In this document: positions 1 through 39,711 of the stretch, piece by piece
How the letters are laid out: each line of letters opens with the position of its first letter
How positions within the stretch are numbered: the first letter of the stretch is position 1
Source: an uncultured Planctomycetales bacterium
GTDB lineage: Bacteria > Omnitrophota > Gorgyraeia > Zapsychrales > JANLHA01
NCBI GenBank assembly: GCA_964574575.1
Contig: CAZNNZ010000003.1
Location: 1 to 39,711 of the forward strand
Direction of reading: 5' to 3'
DNA: 39,711 bases
The notes under the pieces: model-generated
The model's input: the letters and a program-made list of their open reading frames with translations, nothing else
What the model was told of the DNA's origin: nothing
Database searches by the model: none
Made by a program: the position numbers and the translations under genes

Positions 1-291
1 ACCAAAGATTCGCGTCATGAAAAATAGCTCAGACACAATTTTCTGGACAACTGTCGCAATCTGGGCAAAATTACGGACTTCCGGCCCGCATTTGACAACA
101 GAAATTTCGCCAGCTTCATCTTTGAGAGTAACTTCACGGGTTTCGGCGTTGATCGCTTCAACAATAAAGTTTGCACTTACCCCGCCGACAACCATACCGC
201 CAAATTCTTTAGGCATATCTTCTACTTCTTGAGCATACCCATTACCAGCCACTAACATGATTGCTAATACTGCAAACAAAATTTTCTTCAT
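1..291 (-). CDS. Small secreted protein of unknown function (N-terminal 97 codons; C-terminus lies beyond the left edge)
   Basis: Manual reverse-complement translation from ATG at 291..289 is open to position 1: MKKILFAVLAIMLVAGNGYAQEVEDMPKEFGG... It has a hydrophobic signal-peptide-like N-terminus with an AYA-Q type cleavage context. A GGGAG Shine-Dalgarno sits about 6 nt upstream. It is co-directional with every other gene. It is not in the supplied ORF track, probably because no stop codon falls in the window. Confidence 0.55.
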   Translation of the reverse strand, partial: MKKILFAVLAIMLVAGNGYAQEVEDMPKEFGGMVVGGVSANFIVEAINAETREVTLKDEAGEISVVKCGPEVRNFAQIATVVQKIVSELFFMTRIFG

Positions 292-459
292 ATAACTCCC
301 TTTCTTATTTTCAAAAACTTTCACACGCTACACGCGGTGACTTATTTTAATCCGATTGTTTTACTACGGTTACTACAATTGTTCTAATAAGAACGAAAAC
401 GATGGGTATTAAATATATTTTATTTTAATTGTTCTCCTTTTTTATTTGGTTATTAAACC

Positions 460-645
460 CAAATTTTGCATTACACCCCATTACGCGACGATCCGTCGCG
501 CACAAAAAAGTGAAATGCAAAATTTGCCTTCGGTTGTCCCGCCGGGACAAGGATTAACCTAAGCACGTCTCGCCGAAGTCGAGACATGCGGCCCTTTGGG
601 CGGATTTTGTTTGGCCTCGCAGAAGCGAGGCTAATACAAAATCCG
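460..645. other. Cluster of five GC-rich stem-loops, two of them nested (candidate structured RNA or REP-like palindromic elements)
   Basis: Inverted repeats read directly from the sequence. (a) 460-472 caaattttgcatt pairs with 514-526 aatgcaaaatttg and encloses 484-490 cgcgacg / 494-500 cgtcgcg. (b) 534-540 ttgtccc / 544-550 gggacaa. (c) 567-572 gtctcg / 580-585 cgagac; on the minus strand this closes a C(UUCG)G tetraloop. (d) 591-594 gccc / 598-601 gggc. (e) 601-610 cggattttgt / 636-645 acaaaatccg, enclosing 614-620 gcctcgc / 625-631 gcgaggc. The region is clearly more GC-rich than the flanking spacer 293-459. Confidence 0.5.
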
Positions 646-647
646 GG

Positions 648-1862
648 TTAAAAAATCGCCCCAAGAATTTTCTTAAGCAGAACTTCCAAGGGGATCATGG
701 TCAAGACCAAAGGTAATATTGGAATAAGAATACCACCAATAAGCTGAACAACCGTCTCCCTACCAAAAGGGAGAGGCTTGATATCCCGAATAAGTTGATA
801 ACTGTTGCCTAAATCTGCCAATGACTGTATGTCCGCACTACCAATAAATGGTTCAGTGTCAGTTGTGCTACTATGAACCCATTTGACGTCAAATTCATTG
901 ACGTACCTGCTGGCCAGTATGCCGTATTCACGCAAACCAGCCCTTTTAGCACGCGCAATAAGCGGTGAAAAAAACAAAAGCGGCCCTAATACCAAAACAA
1001 GAAGAAATAAAACCATCACAAAAACTTCTCCCTTAAATTCAACTAATTTCGCTCCTGCAAAAAAAATCGGATTGGCAAACAATCCCGCAAGCAAAGCCCC
1101 GTGAGCCATCAAAAGCGGTGCAAAAGCGGCACTGCTTTGACCCAAAAATCCCAATCCAGCGGCTCGATCAGGATGTGTTGGAATAAGATGAAGCTTAAGT
1201 CGCGACGTCTGAAAGAGAAACCGCGCCCAGATAAACATCCGATAATACCAACGAATTAAAAGAAACTGATACATCGGTCCACTAACAAAAATGTACCAAT
1301 ACCCTGCTAAAGAAAGTTTTGTGCCATCTGCGATTCTCGTCGAATACCATGTGCCCGTAACAGCTCCTATCTCTTGAATGCCGCTTAACATGCTCCAAAG
1401 ATAATGTCCACCGACAAAGACTAATAGCAACAACATTAGTTCAGCTATCATCGAATTGCGCCACTTCAATGCCGAAGCGATTAACTCCTTAAATTTCGGC
1501 AGGACATCTTTTCTGACGATATCTCTATCAATAAACTCTCCAACCGTCAATCGGATACGCTGGTGAACAACCAATTCAGCGACAATAAGCAGTGGCAACG
1601 TTATCAAAAAACGCACTTGCATTTCAATATCCTTAAGAAACGGCAAGCCACATCCTCCCCAAAGTTTTCCCTCAGCGAAAGCAAGCAACAAACGCGGCAA
1701 CCAAGCAAACATACTTAAAAAAACGATCCTGCGCCCCAAAAGTTCCAACGCCGGAGTAGCCAGGTGCGAACGCAAAAAGAATTGAAACAAAGGTCCTCCC
1801 AAAACCAGTGAAAAATCCGGCGGCTCATGAGAAATAAAACTTTGTGTCTTTTGACTTTTCAT
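648..1862 (-). CDS. Polytopic membrane protein, unknown function (about 8 predicted hydrophobic segments)
   Basis: 404-aa ORF with repeated 18-25 residue hydrophobic stretches (e.g. MIAELMLLLLVFVGGHYLW, VFVMVLFLLVLVLGPLLFF, VVQLIGGILIPILPLVLTMIPL). Its ATG overlaps the upstream gene's TGA in an ATGA at 1859-1862. I do not recognise a family. Confidence 0.75.
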   Translation of the reverse strand: MKSQKTQSFISHEPPDFSLVLGGPLFQFFLRSHLATPALELLGRRIVFLSMFAWLPRLLLAFAEGKLWGGCGLPFLKDIEMQVRFLITLPLLIVAELVVHQRIRLTVGEFIDRDIVRKDVLPKFKELIASALKWRNSMIAELMLLLLVFVGGHYLWSMLSGIQEIGAVTGTWYSTRIADGTKLSLAGYWYIFVSGPMYQFLLIRWYYRMFIWARFLFQTSRLKLHLIPTHPDRAAGLGFLGQSSAAFAPLLMAHGALLAGLFANPIFFAGAKLVEFKGEVFVMVLFLLVLVLGPLLFFSPLIARAKRAGLREYGILASRYVNEFDVKWVHSSTTDTEPFIGSADIQSLADLGNSYQLIRDIKPLPFGRETVVQLIGGILIPILPLVLTMIPLEVLLKKILGAIF

Positions 1863-2428
1863 TCACGGGACCCTTTCAGATGACCTTTTACCACCAAACT
1901 TTTGATCTGTCCACTTTTTTGAAAAAAGAAGATCTTGCCTATCTGCCCCGGCCCTAAAATATTTCCCAATTCTCTAATCCCAAAAAAAGGAATAAAAACA
2001 AAAAAAACAATAAAAAGCTGTGCTAACCATTCGTAATTAAAAACAGTTAAAAGATGATCCAGCGCTTCGAGCAAGCCTTTCCCACCCCAAAAACTACGAA
2101 TTAAAGACTCAATAATAGTAAAGAAAGCAACAAAAACCGTAAAGATAAATGCCCGATAGATCGTTGGAATAATCAACGGATGTTCTTCGAATTTACGGCC
2201 AAGATGCAAAGCTTCACCGACTAGCATAATTTTTGCTAGAATAAGCGCCTTAATCAAACTACTGCCGTAATCACCATAATCAATTTCATAATACGCTAGA
2301 ATCAATCTACGATACGTCGTAAAAACGCTAAAAAAAATGGTCAGAAAAAGAACATTAAACCAATACTCCATCATTTCGCGATAAAATTTTTCTTTCCAGC
2401 CCATTTTTTTGTTTTGACTTTTATCCAT
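1859..2428 (-). CDS. Small membrane protein, unknown function (3-4 hydrophobic segments)
   Basis: 189-aa ORF with hydrophobic segments YWFNVLFLTIFFSVFTTY, IYRAFIFTVFVAFFTIIESL and WLAQLFIVFFVFIPFFGI. It overlaps the upstream channel gene by 8 nt (ATGGATAA) and the downstream gene by 4 nt. Confidence 0.7.
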   Translation of the reverse strand: MDKSQNKKMGWKEKFYREMMEYWFNVLFLTIFFSVFTTYRRLILAYYEIDYGDYGSSLIKALILAKIMLVGEALHLGRKFEEHPLIIPTIYRAFIFTVFVAFFTIIESLIRSFWGGKGLLEALDHLLTVFNYEWLAQLFIVFFVFIPFFGIRELGNILGPGQIGKIFFFQKSGQIKSLVVKGHLKGSRE

Positions 2429-3092
2429 TGCTCTTTACACCCATTTCATAGGCAATACGAAAACCTATCAATCGACTGATAAAAACCGCCATATAAATTT
2501 GAGCCAGCATCGCTTCCATAACAGCCAGCATTTCTGTGACAGATGTCGCAGGAATAATGTCACCGTATCCTAAGGTCGCCAGGGTTACATAGCTAAAATA
2601 AAAAAGATTCTTACTGTTTGGATTATTGAAAATAAAAGAGCTGGGATCAAAATAATAGATGATCTGATAAAGAAAGGCCCAAAGAATTCCCATCAAAAAA
2701 TATATCCCAATGCCGGCCTTAACATGATCCGACGACACATCTTTGACTTTTAATAAAATAGAAAGCATTTTTTGAAACAAAACAATAAGCACCAGACAAT
2801 GCATTACGTTGACAAAAACACCAAGCGATTGACTCGACACAGACCGAGAATAAAAAGCAATAACATTGAGAGTACAAATCCCCAAGTAACAACACGCAAG
2901 AAGAAAAAACTTTTTACGACTTTCAATGAAAAACTTCAAAATAGAAACAATGATAAGGGCATAAAGACAGGCCGTCAAAGGGAACATTTGTTGGTCGGCG
3001 TACTGTTGAAAAAAAGCGCTGATAAAAAGCATGCCAATGATCCCGTATAAAAAGAAATCGACTCGATATTTCTTAATTTTGTCCCAAATCAT
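2421..3092 (-). CDS. Potassium-channel-like pore protein (Ion_trans_2-like), with no obvious cytoplasmic gating domain
   Basis: 223-aa membrane ORF containing the canonical K+ selectivity-filter signature in YVTLATLGYGDIIP. A pore-helix-like segment precedes it and an inner-helix-like segment (MLAQIYMAVFISRLIGF) follows. There are several extra N-terminal hydrophobic helices. No arginine-repeat voltage sensor and no RCK-like tail is visible. Confidence 0.8.
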   Translation of the reverse strand: MIWDKIKKYRVDFFLYGIIGMLFISAFFQQYADQQMFPLTACLYALIIVSILKFFIESRKKFFLLACCYLGICTLNVIAFYSRSVSSQSLGVFVNVMHCLVLIVLFQKMLSILLKVKDVSSDHVKAGIGIYFLMGILWAFLYQIIYYFDPSSFIFNNPNSKNLFYFSYVTLATLGYGDIIPATSVTEMLAVMEAMLAQIYMAVFISRLIGFRIAYEMGVKSNG

Positions 3093-3105
3093 ATTCTTTC
3101 AATCT

Positions 3106-4848
3106 TTATTTTTTACTATCGTTTTTTACACAAGCTTTTTCTTCAAGAAACTTTTGAACAGCAATCTCAACATCAAAATGCATACGCCCTTGCATTAACC
3201 TCTCCCCCAAATTTGAATGTCGAACAACATCCAACGCGCGCGGATTAAGCGCACAAAACCATAAATCAATACCGTGATCCCGAAGTCTTTTTTCTCCCTG
3301 ATCAAGCATCTCAAGAGCCGTATATTCAATATCCGGGACAGCGTCGAGGTCAAGAATGATAACACGCGCTGAATGTTGATTAATCAGTTCACGCATCCGA
3401 TCAAAAGCGTGCGGCGCACTCATAAAAGTCAGTGTCCCTTCAAGCCGAAGAATAATTAAACCCGGATACGTCATATCCTCAGGATGGTCATCTAAAGAGC
3501 GAAAAACATTCGTGCCAGCTTTGCGTCCCAAAAGATACACGGGCGGATGATTTGCTTTATACATCAATGTTAAAACAGAAACGACGACCGCAATAAGCAC
3601 GCCATCCATGACCCCAAACAGAACAACCCCCGCTGTAGCAATACTGGCCCAAAAAAATTCTGTTTTGCGTACAGTGTAAATTGTACGAAAACTTTTAATG
3701 CTAAACATCGGCACTGAAACAAAAATAATAACCGCTGCCAAAGCGCTAAGCGGAATAAAGCTCAACACTGGCGCTAGAAATAACATCACCAAGAGCGCAA
3801 TCACAGCCGTCACTAAACCCGCAGCTTGCGAACGCGCGCCGGCCACGGCATTGGTTGACGTTTGCGCCATGCCACCGCCGCCGGGAAAATTTTGGAAAAA
3901 TCCACCGCAAAGGTTAGCAAAGCCCGTCGCCAACAAATCGCGATTGGCATTGGGAGCGTTTTCTGATGGTTTTAAAAAAGATTTACCGGAAGCCACTGTT
4001 TCAATAAAAGACATCAAGGCAATCCCCACAGCGCCGGGGAAAAATTGTCGCATAAGCGAAACATCAGGCAAAGAAAATAAAGGCAACCCACCCGGCACGA
4101 GGCCAACACAGTCAACCCCGGCACTTTTAAGTCCAAATGCCGCCGAAACGCCAATCGCACCCACCATGCCAGCCAAAACAACGGGAAATTTAGGAAAAAA
4201 CCGTCTTAAAACAACCATCAAGGCAATTGTCCCAATACCGACCAGCGCTGTTAAAAAACGAATATCCGGCGCATGTTGAAAAATAGCAAAAATATCGCGA
4301 AAAAATCCAGCTTTTTGAAAATGAATTCCCAATAGCTTTGGGATTTGATCAACGATAATAACCGTGGCTATGCCCGCCTTAAAACCGGTCAAGACCGGCG
4401 AAGAAATAAAATACCCTAAAAACCCTAAGCGAAACACGGACGCGCCAACTAAAATAATCCCGACGAGAAAAGCCAGTGTTGCCGCAGCGGCGATCTGTCC
4501 TGCAGAGCCGATATCCGGCGGCAAGGTTGCCAATTGGGCTTGTGTTAAAATTGCAAGAACGGTTGTCGAACTGACGCTTAACTGTTTGGATGATCCTAAT
4601 ATTCCGTAAACAACCAAGGGGACAAAAGCTGTATACAAACCTGTTTCGACCGGAAGACCAGCGATAACCGCATAAGCCATGGCTTTTGGAATAACAACGG
4701 CAGCAGCCGTCACCCCAGCAATTAAATCAAACCGAAATAATGATCGGTCATAATTTAAAAACCAAAAGGATTCACTTAACTTTTTTACGACTGTGTTGAT
4801 AGGGACTCCCTCTTTAGGAACTTTTCGCAAGATTCTTAAAGAACGCAC
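3106..4848 (-). CDS. SulP-family anion transporter with C-terminal STAS domain
   Basis: 580-aa ORF with the typical SulP N-terminal region (FDLIAGVTAAAVVIPKAMAYAVIAGLPVETGLYTAFVPLVVYGILGSSKQLSVS), many TM segments, and a soluble C-terminal about 120 aa with a STAS-like pattern (LIILRLEGTLTFMSAPHAFDRM...VIILDLDAVPDIEYTALEML). The start is a GTG at 4848 with GAAGG upstream. It overlaps the upstream ORF by 35 nt, so the start is uncertain. Confidence 0.9.
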   Translation of the reverse strand: MRSLRILRKVPKEGVPINTVVKKLSESFWFLNYDRSLFRFDLIAGVTAAAVVIPKAMAYAVIAGLPVETGLYTAFVPLVVYGILGSSKQLSVSSTTVLAILTQAQLATLPPDIGSAGQIAAAATLAFLVGIILVGASVFRLGFLGYFISSPVLTGFKAGIATVIIVDQIPKLLGIHFQKAGFFRDIFAIFQHAPDIRFLTALVGIGTIALMVVLRRFFPKFPVVLAGMVGAIGVSAAFGLKSAGVDCVGLVPGGLPLFSLPDVSLMRQFFPGAVGIALMSFIETVASGKSFLKPSENAPNANRDLLATGFANLCGGFFQNFPGGGGMAQTSTNAVAGARSQAAGLVTAVIALLVMLFLAPVLSFIPLSALAAVIIFVSVPMFSIKSFRTIYTVRKTEFFWASIATAGVVLFGVMDGVLIAVVVSVLTLMYKANHPPVYLLGRKAGTNVFRSLDDHPEDMTYPGLIILRLEGTLTFMSAPHAFDRMRELINQHSARVIILDLDAVPDIEYTALEMLDQGEKRLRDHGIDLWFCALNPRALDVVRHSNLGERLMQGRMHFDVEIAVQKFLEEKACVKNDSKK

Positions 4849-5353
4849 TCTTGCCTTCTTGCAATAACTCCGATGGTTTAATAGTCGCGACTATTTTTAA
4901 AAGCAGTCCAGCAAGCCCCGTCCAACCCGTTTGATGACTGGCGCCAATTCCGGCCCCTGTATCACCATGAAAATATTCGTAAAAAAGGATATGGTCTTTC
5001 CAGTAAGGGTCCTTTTGGAATTTTTGTTCGGTCCCATAAACCGGACGCTGCCCCTTAGAGTCCTGAAGAAAAATCCCACAAATCCTCTGCCCAATCTGGC
5101 CTGCGACTTCAAAAAGTGTCATCATCTTGCCAGATCCCGTCGGAAATTCAACCTTAAGATCATCTCCAAAATATTTATAGAGATTTAAAAGCGCGCGAAT
5201 GAGCAAAATATTCATCGGCATCCACACAGGCCCGCGCCAATTAGAATTGCCTCCAAACATTCCGGAATCTGAATCACCCGGAAGATAACCGACTCCATAT
5301 TCCTGATCGCCAAATTTAATCGAGAACGGATGTTCGGCATGAAAACGCGACAA
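4814..5353 (-). CDS. C-terminal fragment of a GH63-like (MGH1-like) glycoside hydrolase, in the same frame as 5384..7531
   Basis: Contains GGNSNWRGPVWMPMNILLIRAL and FHGDTGAGIGASHQTGWTGL, which I recognise as the C-terminal (alpha/alpha)6-barrel part of the about 890-aa glucosidase / mannosylglycerate-hydrolase-like family. The listed TTG start is probably artefactual. The reading frame continues upstream to the TAA at 5384-5386 (E F L G P Y G I R S L S R F H...). Confidence 0.7.
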   Translation of the reverse strand: MSRFHAEHPFSIKFGDQEYGVGYLPGDSDSGMFGGNSNWRGPVWMPMNILLIRALLNLYKYFGDDLKVEFPTGSGKMMTLFEVAGQIGQRICGIFLQDSKGQRPVYGTEQKFQKDPYWKDHILFYEYFHGDTGAGIGASHQTGWTGLAGLLLKIVATIKPSELLQEGKSAFFKNLAKSS

Positions 5354-5383
5354 AGAGCGAATGCCGTAAGGGCCTAAAAATTC

Positions 5384-7531
5384 TTATTCATCCAAAAGAG
5401 TCTTTAAAACCCTGTGAAGTTTTTCTTTGCTCATGACCGAGCTCAAACTCATTTGCTGTTTATTCGTATCCGTAAGTGCGGTTGGGAAAATCACTGACGC
5501 AATTTCGGGAAAACGAGCCAAAAGCTCTGCGATGTGAGCACGTAGACGAGGCAAAGCATTTACTTTGTTTTGATCAATACACGTTACGGCACACAAAGGC
5601 AAAAGTCCAACAAGAGAACGCACTTTCATCAAAATCGGATCCTCGCCGGGAACCTGTAAAAGATCATAATAAAACCCATCTTTCTCATCCCACATGCTGT
5701 CCTTGCCAGAACGATTTAAGCCAGCCGAAATCCAGAAGAAATGATCTGCAAATTTGATGGCAAAATCCTCATAGAGTGCTGGGTCTTCGGAAGAAAGCTC
5801 AATGGCTATTTCAAAAAGATTCTGACTAAAAAGAACCATCCACGCGGTTCCGTCGGCCTGTTCCATATAGCCGCCTTTTGGCAAAGGACTGCTACGATCA
5901 AAAACACCGATATTGTCCATTCCCAAAAACCCGCCTTCAAAAACATTTTTACTAAACCGATCTTTACGATTGACCCACCAGGTAAAATTTAAGAGCAGTT
6001 TTCCGAAAGCCCGTTTGAGAAAATCCATATCGCCTTTTCCATTAATGGATTGCTCACTGCGATAAATAAACAGCGTTGCCCACGCATGGACAGGAGGATT
6101 CACATCATTAAAATTCCATTCATAAGCCGGAATCTGGCCATTAGGATGCATATATTGCTCGGACAAGACAAGCAAAAGTTGACTTTTTGCAAAATCCAAA
6201 TCAATTGGAGCAAAAGCGACAGCATGAAATGCTAAATCCCACGATGCATACCACGGATATTCCCATTTGTCCGGCATAGAAATCACATGGTCATTGACCA
6301 TATGAAACCAATTTTTGTTGCGAGCCAAACGGCTCTCGGCTTTGAGCGGATCCGCGCCATGCTCTTCAAGCCAGCGATTAGCATCAAAATAATAATACTG
6401 CTTTGTCCACAACATCCCAGCAAAACTCTGGCGCATCACGTTAGCTTTATCAGGTCCAATATCAGCTGGAATAACAGCAGAATAAAACTCATCGGCGTCG
6501 GCTTTGCGCGATTCAAAAACAGCGTCGAAATCTTTTCCAAAAGCTTGCGTCAATTTTTTGTCGGCATTTTGACAAAGCCGTAAAGTTACGACTTTGCTCT
6601 CCCCCGGCTCAAGACTTAAAAAATGGCTGGCCGCAACCTTGGTGCCGCAATTTTGAGGGTTAACACTTTCTTTTTTTCCGTTAATAAAATAATCATGAAT
6701 ACTGTCTTTAACATAGGGAGTTGAATTAGACTTCTTAAAAATACGCTCTTGATTAGTCTCGTTTTCAGTAAATAAAAGTTTATCCGAACCTTTAGAAAAT
6801 AAATAAAAAATGCCCAGTTCATTGTGATTGGCTTCTACAATGTTAACACCCTCTGCCCCGGGAATCTGCTTAAGCGATGGTTTTTTAATATTCCCTTTTT
6901 CCCAAGACCATGTATTGCGAAACCACAGCGTCGGAAGAAGATGAATATCCGATTTTTCAGGCCCGCGGTTATGGACGGTGATTTTGATCAACATATCTTC
7001 AGCTTGCGCCTTGGCATACTCAACAAAAACATCAAAATACCGATCCTCTGCAAAAGCTCCGGTATCCAAAAGTTCGTATTCTGGTTCTTTGCGATTACGC
7101 GCGGCATTGGTGCTGACTAAATCGTCATAAGGAAATGGCTTCTGCGGATATTTATACAGCCACTTCATATAACTGTGAGTCGGGGTATTATCCAAATAAA
7201 AATAATACTCCTTCACATCTTCGCCGTGATTGCCTTCACCATTGGTCAGCCCAAAGAGGCGTTCTTTGAGGATCGGGTCTTTGCCATTCCACATGGCCAG
7301 CGCAAAACAAAGGCGTTGTTTATCGTCGCTAATTCCAGCCAATCCATCTTCGCCCCAGCGATAAGCCCGCGAACGGCTGTGATCATGCGTAAAATATTTC
7401 CAGGAATCGCCATCCTCACTGTAATCCTCGCGGACAGTTCCCCACTGACGCTCACTTAAGTACGGTCCCCATTTTTTCCATGCGAGCGAACCGTCCTTAT
7501 CTTCCTGTAATCTTTTTTCTTCATTATTCAT
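5384..7531 (-). CDS. N-terminal and central part of a GH63-like (MGH1-like) glycoside hydrolase, ended by an in-frame TAA
   Basis: 715-aa ORF. Its N-terminus (WKKWGPYLSERQWGTVREDYSEDGDSWKYFTHDHSRSRAYRWGEDGLAGISD) and NGEGNHGEDVKEYYFYLDNTPTHSYMK are characteristic of this family. Its ATG overlaps the DUF2950 TGA (ATGA at 7528-7531). 5384 minus 4814 is 570, a multiple of 3, so both fragments share one frame. Confidence 0.85.
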   Translation of the reverse strand: MNNEEKRLQEDKDGSLAWKKWGPYLSERQWGTVREDYSEDGDSWKYFTHDHSRSRAYRWGEDGLAGISDDKQRLCFALAMWNGKDPILKERLFGLTNGEGNHGEDVKEYYFYLDNTPTHSYMKWLYKYPQKPFPYDDLVSTNAARNRKEPEYELLDTGAFAEDRYFDVFVEYAKAQAEDMLIKITVHNRGPEKSDIHLLPTLWFRNTWSWEKGNIKKPSLKQIPGAEGVNIVEANHNELGIFYLFSKGSDKLLFTENETNQERIFKKSNSTPYVKDSIHDYFINGKKESVNPQNCGTKVAASHFLSLEPGESKVVTLRLCQNADKKLTQAFGKDFDAVFESRKADADEFYSAVIPADIGPDKANVMRQSFAGMLWTKQYYYFDANRWLEEHGADPLKAESRLARNKNWFHMVNDHVISMPDKWEYPWYASWDLAFHAVAFAPIDLDFAKSQLLLVLSEQYMHPNGQIPAYEWNFNDVNPPVHAWATLFIYRSEQSINGKGDMDFLKRAFGKLLLNFTWWVNRKDRFSKNVFEGGFLGMDNIGVFDRSSPLPKGGYMEQADGTAWMVLFSQNLFEIAIELSSEDPALYEDFAIKFADHFFWISAGLNRSGKDSMWDEKDGFYYDLLQVPGEDPILMKVRSLVGLLPLCAVTCIDQNKVNALPRLRAHIAELLARFPEIASVIFPTALTDTNKQQMSLSSVMSKEKLHRVLKTLLDE

Positions 7532-8499
7532 GATTTGAAATCCTCAACTTTGGTCCAGCCTTCACCCGGATTAAATTCTTTCATCTCTTTGGCAATATTT
7601 TCTGTATCTTCCCCTAAATCACTCTGATAAACAATGCCGTCATGATTAACAATAAACGTCATGACTCCGGAATTACCATAGTCCGCCGGATAAGCCACAA
7701 CCGCAAAACCGCCAATCATTTTGCCATTAACAATATAATCATATTTGCCGCCGGGAGCATTTTCCCCTTGAGCTTTTAACATCCGATAAAAATATCCGTG
7801 AAAAGCCACTGGTTCTTCGCTAAGCGAATTTTTTGCATAACCTTCCTCTCTGGCTTTAGCAACGCCTTCCCCCAATGGGCTTTGAGGTTCACCCTCCAAC
7901 GTTTCCCAATAAAGCCCGTTTTTTTGCCCCGGATCACTGCGAAACTTTTCCGCATAAGCTGGTGTTGCGTCGCCATCGCGGTCTTTGAGGGCATACTCGC
8001 GCTGGGCATCCACGATCGCTAAACAAACCTGAATAGTATCCAATTCATTTTGACCTACACGACGGTTTAAAAGTTCGTCTTTACCTTTGGCTGTATCAAA
8101 AAACCATGTCTCTCCACTTTTGACCAGTGGAATAGGGAAAGGCCATTCTTCTGTACCAATTTCCAGCACCATGTTGTCACCTTGCGCCACAAGTTTATTT
8201 TTTTCATCATACGCCTTCAAAAACCGTTCACGTCCGTGCAAGTCGCTGACGGCATCTCCGGAGTCAAACAATTCTTGCCCTTGAGAACCAAAAATATTTA
8301 TAAATTCTGTCTGATTGTTGTTTCGCACAGCGTCGATCGCCGCATTGATCGCCTGCTGGGGAGAAGAAAACATTTTTGGTGGCGTTTCACCAGCGAAAGA
8401 TACTAAGACAAATACCGTGAACATCATGGCTGCGCAAATGGCGGTTATCCTCAAGAAAAACCCGACGAGAGCCTCTCCTTTTTCACTTTTAAAAATCAT
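7528..8499 (-). CDS. DUF2950-family secreted or membrane-anchored protein
   Basis: C-terminal block FHGYFYRMLKAQGENAPGGKYDYIVNGKMIGGFAVVAYPADYGNSGVMTFIVNHDGIVYQSDLG matches my recollection of the DUF2950 consensus. There is an N-terminal hydrophobic anchor (ITAICAAMMFTVFVLVSFA). I prefer the ATG at 8499 (MIFKSEKGE, GAGGGG SD 6-7 nt upstream) over the track's TTG at 8535. Confidence 0.8.
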   Translation of the reverse strand: MIFKSEKGEALVGFFLRITAICAAMMFTVFVLVSFAGETPPKMFSSPQQAINAAIDAVRNNNQTEFINIFGSQGQELFDSGDAVSDLHGRERFLKAYDEKNKLVAQGDNMVLEIGTEEWPFPIPLVKSGETWFFDTAKGKDELLNRRVGQNELDTIQVCLAIVDAQREYALKDRDGDATPAYAEKFRSDPGQKNGLYWETLEGEPQSPLGEGVAKAREEGYAKNSLSEEPVAFHGYFYRMLKAQGENAPGGKYDYIVNGKMIGGFAVVAYPADYGNSGVMTFIVNHDGIVYQSDLGEDTENIAKEMKEFNPGEGWTKVEDFKS

Positions 8500-8543
8500 A
8501 TTTTTCCCCTCATAAGTATGTTTAAAATTTTGCAAAGAAATTT

Positions 8544-9893
8544 TTATCTTCGTCCACCACCACGTCCACCACCGCCACGACTACCACCACTGTGAGATCC
8601 CCCAGAACCCGAACGTGCTCCAGTACTGCGCGAACCGCCGCTTGAGCGACTATTCAAACTTTGTTGACCGCGGTTGCTCGATTGTCGTGTCGAACTGCCG
8701 TTATCTATCCCTGAAAAAGCATTATTTGATGACGAGTTTGACCTTTGGCTTGAACGGTTATTGCTTAAATCATTAGTTGCTGCAGATGGTTTTTGACTTG
8801 GACGGCTACTGGCTAAATCACTGGTTCCCGCTGATGGCCTTTGACTAGACAGCCTGTTTTGATCCATCGTTGAAGGCTGACGTCCTTTAAACTGATCGGC
8901 GCCCCCACGAGCGATATCTTGTCGACCCTGCTCGGCACGGCCCCGATAAGCTTCACGTGACTTTGCGGCATCTGTAGTTGATGCTCTGTTATATTTCTGC
9001 GCAGTGCCCTGATCCCTGTAAGAAACACCCTTACGATGGCTGGAATCATGCTTCCATGAACCTTTGCCGGCCTCGCCTGATCGATTATATTGTGAAGCAT
9101 GCTTGCTTCGATCAATATTGTTATTAATGTTAGTATTCCTATTAACGTCAATGTCCACATCCCCGCCATGCCAATTGCAATTTCCCCAAGCATAACCCCA
9201 CGCGGCACCCACTGCAACTCCGGCGGCAAAAGTAAAAGCCGCTGATGCATATGGGTAACTTGGCGGATAGTAATAATATGGAGGATATGAAGGATACCAC
9301 CAAGTTCCGTAAACTACCGTCGGATTATACACCGGCACGTAAACAACTTCAGGATTTGCCGCTTCGATAATGATGACTTGTGGGTTCTGCTCAACGATAA
9401 CGGTCTGCTCTGGAGTTGTTTTAAGATTTCCTTGCTCTTGGGCTTTTTGACGCAATTTTTGAATCGTGTCCATAACATCTTTTTGTTGGGCAAGAAAAGC
9501 ATCGCCTAATTTTTGTGTCCAGTCGAGTTTAGCATTCATCATATCGAGAACCTGCGGAAAATTTATCAAAGACTTAACACTGGGATCCCATTCCTGCGCC
9601 TCAAGAGCTGTGACTTGCTCCTGGCTGCTAAGCTCTGCGGTTGCTTTCAACCAACGGTCAGCCGATACAATTTCCAGCGGATAGGTAGACGCCATCAGAA
9701 TCTGCGAAACCAAAGAATCAGGATAAAGTGCGATGGGTGCCAATAGTTGGTCTAAATCTTCCTGTTTAAATACTGAAGCTTGGCTAGTGCTAGCCGCAGG
9801 CACAGTCTCCTGTGCAAAAGACCCTGGTGGAACTGCCAAAAGCATGATTAAGATAACGGCTAATATCCTTTTATGAATTTTTGAATTTTTCAT
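8544..9893 (-). CDS. DUF3300-family secreted protein with Tyr/Pro-rich middle and Ser/Arg/Gly-rich low-complexity tail
   Basis: Signal peptide MKNSKIHKRILAVILIMLLAVPPGSFAQE. LDQLLAPIALYPDSLVSQILMASTYPLEIVSADRWL matches the DUF3300 signature as I recall it. This is followed by WWYPSYPPYYYYPPSYPY, a Gly/Ala-rich hydrophobic stretch, and a tail ending ...GGSRGGGGRGGGRR. Confidence 0.85.
   Translation of the reverse strand: MKNSKIHKRILAVILIMLLAVPPGSFAQETVPAASTSQASVFKQEDLDQLLAPIALYPDSLVSQILMASTYPLEIVSADRWLKATAELSSQEQVTALEAQEWDPSVKSLINFPQVLDMMNAKLDWTQKLGDAFLAQQKDVMDTIQKLRQKAQEQGNLKTTPEQTVIVEQNPQVIIIEAANPEVVYVPVYNPTVVYGTWWYPSYPPYYYYPPSYPYASAAFTFAAGVAVGAAWGYAWGNCNWHGGDVDIDVNRNTNINNNIDRSKHASQYNRSGEAGKGSWKHDSSHRKGVSYRDQGTAQKYNRASTTDAAKSREAYRGRAEQGRQDIARGGADQFKGRQPSTMDQNRLSSQRPSAGTSDLASSRPSQKPSAATNDLSNNRSSQRSNSSSNNAFSGIDNGSSTRQSSNRGQQSLNSRSSGGSRSTGARSGSGGSHSGGSRGGGGRGGGRR
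8738..8858 (-). repeat. Degenerate tandem repeat of about 48 nt inside the DUF3300 tail (encodes S-x-R-P-S...(S/N)DL-type units)
   Basis: Hand alignment of 8763-8810 (gcttaaatcattagttgctgcagatggtttttgacttggacggctact) with 8811-8858 (ggctaaatcactggttcccgctgatggcctttgactagacagcctgtt) gives about two-thirds identity. A partial third unit lies near 8738-8762. At protein level the units read SSQRPSAGTSDLA / SSRPSQKPSAATNDLS. Confidence 0.4.
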
Positions 9894-9949
9894 CGTCCCT
9901 CCATTTTTTGCCGCAAATTATCTTATAATAGATCGTAAATTTGTTAGGA

Positions 9950-11251
9950 CTAACTTAAGGGCTGGCCAGTCGAGGCAAGGACACCCATCCACAAAATTCC
10001 TTTCGTATCGACCTTTTTTTTCTTACTGACAGCCATCGAAATCGGGATATTAGCAAACGTCCCATTGAGGAAACTGACGACCATTTTGGTCTTTCCGGCC
10101 ATAGCCGCATGAATCGCATTGCGTGCAAACTGATCGCAAAGGATCGCATCATCGACATTCGCGGGAACACTGCGGATAAAATAACTCGGGTCAAAATATT
10201 TGACCTCGGTAGGTACATTAATATTTTTAAAATACGAAATAATCTGTTCTTTAAGATAAACACCGATATCGCCATAACGTTTATTACCGGAATTATCTTT
10301 TTGTGCCGGCAACTGGCTCATTAACTCTTGTCCTGCGCCTTCAGCGACAACCACCAGCGCATGATGAGTCTCATTAAGTCGCTTGCGCAAATTTTCTAAA
10401 AATCCATTGGGGCCTTCCAGCACTATAGGAATCTCGGGAATCAGACAAAAATTAACCTCCTGACTAGCTAAAGTTGCTACCGCAGCAATAAAGCCCGCAT
10501 CGCGTCCCATCAATTTAACAAGTCCCACACCGTTATACGCGTTTTCGGCTTCAACATGGGCGCAACTTAAAATCTGCCGTGAAATTTCGGCGGCGGTAGC
10601 CAATCCAAAAGTACGGGTCATATACATGACATCGTTATCAATGGTTTTTGGAACACCAATAACAGAAATCGGTAATTTACGTCTTGCAATTTCCTCGGCA
10701 ACGTCATTGGCACCGCGCAGCGTCCCATCACCTCCAACGCATAAAAAAATATTAACTTTTAATTCAACCAGATAATCAACGATAACATTAGCTGGTTGCG
10801 GTCCCCGAGAAGAACCCAAAATAGTTCCCCCTTTTTCATGGATGTGACCGACCGTTTCTGGAGTCAACCTCATGGGAGCAAACCCAAGTTGAGGATTGAG
10901 CCCCGCATATCCATAGCGAATGCCCCAGATATTTTTAACGCCATAATTATAGTAAAGTTCCCTCACCGCCGAACGGATCACATTATTAAGCCCTGGGCAA
11001 ATTCCCCCGCAGGTCACAATCGCCGCGGTGGTTTCTTTGGGATCAAAAAAAATATTTTCGCGCGGTCCAGCTTTTTCAAAAAAGATATCGGCAGGTAAAT
11101 CAGATCGCGTACCAGACTCAACCGCATAACGCACACGCGCTTGATCAGAAACAAAAATATTACCGTCGCCACGAGATTCAGCGGCCAATCGCAGTGGCGA
11201 CTTAATGCTTGGAGTTCCCAACACTTGAATTTGAGTATTTAAAGATTCCAT
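9950..11251 (-). CDS. pfk: 6-phosphofructokinase (PfkA superfamily, about 430-aa long form; phosphoryl donor uncertain)
   Basis: Motifs TCGGICPGLNNVIRS, VGGDGTLRGA, GVPKTIDNDV and MGRDAGFIA are the PFK active-site blocks. Confidence 0.9.
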   Translation of the reverse strand: MESLNTQIQVLGTPSIKSPLRLAAESRGDGNIFVSDQARVRYAVESGTRSDLPADIFFEKAGPRENIFFDPKETTAAIVTCGGICPGLNNVIRSAVRELYYNYGVKNIWGIRYGYAGLNPQLGFAPMRLTPETVGHIHEKGGTILGSSRGPQPANVIVDYLVELKVNIFLCVGGDGTLRGANDVAEEIARRKLPISVIGVPKTIDNDVMYMTRTFGLATAAEISRQILSCAHVEAENAYNGVGLVKLMGRDAGFIAAVATLASQEVNFCLIPEIPIVLEGPNGFLENLRKRLNETHHALVVVAEGAGQELMSQLPAQKDNSGNKRYGDIGVYLKEQIISYFKNINVPTEVKYFDPSYFIRSVPANVDDAILCDQFARNAIHAAMAGKTKMVVSFLNGTFANIPISMAVSKKKKVDTKGILWMGVLASTGQPLS

Positions 11252-11268
11252 AGTTTTTAAATGAGGGT

Positions 11269-12174
11269 TTACTTTTCACTCTCCAATTTGTCTTTAGCCG
11301 CGACTAACTCTTTAAGCTTGTTAGCATCAACCTTAGGAAACTGTAAACCCAAACGCGAAAGTTTATCAACAACCGCAGCGGCCACCACCAGACGCGAAAA
11401 CCATTTATTGTCGGCTGGAACCACGTACCATGGAGCATACGGCGTTGCCGTTTCGCGAATCATGTCCTCATACGCTTGCATGTATTCATCCCAATAGCCC
11501 CGTTCATTCATGTCAGCCGAAGAAAATTTCCAATTCTTCTCCTGAATATCCAACCGCTCTAAGAATCGTCTCTTTTGTTCCTCCTTGGAAAGGTGCAAAT
11601 AAAACTTGCAAATCGCAATCCCGTTACGAGACAAATAACGCTCATAGCTGCGAATATCCTGATAACGTTCTTCCCAGATATTTTTGGTGATCAAATCACC
11701 CGGGATTTTTTGTTTTTGAAGATATTCCGGATGAACACGAACCACCAAAAGCTCCTCATAATAGGAACGATTAAAAATCCCTATGCGTCCTCTCGACGGA
11801 AGCTTCTTAGAACAGCGCCAAAGATAATCGTGTTCCAAATCTTCACTGGTTGGCGACTTAAAAGAACTGACTTCACAACCCTGCGGATTGACTCCCGACA
11901 TAACGTGCTTAATAGCGCCATCTTTTCCTGCGGAATCCATGGCCTGAAAGATCAAAAGAACAGACCATTTGCCATTGGCATATAATACTTCTTGAAGTTG
12001 AGCCAGCGCCTCTACACCCATCTGCAGAATTTCTTTGGAACGCGGTTTATCGGCATCACTCAAATGCTGAATGTCCTGCGGGTCGATATCCTTAAGTCGA
12101 AATTTCTTTCCTTTTGTAACCCGATACGGCTTACAAAAAACTTTGGCTCTTTTAATCAACTCTTTGGTCTTCAT
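11269..12174 (-). CDS. ppk2: Polyphosphate kinase 2 family protein (single-domain polyphosphate:nucleotide phosphotransferase)
   Basis: LLIFQAMDSAGKDGAIKHVMSGVNPQGCEVSSFKSPTSEDLEHDYLWRCSKKLPSRGRIGIFNRSYYEELLVVRVHPE is the PPK2 Walker-A-like/lid core. The protein is 301 aa. Its ATG overlaps the atpA TGA (ATGA at 12171-12174). Confidence 0.9.
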   Translation of the reverse strand: MKTKELIKRAKVFCKPYRVTKGKKFRLKDIDPQDIQHLSDADKPRSKEILQMGVEALAQLQEVLYANGKWSVLLIFQAMDSAGKDGAIKHVMSGVNPQGCEVSSFKSPTSEDLEHDYLWRCSKKLPSRGRIGIFNRSYYEELLVVRVHPEYLQKQKIPGDLITKNIWEERYQDIRSYERYLSRNGIAICKFYLHLSKEEQKRRFLERLDIQEKNWKFSSADMNERGYWDEYMQAYEDMIRETATPYAPWYVVPADNKWFSRLVVAAAVVDKLSRLGLQFPKVDANKLKELVAAKDKLESEK

Positions 12175-14039
12175 TTAACCTCCACAGGTTTAGGCTCAAC
12201 CTCAGTCGAGGCAGCGGTCTTGATTAAAGCATATTTTGCTCTCATATCCGCAATCTCTTTTTGATATTTAGCCGCATCCGGAGAACCCGCCGGACTATAG
12301 TTGAGATTTTTGTAAGCACCGGTTAAAAGCGTGAAATACTCCCGTACCTCATCTTTGTTTTTGAAGTTGTATTCGCAGTCAATCAAACTTTTAAGCAAAC
12401 GAAAACTTTCCAACTGTCTTTCACGAGGCATGGAAATATCGACCGCATCAAATGCATCCTGCTGAAGATACACCATGTCAAACAGAGTCGCTTTTTGCCA
12501 ACGGATATAATCTTCAATCGTAACACCCTCTTCGCCAGTGACTTGCATCATCTGGTAAATACTTTCTCCCTGCGCAATCAAACTTTGCATCGCTTTAATA
12601 TCCAAGACCCAATTTTTATCGATATTTTGATTAAACCAATCTTTGAGTTGGTCCAAATATCGCGACCAGGAAATCAAAGGATCAATAGCAGGATAATAAC
12701 GCTTGTAAGCACGGGCATAAGAAAGCCCCAAAAACGATTTTACCGTCGCAAGTGTTGCTTGGGTGACCGGTTCTTCAAAATTACCACCCGCCGGAGAAAC
12801 GGTTCCAATCATGGTCAAACTTCCTGTTGATCCATCTGGGCAGCGCAGAACGCCGGCCCGCTCATACACATTTTTAATTGCAGACTCAAGATACCCGGGA
12901 AATGCTTCCTCGCCGGGAATCTCTTCCATGCGGCCCGAGGTTTCACGCATAGCCTGTGCCCAGCGCGAAGTTGAATCCGCGATAACCAAAACGTTATATC
13001 CCATTTGCCGATAATATTCACCAATGGTCATCCCCGTATAAATAGATGACTCGCGTGCAGCCACAGGCATGGAAGACGTATTACAAATAATAATAGTCCT
13101 ATCCATCAATGACCCACCAGTCTTAGGATCTTTGGTATTAGGATATTCAGCGATTGTTTCGACAACTTCGCCCGCTCTTTCGCCGCAGGCAACAATGATG
13201 ACAATGTCAACCGTTGCATAACGCGCAATCAAGCTCTGCAAAACCGTCTTTCCAGCACCGAACGGACCGGGAATACAGGCCGTACCACCTCTGGCAATTG
13301 GAAAAAACGAATCAATGATTCTAATTGTTGTCGTTAAAGGTTCACTCGGATAAAGCCGTTCTGCCGTCCGGTTCTTGAGCATAACCTGCGGAATCGGACG
13401 TCGCACTGCCCAAGGCTGAGCCATTTTAAGATTTATTGTCTTACCATCGGCAGTACGAACAACAGCCACTGTTTCTTCAACGGAAAAATTTCCTTTTTGT
13501 ATTGAAACGACCTCAACTTCCTCTTTGATATGAAAAGGAACCATGATCTTATTTGTAAAGTGACCTTCGGGAGTCGTGCCAATTATCTGACCGGCGACAA
13601 GTTTAGCGCCCACTGCAACCGCCGGAGTAAATTCCCATTTTTTTTCGGTATTCAGTGGATTAATGTCTTTGCCGCGAGGAAGGAAAAAACCATACTTTTC
13701 GGCAAAAACCGACAGCGGATTTCCCAAACCGTCAAAAACCCCGCCCAAAAGGCCAGGCCCCAAGTTAACCGAAAGCATCTGCCCGGACATTTCAACGCTA
13801 TCCCCGACCTTAACTCCGCTGGTGTCTTCAAAAACCTGCATGTCCGCAGTTCGCCCGCGAATCCGAAGAACTTCGGCCCGCAAACGTTCTTGACCCATAC
13901 AAATAAAGCCAACCTCATTTTTTCGGATCGCACCATCCAACACTTCGATGGTCACAAGGCTTTCGCGCACCTCTACGATCTTGCCTATGATCTTGCCGGC
14001 TTTTTCTTCAGAATTTGATAAACTTTGCATTTTCATCAT
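12171..14039 (-). CDS. atpA: V-type ATPase catalytic subunit A
   Basis: 622 aa with Walker A GPFGAGKTV, the typical V/A-type insertion between the N-terminal barrel and the nucleotide-binding domain, and the SRWAQAMRETSGRMEEIPGEEAFPGYL block. A GGGGAGG SD lies just upstream of the ATG cluster at 14039/14036/14030. Confidence 0.95.
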   Translation of the reverse strand: MMKMQSLSNSEEKAGKIIGKIVEVRESLVTIEVLDGAIRKNEVGFICMGQERLRAEVLRIRGRTADMQVFEDTSGVKVGDSVEMSGQMLSVNLGPGLLGGVFDGLGNPLSVFAEKYGFFLPRGKDINPLNTEKKWEFTPAVAVGAKLVAGQIIGTTPEGHFTNKIMVPFHIKEEVEVVSIQKGNFSVEETVAVVRTADGKTINLKMAQPWAVRRPIPQVMLKNRTAERLYPSEPLTTTIRIIDSFFPIARGGTACIPGPFGAGKTVLQSLIARYATVDIVIIVACGERAGEVVETIAEYPNTKDPKTGGSLMDRTIIICNTSSMPVAARESSIYTGMTIGEYYRQMGYNVLVIADSTSRWAQAMRETSGRMEEIPGEEAFPGYLESAIKNVYERAGVLRCPDGSTGSLTMIGTVSPAGGNFEEPVTQATLATVKSFLGLSYARAYKRYYPAIDPLISWSRYLDQLKDWFNQNIDKNWVLDIKAMQSLIAQGESIYQMMQVTGEEGVTIEDYIRWQKATLFDMVYLQQDAFDAVDISMPRERQLESFRLLKSLIDCEYNFKNKDEVREYFTLLTGAYKNLNYSPAGSPDAAKYQKEIADMRAKYALIKTAASTEVEPKPVEVK

Positions 14040-14691
14040 AAACCTCCCCTACTAACGTTTCAAAACGTTTCCGTGCCTCTTCTGGATTAAATCCCAACCA
14101 ATATTGCAAAATGTTCCATTTAAAAACATACGCCACGATAGATTCGAACATAAATTCTTTTCCGGCAGAAAATTGATCAATTCGTTTCCACGTTTGATTT
14201 AAAATAAGCCGTTCTAACTCCAGCGTTTCTCCAGCATGAAGAAGTTCTCGAACCTTAGGAATCCACGGATAAACTCCAGCCAGACGGAAATCCGGATCAT
14301 CCCAATTCTTTTCAATATGTCCGACAAATCGCCCTAAGCCCCAAGCTTGACCAGCGGCTGGCGCCGGCAAACCGCGAAATTTTCTCCTTAAACCAACCAT
14401 GATCGTCCGCTCCGAAATCCTAAAAAGTATAAAATCTTTCAACTCATCCGGCATAGGCAATTCTGTCAACAGTCTATATTGTTTAACCAACTCTGCGTCA
14501 TTTTCTTTTTTAGCTTGCCCTCTCCAAAAAAGAAATGATTCAATGCTTTTAAGTAATTGAGCATCTTCGGATTCTAACATTCCCAGACGCAGGACAAGTT
14601 TTTCCCGTGTAATAGGCAACCGCTCGGCGCGATCAAAGTGCGGCAAAACAGGAAGACTCGTTACCAAAGTATAATAATATATGTTGGCCAT
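14008..14691 (-). CDS. DUF2764-family protein (the uncharacterised seventh gene of bacterial E/DUF2764/A/B/D/I/K V-ATPase operons; possible C/d-like subunit)
   Basis: The N-terminus MANIYYYTLVTSLPVLPHFD resembles the YYYL(V/A)SSLP(x)L start I associate with DUF2764. It sits between subunits E and A, as in the Chlamydia/Bacteroidetes-type operon. It is 227 aa and overlaps atpA by 32 nt. Confidence 0.7.
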   Translation of the reverse strand: MANIYYYTLVTSLPVLPHFDRAERLPITREKLVLRLGMLESEDAQLLKSIESFLFWRGQAKKENDAELVKQYRLLTELPMPDELKDFILFRISERTIMVGLRRKFRGLPAPAAGQAWGLGRFVGHIEKNWDDPDFRLAGVYPWIPKVRELLHAGETLELERLILNQTWKRIDQFSAGKEFMFESIVAYVFKWNILQYWLGFNPEEARKRFETLVGEVYDENAKFIKF

Positions 14692-14706
14692 AGGGTGTTT
14701 TTATTC

Positions 14707-15372
14707 CTATTCCCGAACAATTTGTCTGTATCGAGGAAGCAAATGTTGAACTAAAAGATCAGTTAAGGCTTTCTCTGTAAGATCGATCTCAAGGTCTTCA
14801 TTCTTAAGCTTAACGCGTATACCAGCACTTGCTCCCGGGCTAGACTTAAATTCAATTCCTTCCCGCAACATATCACGCGTAATTTTTAAAATAAAACCTT
14901 TAATGCGATCTTCTGCGACATCAGGTTGTTCCTTTGTTTCCTGCGTTGACAACAGTCCTGCGGATAACAGCATCTCAATGTCTTGTTTTACTGGGATTTG
15001 GGATCCGCTTTTTCCTGCGATTGCAATAATCATCTCATGCAAAACATTAGTATCCTTTAGTTCTGCGGCAACGAGCCGACGAACATGCGATTCAAAAGCC
15101 GTCCTGACTTCTTTACCCAATCGAAGAACCGAATCACGGGCAGCTAATTTCAAAGCTTCCAGAGAAGCGGCTTTCTCTGCCGCAATCTGATTATCTGATT
15201 TGTCCTTTTCGGCTTTTGCTTCTGCCTTCGCTTTTGCAACGATAATTGCGGCATCTTCTTTGGCCTTAAGAATCATCTTTTGCGCTTCCTCTTTAACCGC
15301 CGCAATCCCATCATTGCGGATCTGATCAATAAGTTCCTGAACTCCGGATATTGTTTGTGTCGTTTCCGCCAT
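14707..15372 (-). CDS. atpE: V-type ATPase subunit E (peripheral stalk)
   Basis: 221 aa. It has a long charged coiled-coil N-terminal half (KEEAQKMILKAKEDAAIIVAKAKAEAKAEKDKSDNQIAAEKAA) and a globular C-terminal half. It begins 2 nt downstream of the atpK stop. Confidence 0.8.
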   Translation of the reverse strand: MAETTQTISGVQELIDQIRNDGIAAVKEEAQKMILKAKEDAAIIVAKAKAEAKAEKDKSDNQIAAEKAASLEALKLAARDSVLRLGKEVRTAFESHVRRLVAAELKDTNVLHEMIIAIAGKSGSQIPVKQDIEMLLSAGLLSTQETKEQPDVAEDRIKGFILKITRDMLREGIEFKSSPGASAGIRVKLKNEDLEIDLTEKALTDLLVQHLLPRYRQIVRE

Positions 15373-15374
15373 GA

Positions 15375-15824
15375 TTATTTACCTCCTAATGAACCCATAA
15401 GAATAAGGGCAAAGACAAACACGAAAACCGAAAAACCCTCGATAATCGCGGCCGGTGCCAATGAAATACCAAAAATTTCTGGCTTATTTTTTGAAGCATT
15501 AATAGCCGCCGCGCAACAAGCACCTTGCCGAATAGCGCTAATCATAAGCCCTAAGCCACAAAGCAAACCAATCGCAAAAATACCCGGCGCAACATTGGCA
15601 TCCATCGGCCTGTTCAAAGCCAACATAATGACGATTCCATAAATCGTCTGCGATGAAGGCATAGCGGAAACGCCAATATAGCGACCGTGTCCTGAATCGG
15701 TATCCACCAGCGCACCACACGCAGCAGCACCGGCGCTTGCGCAACCGATACAACTACCGATAGCTCCCAGTGCCAGCGGTGCATAAACTCCGATCCACCC
15801 TAATGTTATAATTATTTGTTCCAA
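15375..15824 (-). CDS. atpK: V-type ATPase proteolipid subunit K (4-TM c-type subunit)
   Basis: 149 aa and Gly/Ala-rich, with four hydrophobic helices and the essential carboxylate in PAAIIEGFSVFVF. It has a TTG start at 15824 preceded by a perfect AGGAGG. It overlaps the end of atpI by 13 nt. Confidence 0.85.
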   Translation of the reverse strand: MEQIIITLGWIGVYAPLALGAIGSCIGCASAGAAACGALVDTDSGHGRYIGVSAMPSSQTIYGIVIMLALNRPMDANVAPGIFAIGLLCGLGLMISAIRQGACCAAAINASKNKPEIFGISLAPAAIIEGFSVFVFVFALILMGSLGGK

Positions 15825-17602
15825 GGTACACCTCCTTTAATTTCGAAAGGCCGAAATGGCCGTCCGTCTTCATACATGCTCCAGTTAAAAAATTCAATCA
15901 CATTTAAACGCAAACCGTGTACAACACAACTCATAATCGACAAAATAAGATTCATCACATGACCAAAAAGAAGAATCAATACACCAAAAATAATCCCCCC
16001 AATTCCGGGAACTCCATCCATAGACTGTTTGGCCAAACTATTAAACGTTGCCCCCAACGAAGCGCCAGCCAAACCTAAAGCAAAAAGTCTTAAATAACTT
16101 AAAACATCGCCGAAAGCTGAGCTTAAACGAGTCAAAGAAGAAATCCCCCCAAAGATTCGTTTAAAAATATTCTTGTTCGGGGACGCGAAAAAAGTAAGCA
16201 TCAAAGCGCCTGCTGCTGCGGTCCAAATTCCAATCATTTTAATCATTGCCGTTGAGGGATCTTTCGATCCTAAAGCCATAACAAATCCGCCCACAATAAT
16301 GGCCAGCCATCCTAACGGGACAAAAGCTTCAGTGGACTTGCGTTTGCGCCACGCATCCGCAATATTCGCCAGAGAAAGATGAAAAACACCAATCGATAAA
16401 GAAATAAGCATCATCATCGATGAATTATTCATATCAAGAATTTTGAAATTTCTTAAAAACGATCCCACAGCCGGTTCAACGCCAAAATAACTTCCCACCA
16501 TAATTCCCCAGACAACCGAGGCCCCCAAAATCGCGGCCAGCAAATTGCGCATCCGTTTGCCGCCTTCGTTCTGACTCATCTTTTTCCATTTCAAAGCCAA
16601 AAAAATCGACATGAGCAATGCATAACCAGCGTCTGACAAGATCATCGCAAAGAAAATAACAAACGAAATAAAAACGACTGCCGACGGATCCCACATCCGA
16701 TAACCCGGTGTCATATAAAACGTGACCAAATCGGCACCACCGGCTAGAAGCGGAGAATTTTCAAGAAGTGTCGGAACAGCTTCATTCGCATCCGGCTCGC
16801 GCTCAGATAAAGCCGCATGAAAATCCTTGGCGGATTGACGTAAAGCTTCAAGATTTTTTTTGGGCACCCAAGCTTGCAGAGCAAATAATTGTTCTCGATC
16901 GAGCGTCTGTTGACCTACTTCGGTGCGCAGCGCCTGATTTTCAAGCAGAAAAATATTATGATGATAAAGCTTGCCCCAGCGACTGAGCTTACGCCTTTTA
17001 TCGCTTAAGTCATACAATTCTTCTTCAACCTCATCAAGCCGATTTTCTAATTCAGATAAAGATTTCGAACCCGTATGAACTCTTTCGACCGGCATATCCT
17101 GCGGTTCATCTTTTGCAACGACGACAACATAAGTGAAACGATCATCTTTTTTAATAATTTTCCATACACCGGGACGCGAAAAAACAGCCTTAATGTCCTT
17201 ATTGGGAACCACATAAAACCAAAACCGTAAACCATTCATCTCTTCAAGCGGGGCAAACACAAAAGACCCCCAAGGCTTAAGCGCCTCAATGCGGCTGACA
17301 AGAAAATCCTTTTCTTCATTGCGACGGTCTATCGTCTCTCGCAACTCAAGCGCCTCTTTCTCAATAGCAATAGCATCAAATTTTTCAAGATCATTGACTT
17401 GCCGCGGCTTAAGAGGAGTATCTTCAAGAAAATGCAACACATCGTGCGCCTGCACAGTAGGCCCGGCGACTTCTCTTAACGCCGCTTCGCGAGCTACCGG
17501 AATAATTTGCAGGCAACCCATGGATTGCAAAACTTCAAGAGTCTTTTCCTTATCTCTCGACAATCCGCACCAGATAATTTTACTTAAAGGAAGTATGCTC
17601 AT
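15812..17602 (-). CDS. atpI: V-type ATPase subunit I (membrane a-subunit)
   Basis: About 597 aa. A soluble N-terminal half with coiled-coil segments is followed by multiple TM helices and the conserved arginine helix (VVHGLRLNVIEFFN). I prefer the ATG at 17602 (MSILPLSKIIWCG) over the track's GTG at 17608. Confidence 0.9.
   Translation of the reverse strand: MSILPLSKIIWCGLSRDKEKTLEVLQSMGCLQIIPVAREAALREVAGPTVQAHDVLHFLEDTPLKPRQVNDLEKFDAIAIEKEALELRETIDRRNEEKDFLVSRIEALKPWGSFVFAPLEEMNGLRFWFYVVPNKDIKAVFSRPGVWKIIKKDDRFTYVVVVAKDEPQDMPVERVHTGSKSLSELENRLDEVEEELYDLSDKRRKLSRWGKLYHHNIFLLENQALRTEVGQQTLDREQLFALQAWVPKKNLEALRQSAKDFHAALSEREPDANEAVPTLLENSPLLAGGADLVTFYMTPGYRMWDPSAVVFISFVIFFAMILSDAGYALLMSIFLALKWKKMSQNEGGKRMRNLLAAILGASVVWGIMVGSYFGVEPAVGSFLRNFKILDMNNSSMMMLISLSIGVFHLSLANIADAWRKRKSTEAFVPLGWLAIIVGGFVMALGSKDPSTAMIKMIGIWTAAAGALMLTFFASPNKNIFKRIFGGISSLTRLSSAFGDVLSYLRLFALGLAGASLGATFNSLAKQSMDGVPGIGGIIFGVLILLFGHVMNLILSIMSCVVHGLRLNVIEFFNWSMYEDGRPFRPFEIKGGVPWNK
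15831..15836 (-). promoter_or_regulatory. Shine-Dalgarno (AGGAGG) for the TTG start of atpK, embedded in the 3' end of atpI
   Basis: Plus-strand cctcct at 15831-15836 is AGGAGG on the minus strand, 6 nt upstream of the TTG at 15824..15822. Confidence 0.55.
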
Positions 17603-17656
17603 AGGCACTCACTTCTAACTGAAACATCGGTTGATCAAATAATTATTAATACAGTT

Positions 17657-19798
17657 CTAAAGTTTATATTCCCCTGCATCGATAACACGCAAAACGACCA
17701 TAGACCTTGCACTCAAAGGCAACTGCTCTACTTCGCCAATATTCTGAGGATGAGCTTTTCCATCGACGGAATTACAGATAAGTTCCCATTTAAATTCTCT
17801 GGCCCTTTGACCTAATTTAAATTTTACAGGCTCATGACTTGCATTAAAAAGAATTAAAAATGAATCGCCTTTAACGGGTTCCCCGGCTTCATCAACTTCA
17901 TCGATTTGATTGCCCACCAAACCAACCCCCAAGCAACGGACATGATCTGCTCGCCAGTCGTTTTCGGTCATTTCCGTTCCCTGTGGCATCAGCCAATAAA
18001 TATCTTTAACATCATTCCCATAAAGCGGCCGGCCATGAAAAAAAGTGCGTCGATGGAAAACTGGTTGCTCTTGCCTAAGCGCTATAATCTGACAAACAAA
18101 TTCCATAAAATCACGCTGATCCGCCGTCAAATCCCAATTTAGCCACGTTAGTTCATTGTCCTGACAGTACGTATTATTATTACCTTTTTGTGTTTGGCCA
18201 AACTCATCGCCCGCTAGCACCATCGGAATTCCCTGAGAAAAAAGCAATGTCAAAAGAAAATTTTTCCTTTGTTGCACGCGCAATTTATTGATCAATTCAT
18301 CCGAAGTCTCACCCTCTGCTCCACAATTCCAAGAAAGGTTTCCATCCGTGCCATCACGATTATTCTCTCCATTGGCTTCATTGTGTTTTTGATTATAACT
18401 GACCAAATCATTTAAAGTAAAACCATCATGCGCTGTCAAAAAATTGATACTCGCGTAGGGCTTTCTCCCATTCCAAGCATAAAGGTCACTGGAACCCGAA
18501 AACCGACTGGCAAATTCTCCAACAGTGCCGCCATCACCCTTCCAAAATTTTCGAATGCAATCACGGTATTTTCCATTCCACTCGGCCCAGCCAGCCGGAA
18601 AATTTCCGACCTGATAGCCACCAGCGCCAAGATCCCATGGCTCGGCGATCAGCTTAACTTGAGAAAGAATCGGATCTTGGTGAATAATATCAAAAAAAGC
18701 CCCTAATTTATCAACATCATAAAGTTCTCGAGCTAAAGTACTGGCAAGGTCAAAACGAAATCCATCGACGTGCATTTGAGTAACCCAATAACGCAAACTA
18801 TCCATAATAAGTTGCAAAACACGCGGATGCTGAACATTCAGTGAATTACCGCACCCCGTAAAATCGACATACGACCGCCCATCTTGCGCAACCCTGTAAT
18901 AAGCCGTATTATCAATGCCTCGCATAGATAAAGTCGGCCCAAACTGATTGCCTTCCGCTGTATGGTTGTACACAACATCAAGAATCACTTCAAGACCATT
19001 GGCATGAAGAGTTTTTACCATGGATTTAAATTCATTAACAGCCCCTTGCGATCCACAAGCTGAATAACGAAAATGCGGCGCAAAAAAACCTAAAGTGTTA
19101 TACCCCCAATAATTCACAAGATTTTTTTCAATAAGAAAATAGTCATCAATCGAAAAATGAACCGGCAAAAGTTCAACAGCGGTTATCCCTAAGTCTTTCA
19201 AATGTTTAATGGCTGGCGGTGTCGCCAATCCCGCATATGTTCCACGGAGCTTTTGCACAACCTGCGGATGGCGCATAGTAAAACCTTTAACATGCATTTC
19301 ATAAATCACAGTTTTATGCCAAGGAATGTTAAGTAAGCGATCTTGGCCCCAGTCAAAATCATTTTCAATAACACGAGCCAATGGGGCAAAAGCCGAATTA
19401 TCTTGCTCATTAAAAGAAAGATCATCACGGTTTGAATCCGCATGATAACCAAAAAGTGAGGCATCCCAAGTTAATGGACGACCAATAGATTTGGCATATG
19501 GATCCAATAAAATTTTATTGGGATTAAACCTATGTCCTTTCTGCGGCTCATAAGGACCATGGACACGATATCCATAAAGTTGCCCAACTTTGACCTGAGG
19601 GATATAACAATGCCAGACCTGATTGGTATTTTCCTTAATCTCAATACGTTGTGTTTCTTTGACCGTATTGCCGTCGGAATCAAAAAGGCACAGTTCGACT
19701 TTTGTCGCATTCCCAGAGAATAAGGCAAAATTGACACCTTGCCCATTCCAAGTGGCACCCAAAGGATACGCTGATCCGGGACAAATGCGCATAACCAT
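17657..19798 (-). CDS. glgX: Glycogen debranching enzyme (GH13, GlgX type)
   Basis: N-terminus GSAYPLGATWNGQGVNFALFSGNATKVELCLFD, plus the GH13 catalytic blocks VILDVVYNHTAEG, GFRFDLASTLAR, IAEPWD and FLTAHDGFTLNDLVSY. Confidence 0.9.
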   Translation of the reverse strand: MVMRICPGSAYPLGATWNGQGVNFALFSGNATKVELCLFDSDGNTVKETQRIEIKENTNQVWHCYIPQVKVGQLYGYRVHGPYEPQKGHRFNPNKILLDPYAKSIGRPLTWDASLFGYHADSNRDDLSFNEQDNSAFAPLARVIENDFDWGQDRLLNIPWHKTVIYEMHVKGFTMRHPQVVQKLRGTYAGLATPPAIKHLKDLGITAVELLPVHFSIDDYFLIEKNLVNYWGYNTLGFFAPHFRYSACGSQGAVNEFKSMVKTLHANGLEVILDVVYNHTAEGNQFGPTLSMRGIDNTAYYRVAQDGRSYVDFTGCGNSLNVQHPRVLQLIMDSLRYWVTQMHVDGFRFDLASTLARELYDVDKLGAFFDIIHQDPILSQVKLIAEPWDLGAGGYQVGNFPAGWAEWNGKYRDCIRKFWKGDGGTVGEFASRFSGSSDLYAWNGRKPYASINFLTAHDGFTLNDLVSYNQKHNEANGENNRDGTDGNLSWNCGAEGETSDELINKLRVQQRKNFLLTLLFSQGIPMVLAGDEFGQTQKGNNNTYCQDNELTWLNWDLTADQRDFMEFVCQIIALRQEQPVFHRRTFFHGRPLYGNDVKDIYWLMPQGTEMTENDWRADHVRCLGVGLVGNQIDEVDEAGEPVKGDSFLILFNASHEPVKFKLGQRAREFKWELICNSVDGKAHPQNIGEVEQLPLSARSMVVLRVIDAGEYKL

Positions 19799-19821
19799 TT
19801 TACCTTTCCAAAATTAATCTC

Positions 19822-21300
19822 TCACCTGTGGTGAGCAGCATCAAAATCATTTTTACGAACTTTCTCTGATCTAGGATGCGTTCGCAAGAATTTGAGACTA
19901 TAATCTTCATCGGGACGAATATCCGAAGGTCCCGATACCAAAATAACCCCATCGCCTGTCATTTGCGCTTTTTTCATCCAAGACAAAACAAAATCCGAAA
20001 CATTTTCGGGGAAGCTTTCGACTTCAACAGGATTAACACCATAAGAAAAATGCAACATTTGACACACCACAGATCTTGTCGAAAAAGCGATGATCCAAAC
20101 CGAAGATTTAAGACGCGAAATCATCCGCGCGGTGTCCCCATTTTGTGTCGGCACAAAAACAGCAGAGAACGGCGCCGTTTGCAATGCCTTTTGAACAACA
20201 GAAGCAATCGCTTCAGCAACTTTAAAAGACTTTTGCGGCTGACCATCATTTTTAACATCTCGTAAAGGATCGACTGAACGGTGATTTTCAGTAAATGACG
20301 CAATTTCACCTAGCATCATAACGGCTTCTTTCGGATACTTCCCAATCGCCGACTCTGCCGAAAGCATAACGCAATCCGTTCCGTCTAAAATCGCGTTGGC
20401 AACATCCGTGGCTTCCGCACGCGTGGGTAAACGGCTGGACACCATCGATTCCAACATTTGTGTGGCCACAATAACCGGCTTGCCGCTTTGATTGCATTTG
20501 AGAATCAAGCGCTTTTGTATCACCGCAATTTCTTGAATAGGAACCTCAACGCCTAAATCCCCACGAGCCACCATAATCCCATCCGCGGCACTAAGAATCT
20601 CATCAATATGATTCAATGCCCCTGCCCGTTCGATTTTGGCAATGATCATGACATTTTTGCCGATCGCATGAGCCACTTCTCGCACAGCTTGAATATCCGC
20701 AGCTCTCTCGACAAAAGATTGACTGACAGCATCAACGCCATGCTCTAGAGCAAAAACAAGACAGTCCCTATCATGATCGGTAAATGCACTGATCCCCAAA
20801 TTAATCCCGGGAAGACTAAGTCCTTTTCGAGAACGAAGTTCTCCACCAACTAAAACCGTGCAAATAACTTCTTGACCGTCGATTCGATTAACCTGCAAAT
20901 GAACCAAACCATCGTTAAGATAAAGTTTGTCGCCGGGCTTGACAACTTGCGGCAAAGTTTTAAAAGAGACAGAAACACGCTGACTGTTACCCACAATATC
21001 TTCTGTCGTTAATATAAACGTCGAGCCACTTTCCAAATCAATCGATTTAGTGTCAATCTCTCCAATTCGCATTTTAGGACCCGGAAGATCTGCCATAATA
21101 GCGATACGCTTACCCGTGGCAAGTTCTGCCGCTCGAATAAGAGTGATCGTTTCAGCATGCGCATCGAATTGACCATGCGAAAAATTAAGTCGCGCAACAT
21201 TAACGCCCGCTAAAATAAGCTGTTTAATCATCTCAGACGAATTGGAAGCCGGCCCGATAGTGGCCACGATCTTTGTTTTATGATTAGCCAACTGCGACAT
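19822..21300 (-). CDS. pyk: Pyruvate kinase
   Basis: KTKIVATIGPASNS, NVARLNFSHG, IIAKIERAGAL, MVARGDLGVEVP and ATQMLESM are canonical pyruvate kinase blocks. 492 aa. Confidence 0.95.
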   Translation of the reverse strand: MSQLANHKTKIVATIGPASNSSEMIKQLILAGVNVARLNFSHGQFDAHAETITLIRAAELATGKRIAIMADLPGPKMRIGEIDTKSIDLESGSTFILTTEDIVGNSQRVSVSFKTLPQVVKPGDKLYLNDGLVHLQVNRIDGQEVICTVLVGGELRSRKGLSLPGINLGISAFTDHDRDCLVFALEHGVDAVSQSFVERAADIQAVREVAHAIGKNVMIIAKIERAGALNHIDEILSAADGIMVARGDLGVEVPIQEIAVIQKRLILKCNQSGKPVIVATQMLESMVSSRLPTRAEATDVANAILDGTDCVMLSAESAIGKYPKEAVMMLGEIASFTENHRSVDPLRDVKNDGQPQKSFKVAEAIASVVQKALQTAPFSAVFVPTQNGDTARMISRLKSSVWIIAFSTRSVVCQMLHFSYGVNPVEVESFPENVSDFVLSWMKKAQMTGDGVILVSGPSDIRPDEDYSLKFLRTHPRSEKVRKNDFDAAHHR

Positions 21301-21330
21301 TTTATCCTCTTGTTCTTTCTAAAAATCGAA

Positions 21331-22332
21331 TCATTCCAACACTGTTCCTTTAATAAAAGGCTGACCCTGCGTTAAATTCACAATATTAGTCACCGTCATG
21401 CGCGAAATATCAGCTAAAGCTTCCGCCGTTAAAAATGCCTGATGCGAGGTAACAATAACATTAGGAAATGTAAGCAAACGCGACAATTCATCATCCTGCA
21501 AAACCAAACCTGAAAGGTCTTCAAAGAAAACCCCTTCTTCTTCTTCATACACATCCAGAGCAACCCCACCCAACTTTCCTGTTTTAAGCGCATCAATTAA
21601 AGCCGCCGTATCAACCAACTTTCCGCGACTGACATTAATAAGAATCGCGCCGGGCTTCATCAAGTCGATTGTTTCCCGACGAACAACGAATTTTGTCTCA
21701 GTAGTTAAAGGAAGATGCAAAGACACGACATCGCTTTCTCGGGCCAATGTTTTAGCGTCAACATATTCTGCCCCGCATTTTTTTGCCCAATCTTCCTGCT
21801 TAAATACATCAAAAACAAGCAATTTCATACCAAATCCTTTAAGGATCTCGGCGGTAATACGCCCGATTCTTCCTGTCCCCAAAATGCCCGCAGTCTTGCC
21901 ATGCAAATCCATTCCGACAAGGCCATTGAGAGAAAAATTCTGATCCCGGACACGGTTGTAAGCCTTATGAATTTTTCGATTAAGTGTCAATAAAAGTGCG
22001 ACGGCGTGTTCGGCAACAGCATAGGGTGAATATTCGGTAGCCCTTGTGACGGCAATCTGCAATTCTTTGGCCGCGCCGATATCAACATTATTAAATCCTG
22101 TGCAGCGCAAAACGACAAGCTTAACACCACACTTAGCCAAAATTTCAAGACAAGAGCGGTCTACTTTATCATTCACAAAAACGCAAACGACTTGAGACCC
22201 TTGCGCCGACAAAGCCGTTTCGGGCGTCAAACGAAAATCCAAAAAACGCCACTCAATCTCTGAATTTAAAGCCGCACTCTCAAGCGAATCCCTATCGTAA
22301 GTTTTTGTATCGTAAACACTAACTGTTATCAT
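21331..22332 (-). CDS. ldhA: D-lactate dehydrogenase / D-isomer-specific 2-hydroxyacid dehydrogenase (LdhA-like)
   Basis: MITVSVYDTKTYDRDSLE...WRFLDFRLTPETA parallels the E. coli LdhA N-terminus. The NAD site is GILGTGRIGRITA and the catalytic region is NVSRGKLVD...TSHQAFLT. I use the ATG at 22332, which forms an ATGA overlap with the glgP stop, rather than the track's upstream start at 22371 inside glgP. Confidence 0.85.
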   Translation of the reverse strand: MITVSVYDTKTYDRDSLESAALNSEIEWRFLDFRLTPETALSAQGSQVVCVFVNDKVDRSCLEILAKCGVKLVVLRCTGFNNVDIGAAKELQIAVTRATEYSPYAVAEHAVALLLTLNRKIHKAYNRVRDQNFSLNGLVGMDLHGKTAGILGTGRIGRITAEILKGFGMKLLVFDVFKQEDWAKKCGAEYVDAKTLARESDVVSLHLPLTTETKFVVRRETIDLMKPGAILINVSRGKLVDTAALIDALKTGKLGGVALDVYEEEEGVFFEDLSGLVLQDDELSRLLTFPNVIVTSHQAFLTAEALADISRMTVTNIVNLTQGQPFIKGTVLE

Positions 22333-24881
22333 AACGATGCTCTTTGGTTCTGAACTGGCTTGACATTCCAAATCTTTTGCGCATACTCACTGATCGAACG
22401 ATCTGATGAGAACTTTCCACTGCGCGCGACATTTAAAATAGACATCTTGGCCCACTTTTTTTGATCTTGATAAGCCCCAGAAACTTTCTCCTGACATGCA
22501 AAATAAGAAGAAAAATCGGCACAAACAAGATACTCATCATGCGACGAAAGTGAATTGACTAAAGAACCAAAAACTTCGCGGTCCCCTTTAGAGAAAAATC
22601 CACAACGAATCTGTTCAACGGCTTCTTTTAATTGATCATTGGCATTGATATAATCCCCCGGACGATACCCCGAGGATTTAAGACGCTCCACTTCTTGCAC
22701 AGTCAAACCAAAGAGAAAGAAGTTTTCTTTTCCAACTTCTTCCATAATTTCGACATTAGCGCCATCAAGAGTTCCGATCGTCATAGCACCGTTAAGCGCA
22801 AACTTCATATTCCCAGTTCCCGAAGCTTCCTTACCAGCCGTCGAAATTTGTTCAGAAAGTTCCGCTCCCGGATAAATTACCTGACCATTCGTAACATTAA
22901 AATCCGGGAAATAAACAACCTTAAGCTTTCCATTTATCGATCGGTCATTATTGACAACGTCCGCAATCGATGTAATCAATTTGATCATACGTTTAGCCAT
23001 AAAATATCCAGGAGCCGCTTTACCGCCAAAGATGACTGTTCTGGGAGTTTTAACGGACTGAGGATCACGTTTCAAACGATTGTACAAAGCAATCACATGC
23101 AGCGCGTTAAGATGCTGTCGCTTGTATTCATGAATTCGTTTGACCTGAACATCAAAAAGTGTTGTTGGGTCAATCGTAAGCCCGGTTTTATGCTTAATCA
23201 AATTTCCCAAACGGCTTTTATTTTCTAATTTAATTTTCATCCAGCGCTGACTAAAAGAAGCATCGTCGGCAAAGCGTTCAAGTTTACGCAAGTCCTCCCA
23301 ACGAATGAGCCATCCGTCGCCGATTGCATCCGTAATAAGCGCCGTCAGACTAGGATTGCTCAAAGCCATCCACCGACGCAATGTCACGCCATTGGTGATA
23401 TTAAGAAACCGCTGCGGATAAATTTTATAAAAATCAGCTAATACGGTTTTTTTGAGCAATTCACTGTGAAGTGCGGCAACACCATTGATCGCATGACTCC
23501 CCGCCGAGGCAAGGTGAGCCATACGGACAAACTTAGGTTGAGTTTCATCAATCAGCGATAAACGCGAGACTATTGCTTGATCCTCTGGAAATTTGGCTTG
23601 GACTTCAGTTAAAAAGCGTCGGTTGATCTCATAAATAATTTCCAAATGTCTTGGGAGCAAAGATTGAAATAGCGGCACAGACCATTTTTCTAAAGCTTCA
23701 GATAATAAAGTGTGATTTGTGTAAGCAAAGCTGGCACACGTTATTTTCCATGCCACGTCCCAGTCTAGCTGTTCTTCATCGACAAGAATACGCATCAATT
23801 CCGCAACGCCGATGGACGGATGAGTGTCATTAAGCTGAATCGCAAAAGTTTCATGGAAACGGTCTAAAGAAAGCCCGCGCAGACGAAGCATCCGCAGCAT
23901 GTCCTGGATAGAACAAGAAACAAAGAAATATTGCTGGGCCAAACGCAGTTTTTTGCCAACTTCGGGCTCATCGTTGGGATATAAAACTTTTGAAATTGTT
24001 TCGGAAACGATCTTTTCATCGACAGCTTTATAATAATCGCCGGTATTGAATGCTTCAAAATTAAAAGACTCAACCGCCTGCGCGCTCCATAAGCGTAAAA
24101 TATTAACCATGTCCCCGCCATAACTTGGCACCGGCGTATCGTAAGCATTACCCTTAATTATCCGATTAGGAATCCAACGAACACGATCGTGGCCCTTTTC
24201 ATCTTTTTCAATTTGCGTATGCCCACCTAACTTAACTTCATAACAAATTTCTGGCCTTGCAAATTCCCAAGGATTTCCCAACCGCAACCATTTATCAGTT
24301 TTTTCAACCTGCCAGCCATCTTTTATTTCCTGATCAAATATCCCAAATTCGTAACGAATGCCATAGCCCATCGCAAGGATTTGCAGCGTCGAAAGCGAGT
24401 CCATATAACAAGCGGCCAAACGCCCAAGCCCGCCATTACCCAAACCGGGTTCTTCTTCCTGTTTTAAAAGCGTATCCAAATCAATCTTATATTTATCCTT
24501 AAATAACTCAACAGCCTCTTTGGCTGCATCATAAATTCCCAGATTAATAAGAGCATTCCCAAGATGCGGGCCCATCAAAAATTCGGCAGAAAGATAACTG
24601 ACGACTTTTACTTTTTTGTCATCGGAAAGACGCTTTAAAGTTTTACTCCATCTTTCCATCATCAAATCGCGGCTGCTATAAGCTAGTGCTAAATACCAAT
24701 CATTAACCGTCGCAAGTTCAACAGTACGCCCTAATGTGGAAAGCAAATGATTCTCAATTGCTTGCTTAATGGATGCGGCAGTCGCGGCAGGCTGGATTTT
24801 TAATGCCAGTGATGGGGTTGCTTTTTTTTCAACAGAAACACTTTTTTCTTTAGGCGCAACAGATAAAATCTTTGGCGACAT
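22329..24881 (-). CDS. glgP: Glycogen (alpha-glucan) phosphorylase
   Basis: 850 aa. PLP-lysine block EASGTGNMKFALNGAMTIGTLDGANVE, plus GNGGLGRLAACYMDS and RIHEYKRQ, are classic GT35 signatures. Confidence 0.95.
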   Translation of the reverse strand: MSPKILSVAPKEKSVSVEKKATPSLALKIQPAATAASIKQAIENHLLSTLGRTVELATVNDWYLALAYSSRDLMMERWSKTLKRLSDDKKVKVVSYLSAEFLMGPHLGNALINLGIYDAAKEAVELFKDKYKIDLDTLLKQEEEPGLGNGGLGRLAACYMDSLSTLQILAMGYGIRYEFGIFDQEIKDGWQVEKTDKWLRLGNPWEFARPEICYEVKLGGHTQIEKDEKGHDRVRWIPNRIIKGNAYDTPVPSYGGDMVNILRLWSAQAVESFNFEAFNTGDYYKAVDEKIVSETISKVLYPNDEPEVGKKLRLAQQYFFVSCSIQDMLRMLRLRGLSLDRFHETFAIQLNDTHPSIGVAELMRILVDEEQLDWDVAWKITCASFAYTNHTLLSEALEKWSVPLFQSLLPRHLEIIYEINRRFLTEVQAKFPEDQAIVSRLSLIDETQPKFVRMAHLASAGSHAINGVAALHSELLKKTVLADFYKIYPQRFLNITNGVTLRRWMALSNPSLTALITDAIGDGWLIRWEDLRKLERFADDASFSQRWMKIKLENKSRLGNLIKHKTGLTIDPTTLFDVQVKRIHEYKRQHLNALHVIALYNRLKRDPQSVKTPRTVIFGGKAAPGYFMAKRMIKLITSIADVVNNDRSINGKLKVVYFPDFNVTNGQVIYPGAELSEQISTAGKEASGTGNMKFALNGAMTIGTLDGANVEIMEEVGKENFFLFGLTVQEVERLKSSGYRPGDYINANDQLKEAVEQIRCGFFSKGDREVFGSLVNSLSSHDEYLVCADFSSYFACQEKVSGAYQDQKKWAKMSILNVARSGKFSSDRSISEYAQKIWNVKPVQNQRASL

Positions 24882-24932
24882 TGACAGCCTCCTGAAATTT
24901 AAAACGTTTGCTTCAATATCAATCAGACGATT

Positions 24933-25547
24933 TTAAACACTCTCTTCTACTAGAGCGGCCTGATTTTTTTGTTTCGAAATCTTAGAACGAACAACCGCCG
25001 AACGTTCAGCATCACCTAAAAATATCTGTATACGTGAAATAGTTTCTTTACATTCAGGAATCAAAATTTTTTCAAAAAGATTGACCTTCTGAGTAATACG
25101 GCGTAATCCCACTTCCAAACGCTCAACCTGAATCTTTGAAGCCTCTTGCTGAGCTTTTAACATCGCCATTTGCTTTAATTTTTCAACCACATCATCAACC
25201 CAATGGCGCCGAACAAGCATCGAATACGGGGCGACTTCACAAATCACTTCATCAACAACAGGAATTCTGATTCCGACGATATTGTCTTCACGCGATTTAA
25301 CTTCCTTAACTGTGACCAATCCTGAAAGATTGATTTCGGGATTAGCTATCATAGGAAGTTTTTTACCGACATCCTCCATCAAAGCCTTGACCGCTGTAGT
25401 TGATTTTTCGTATTTGATTTTGGCCTTGGCCAACTCGCCAGTGAGCTGTTGACGCTTAAGATCCAATGACGGCAAAAGTCCTTTATAGAGCTTCATTTGC
25501 TCACGGACTTTTTGTAGAGAACTTTTACTAAATGAAATCTTTGCCAT
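24933..25547 (-). CDS. atpD: V-type ATPase subunit D (central stalk)
   Basis: MAKISFSKSSLQKVREQMKLYKGLLPSLDLKRQQL... and the C-terminal ITQKVNLFEKILIPECKETISRIQIFLGDAERSAVVRSK are typical D-subunit coiled-coil ends. The ATG at 25547 lies 7 nt after the atpB stop. The longer track start at 25619 overlaps atpB and adds a non-conserved basic leader. Confidence 0.85.
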   Translation of the reverse strand: MAKISFSKSSLQKVREQMKLYKGLLPSLDLKRQQLTGELAKAKIKYEKSTTAVKALMEDVGKKLPMIANPEINLSGLVTVKEVKSREDNIVGIRIPVVDEVICEVAPYSMLVRRHWVDDVVEKLKQMAMLKAQQEASKIQVERLEVGLRRITQKVNLFEKILIPECKETISRIQIFLGDAERSAVVRSKISKQKNQAALVEESV

Positions 25548-25554
25548 ATGCTTA

Positions 25555-26910
25555 TTATTTTTGAGCAACAACCTCAACAGCGCCAGCAGTTTCTTTCTTC
25601 GGATAATATTTATCGACAAGATTCTGCTTAATCAGCAATTCCTTTGAATCAAAACATTCGGCCAAAGTCTTCCAACAAAGATCCAGCGCTTCGTTTAACG
25701 GTATTGACACATGAATATCCATGAATCGGCTCTTAAACAGTGAACCGTATTTTAACAATTTTTCATCGAATGCCGAAAGCTCAAAAGCCATTGCCTTCTT
25801 TTTTTCAGCTTCTTTAGCACCCGCATAAAACCGTATCATGGCATTCATAATCTGCGAGTGATCCTCACGAGTGACTTTTCCAATAACATGCTGTTTAAGA
25901 CGGGACAAAGATCCGAAAGGATCAATGATCTTATCATGCAAATAAAATTGCCCTTCGGTTATATAACCGGTATTATCCGGAACCGGATGGGTCACATCAT
26001 TGCCGGGCATGGTCGTTACTGAAAGGATCGTCACAGAACCCGCTCCTTTATAATCACAAGCCTTTTCATACCGGGAAGCCAGCTGCGTATAAAGATCTCC
26101 CATATACCCGCGGGTCGCCGGAATACGCTCGAGAGAAATGCCAATTTCCTTCATCGCATCAGCATAAGAGGTCATGTCGGTCAAAAGAACCAGAACACGC
26201 TTTTTTTCCTCAACAGCAAATTTTTCGGCAACTGCCAATGCCATATCAGGAACCAACATTCTTTCAACAATCGGATCCGAAGCCAAATTAACAAACATCA
26301 CCGTACGATGAAGAACGCCATGATCCTCAAAAGCCTTTTTAAAAAAATGAAAATCGTCAAAAATAAGCCCCATCCCGCCAAAAACAACAATTTCAGCATC
26401 CGCTTGAAATCCAATGCGGGCTAAAAGTTCATTAAACGGTTCCCCTGAAACAGAAAAAATCGGTATTTTCTGACTCTCAACAAGACAATTAAAAAGATCA
26501 ATCATCGGCACATTTGTTTCAATCATCTTTGACGGCATAACACGCATCATCGGATTGACAGTTGGCCCAGCAACATGGATCTTAGGATCATTAGAAATAT
26601 CCGGTCCACCATCAATCGGACTTCCTGATCCGCCAAAAATTCTGCCTAAAATATTGGGAGAATATGTCGCTTCAAAAGGATGCCCAAGAAAGCGAACCCC
26701 CGCATCGGTAGAAATCCCTTTGCCGCCTGAAAAAACCTGAAGACTAACGCGGTCGCGATTTAATTGGACAACGCGCGCAAAAGATGATTCTCCGTCAGTA
26801 TTATCAACAACGGCAAGATCACCTAACGCCACATTGTCAGCTTTCACTACAATCACGTCACCAATAATCTCGAGCACGCGCGTATGCCTAAAAATTTCAG
26901 GAATCGTCAT
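25555..26910 (-). CDS. atpB: V-type ATPase subunit B (non-catalytic)
   Basis: 451 aa with the family blocks PATRGYMGDLYTQLASRYEKA, SVTILSVTTMPGNDVTHPVPDNTGYITEGQFYL and a degenerate P-loop region. An AGGAGG SD lies upstream. Confidence 0.95.
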   Translation of the reverse strand: MTIPEIFRHTRVLEIIGDVIVVKADNVALGDLAVVDNTDGESSFARVVQLNRDRVSLQVFSGGKGISTDAGVRFLGHPFEATYSPNILGRIFGGSGSPIDGGPDISNDPKIHVAGPTVNPMMRVMPSKMIETNVPMIDLFNCLVESQKIPIFSVSGEPFNELLARIGFQADAEIVVFGGMGLIFDDFHFFKKAFEDHGVLHRTVMFVNLASDPIVERMLVPDMALAVAEKFAVEEKKRVLVLLTDMTSYADAMKEIGISLERIPATRGYMGDLYTQLASRYEKACDYKGAGSVTILSVTTMPGNDVTHPVPDNTGYITEGQFYLHDKIIDPFGSLSRLKQHVIGKVTREDHSQIMNAMIRFYAGAKEAEKKKAMAFELSAFDEKLLKYGSLFKSRFMDIHVSIPLNEALDLCWKTLAECFDSKELLIKQNLVDKYYPKKETAGAVEVVAQK

Positions 26911-26956
26911 TGGAACCTCCTATTAAATAAGTAATGTTGTCACTGCTTAAAAATTT

Positions 26957-29900
26957 TTATTTTGCATTAACCGGAACCTTATAAAATATTGTATAAAGCA
27001 CGGGAACAAAAACCAAAGTCAACAATGTCGCAAAGCCAAGCCCAAACATAATGGTCACCGCCATTGAAACAAAAAAAGCATCACCCAGCAAGGGAATCAT
27101 TCCAAAGATCGTCGTCACTGCCGCCATCATAACCGGCCGCATACGGCTGACACCTGAAATCACAACCGCATCGTAAGGCGGCTTACCAGCGGCAACCTGA
27201 GCATTAATCTCATCAATGAGAACGATAGCATTTTTGATCAACATCCCCGAAAGGCTCAATAAACCCAGAAGAGGCATAAACCCAAAAGACTGCCCGAACA
27301 TCATAAGCCCAGCGGTGACACCGATAACAGCCAACGGCACGGTTAACCAAATCGCCAAAGGCTCGAGAAGATTATTAAAAAGAAAAATAACAATTAAAAC
27401 CATTATAATAAAAAATTTCGGAATATTTTCTGCCAAGCGGGAATTGGCTTTAGCAGAATCCTCGCCCTCACCGCCCCACCCAAAACTATAACCCGGCATA
27501 CCCTTGATCGAATATTCATTCTTGTAATAGAGAGGAATCGTCTTTGCGTTCCATTTTTTGGGATCAACTTCTTTCCCAGTAATTAACGCAGTGTCCGCAT
27601 TAAGCGCTTTTTCTATCTTGGCCTTGATGCGGCTAAACAAAATGCTGGGCAATCCAGAAACCGGATCCGCGTTAATTCTAAGCATATATTTACGGTTGCG
27701 TCTCCAAAGGTTGGCATCCTCATAAGTCGTGCTAAAACCAGAAACAATCTGCGCCATCGGAATCATTTTTTGCTGAGCCGGACTCCAAATCTCAAGTCGG
27801 TTTAAGTTGTCAAGATTAAGCCGTTCACTTTCCGGAGCACGGGCAACAATACTAATCAACTTGTCGTTTTCGCGGTAAACGCCAACTTGTGTACCTTGGA
27901 AAGCGGCCTCGATGGTCTTGGCAATATCTGGCCTATCAATTCCTAAACGCCGAGCCTGAGCTTCTGCAACTAAAGGACGAATGACTTTGACTTTTTCTCC
28001 CCAAATGTCATAAACTCCTTTGGCGCCGCCATCTTCATTAATAATAGCTCTAGCTTTTTCGGCCAACTTTCTAACCTCATCCACATTAGGCCCATTAATA
28101 CGTAATTGTATCTTTCCACCTTCGCCAGGACCTAATAGGAATTTTTTTGTAATGACCGTCACGTCCGGAAACAGTTCAGACAAATTGTTTTGAACTTCGC
28201 CGATCGTTTTATCAATACTTTTAAAATCATCCACCTTAACTAATATCTGTCCAAAAGAACGAGTCGCCATTTCCGTCGGATAAACCAATAAAAACCGGAC
28301 CTGTCCACCTCCGATAAATTGAACAGTATGCTTAATTTCTTTGCGTTTTTTCAAATACTCATCTGCCTGATTAAGGACTTTGACAGTATGCTCAACCTGT
28401 GAACCTTCTGGAAGCCAAAAATTAATGAAATATTGCGGCGTAGTCGAATTCGGGAAAAAACTTACCGGAATTTGCTTAAACCCTATGATCGACAAAATAA
28501 ACAAAACACTGACAATCCCGACGGTGACTACTCTATTGCGAAGACACAGTTCAAGAAAATTCTTGTAAACAACAAACAATTTCCCGGCATAAGGGTCTTT
28601 TTGTTGTGCCGCACTTGGCTTGAAGTTTTTTCCGATAAGAAACATTTTGCAAAACAACGGCGTCATCGTAACCGCGGTGACCCAGCTAAACATAAGAGAA
28701 ATCAAAATAACTTGAAAAAGAGTCCGGCAATATTCCCCTGTTGAATCTTGCGAAGTTCCAATAGCGGCAAACGCGGTGACTGCCACAATGGTCGCTCCCA
28801 ATAAAGGCATTGCTGTTTGACCAACAATTTCTTTGGCCGCTTGCAGAGCATCCCCGCCGCTTTCCATTTTGATCTTCATCCCCTCGGTAACCACAATCGC
28901 ATTATCCACCAGCATACCCAATGCGATGATCAGCGCTCCCAGAGAAATTCTCTCCAACGTTACGCCCCACGCATCCATAAAAATAAACGTGCCGGCAATC
29001 GTAAGCAAAAGAATCCAACCAATGATCAAACCACTGCGAAGTCCCATAAAAATCAAAAGAACAACTACCACAATAAGAACGGATTCCCAAAGGCTCACAA
29101 CAAAATCACTAATAGATTTTTTAACAGCCTCTGCTTGGAAATAAATAGTGTCCACCTTGATCCCAACAGGAATCTGCGCAACCAACTCTTTTACTTTTTT
29201 CGCAAGCCCGTCGCCCATCGTCACAGCATTGCCGCCCATAATCGTTGATATCCCTAAACCAACCGAAGGCTGACCATCATATTTCATAATAAATCGTGAA
29301 GGTTCTTCATAACCACGACGAACGGTCGCAACATCCTTCAAATAAACCAAGCGATCTGAACCTAAACCACCGATCAAAAGCTCGCCAAACTCTTTTTCTG
29401 ACTTAAATTCACCCGTAGGATTTAAAGGAAGAAACTCAGTCCCTAAGTTTGCGCTACCTGCATTTGAAACAACATTTTTTGCTTTTAATGAATCATAAAT
29501 ATTCTGTTGCGAAACGCCCAGTTGCGACATTTTTTCACGATTCATTTCAATATAAATAACTTCATTCTGGTCACCGTAAAATGTGATTTTCTTTACGTCT
29601 TGGACCTGCAGCAACTCGCGTCTGAGAAACTCAGCCGTGTCTTTTAATTCTGCGTAGGTGTAACCCTCTCCTCTTAAAGCCAAAAACACGCCATAAACAT
29701 CACCAAAATCATCATTGACAATTGGTTCCCCTGCACCGGGAGGAAGTTGTCCTTTGGCATTTTGAATTTTACGACGCAACTCATCCCAAACCTGAGGCAA
29801 AGCTGATTTATCATATTGATCTTTAATAAAAACCTTGACCGTCGAAAGATTACGCGAAGATTTTGATTCGACATAATCAAGCTGGCCCATCTCTTGAACC

Positions 29901-30109
29901 GCTTTTTCGATGACATTGGTAACTTCCTCGGCAACTTCTTTTGCTGAAGCGCCAGGATATGGCGTGGTAATCGTAGCTTGCTTGATTGTAAATTCTGGGT
30001 CTTCCAAACGCGATAATTTTTGATACGATTTTATACCGGCAAAAAGGACAACCGCAGTTAAAACAAGAGTGATAACACTTTTCTTAATCGAAAATTCGGC
30101 AATATTCAT
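26957..30109 (-). CDS. RND efflux transporter, inner-membrane permease (AcrB/HAE-type)
   Basis: 1050 aa. N-terminus MNIAEFSIKKSVITLVLTAVVLFAGIKSY..L.RLEDPEFTIK, two large periplasmic loops and 12 TM-like segments. GMLVDNAIVVTE and GMLIKNAIVLID are the duplicated TM4/TM10 motifs. Confidence 0.9.
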   Translation of the reverse strand: MNIAEFSIKKSVITLVLTAVVLFAGIKSYQKLSRLEDPEFTIKQATITTPYPGASAKEVAEEVTNVIEKAVQEMGQLDYVESKSSRNLSTVKVFIKDQYDKSALPQVWDELRRKIQNAKGQLPPGAGEPIVNDDFGDVYGVFLALRGEGYTYAELKDTAEFLRRELLQVQDVKKITFYGDQNEVIYIEMNREKMSQLGVSQQNIYDSLKAKNVVSNAGSANLGTEFLPLNPTGEFKSEKEFGELLIGGLGSDRLVYLKDVATVRRGYEEPSRFIMKYDGQPSVGLGISTIMGGNAVTMGDGLAKKVKELVAQIPVGIKVDTIYFQAEAVKKSISDFVVSLWESVLIVVVVLLIFMGLRSGLIIGWILLLTIAGTFIFMDAWGVTLERISLGALIIALGMLVDNAIVVTEGMKIKMESGGDALQAAKEIVGQTAMPLLGATIVAVTAFAAIGTSQDSTGEYCRTLFQVILISLMFSWVTAVTMTPLFCKMFLIGKNFKPSAAQQKDPYAGKLFVVYKNFLELCLRNRVVTVGIVSVLFILSIIGFKQIPVSFFPNSTTPQYFINFWLPEGSQVEHTVKVLNQADEYLKKRKEIKHTVQFIGGGQVRFLLVYPTEMATRSFGQILVKVDDFKSIDKTIGEVQNNLSELFPDVTVITKKFLLGPGEGGKIQLRINGPNVDEVRKLAEKARAIINEDGGAKGVYDIWGEKVKVIRPLVAEAQARRLGIDRPDIAKTIEAAFQGTQVGVYRENDKLISIVARAPESERLNLDNLNRLEIWSPAQQKMIPMAQIVSGFSTTYEDANLWRRNRKYMLRINADPVSGLPSILFSRIKAKIEKALNADTALITGKEVDPKKWNAKTIPLYYKNEYSIKGMPGYSFGWGGEGEDSAKANSRLAENIPKFFIIMVLIVIFLFNNLLEPLAIWLTVPLAVIGVTAGLMMFGQSFGFMPLLGLLSLSGMLIKNAIVLIDEINAQVAAGKPPYDAVVISGVSRMRPVMMAAVTTIFGMIPLLGDAFFVSMAVTIMFGLGFATLLTLVFVPVLYTIFYKVPVNAK

Positions 30110-30116
30110 AAGTTGG

Positions 30117-31223
30117 CTACTCCGTGATCTTTTCTCTTTCTGTTTTTTGCAAAACCTTCATCCCTTCACTTAGTTCGCGAATACCAGCGACCACGATCGC
30201 CATTCCAGGCTCCAAACCACCTTTGACTTCAATACTTCCTGTACCGGTGACTTCACCCATTGTGATATCACGTTTATGAACCGTCTGATCTTTTTCATCA
30301 ACGACCCACACGTACGACTTTCCAGATGGATCAGCTTGAACAGCCGTTGACGGCAAAAGATAAACCGAACTGGCTTTTTGACCATCTTTTGCCTCAAGAC
30401 TTAAAGAAACTTTAGCTGACATGCCAGGCAAAACCTGAACTTTGTCCGGACGAGGAAGCGTAAATTTAACCTTAAATGTCTGAGTCACAGGATCAGCTTG
30501 AGTTTCATATTCTTTGACTTCAAGATTGAAATTTTGTCCAGGAAAGGTATCAAACTCAGCCTTCGCCTCTTTAAGCTTCATGGCTTGCAATACTGCCAAA
30601 TCCCTCTCAGGCACATAAACAACAACTTCGATAGCTTCATTATTTTGAATCCTGGCGATTGATTCCTTAGCTTGAACCGACTGAAAATTATCAACATTAA
30701 TCGTCGCGACAACGCCCGCAAATGGCGCTCTCAAATACGAATCCTGAACCTTCTTTTCGGCGATCTTTTTATTGGATTCCGCAACGGACTTGTTGCGTTC
30801 TTTAGTTTCAAGGTCTTGACGCGAAACAGCATCTTTTTCATACAGCTCTCGATATCGATTAAGTTCCGCCAAAGTCTTTTCATAATCCGCTTTTTTTGCA
30901 ACAAGATCATTTTCATAATCCCGTGCATCGAGCTTGGCTATCACATCGCCAGCGGCAACAGACATCCCGCGAGTAACAGGCAATTCGATGATTTTACCGG
31001 CAACTTCAAAAGAAACATCAACGCTGTCCTTAGCTTCGGTCTTTCCAGAATAAGACCGCGTCGCCACTCCACCCACGTCCTCAATAACCATGACTCGAAC
31101 AGGCCGAGCTGGCTGGACTTGTTCAACTTCCTTAGCTTTATTTCCACAAGAACTCAAAACAATCCCCACAAGAACAAAAAACACATATTGAATCATAAAT
31201 CTTTTTCTAAGCATCATTTTCAT
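30117..31223 (-). CDS. RND periplasmic adaptor (membrane fusion protein), lipoprotein
   Basis: Lipobox in MKMMLRKRFMIQYVFFVLVGIVLSSCGNK, a coiled-coil hairpin region (DYENDLVAKKADYEKTLAELNRYRELYEKDAVSRQDLE) and a beta-barrel/MP domain. I prefer the ATG at 31223 (GGAAAGGG SD upstream) to the track start at 31256. Confidence 0.85.
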   Translation of the reverse strand: MKMMLRKRFMIQYVFFVLVGIVLSSCGNKAKEVEQVQPARPVRVMVIEDVGGVATRSYSGKTEAKDSVDVSFEVAGKIIELPVTRGMSVAAGDVIAKLDARDYENDLVAKKADYEKTLAELNRYRELYEKDAVSRQDLETKERNKSVAESNKKIAEKKVQDSYLRAPFAGVVATINVDNFQSVQAKESIARIQNNEAIEVVVYVPERDLAVLQAMKLKEAKAEFDTFPGQNFNLEVKEYETQADPVTQTFKVKFTLPRPDKVQVLPGMSAKVSLSLEAKDGQKASSVYLLPSTAVQADPSGKSYVWVVDEKDQTVHKRDITMGEVTGTGSIEVKGGLEPGMAIVVAGIRELSEGMKVLQKTEREKITE

Positions 31224-31260
31224 AGAATCACCCTTTCCTTCTCTAAATATATACATTTGA

Positions 31261-33636
31261 TCACTTGCCTACGGCAACACCCTTGGATTCGAAATAACCT
31301 TGAACATCTTTAATCCATTTTTCCCGGCTCTCTTTAGAATCCAACATATAAAACCTCGCGACTTGCCTATCAAAACTCGCTAAATTATCAAAGAAATTAT
31401 ACACAGCAATCACAGCATCCGCTTCACGCTGAAATTTATCAGTTTGAATGTTAATCAAATCAACATAAGAAATAAGACCTTCCTGATATTTGAGTTTCAT
31501 AATCTCATATTCTTCGGTCGTACTCTCCATAGATTGACGCTTAAGATCAATCGAAGGCAATGAATTATAAATAGCATACGCAGAAAGCCTAATATCTCGT
31601 TCAATTTCCTGCTTCTTAAGAAACTGGGAATACCGCAACTGTTTTAGAATATCCCGCTGTTTCATCGAATCAATCGGCCGTCTACCCTGATCAAAAAGCG
31701 GATAAGTCAAGCGAACACCCACATCCCAGCCATCATTATCTCCAACTTGGTCAGGACCATGATAATTTTCTTCGATACTCCTATTGATATTTCCATCCAC
31801 TGAAACCTCAGGCAGGAAAAATTTTCCGTCGGCAGATTTAATAGTATTATTCTGTTGTTTGATTCCAATATCCAGCGCTTTAATCTCCGGCGAATTACCC
31901 ATAGCCTGCGCAACCGAAAACGCCAAAAACATCTTGAGTGTTTCAGAATTAGTAACATACGGATCTAAACTTTTACCGCCGATATAGTATTGAAGAGTCT
32001 CAAGCCCAACATCCTGTTCGGCAAAAACCTCTTCCTGCCCTTTATTCATCAACTGATTGAGAATGACACGCGCCTGAAAAACATTTGAATCTCTCAAAAG
32101 AACCAATGACTTTTCACTGGCTAATTCTGCTTGCCAACGCAAAACTTCTTCTTTGCCAGCTGTCCCCGTATCTCTTCGTCTTTGAGCAACAGCCAAATTT
32201 TCGGTAACGGACTTGACCCTTTCCTGCTCAACCTTCAAGAGAGCCTTGGCTCTCAAATAATTAAGATAAGCGCTGATTGTTTGCTGTGTAATATCCAGCG
32301 TAAAAGTCGCTTTGTTTAATTCTTCGACCTTAACCTGCATTTTAGCGTTACTGATATTACGGATAACCGGATGACTAAAAATCAATTGATTTAACCTAAT
32401 TCCCTGAAATGTATTTTCTTTTGGAATAGTCGAAGCATAGCGGGATTTATCATAATCCGTTCTTTCGTAATCAAGATGATATTGCGCACTGGGCAAATAG
32501 CTTGACCAAGCCAACCAATAATCCTTGCCGACCGCCTTGATTTGCTCATTAAGAATTTTGAAATTCAAATTGTTCTTAAGAGCATCGTCAACCGCCTGTT
32601 GCATCGAAAGAGCTGCGCCTTGAAGATCATCTCTAAAAAGCACCTCGGCATTCATTAAAATATCAAACGGAAGCGACAAATTGATTTGATTGGCAGTCCG
32701 CTGGTTAACGACAAGAGCATTCTCAAGGTCAAAACGAGTCGAAATTGTTCCGGCGTCTTCTCCTTTAATGATACGATCAACAGTCAGCGCAATTCTACGG
32801 GATAATTGCGTCTTTAGCTTAGGAACACGTCCTGCCAAAATCCCTTCTTCGACATCTTCATATCCTTTGTAAGAAAATGTCGGAATCTTACGTTTGTTAA
32901 TTTCATCGATAAAAATTTTATTTTCTTCGCGAGAAAGATTAAGAGGAGTGACATAGAGAGCTTTCACTTTAGCTTCATCAATACGAGCGAGGATCTCCTT
33001 GACGGTTCCTGCTCCAGAGATCAATTCCACCTTAATATCTTTTTGATTCAACGTCGCAGAAACCTTTTGAGCATACGCTTTAAGACCATCAACGACAAGA
33101 ACATGAACTGTATCGTACGAGAGAATCCGACGGAACAAACGCATATCCTCACCTATAGCATTGACTTTGGAAGGATAATAAAAGTTAGCAACCCCGGTTG
33201 TCCCTTGCGCTGTTTTTGGCATGCCCAAAATCTCGGGATCCAAAAGAGAAACGACAATCACTGGTTTTGAAACAGGTAAATGAGTATTGACCGCTGCGGT
33301 AAATAGTGGACCTGACACAAGGATTATGTCAACAGCTGGATCTTCGAGAGATTTTTTTAATAATGCTTCAACGCGGACTGGATCCCATTGTGCAGTTTGT
33401 TCAGGAAAAAAATTGACCTTATAATTATCCGCTGCAATAACCGTCAAATCATTGCGAATGTTTTGGAATAAACTCTTAGAATAAGCATAGTCACCATCTA
33501 GGAGGGTCGCAATGGATTTAGTCGAAATCGTGCTGTTGAAGGAATCAGAGGTTTGAGCAAAACTTAATTTGTCACTGAAGGATAAACACGGGGAAAAAAA
33601 AAGCAAAAGAAACAAACTGATCGATTTTTTTATCAT
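31261..33636 (-). CDS. Outer-membrane efflux factor (TolC/OEP family, C-terminal about 450 aa) fused to an N-terminal periplasmic-binding-protein-like domain (about 340 aa, ABC_sub_bind-like)
   Basis: 791 aa with a signal peptide (MIKKSISLFLLLFFSPCLSFS). Residues about 40-335 show alternating beta-alpha segments and a C-terminal motif VVNQRTANQINLSLPFDILMNAEVL, resembling the end of ABC_sub_bind/PBP1 proteins. From about residue 340 (LSMQQAVDDALKNNLNFKILNEQI...) the protein has the two-repeat TolC-like organisation with coiled-coil segments. Confidence 0.8.
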   Translation of the reverse strand: MIKKSISLFLLLFFSPCLSFSDKLSFAQTSDSFNSTISTKSIATLLDGDYAYSKSLFQNIRNDLTVIAADNYKVNFFPEQTAQWDPVRVEALLKKSLEDPAVDIILVSGPLFTAAVNTHLPVSKPVIVVSLLDPEILGMPKTAQGTTGVANFYYPSKVNAIGEDMRLFRRILSYDTVHVLVVDGLKAYAQKVSATLNQKDIKVELISGAGTVKEILARIDEAKVKALYVTPLNLSREENKIFIDEINKRKIPTFSYKGYEDVEEGILAGRVPKLKTQLSRRIALTVDRIIKGEDAGTISTRFDLENALVVNQRTANQINLSLPFDILMNAEVLFRDDLQGAALSMQQAVDDALKNNLNFKILNEQIKAVGKDYWLAWSSYLPSAQYHLDYERTDYDKSRYASTIPKENTFQGIRLNQLIFSHPVIRNISNAKMQVKVEELNKATFTLDITQQTISAYLNYLRAKALLKVEQERVKSVTENLAVAQRRRDTGTAGKEEVLRWQAELASEKSLVLLRDSNVFQARVILNQLMNKGQEEVFAEQDVGLETLQYYIGGKSLDPYVTNSETLKMFLAFSVAQAMGNSPEIKALDIGIKQQNNTIKSADGKFFLPEVSVDGNINRSIEENYHGPDQVGDNDGWDVGVRLTYPLFDQGRRPIDSMKQRDILKQLRYSQFLKKQEIERDIRLSAYAIYNSLPSIDLKRQSMESTTEEYEIMKLKYQEGLISYVDLINIQTDKFQREADAVIAVYNFFDNLASFDRQVARFYMLDSKESREKWIKDVQGYFESKGVAVGK

Positions 33637-33656
33637 AGCATCAAACTCCTAAACCT

Positions 33657-33686
33657 TTTTTATACTAGGATTGCAGCTTATACAAA
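33657..33686 (-). promoter_or_regulatory. Candidate sigma70-type promoter for the RND operon (weak)
   Basis: Minus-strand reading gives TTTGTA/TTGTAT ... TATAAA (spacer 15-16 nt) in the only sizeable intergenic gap (113 nt) of the central array. An AGGAG SD precedes the ATG at 33636. The -35 match is poor, so this is tentative. Confidence 0.2.
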
Positions 33687-33749
33687 AAAGTTATTTTTGT
33701 CTATTAGAATTTGTACTGACCGCCAGAACATTCGTGTCTAAGAAAATTG

Positions 33750-35411
33750 TCACCCTGTCACGAGCAAAGAACGCGACAGTATGCCTCCAGAAATGTTTAG
33801 GACTTTAAACCCATTTTGCAAAAGAATACGAGTGGCTAAATAAGCGCGCTGAGCCGAACGGCAAATGACAAATATCTCTTTGTCTTTCGGAAGTTCTTTA
33901 AGACGACTACGCAATTGCGCCAAAGGAATATTAAGTGCACCCGGCACTTTTTCGACGGCAAGTTCTGAAGGGTTCCGAACATCGAGAAGAAATCCGTCAG
34001 TAATCGAATCCCAATGAACAACTGGCATATCCCCGCGAAGAATATTGGCGGCGATCATCCCCATAAAATTGACAGGATCTTTTGCGCTGCCAAATGGCGG
34101 CGCATAACAAAGCTCGGATTCTTCCAAATCATACACGGTACATTGATTTTGTATCGCCATAGCAATCGCATCAACACGCGCTTTGACTCCGTGCTCTCCA
34201 AAAACCTGCACACCTAAAACACGGCCATTAGATTTTCGAAACAAAAATTTAATCGATAGCATCACAGCCCCCGGATAATATCCAGCGTGTGAATTAGGAA
34301 AAAGATAAATTTTTTCATAATCCGTGTCTCCCATTCTAATGAGCTGTTTTTCACTGACGCCAGTGGACGCTACCGCCGCACCAAAAACCTGACAAATCGA
34401 AGTTCCCTGTGTACCACGATATCGAGAATCACGTCCGGTCATAACCTCGGCGGCAATACGACCTTGACGATTCGCCGGCCCGGCCAGCGGAATAAGCGTC
34501 CATTGCCCCGTCACAAAATCTTTGATCTCGACGGCATCGCCAACAGCAAAAATATCAGGATTACTTGTGCGCATCTGCTCATCAACACGAATTCCCCCAC
34601 GCTCTCCAATCTCAATCCCCGCCATTTTAGCTAATTCGATTTCGGGTTTTACACCGATGGCGCAAATCACAATATCTGCCGGATAAATTTTCCCAGATTC
34701 CGTTAATACTTCAAGCGCACCATCAGCTGACTGCTTAAATCCAGCCAACCCGTCGCTAAGCTCGACCTTTACTCCATTATCGATAAACCGACGTTTAACC
34801 AAAAGTGCAATCTGTGAATCAAGCGGTGGCATCAACTGATTCATTTTTTCAATCAGCGTAACTTGAGCGCCGGTATGAACCAAATTTTCCGCCATCTCCA
34901 AACCAATGAATCCACCGCCGATCACAACCGCACGTTTCGCTTTATTGACCGCTTGATCCCCAACGCTTTGACGAGAAAGCCAAGTTTTAATAGCTCTTGT
35001 ATCAGGAACCGTTCTTAGAGTAAAAATTCCGGGAAGATCGAACCCGGGAAGTTTAGGCTTAATCGGTGCCGATCCGGGAGAAAGGACAAGTTTGTCGTAC
35101 GATTCAATAGTCACCTTACCAGTTTTAAGATCCTTTAACTCTACTGTTTTGTTAAGAGTCGAAATACCGGTCACTTCACATTGAGTTCGCACATCAATAG
35201 CAAACTGATCACGGAATGTCGCCTCGGTGGCTACAAAAAGGCTGGATTCTTTTTCAATAACTCCGCCGATATGATAGGGCAAACCGCAATTCGCATAGGA
35301 AACATACGGCCCCCGTTCGACCATGAGGATATGAGCTTTTTCATCCAACCTGCGCAAACGCGCCGCACACGACGCGCCGCCTGCGACTCCACCAACGATA
35401 ATAACTTTCAT
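33750..35411 (-). CDS. CoA-disulfide reductase-type FAD/NAD(P)H oxidoreductase with C-terminal rhodanese domain (CoADR-RHD / persulfide-polysulfide reductase-like)
   Basis: MKVIIVGGVAGGASCAARLRRL (FAD fold), redox Cys in YVSYANCGLPYHIGG, a second dinucleotide fold AVVIGGGFIGLEMAE, and a C-terminal rhodanese module with the active-site loop FVICRSAQRA. Confidence 0.85.
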   Translation of the reverse strand: MKVIIVGGVAGGASCAARLRRLDEKAHILMVERGPYVSYANCGLPYHIGGVIEKESSLFVATEATFRDQFAIDVRTQCEVTGISTLNKTVELKDLKTGKVTIESYDKLVLSPGSAPIKPKLPGFDLPGIFTLRTVPDTRAIKTWLSRQSVGDQAVNKAKRAVVIGGGFIGLEMAENLVHTGAQVTLIEKMNQLMPPLDSQIALLVKRRFIDNGVKVELSDGLAGFKQSADGALEVLTESGKIYPADIVICAIGVKPEIELAKMAGIEIGERGGIRVDEQMRTSNPDIFAVGDAVEIKDFVTGQWTLIPLAGPANRQGRIAAEVMTGRDSRYRGTQGTSICQVFGAAVASTGVSEKQLIRMGDTDYEKIYLFPNSHAGYYPGAVMLSIKFLFRKSNGRVLGVQVFGEHGVKARVDAIAMAIQNQCTVYDLEESELCYAPPFGSAKDPVNFMGMIAANILRGDMPVVHWDSITDGFLLDVRNPSELAVEKVPGALNIPLAQLRSRLKELPKDKEIFVICRSAQRAYLATRILLQNGFKVLNISGGILSRSLLVTG

Positions 35412-35425
35412 GTTTTATTTTCCCC

Positions 35426-37078
35426 TTAAACTTTCACTTCTTGATACGCTTCTTTGACAATCGCCATAGCTTGATCCTGAATCATTTTAAGATGTTTTTC
35501 GCTTCGAAAACTCTCGGCATAAATTTTACAAATATCTTCCGTGCCCGACGGACGAGCGGCAAACCATCCACCTTGTGTCACAACCTTTAATCCGCCAATC
35601 TCTGCATCATTGCCGGGCGCTTTTGTAAACTTAGACAAAATCGGATCGCCGGCCAAATCTTTAGCGGCAATATCTTCAGGGGAAAGTTTTTTAAGGGCGG
35701 CTTTCTCTGTGCCAGAAGCCGGCATATCGATTCTTTGATAAAAGGCCTTGCCCAATCTCTCTTCTATTTCTTTATAAATTTCTCCGGGATCCTTGCCCAT
35801 TTTTGCCGTTATCTCGCAAGCCAAAAGATCCATCACGATCCCATCTTTGTCCGTGGTCCAAACCGTGCCGTCACGCCTTAAAAAAGAAGCTCCCGCGCTT
35901 TCCTCTCCAACAAAACCCAGCGACCCATCAATTAATCCATCGACAAACCATTTAAAACCGACAGGAACTTCATAAACTCGTCTGCCCAGCGATGCGGCTA
36001 CACGATCGATCATCGATGTCGAAACCAGCGTTTTGCCCACCGCCGCATCTTTTTTCCACTGCGGCCTGTTTTGAAATAGATACTCTGCACAAACAGACAA
36101 AAAATGATTCGGGTTTAAAAGCCCCACACTTTTTGTGACAATGCCATGACGATCCGCATCCGGGTCATTAGCAAAAGCAATGTCAAATTTATCTTTCAAC
36201 CCAATAAGGCCGGCCATGGCATACGGCGAGGAACAATCCATCCGAATTTTTCCGTCGTGGTCAAGGCTCATAAATGAAAAGGTTGGGTCCACCGCGGGGT
36301 TGACAACTTCGATATTTAAACCATACCGCTGTGCAATTAAATCAAAAAACTCGACGGCCGCGCCTCCCAGTGGGTCTGCGCCAATTTTAAGATTAGCTTT
36401 AGCAATAACATCCATATCGACGACATTTTCAAGATCTGCAATGTAGGGCGTCATATAATCGTATTCTTTTGTCGAATTCACTTTCATGGCTTTTTCAAAA
36501 GAAACCCTTTTAACATCCTTTAAACCATCAGCAATTATTTGGTTGGCGCTTTGTTCAATAATGCGGGTCGTCGTAGGATCCGCAGGCCCGCCCTGCAGAG
36601 TATTGTACTTAAATCCTCCATCTTCGGGGGGATTATGCGAAGGCGTAATAACAACACCGTCGGCCCAGCCTTGAGTTTTTCCAATGTTATACGTAAGAAT
36701 AGCATGCGAGATAACCGGCGTTGGCGTATAGCCGCGTCCTTTTTGAAACATAACCACAACATCATTGGCGGCAAAAACCTCCAAGGCGCTAATGAAAGCC
36801 GGCTCTGAAAGGGCATGCGTATCCATGCCGATAAAAAGAGGACCGTTGATATTTTGTGATTTACGGTAATTACAAATGGCTTGACTGATAGCGAGAATGT
36901 GTTGCTCGTTAAAATTATTTTTTAATGAACAACCTCGATGACCGGAAGTTCCAAAAGCAACTTTTTGCGCTGGGTCAGAAACATCGGGTTTTTGGCAATA
37001 ATACGCACTGATTAATCTTGGGATATTAGCCAACAGTGTTCGTGGGGCAAGTTTTCCGGCAAGTTTATGAATACTCAT
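35426..37078 (-). CDS. pgm: Phosphoglucomutase (alpha-D-glucose-phosphate specific, E. coli Pgm type)
   Basis: Near-colinear with E. coli Pgm as I recall it: [22 protein letters not shown]-like [70 protein letters not shown]. 550 aa. Confidence 0.95.
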
Positions 37079-38712
37079 TTTTTCATTTTTCGATAACGGT
37101 TAATAAGATTATTTGTTGACCCATCGTGTTTAAGATCAGGCGTTTGGGGACTTTCTAACTGCGAAACAATGCGCTGGGCCAAAACTTTACCGAGTTCAAC
37201 ACCCCATTGATCAAACGAGTCAATGTTCCAAATGACACCTTGCACAAAAACACAATGTTCATAAAGAGCAATGAGTTTACCCAAAATCTCTGGCGTAAGT
37301 TGTGTCGCAAAAATTGTGTTAGACGGTCGATTGCCTTCAAAAACCCGATGCGGCACAAGCCACGACGGCGTGCCTTCGGCTTTGACTTCTTGTGCAGTTT
37401 TACCAAAAGCCAAAGCTTGAGATTGAGCAAAAACATTTGCGATGAGAATATCGTGATGTCGTCCCAAGGCAGTTAAAGGTTTGGCAAACGCAATAAAATC
37501 ACAGGGAATCAAGTGCGTGCCCTGATGCATCAATTGATAAAATGAATGCTGCCCATTGGTTCCCGGTTCTCCCCAATAAATCGGGCTCGTGTCATAAGAC
37601 ACACTCTTGCCGTCGAGAGTTACGTTTTTACCGTTGCTTTCCATCGTCAATTGTTGAAGGTACGCAGGAAATCTTTTCAAATAATTTTCATACGGCAAAA
37701 CCGCGGCGGTTTTTGCCCCAAAAAAATCTGCGTACCAAATCCCCAAGAGTCCCAACAAGACGGGCAAGTTTTTTTCAAATTCAGCGCTACGGAAATGTTC
37801 GTCCATCTGATGAAAGCCGTTTAGCATGGCACGAAAATTTTTGGGGCCAATGGCAAGCATCGTCGAAAGACCGATTGCCGAATCCATCGAATAACGTCCT
37901 CCCACCCAATCCCAAAACCCAAACATATTGGTAGTATCGATGCCAAATTCTGAAACTTTTTGGGCATTAGTCGAAACAGCAACAAAATGTTTGGCCACTG
38001 CCTTAACATCGCCGCCTAAACCTGCTAGCAGCCATTGACGTGCAGTTTTAGCATTGGTCATCGTTTCTAAAGTTGTAAATGTTTTTGAAGAAACAATAAA
38101 CATCGTCTCGGCAGGATCAAGGTCTTGCGTCGCTTCAAAAAAATCAATTCCATCGACGTTGGATACAAAACGCAATGTCAAATTTCGCTGGCTATAATGA
38201 CGCAACGCTTCATACGCCATAACCGGACCGAGATCTGATCCCCCGATACCAATGTTAACAATATTTCGGATACTTTTTCCGGTATGCCCTTTCCATTGAC
38301 CACTGCGCACACGGTCAGAAAAATTCTCCATTTTGTCTAAAACTTCGTGTACATCCAAAACAATATTCTTCCCATCAACGAGAATTTCTGCCCCTTTGGG
38401 CGCGCGTAAAGCCACGTGCAAAACCGCCCTGCCTTCGGTGATATTAATCTTCTCACCTTTAAACATCGCATCAATATGAGCCTTTAACCCAGACTCATTG
38501 GCCAATTGAACTAATAATTTCAAAGTTTGGTCCGTAATTCGATTTTTGGAATAATCCAAAAAAAGCCCGACGGCATCGAGCGTCATGCACGTGCCGCGAT
38601 TAGGGTCAGACGCAAAAAGCTTGCGCAAATGCTGTTTGGCGATGCTCTTATGATGGAGCTTAAGCGCCTTCCAGGCTTTGCGTTTGGTCAAAGGCAAAAT
38701 AGTTTTTTTCAT
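37075..38712 (-). CDS. pgi: Glucose-6-phosphate isomerase
   Basis: 545 aa with [43 protein letters not shown] and [14 protein letters not shown] as PGI signatures. Its TGA overlaps the pgm ATG (ATGA at 37075-37078). Confidence 0.95.
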
Positions 38713-38724
38713 TTTTTTTCTCCA

Positions 38725-39327
38725 TTAACGCAGTACAAAAAGCTGCGTATAAACATTTACATAAATCGATTTGGCAATTTCAAAAGCAGACATAAAAAAA
38801 TCAAAAAAAGAAAATTCCGAAAAATTAAGCGCCAGCAAAAGTGAAAACAAAGTTACATTAAAAATGTAAGTCAAACTAAACAAAAACAAATAATGCGGTT
38901 TAAAAACACTGTTGTCTTCTTCAAACTCCGCATGCGCCGAAAGAATCAAGTGCATTGCAAAGGTAAACCCCGCCGCAAACAACAAATAACTCTGGGCCGG
39001 TTTATAATCAAAAAACGCTATCGCAACATAAGTGCCAACTAAAATGATCGTCGGAATAATAGGAACAAAAAGCGGAACTACTGCCGCTAAAAGCGGAATA
39101 GATTTAAAAATATCACCAAAAATCTTTTGCCCAAACTGAAAGATTCCCTGCGGGGTATAAAAAAACAATTGCAAAAGCACATACACGCCCGCGCCCCAGA
39201 GCAAGAAGGGCAACATTTCGCCGATCTCTGGCACTTGACCTATAAACCCAACCGTTATCGCATAACAAATCGGAATAAGAAAAATAGCAAAAATAATTTT
39301 AATGAACATGAAAAATGCATCACGCAT
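38725..39327 (-). CDS. Membrane protein, unknown function (about 6 hydrophobic segments)
   Basis: 200-aa hydrophobic ORF (FIKIIFAIFLIPICYAITVGFIG, LLAAVVPLFVPIIPTIILVGTYVAIAFF...) with an AAGGAG SD upstream. It ends 12 nt before pgi. No family recognised. Confidence 0.65.
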   Translation of the reverse strand: MRDAFFMFIKIIFAIFLIPICYAITVGFIGQVPEIGEMLPFLLWGAGVYVLLQLFFYTPQGIFQFGQKIFGDIFKSIPLLAAVVPLFVPIIPTIILVGTYVAIAFFDYKPAQSYLLFAAGFTFAMHLILSAHAEFEEDNSVFKPHYLFLFSLTYIFNVTLFSLLLALNFSEFSFFDFFMSAFEIAKSIYVNVYTQLFVLR

Positions 39328-39371
39328 AAATCTGCTCCTTATTAAAAAACGTTTTCAAAGACTTTTGAATA

Positions 39372-39711
<340 letters not shown>

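Follow-up and report, generated by a model that had tools for sequence, protein, structure and literature searches.

The locus examined here raises the question of why the genes of a V-type ATPase should be interrupted by genes for glycogen breakdown, and whether the pump and the metabolic enzymes form a functional unit. A sequence-only reading of the window, the whole 39.7-kb contig stretch analysed (39,711 nt), had proposed a permuted and split ATPase operon within a fermentative membrane-energisation module. Recomputation of the open reading frames, with identities of the array genes backed by Pfam and NCBIfam profiles (Table 1), reproduced exactly the gene order and intergenic distances of that reading: thirteen genes on the minus strand, transcribed in the order atpB-atpD, glgP-ldhA-pyk-glgX, atpI-atpK-atpE-DUF2764-atpA and ppk2-pfk, separated by 7, 51, -4, 30, 23, 54, -13, 2, 15, -32, -4 and 17 nt as recalculated from the coordinates. 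The longest of these gaps, 51 and 54 nt, are both AT-rich and lie at the two boundaries of the four-gene insert.

Table 1. Annotated features of the window, in transcription order, with the profile evidence for each.
Gene	Product	Coordinates	Strand	Evidence
pgi		37075..38712	-	PF00342, 738 bits
pgm		35426..37078	-	all four PGM_PMM domains
RND efflux system	OEP (33636-31261), HlyD-type adaptor (31256-30117), AcrB-type pump (30109-26957)	26957..33636	-	Pfam
atpB	V-type ATPase non-catalytic B subunit	25555..26910	-	NF002555, 712.8 bits (cutoff 431)
atpD	central-stalk D subunit	24933..25547	-	PF01813, 5.2e-35; NF002565, 177.7 bits
glgP	glycogen phosphorylase, first gene of the insert	22329..24881	-	PF00343, 1092 bits
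ldhA	fermentative-type NAD-dependent D-lactate dehydrogenase	21331..22332	-	Pfam 2-Hacid_dh and 2-Hacid_dh_C
pyk	pyruvate kinase	19822..21300	-	PF00224, 394.8 bits; PK_C
glgX	glycogen debranching enzyme, last gene of the insert	17657..19798	-	Pfam CBM48 and GH13
atpI	membrane stator (a) subunit	15812..17602	-	PF01496
atpK	double-hairpin c/K rotor subunit	15375..15824	-	NF007200, 172.9 bits (cutoff 108)
atpE	peripheral-stalk E subunit	14707..15372	-	NF002424, E = 1e-26, below its cutoff
DUF2764	DUF2764-family subunit	14008..14691	-	PF10962, weak match, 23.2 bits (cutoff 24.1)
atpA	catalytic A subunit	12171..14039	-	NF003220, 751 bits (cutoff 470)
ppk2	class III polyphosphate kinase 2	11269..12174	-	TIGR03709, 386.6 bits (cutoff 247)
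pfk	ATP-dependent 6-phosphofructokinase	9950..11251	-	NF005301, 617.6 bits (cutoff 400)

Judged by its sequence, the V-ATPase looks intact. It has seven subunits, with a Walker A motif in AtpA (GPFGAGKT, residue 258), no P-loop in AtpB, and the conserved stator arginine in AtpI, a protein of 596 aa in which this residue lies at position 507 within SYLRLFALG (its database copy, P0001, comes from one NCBI contig). The atpB gene is 66-81% identical to that of related loci. The atpD reading frame can be extended to 25619, and the ATG at 25547, which leaves the 7-nt gap to atpB, was taken as its start; the NF002565 match begins at residue 25 of the longer frame. Almost every related locus whose sequence extends that far has a positional orthologue of atpE (27-61% identical); the sole exception is a degenerate locus (L057), in which none was detected. 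The DUF2764 gene is likewise conserved in place, with 33-64% identity to its positional counterpart in 65 loci; a profile search gave no relative of its product in the PDB.

The supposedly peculiar order of the subunits did not survive comparison. Across 80 species-representative related loci from more than ten phyla the order B-D-I-K-E-DUF2764-A is invariant (80/80), and the window V-ATPase belongs to this widespread clade. The order is a cyclic permutation of that of Bacteroides and Chlamydia, in which, around DUF2764, the genes run E-DUF2764-A-B-D-I-K. [quoted passage not shown] Otherwise the composition is that of the seven-gene enzymes of Bacteroides fragilis, Porphyromonas and Chlamydia (A, B, D, E, I, K and DUF2764, with no separate C, F or G genes), a type with fewer accessory subunits (bioRxiv 10.1101/2023.05.11.540287), although four metabolic genes also break up the operon in the window. 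This part of the sequence-only reading was borne out, as the atpD-atpI interval is empty in all 80 loci and in one more (L082). The comparison of gene neighbourhoods thus found the order to be common and the glgP-ldhA-pyk-glgX insert to be unusual (0/81); it is the position of these genes between atpD and atpI, not the subunit order, that sets the locus apart. Because all 80 loci share one order, the insert represents a single discrete change.

The split extends beyond the window. A carbon-catabolic gene lies directly 5' of atpI in four divergent metagenomic relatives whose AtpI is 56-76% identical: ldhA-pyk-glgX-atpI-atpK (contig P0002, AtpI 76%, with a pyk 75% identical to ours), a gene of at least 555 aa overlapping atpI by 4 nt (P0003, 66%), a glgX, 76% identical, that shows the same 4-nt overlap ahead of atpI-K-E-DUF2764-A (L081, 60%), and pyk-atpI-K-E-DUF2764-A (P0005, 56%). 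In a further locus (L086), glgP (75% identical) precedes ldhA (77%). In a neighbour-joining tree the AtpI sequences of the window and the four relatives form one clade, within which the atpI-proximal junction is kept across a shift in GC content from 43% to 53%. Since the same type of junction recurs in four relatives, that between glgX and atpI is not an assembly artefact, and the atpI of these relatives is already separated from atpD. The atpD-glgP junction (24882-24932), by comparison, is seen only in the window, because the contigs of the relatives end before reaching it, which leaves a place for the idea that metagenome assembly misjoined the atpB-atpD block to glgP. We consider such a chimera very improbable: GC3 stays uniform (0.35-0.45) from gene to gene, without a break in composition, the junctions contain no repeats on which an assembly could go astray, and the other junction is independently confirmed.

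The glycogen/fermentation cassette also exists on its own elsewhere. Two loci (L083 and L084) carry pfk-ldhA-pyk-glgX, with ldhA 70% and pyk 67% identical, followed downstream by fba and glgP on the longer contig (L083), and no ATPase occurs in the 21 kb covered. A pre-existing glgP-ldhA-pyk-glgX cassette would have entered the atpD-atpI interval in the ancestor from which a small uncultured lineage descends.

The sequence-only reading had further described the array as tightly packed and its junctions as lacking terminators. The latter agrees with our shuffle comparison, in which terminator-like sites are not enriched (25 against 21.0 +/- 4.9), and with the folding of the junction RNAs, no better than that of shuffles (z = 0.0, 0.49 and 0.90); Shine-Dalgarno sequences are visible 5' of atpB and of glgP. 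The short gaps are real, but every called gene on the contig lies on the same strand, with comparable gaps outside the array (-4, 14, 113, 4, 7 and 46 nt upstream; 56, 8 and -4 nt downstream), so that tight packing characterises the contig as a whole and does not in itself mark out an operon. Such spacing is consistent with a neutral rearrangement, in which the cassette landed in a permissive intergenic site and has simply been inherited since, the metabolic genes and the two parts of the ATPase being expressed from separate signals and not functionally coupled. One locus (L055) carries an unrelated Laminin_G_3/DUF2341 gene between atpB and atpD, which indicates that the operon tolerates apparently neutral insertions, and the AT-rich gaps at the insert boundaries could hold promoters. 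We regard this account as possible but doubtful, since the junction has been kept down to the most divergent AtpI and through the change in GC content, and the 4-nt overlaps with atpI in two relatives are typical of coupled translation.

It also speaks against neutrality that a functionally coherent set of genes recurs beside this ATPase in unrelated phyla: other lineages have independently placed ppk2, glgP, glgX, pfk or phosphoketolase (xfp) next to it. In raw, phylogenetically uncorrected counts over the fetched loci alone, PPK2 ranks first among the Pfam families of 111 downstream ORFs and exceeds the ABC-transporter families, themselves far commoner in genomes. The position of ppk2 after atpA is not unique to the window, being common to six Methylococcaceae loci (54-57% identity), two of which (L001 and L024) have glgP, 62% identical, a few kb further on, the others (L008, L012, L023 and L041) having ppk2 alone. 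In these clusters, of which we found no description in the literature searched, the ATPase operon is uninterrupted, and the carbon route is that of phosphoketolase instead of Pfk, Pyk and D-LDH. Elsewhere, glgP is found near the V-ATPase in L021, an alpha-glucan phosphorylase directly 5' of atpB in L036, glgX nearby in L038, L047 and L052, pfk after atpA in L002, pfk-glgX 5' of atpB in L082, and xfp no more than 10 kb away in 8 loci, which represent at least 6 lineages. Such neighbours are missing from most loci of the clade (about 80%), as a neutral origin would allow.

The enzyme subtypes predicted for the window fit ATP generation. The closest structures to PPK2 are class III enzymes (6AU0 and 6AN9 at 315 bits, 5LC9 at 254 bits), and from this class assignment it would convert polyphosphate and AMP or ADP into ATP; its gene overlaps atpA by 4 nt. 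The best PDB relatives of the ldhA product are D-lactate dehydrogenases (3WX0, 4CUJ, 5Z20 and 5Z21, 330-346 bits); it reaches no NCBIfam equivalog cutoff, and its gene overlaps glgP by 4 nt. Pfk is closest to the ATP-PFK of T. brucei and has the GGDG and PKTIDND motifs. Pfam domains confirm the earlier assignment of pgi and pgm upstream, which connect glucose-1-phosphate with fructose-6-phosphate, while the genes of the middle of glycolysis, from fba through eno, are absent from the window. A fermentative membrane-energisation module is plausible, supported independently by these subtypes and by the recurrent linkage, but the argument from tight spacing is weakened and part of the pathway is missing from the window.

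The rotor subunit points to the ion involved. In an alignment to 2BL2, residues S58, Q59, Q100, E129 and Y62 of AtpK correspond to T64, Q65, Q110, E139 and Y68 of Enterococcus hirae NtpK, which are among its Na+ ligands (PMC9006882), Met replacing NtpK L61. The E. hirae ligands are kept in the K subunit of 70 of the 78 clade members, and the B. fragilis-type enzyme likewise has a duplicated K subunit with Na+-ligand residues. The E. hirae ntp operon, which has more subunit genes, encodes a Na+-translocating V-ATPase with the role proposed here, ATP-driven pumping of Na+ by a cell that ferments.

The direction in which a V-ATPase works is not readable from its sequence, and the enzyme could instead be a Na+-driven ATP synthase, or part of a membrane-stress unit that includes the RND pump, the carbon genes being mere neighbours. 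Na+-driven ATP synthesis has been hypothesised for the related seven-gene enzyme of B. fragilis, which the same study found essential under deoxycholate membrane stress (bioRxiv 10.1101/2023.05.11.540287). The RND efflux system of the window ends 46 nt upstream of atpB, and an adaptor-AcrB pair lies directly 5' of atpB in L021, L033, L038 and L052 and one gene away in L027. Yet the window contains no genes for a primary Na+ pump (Nqr, Rnf or a decarboxylase) that would supply a Na+ gradient, an enzyme making ATP from polyphosphate whose gene overlaps atpA suits a supplier of ATP to its consumer, and the recurrent neighbours produce ATP by substrate-level phosphorylation, all of which makes these alternatives improbable.

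The best reading, which we hold with middling confidence, is a Na+ pump that runs on ATP and is linked genetically to the production of ATP from storage polymers; co-transcription, the direction of hydrolysis, ion specificity and physiological context are inferred. GlgP and GlgX would carry out phosphorolysis and debranching of glycogen, Pgm, Pgi and Pfk would bring the derived sugar into glycolysis, and Pyk and D-LDH would yield pyruvate and D-lactate and regenerate NAD+, while PPK2 would provide ATP from polyphosphate. The V-ATPase would hydrolyse this ATP and expel Na+ (possibly H+), keeping the membrane energised when respiration is unavailable, and the co-directional array would allow joint expression of ATP supply and consumer. 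The logic is that of PAO/GAO anaerobic metabolism, in which glycogen and polyphosphate are broken down for ATP, partly for membrane energisation. The window differs in having no PHA synthesis, Pit or acetate-activation genes, and in PAO models the ATPase invoked, alongside Pit efflux, is of the F type rather than a V-ATPase. That the insert arrangement has been kept in a small uncultured lineage suggests that the pump draws its power from glycogen and polyphosphate reserves when respiration fails.

The defining feature of the window is a V-type ATPase operon split between atpD and atpI by four genes of glycogen breakdown and fermentation, an arrangement that the sequence-only reading had described and that our analysis upheld. 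Pfam and NCBIfam bore out the identity and order of all 13 genes of the array (atpB-atpD, glgP-ldhA-pyk-glgX, atpI-atpK-atpE-DUF2764-atpA, ppk2-pfk), pgi and pgm were found upstream as claimed, and the intergenic distances, calculated from the most plausible start codons, were exactly those listed before (7, 51, -4, 30, 23, 54, -13, 2, 15, -32, -4 and 17 nt). Terminator-like sites, which had been reported as missing from the gaps, were not enriched (25, against 21.0 +/- 4.9 in shuffled sequences), RNA folding at the junctions revealed no structure above that of shuffles, and AGGAGG Shine-Dalgarno sequences lie upstream of atpB and of glgP. Judging from the short gaps and overlaps, the lack of terminator-like hairpins and these ribosome-binding sites, the genes from atpB to pfk may form a putative single operon. 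The earlier emphasis on tight packing has to be qualified: the gaps are indeed short, but every called gene of the 39.7-kb window, in the order pgi-pgm-CoADR, RND efflux system, 13-gene array and DUF3300-DUF2950-GH63-like-SulP, is on the minus strand and gaps stay short throughout, so that close packing is not specific to the array. GC skew is negative over the entire window, in which no Rfam families or tRNAs were found. The window is probably an entire contig, as the database copy of its AtpI derives from one NCBI contig that is likewise 39,711 nt long. The reading frame of its GH63/MGH1-like glycoside hydrolase runs straight on past an in-frame stop codon (…EFLGPYGIRSL…), the stop marking a nonsense pseudogene or else an error of sequencing.

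We aligned AtpI relatives and mapped the window proteins onto 80 loci, with 10-kb flanks, from species-representative genomes of Methylococcaceae, Chromatiales, Desulfobacterales, Syntrophobacterales, Planctomycetota, Gemmatimonadota, Myxococcota, Nitrospirales, Waddliaceae and others. The order atpB-atpD-atpI-atpK-atpE-DUF2764-atpA was found in all 80. The placement of E-DUF2764-A after K, which had been taken for a peculiarity of this operon, is thus the standard order of the clade and implies no rearrangement particular to the window; it differs from the Bacteroides-type operon, which has DUF2764 in second place (bioRxiv 10.1101/2023.05.11.540287), by a cyclic permutation. The seven genes are contiguous in 79 of the 80 loci, the exception being a Methylococcaceae locus (L055) in which a single gene separates atpB from atpD, a second interruption of this operon type that is unrelated to the one in the window.

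The interval between atpD and atpI, which in the window holds the four-gene insert of about 7.2 kb, is empty in all 80 loci and also in L082, the one distant locus retrieved by a metagenome scan with AtpI as single query, which indicates that the insert is rare. The four closest relatives of the window AtpI, all from JGI metagenomes, carry parts of the same arrangement (see table), and a further contig from the sample that yielded L081 (L086) carries glgP-ldhA. The junction on the atpI side is therefore no assembly artefact. Comparison of neighbouring genes in relatives thus bore out one end of the insert, whereas atpD next to glgP is known only from the window, and a chimera at that junction would account for this; we consider it unlikely, since GC3 is even across the junction (0.35-0.45) and no repeats flank it. 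Mobile-element scars were likewise looked for at the insert boundaries, and none were found. Tetranucleotide comparison of window segments had little discriminating power for chimerism, with other organisms scoring 0.57-0.87.

Coordinates of features in the window and in related loci, with the arrangement around the four closest AtpI relatives
Feature	Sequence	Coordinates (strand)	AtpI identity to window	Arrangement or remark
13-gene array	window	26910-9950 (-)		atpB to pfk
atpD-glgP boundary	window	24882-24932		
glgX-atpI boundary	window	17603-17656		
RND efflux system	window	26957-33636 (-)		ends 46 nt upstream of atpB, same strand
Outer-membrane efflux protein	window	31261-33636 (-)		791 aa, unusually long; OEP domain C-terminal; weak ABC_sub_bind-like match in N-terminal 330 residues
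DUF3300-DUF2950 pair	window	7528-9893 (-)		after pfk
GH63/MGH1-like glycoside hydrolase	window	4814-7531 (-)		one in-frame TAA (5386-5384), giving 715-aa and 179-aa ORFs
Negative GC skew	window	1-39711		
Gene interrupting the operon	L055 (Methylococcaceae UBA6146)	7557-9362		601-aa Laminin_G_3/DUF2341 protein between atpB and atpD
Carbon cluster	L083	7706-20325		pfk-ldhA-pyk-glgX-pckA-ThrE-fba-glgP; L084 is a shorter contig
DUF2950 homologue	L041 (Methylococcaceae)	4339-5172		47-49% identical (with L068); adjoins V-ATPase
DUF2950 homologue	L068 (Methylococcaceae)	2650-3465		adjoins V-ATPase
AtpI relative	P0002		76%	ldhA-pyk-glgX-atpI-atpK
AtpI relative	P0003		66%	gene of at least 555 aa, 4-nt overlap with atpI
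AtpI relative	L081		60%	glgX (76% identical) and atpI share 4 nt; K-E-DUF2764-A follow
AtpI relative	P0005		56%	pyk-atpI-K-E-DUF2764-A, variant without glgX

In a neighbour-joining tree the window AtpI and its four closest relatives form one clade, with a Ca. Auribacterota protein as the nearest outgroup. The split is most readily interpreted as having arisen once, in the ancestor of this lineage, whose GC content now ranges from 43% to 53%. The best named relatives of Pyk, at 66-67% identity, are from Planctomycetes and Verrucomicrobiota. Two contigs of 63% GC (L083 and L084) bear a pfk-ldhA-pyk-glgX cassette without an ATPase, with ldhA 70% and pyk 67% identical to the window genes, and by this resemblance a carbon cluster of that type is the likely kind of donor for the insert. 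Both the RND-atpB and the atpA-ppk2 adjacencies recur in uninterrupted loci. The simplest history is that a pre-existing glycogen and fermentation cassette was inserted into an (RND)-B-D-I-K-E-DUF2764-A-ppk2 array. Such an insertion might have been neutral, the ATPase parts and the metabolic genes being expressed independently, and it fits this reading that no other gap of the array is as long as the two at the ends of the insert and that L055 tolerates an unrelated gene at another position of the operon; we nevertheless think neutrality rather unlikely.

Apart from its interruption, the enzyme is conventional. AtpA carries the Walker A motif GPFGAGKT at residue 258 and scores above the cutoff of NF003220, AtpB lacks a P-loop and scores above that of NF002555, and the stator arginine of AtpI (R507, in SYLRLFALG) is invariant among 19 sequences; with Walker A confined to AtpA and the stator arginine kept, the V-ATPase looks functional. 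The DUF2764 protein, encoded between atpE and atpA, scores slightly below the PF10962 cutoff (23.2 against 24.1 bits) and is clearly orthologous to the gene at the same position in 65 loci. It might be a C/d-like subunit; a profile search of PDB sequences gave no match to it, and a single-sequence AlphaFold model was unusable (pLDDT 42). In AtpK, a double hairpin of 149 aa with two PF00137 stretches and the carboxylate E129, residues M55, S58, Q59, Q100 and E129 align with L61, T64, Q65, Q110 and E139 of Enterococcus hirae NtpK, and Y62 aligns with Y68. A change from threonine to serine at the Na+ site is conservative, and L61 of NtpK supplies a backbone carbonyl. The S-Q...Q...E signature is present in 70 of the 78 K subunits of the clade. 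As these NtpK residues, Y68 included, are the Na+ ligands of the E. hirae K ring (PMC9006882), the ligand positions in AtpK together with the clade-wide signature predict that the window V-ATPase is coupled to Na+. In every tested feature, the enzyme fits the known family of 7-gene bacterial V-ATPases, except that the seven genes are contiguous in that operon whereas here the 7.2-kb insert parts atpD from atpI.

The single PF03976 domain of the window PPK2 finds its best PDB matches in class III enzymes of Cytophaga and Meiothermus (254-316 bits, against about 105 bits for class I enzymes), so that by similarity it is closest to class III, which converts AMP to ADP and ATP at the expense of polyphosphate. 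The ldhA product reached no NCBIfam equivalog cutoff; from its scores against D-LDH structures (330-346 bits), compared with those against glyoxylate reductase and PGDH (126-159 bits), it is nearest to fermentative NAD-dependent D-LDH of the LdhA type. PFK scores above the equivalog cutoff for ATP-PFK, and its GGDG and PKTIDND motifs resemble those of Trypanosoma brucei ATP-PFK.

Similar genes accompany the ATPase elsewhere. At least one of ppk2, glgP, glgX, pfk or a phosphoketolase gene lies near the operon in 17 of 81 loci, about 80% having none (raw locus counts). The position of ppk2 directly 3' of atpA is common to the window and six Methylococcaceae loci. Among 111 ORFs 3' of atpA, no Pfam family occurs as often as PPK2, not even the ABC-transporter families, which are far commoner in genomes. 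Glycogen phosphorylase, GlgX or PFK is encoded beside the operon in Methylococcaceae, Pirellulaceae, Planctomycetaceae, Rhodopirellula, Syntrophobacterales, Waddliaceae and L082. Phosphoketolase (XFP), which also feeds substrate-level phosphorylation, is encoded within 10 kb in 8 of the 81 loci (L001, L024, L028, L033, L036, L038, L061 and L071), from at least six lineages (Methylococcaceae, Nitrococcus, Nitrospirales, Waddliaceae, Planctomycetota and one unclassified), in the order atpA-ppk2-xfp-glgP in L001 and L024. Homologues of SulP and CoADR-rhodanese also recur at Methylococcaceae loci, whose neighbourhoods the window (ppk2, SulP, DUF2950, CoADR) resembles. On the other side of the operon, atpB is immediately preceded by an adaptor-AcrB pair in four Planctomycetota loci (L021, L033, L038 and L052), and in a deltaproteobacterial locus (L027) the pair is one gene away (AcrB 37-55% identical); ACR_tran is the commonest family directly upstream of atpB (5 of 65 loci). 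This adjacency may link an ion-gradient generator with a gradient-driven exporter. On a less probable reading, the ATPase could have a different role, forming a membrane-stress unit together with the RND pump. On the same reading, it could instead use a Na+ gradient to synthesise ATP, the role hypothesised for the B. fragilis enzyme (bioRxiv 10.1101/2023.05.11.540287).

We consider it most likely that the array is a genetically linked unit of ATP supply and ATP consumer, for which the recurrence of the neighbourhood elsewhere provides support from outside this lineage. Glycogen would yield D-lactate by way of GlgP, GlgX, Pgm, Pgi, Pfk, middle glycolysis (of which the window encodes no genes), Pyk and D-LDH, and PPK2 would produce ATP from polyphosphate; the two routes would supply ATP and keep the redox state balanced where respiration is lacking, and the V-ATPase would spend part of that ATP in expelling Na+, keeping the membrane energised. 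Of the genes that make up PAO/GAO-type storage-polymer metabolism, the 39.7-kb window contains those that degrade glycogen and polyphosphate and none for PHA synthesis, Pit or acetate activation. More tentatively, and with considerable doubt, the whole B-D-I-K-E-DUF2764-A clade, which has members in methanotrophs, nitrifiers, Planctomycetota, Chlamydiota, Desulfobacterota and others, might be a dedicated "reserve-powered" Na+ pump, partnered across phyla with ATP generation from storage polymers; the partners would be class III PPK2 acting on polyphosphate, and glycogen phosphorylase with debranching enzyme as the supply for phosphoketolase or for the pfk/pyk/D-LDH route.

The role of 7-gene V-type ATPases is stated to be unknown both in respiring comammox Nitrospira (PMC7078480) and in Bacteroides (bioRxiv 10.1101/2023.05.11.540287), and the literature that we searched reports neither a split V-ATPase operon nor any connection of V-ATPase with glycogen or polyphosphate. 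The permutation of the ATPase genes is ordinary; it is the conserved insert and the cross-phylum pattern of neighbours that make the physiological role testable. The insert within the operon and the overlap of ppk2 with atpA lead to a concrete, testable hypothesis on the role of the enzyme, namely that in anoxia or starvation it pumps Na+ at the expense of ATP drawn from stored reserves, and the independent linkages of ppk2, phosphoketolase and glgP in other phyla yield the same one. The split also shows that a multi-subunit operon for a rotary motor can bear 7 kb of unrelated genes and stay conserved. If the clade were indeed a reserve-powered pump, this would account for the second rotary ATPase retained by respiring bacteria, and it would be in the split operon of the window that the genetic fusion of the pump with its partners in reserve-derived ATP generation has gone furthest.

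What the first reader, a model, noticed from the sequence alone, without database searches (positions are those of the whole stretch)
31261..33636. TolC-like outer-membrane factor carrying an N-terminal periplasmic-binding-protein-like domain
The first gene of the RND operon is 791 aa, roughly 340 aa longer than ordinary OEP/TolC proteins. After a signal peptide, the extra N-terminal region looks like a PBP/ABC_sub_bind-type alpha/beta domain and ends in VVNQRTANQINLSLPFDILMNAEVL. The TolC-like part begins near residue 340 (about nt 32620). A ligand-binding-type domain tethered to the exit duct could gate or target efflux, or anchor the duct. Either would be unusual for tripartite pumps.
Basis: partly seen in the sequence, partly recalled or inferred. 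Interest (0 to 1): 0.65.

Follow-up and report, generated by a model that had tools for sequence, protein, structure and literature searches.

The report
TolC exit duct with built-in binding-protein domain
The outer-membrane exit duct of this efflux pump really does carry an extra periplasmic domain with a nutrient-binding-protein fold, and this unstudied design recurs in hundreds of environmental bacteria, but the domain has lost the known ligand pocket, so its job is still open.

Summary
ORF 31261-33636 (minus strand, 791 aa) is one protein: a signal peptide, a PF04392-type class I binding-protein domain (residues ~39-333), a 9-residue acidic linker, and a complete TolC-family duct (343-791). 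It is the first gene of an OMF-MFP-RND operon whose RND is closest to TriC/MexK.

The fusion is not an artefact. Contigs from four independent metagenomes cover the junction without a mismatch. A profile of the N-domain finds 858 cluster representatives at E<=1e-30, and 131 full-length (740-910 aa) sequences were in hand. Members occur in Omnitrophota, Verrucomicrobiota, Acidobacteria, Desulfobacterota-type and Hydrogenedentota genomes, nearly always next to MFP and RND genes.

The two halves are equally conserved (0.317 vs 0.315 pairwise identity, r=0.84). The linker length is nearly fixed. AlphaFold gives pLDDT 91 and pTM 0.84. The residues that hold aromatic amino acids in solved PF04392 proteins are replaced, no ABC genes are nearby, and the family is not lipidated.

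Best reading: a rigid three-fold collar at the duct's equatorial belt, analogous in position to the YbjP lipoprotein on E. coli TolC. A ligand-sensing role is not excluded. I found no description in the literature: a new variant of a known kind.

The parts
31261..33636 (-). Whole gene: 791-aa fused outer-membrane factor (binding-protein-like domain plus TolC-family duct), including the stop codon.
   Evidence: ORF. Pfam OEP plus ABC_sub_bind. Conserved full-length relatives. Junction verified in independent assemblies.
33556..33636 (-). Sec-type signal peptide, residues 1 to ~27 (MIKKSISLFLLLFFSPCLSFSDKLSFA|Q). There is no canonical lipobox. The cleavage site is inferred from the sequence.
   Evidence: Sequence. 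pLDDT is below 50 for residues 1-5 and 19-33. 121 of 131 family members lack a lipobox-like motif.
32638..33522 (-). N-terminal periplasmic domain, residues 39-333: a two-lobed alpha/beta class I binding-protein fold of the PF04392 family with a remodelled cleft.
   Evidence: Pfam. Profile against PDB (3lkv E=4.2e-10). AF2 pLDDT about 90-97. Foldseek 3lft TMt 0.76, 6hni 0.72, 3lkv 0.74. Ligand-contact positions replaced. Family-specific conserved residues D47, G48, W84, K124, S147, F168, F174, S255, G258, R280, R281 and T314.
32611..32637 (-). Short acidic linker, residues 334-342 (FRDDLQGAA). The family consensus is rich in N/E/D and its length is nearly fixed.
   Evidence: The span from A330 to L343 is 14-15 residues in 113 of 131 members. 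Linker pLDDT is 86-91 with the deep alignment.
31261..32610 (-). TolC-family duct, residues 343-791: two OEP repeats (about 345-532 and 574-753), four beta strands, long alpha hairpins and equatorial segments.
   Evidence: Pfam OEP E=2.7e-39 in two stretches. NCBIfam TolC/NodT matches from residue 342. Secondary structure. Foldseek TolC, ST50, CusC and OprM at TMt 0.74-0.85. The span from L343 to L381 is exactly 39 residues in 131 of 131 members.
30117..31256 (-). Membrane-fusion (periplasmic adaptor) protein, 379 aa as the longest ORF. It has a lipobox, LSSC, near the N-terminus, so it is probably a lipoprotein.
   Evidence: Pfam HlyD_3 and HlyD_D23. NCBIfam TIGR01730 RND_mfp at 233 bits, above its cutoff of 94.9. 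Lipobox read from the sequence.
26957..30109 (-). RND inner-membrane permease, 1050 aa, of the hydrophobe/amphiphile (multidrug) type. The closest solved relatives are TriC (6vej) and MexK.
   Evidence: Pfam ACR_tran E=8e-155. NCBIfam RND_permease_2 at 445 bits, below the curated cutoff. PDB sequence search gives 6vej E=1.9e-182 and MexK E=1.6e-171, against about 1e-59 for AcrB/MdtF-type pumps.

Best explanation
Shown: the gene encodes one secreted polypeptide in which a diverged PF04392 class I binding-protein (Venus-flytrap) domain is joined to the mature N-terminus of a complete TolC-family outer-membrane factor. The join is a 9-residue acidic linker of nearly fixed length. The protein is the duct of a conventional tripartite RND exporter, with a lipoprotein adaptor and a TriC/MexK-like permease. 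The fusion is ancient, evolves as one unit, and is widespread in uncultured Omnitrophota, Verrucomicrobiota, Acidobacteria, Desulfobacterota-type and Hydrogenedentota bacteria.

Inferred: the N-terminus of TolC lies at the equatorial belt of the trimer. The three N-domains should therefore form a rigid collar around the duct, between the outer membrane and the adaptor tips. This is the zone where E. coli TolC binds three copies of the lipoprotein YbjP, and where OprM/CusC-type ducts carry their lipidated N-terminal arm.

Proposed mechanism (my commitment, about 0.4): the domain no longer carries solutes to a transporter. Instead it acts as a built-in accessory scaffold that stabilises, orients or spaces a non-lipidated duct in the envelope and for adaptor docking. 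Efflux itself would proceed as in AcrAB-TolC or TriABC-OpmH.
For: One polypeptide, not an artefact:
- The ORF is continuous.
- Contigs from four independent runs cover the junction with 0 differences.
- The alignment has no gap at the junction.
- The short database hits are truncated fragments that run into the OMF part or stop in the linker. They are not stand-alone domains.

Domain identities:
- The AF2 model with 131 sequences has pLDDT 91.1.
- Foldseek matches TolC at TMt up to 0.85 and 3lft, 6hni and 3lkv at 0.72-0.76.

Pump context:
- MFP and RND genes lie next to the fused gene in the window.
- The same holds in every related locus with at least 1 kb of downstream flank.
- The RND is closest to TriC and MexK.

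Family size and spread:
- 858 representatives match at E<=1e-30, and most of the top 150 are 775-880 aa.
- 10 of 10 sampled members have OEP domains.

Functional constraint:
- The N-domain and the OMF part have mean pairwise identities of 0.317 and 0.315, with Pearson r=0.84 over 8515 pairs.

Rigid mounting:
- The linker is 14-15 residues (A330 to L343) in 113 of 131 members.
- pTM rises to 0.84 and linker pLDDT to 86-91 with the deep alignment.

Not a canonical solute carrier:
- The ligand-contact residues of TrpX/CD0873/VC_1101 (PMC9382623, PMC6816091) are replaced: T to V/P/L/I, A to F/L, T to I/L/V/Q, D to S/T/hydrophobic, N to R/H/Q.
- Six of the seven mapped positions show only 15-39% top-residue frequency, below the level typical of the domain. 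The seventh (G258) is 98% conserved.
- No ABC permease or ATPase genes lie nearby.

Not lipidated:
- 121 of 131 members have no lipobox-like motif.

Precedent for an accessory domain at this site:
- YbjP binds TolC 3:3 at the equatorial domain and is read as a scaffold or anchor (PMC13082787, PMC13095208; the complexes 9tg4 and 9v52 appear).
Against: - The position of the collar is inferred from TolC homology and from pTM. I could not inspect coordinates or a trimer model, so contacts with neighbouring protomers, the membrane, peptidoglycan or the adaptor are unknown.
- The two-lobe, hinged fold is fully preserved. Loops that line the cleft in solved relatives carry some of the best-conserved family motifs (G109, N151, F254-S255-x-x-G258, R280-R281).
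- In the close Omnitrophota subfamily, a Lys or Arg replaces the Asp that binds the ligand's amino group. Together with the previous point, this would suit a re-specified ligand pocket as well as a scaffold.
- A rigid linker is also what an allosteric sensor would need.
- YbjP itself has no clear phenotype (PMC13082787), so 'scaffold' is a weakly defined function.
- Many non-lipidated TolC proteins manage without any partner.
Confidence: 0.45

Rival explanations
1. Ligand-sensing regulator. The N-domain is a re-specified Venus-flytrap sensor. Binding of a periplasmic small molecule closes the two lobes. Through the short rigid linker and the equatorial domain, this closure changes duct opening or adaptor recruitment, so the pump is switched post-translationally.
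For: - The complete two-lobe hinged fold is retained with high confidence.
- Family-specific conserved residues sit in or beside loops that line the cleft in solved relatives: G109, N151, FS..G258 and R280-R281.
- The Omnitrophota subfamily has a conserved Lys or Arg where the canonical proteins have the amino-group-binding Asp.
- The linker is short, of fixed length and confidently modelled, as force transmission would need.
- No transcriptional regulator is consistently next to the operon.
- From general knowledge, not tested here: PF04392-like domains also occur as periplasmic sensor modules of signalling proteins.
Against: - Six of the seven positions homologous to ligand contacts are variable (15-39% top-residue frequency) and mostly hydrophobic across 131 members. 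That argues against one common ligand.
- No ligand can be named.
- In E. coli, YbjP stays bound at this site while TolC opens, without taking part in gating (PMC13095208). So this site is not known to couple to the aperture.
- The model resembles the closed form although no ligand was present in the prediction. This point is weak, because AF2 tends to favour closed forms.
Confidence: 0.3
2. Substrate capture and hand-off. The domain binds the pump's substrates in the periplasm and passes them to the adaptor or the RND permease, as CusF does for CusCBA or as fused substrate-binding domains do for ABC importers.
For: - The fold is that of a solute carrier.
- The cleft positions are mostly hydrophobic, which would suit the hydrophobic substrates expected for a TriC/MexK-like permease.
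Against: - The linker is only about 9 residues and rigid. This holds the domain at the equatorial belt, far from the RND porter-domain entrances near the inner membrane (geometry from established AcrAB-TolC structures).
- A hand-off over that distance would need a long flexible tether.
- The canonical contact residues are lost.
- No example is known of an OMF-borne substrate carrier.
Confidence: 0.07
3. Envelope tether. [quoted passage not shown] This is a more specific version of the scaffold idea, with an external partner.
For: - The inferred position lies between the outer membrane and the peptidoglycan layer. The TolC equatorial domain has been proposed to touch peptidoglycan, and YbjP lies just under the membrane (PMC13082787, PMC13095208).
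- The family has invariant surface-type charged residues (D47, E63, K124, R280, R281) and lacks a lipid anchor.
- Many hosts are PVC-group bacteria with atypical envelopes. The link to their envelopes is an inference.
Against: - No peptidoglycan-binding motif or domain is detected.
- The family also occurs in Acidobacteria and Desulfobacterota-type bacteria with ordinary envelopes.
- Nothing here tests binding.
Confidence: 0.13
4. Artefact or decaying remnant. The ORF is an assembly or frameshift fusion of two genes, or the N-domain is a functionless relic.
For: The whole-protein PF04392 score is just under Pfam's gathering score (23.5 against 25.9), and the canonical binding residues are lost.
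Against: - Independent assemblies agree exactly across the junction.
- 131 full-length relatives keep the same frame and linker length.
- The N-domain is as conserved as the duct and co-diverges with it.
- 13 of 14 relatives match PF04392 individually.
Confidence: 0.01

Closest known systems
TolC / OprM / CusC outer-membrane factors (Pfam OEP PF02321)
   Same: The C-terminal 449 residues have two OEP repeats and the TolC protomer fold (TMt up to 0.85 to TolC, 0.74-0.78 to OprM, CusC and SilC). The gene lies in an operon with an adaptor and an RND permease.
   Different: It carries about 300 extra structured residues at the mature N-terminus. It has no lipobox, unlike OprM and CusC. It scores far below the NCBIfam TolC (77 vs 225 bits) and NodT (64 vs 210 bits) subfamily cutoffs, so it is a divergent OMF lineage.
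PF04392 aromatic-amino-acid binding proteins: TrpX/SP1069 (3lft), VC_1101 (3lkv), CD0873 (6hni)
   Same: The class I two-lobe fold and the fold-defining motifs are shared (vD, KPV, N151, P-x-F, V-E-x-G, iN..TA..iG..iP). Profile E-values are 4e-10 to 2e-6 and TMt is 0.72-0.76.
   Different: The ligand-contact residues are replaced. There is no ABC permease or ATPase partner. The domain is covalently fused to an outer-membrane duct rather than free or lipid-anchored. It has family-specific invariant residues (W84, K124, S147, S255, G258, R280-R281, T314).
YbjP, the lipoprotein partner of E. coli TolC (DUF3828; PDB 9tg4, 9v52)
   Same: It is an accessory periplasmic domain present at three copies per duct at the equatorial belt, on a non-lipidated duct, and is read as a scaffold or positioning element (PMC13082787, PMC13095208). 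The position here is inferred from the attachment point.
   Different: There is no homology: the fold is different and no DUF3828 match is found. YbjP is a separate, lipid-anchored protein of about 19 kDa. Here the domain is about 33 kDa, covalently attached and not lipidated.
TriABC-OpmH and MexJK pumps of Pseudomonas aeruginosa
   Same: The RND permease is far closer to TriC (6vej, E=1.9e-182) and MexK (E=1.6e-171) than to AcrB-type pumps (about 1e-59).
   Different: The window has one adaptor gene, whereas TriABC has two (general knowledge). The Pseudomonas pumps use ordinary ducts (OpmH, OprM) that are not encoded in the pump operon. Substrates are untested here.
Venus-flytrap domains fused to membrane machines (ABC importers with fused binding domains, GluR0/iGluR channels, class C receptors)
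   Same: A binding-protein fold is covalently joined to a membrane transport or channel protein. Weak Foldseek hits to GABA-B receptor ectodomains reflect the shared fold.
   Different: In those systems the domain faces an inner or plasma-membrane protein and is known to bind a ligand. Here it is joined to an outer-membrane duct and ligand binding is unproven.

Membership tests
Outer-membrane factor, TolC family (PF02321 OEP) | Two tandem OEP repeats recognised by the family profile | tested here: met
   E=2.7e-39, 135 bits against a cutoff of 22, in two stretches; 10 of 10 sampled relatives also match.
Outer-membrane factor, TolC family (PF02321 OEP) | TolC protomer fold: four beta strands, long alpha hairpins and equatorial segments | tested here: met
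   Searches give the secondary structure, with pLDDT mostly 90-98 in the deep-alignment model. One search gives TolC TMt 0.82-0.85.
Outer-membrane factor, TolC family (PF02321 OEP) | Genetic linkage to a periplasmic adaptor and an inner-membrane transporter | tested here: met
   for the window. for every related locus with enough flank.
Outer-membrane factor, TolC family (PF02321 OEP) | Homotrimer forming a 12-stranded barrel and a periplasmic tunnel | not testable with these tools
   Only monomer prediction was available, and no coordinates were returned.
NCBIfam TolC (TIGR01844) and NodT (TIGR01845) subfamilies | Score above the curated subfamily cutoff | tested here: not met
   77.1 against 225 bits and 64.1 against 210 bits. 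It is an OMF, but not a member of either curated subfamily.
Lipidated OMFs (OprM/CusC/NodT type) | Lipobox with the +1 Cys at the end of the signal peptide | tested here: not met
   The sequence has no canonical lipobox; 121 of 131 family members have no lipobox-like motif.
PF04392 ABC_sub_bind (TrpX/CD0873/VC_1101) | Match to the family profile at or above the gathering score | tested here: inconclusive
   The whole protein scores 23.5 bits, below 25.9. The isolated domain scores 27.0 bits, above it, and 13 of 14 relatives match with a best E of 1.7e-12. A profile of the domain hits 3lkv at E=4.2e-10. Homology is secure. Formal Pfam membership depends on how the query is cut.
PF04392 ABC_sub_bind (TrpX/CD0873/VC_1101) | Class I two-lobe alpha/beta fold with a hinge | tested here: met
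   3lft TMt 0.76, 3lkv 0.74, 6hni 0.72.
PF04392 ABC_sub_bind (TrpX/CD0873/VC_1101) | Conserved residues that bind the amino and carboxyl groups of the amino-acid ligand (TrpX T108, A127, T129, D152, N233) | tested here: not met
   these residues are replaced in the window protein (P110, S130, L132, K157) and across 131 members. The residue list comes from PMC9382623 and PMC6816091.
PF04392 ABC_sub_bind (TrpX/CD0873/VC_1101) | Works with an ABC permease and ATPase encoded nearby | tested here: not met
   No ABC genes lie beside the gene in the window or in loci L010, L013 and L014.
YbjP-type TolC accessory lipoprotein (DUF3828) | Homology to DUF3828 and an N-terminal lipid anchor | tested here: not met
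   No DUF3828 match and no lipobox. The resemblance is one of inferred position and role only.
YbjP-type TolC accessory lipoprotein (DUF3828) | Three copies bound at the equatorial domain of the duct trimer | not testable with these tools
   Inferred from the attachment to the TolC-like N-terminus through a rigid 9-residue linker and from the TolC topology described in PMC13082787.
Venus-flytrap sensor modules | Ligand-induced lobe closure coupled to an output domain | not testable with these tools
   This needs binding assays or structures. Only the fold and the rigid coupling are shown.

The most novel reading that the evidence does not exclude
A ligand-gated exit duct. The three Venus-flytrap domains sense a periplasmic small molecule, possibly an amphipathic or anionic one given the hydrophobic cleft with a conserved basic residue. 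Through the rigid linker and the equatorial belt, they would control duct opening or adaptor docking. This would be the first outer-membrane efflux component with built-in chemical sensing, an outer-membrane counterpart of glutamate-receptor-type gating. The recurrent K+-channel-like neighbour gene might then belong to the same physiological circuit.
Probability: 0.2. Interest if true: 0.85.

Novelty: new variant of a known kind. Interest (0 to 1): 0.6.

Why it matters
Tripartite efflux pumps are central to antibiotic and biocide resistance. Their outer-membrane ducts have been regarded as passive, single-purpose parts. Only in 2026 was E. coli TolC shown to carry an accessory protein (YbjP) at its equatorial belt, and the role of that protein is still unclear.

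This family shows that several phyla have hard-wired a much larger domain to what is inferred to be the same site, and have kept it under selection as strong as on the duct itself. That gives a natural and abundant test case for what accessory domains at this position do: anchoring, spacing, assembly or sensing. It is also an example of a solute-binding-protein fold recruited to a non-transport role in the outer membrane.

In practice, these roughly 800-aa proteins are currently annotated only as 'TolC family protein', so the architecture is invisible in annotation-based surveys.

Tried and rejected
- The first word-indexed homology search found only 18 relatives and made the family look rare. 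The exhaustive profile search corrected this.
- The search for related loci with the 16-sequence alignment failed for lack of conserved stretches. It worked with the 11 closer sequences.
- A sequence-only PDB search with the single N-domain gave only 3lkv at E=0.44. The profile was needed.
- The promoter and terminator scan of 26700-33900 found no more sites than in shuffled sequence (10 against 14.0 expected promoters, 7 against 7.9 terminators). It says nothing about operon boundaries.
- RNA evidence is one exact 163-nt metatranscriptome contig at 31365-31526. That is too little to claim expression or co-transcription.
- Stand-alone or split versions of the N-domain were looked for among the short hits. 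All are truncated fragments.
- Literature searches for PF04392, COG2984, ABC_sub_bind with OEP, TolC with substrate-binding protein and fusion terms, and TolC with Omnitrophota found no description of this architecture.
- Mapping conserved residues onto the 3D model, and inspecting inter-domain or trimer contacts, was not possible because the tools return no coordinates.
- With 131 sequences I did not attempt coevolution (DCA) analysis between the domains.
- Assembly artefact and functionless relic were both considered and rejected.
Full report
**1. The observation**

One search lists a single ORF at 31261..33636 on the minus strand: 791 aa with an ATG start. On the same strand it is followed after 4 nt by a 379-aa gene (30117..31256), and after a further 7 nt by a 1050-aa gene (26957..30109).

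Pfam identifies these two as a membrane-fusion protein (HlyD_3, HlyD_D23) and an RND permease (ACR_tran, E=8e-155). In the 791-aa protein it finds two OEP stretches (E=2.7e-39). It also finds a nearly end-to-end match to ABC_sub_bind PF04392: residues 70-330 against profile positions 30-289 of 293, E=3.9e-5, 23.5 bits against a gathering score of 25.9.

NCBIfam TolC and NodT models match from residue ~342 onward, well below their subfamily cutoffs.

**2. Is the N-terminal domain really a binding-protein homologue?**

Yes.
- The isolated domain scores 27.0 bits against PF04392, above the cutoff. 13 of 14 relatives match individually, with a best E of 1.7e-12.
- A profile built from the domain (alignment A2) hits the three solved PF04392 proteins: 3lkv (E=4.2e-10), 3lft (4e-9) and 6hni (2.4e-6).
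- AlphaFold2 with a 131-sequence alignment gives mean pLDDT 91.1 and pTM 0.84, with alternating beta-alpha elements over residues 39-333.
- Foldseek puts that part on 3lft (TMt 0.76), 3lkv (0.74) and the closed form of CD0873 (6hni, 0.72; the open form 6hnj gives 0.58).
- Foldseek puts the C-terminal part on TolC, ST50, CusC, OprM and SilC at TMt 0.74-0.85.
- No solved structure covers both parts.

**3. Is it one gene?**

Contigs from four independent public metagenome runs (bioreactor, wastewater and activated sludge) cover 32489-33034, including the junction, with no mismatch and no gap. Relatives at 37-71% identity have the same length and align through the junction without a gap.

The exhaustive profile search with the N-domain finds 13,670 proteins at E<=1e-3, 2,153 at E<=1e-10 and 858 at E<=1e-30, among representatives clustered at 50% identity. 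Most of the top 150 are 775-880 aa with the domain at residues ~30-340. All ten sampled members carry OEP at the C-terminus.

In the 131-sequence alignment, residues in both halves are invariant: G265 and N311 in the N-domain, and P382, Q417, R500, Y717 and G720 in the duct. The shorter hits are truncated. They either run on into duct sequence or stop inside the linker, so I found no stand-alone form. The artefact explanation is excluded.

**4. Who has it, and in what context?**

Named sources include:
- Candidatus Omnitrophota MAGs, MAGs labelled Planctomycetia, and Acidobacteria bacterium Mor1.
- Verrucomicrobiota.
- Deltaproteobacteria MAGs, Desulfobotulus sp. and Candidatus Hydrogenedentota.

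NCBI calls them 'TolC family protein'. JGI sometimes gives both names, TolC and ABC-type substrate-binding protein. The window's nearest relatives, and its shared V-type ATPase genes with L002, suggest an Omnitrophota-like genome from engineered or wastewater habitats.

In every related locus with at least about 1 kb of sequence beyond the gene, an adaptor gene and an RND gene lie next to it. The order is usually OMF-MFP-RND, and one lineage has a convergent arrangement. The single exception is a very distant 809-aa branch (21% identity), whose neighbours have no Pfam matches.

The window's RND is much closer to TriC (6vej, E=1.9e-182) and MexK (E=1.6e-171) than to AcrB- or MdtF-type pumps (about 1e-59). 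The adaptor exceeds the RND_mfp cutoff and has a lipobox (LSSC) in its N-terminal region (sequence). No ABC-transporter genes are nearby.

**5. What the anatomy says about function**

(a) The N-domain is under the same constraint as the duct. Mean pairwise identity is 0.317 against 0.315 over 8,515 pairs, and the two sets of distances correlate (r=0.84). This is an old fusion evolving as one unit.

(b) The tether is short, acidic and nearly fixed in length. A330 to L343 spans 14-15 residues in 113 of 131 members, and the next 39 residues of the duct have no length variation at all. With the deep alignment the linker is modelled at pLDDT 86-91 and the whole chain at pTM 0.84. That indicates a defined inter-domain geometry.

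(c) The duct part starts exactly where mature TolC starts. According to the YbjP-TolC structural papers, the N-terminal helix of TolC runs from the equatorial domain up to the barrel (PMC13082787). The three N-domains should therefore sit at the equatorial belt. This step is inference.

(d) The family is not lipidated: 121 of 131 members have no lipobox-like motif.

(e) The pocket of the characterised relatives is gone. PMC9382623 and PMC6816091 identify the contacts for the amino-acid backbone (TrpX T108, A127, T129, D152, N233) and two specificity positions.
- In the window protein the aligned residues are P110, S130, L132 and K157.
- Across 131 members the aligned columns are dominated by V/P/L/I, F/L, I/L/V/Q, S/T/hydrophobic and R/H/Q.
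- Top-residue frequencies there are 15-39%, except for G258 at 98%.
- The fold-defining motifs are kept.
- The family has its own near-invariant residues: D47, G48, W84, K124, S147, F168, F174, S255, G258, R280, R281 and T314.

**6. Most likely mechanism**

The pump itself should work like other RND tripartite exporters. For the extra domain I commit, at about 0.4, to a built-in accessory collar. Three rigidly mounted domains with a remodelled cleft at the equatorial belt would stabilise, orient or space a non-lipidated duct. This is analogous in place and stoichiometry to YbjP on E. coli TolC, which both 2026 studies read as a scaffold or anchor that stays bound while TolC opens (PMC13082787, PMC13095208).

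What is shown: domain identities, the genuineness and age of the fusion, the pump context, linker rigidity, loss of the canonical pocket, and absence of lipidation.

What is inferred: the position on the trimer and the scaffold role.

The main rival, at about 0.3, is a re-specified Venus-flytrap sensor that regulates the duct. The intact hinge architecture supports it, and so do the conserved motifs in cleft-lining loops. In the Omnitrophota subfamily a Lys or Arg replaces the amino-group-binding Asp, which also fits. The variability of the homologous contact positions argues against a common ligand.

Substrate capture and hand-off is unlikely (about 0.07), because a 9-residue rigid tether keeps the domain far from the permease entrances. 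A tether to peptidoglycan or another envelope partner (about 0.13) is a more specific form of the scaffold idea and is untested.

**7. Comparison with what is known, and novelty**

The protein is an OMF by every feature I could test, though outside the curated TolC and NodT subfamilies. Its N-domain is a homologue of PF04392 binding proteins but fails two functional hallmarks of that family: the ligand contacts and the ABC partner genes. It is not related to YbjP.

I found no paper describing an OMF with a binding-protein-like domain. Databases hold many members under a generic name. I rate it a new variant of a known kind. It is large and widespread, unstudied, and newly relevant given the YbjP findings.

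**8. Side observation**

A protein of ~205-230 aa with an Ion_trans_2 pore and a T-x-G-Y-G-D filter lies directly beside the operon in 9 of about 15 distinct related loci. These include members only ~25% identical and a Verrucomicrobiota genome. The window's own homologue (2421-3092, minus strand) is 28 kb away, beside a SulP/STAS permease. I have no explanation for this association.

Noticed in passing
L004:3587-4270, L006:6917-7603, L005:7201-7875, L003:14620-15309, L002:15951-16643, L010:7262-7912, L013:6253-6870, L025:~7719-8096, L032:~14963-15349; window 2421-3092 (-): A small membrane protein (~205-230 aa) with an Ion_trans_2 pore domain and a K+ selectivity-filter motif (T-x-G-Y-G-D) lies directly beside the fused-OMF/MFP/RND operon in 9 of about 15 distinct related loci. 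Its position and orientation vary, and the loci include members only ~25% identical. In the window the homologue (up to 46% identity, E=2e-30) is 28 kb away, next to a SulP/STAS anion permease (3106-4848). The reason for this recurrent neighbourhood is unknown.
   Followed up: partly
L011:7001-9430 and L012:7001-9430 (protein P0018; also P0015-P0017): A distant 809-aa branch (21% identity, with only faint OEP and N-domain similarity) is not next to any recognisable MFP or RND gene. It is flanked by a 1272-1292-aa protein and a 473-aa protein (cut to 414 aa at the contig end in L012), neither with any Pfam match. It may be the duct of a different, undescribed export system.
   Followed up: partly
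window 12171-14039, 15812-17608, 24933-25619, 25555-26910 (all -): V-type ATPase genes (subunits A, I, D and B) are split into two groups. Glycogen and glycolysis genes lie between them: a debranching-type enzyme at 17657-19798, pyruvate kinase at 19822-21300, a 2-hydroxyacid dehydrogenase at 21331-22371 and glycogen phosphorylase at 22329-24881. The B-subunit gene ends only 46 nt downstream of the RND gene on the same strand. L002 has the B and D homologues about 6 kb upstream of its pump operon.
   Followed up: no
window 4814-5353 and 5384-7531 (-): Two adjacent ORFs both match the MGH1-like glycoside hydrolase domain. The 715-aa ORF covers profile positions 1-264 and the 179-aa ORF covers 283-354. 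This looks like one gene split by a frameshift or stop, either a pseudogene or an assembly error.
   Followed up: no
window 33750-35411 (-): The gene just upstream of the pump operon encodes a pyridine-nucleotide disulfide oxidoreductase fused to a C-terminal rhodanese domain (CoA-disulfide or persulfide reductase type). It is separated from the OMF gene by 113 nt.
   Followed up: no
window 7528-8535 and 8544-9893 (-): An adjacent pair of uncharacterised genes with strong matches to DUF2950 (E=2e-111) and DUF3300 (E=6e-94).
   Followed up: no
L008:7169-7891 (Acidobacteria bacterium Mor1): In the Acidobacteria locus the gene immediately upstream of the fused OMF encodes a DUF3313 protein (E=5e-36) instead of the channel-like protein seen elsewhere.
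   Followed up: no
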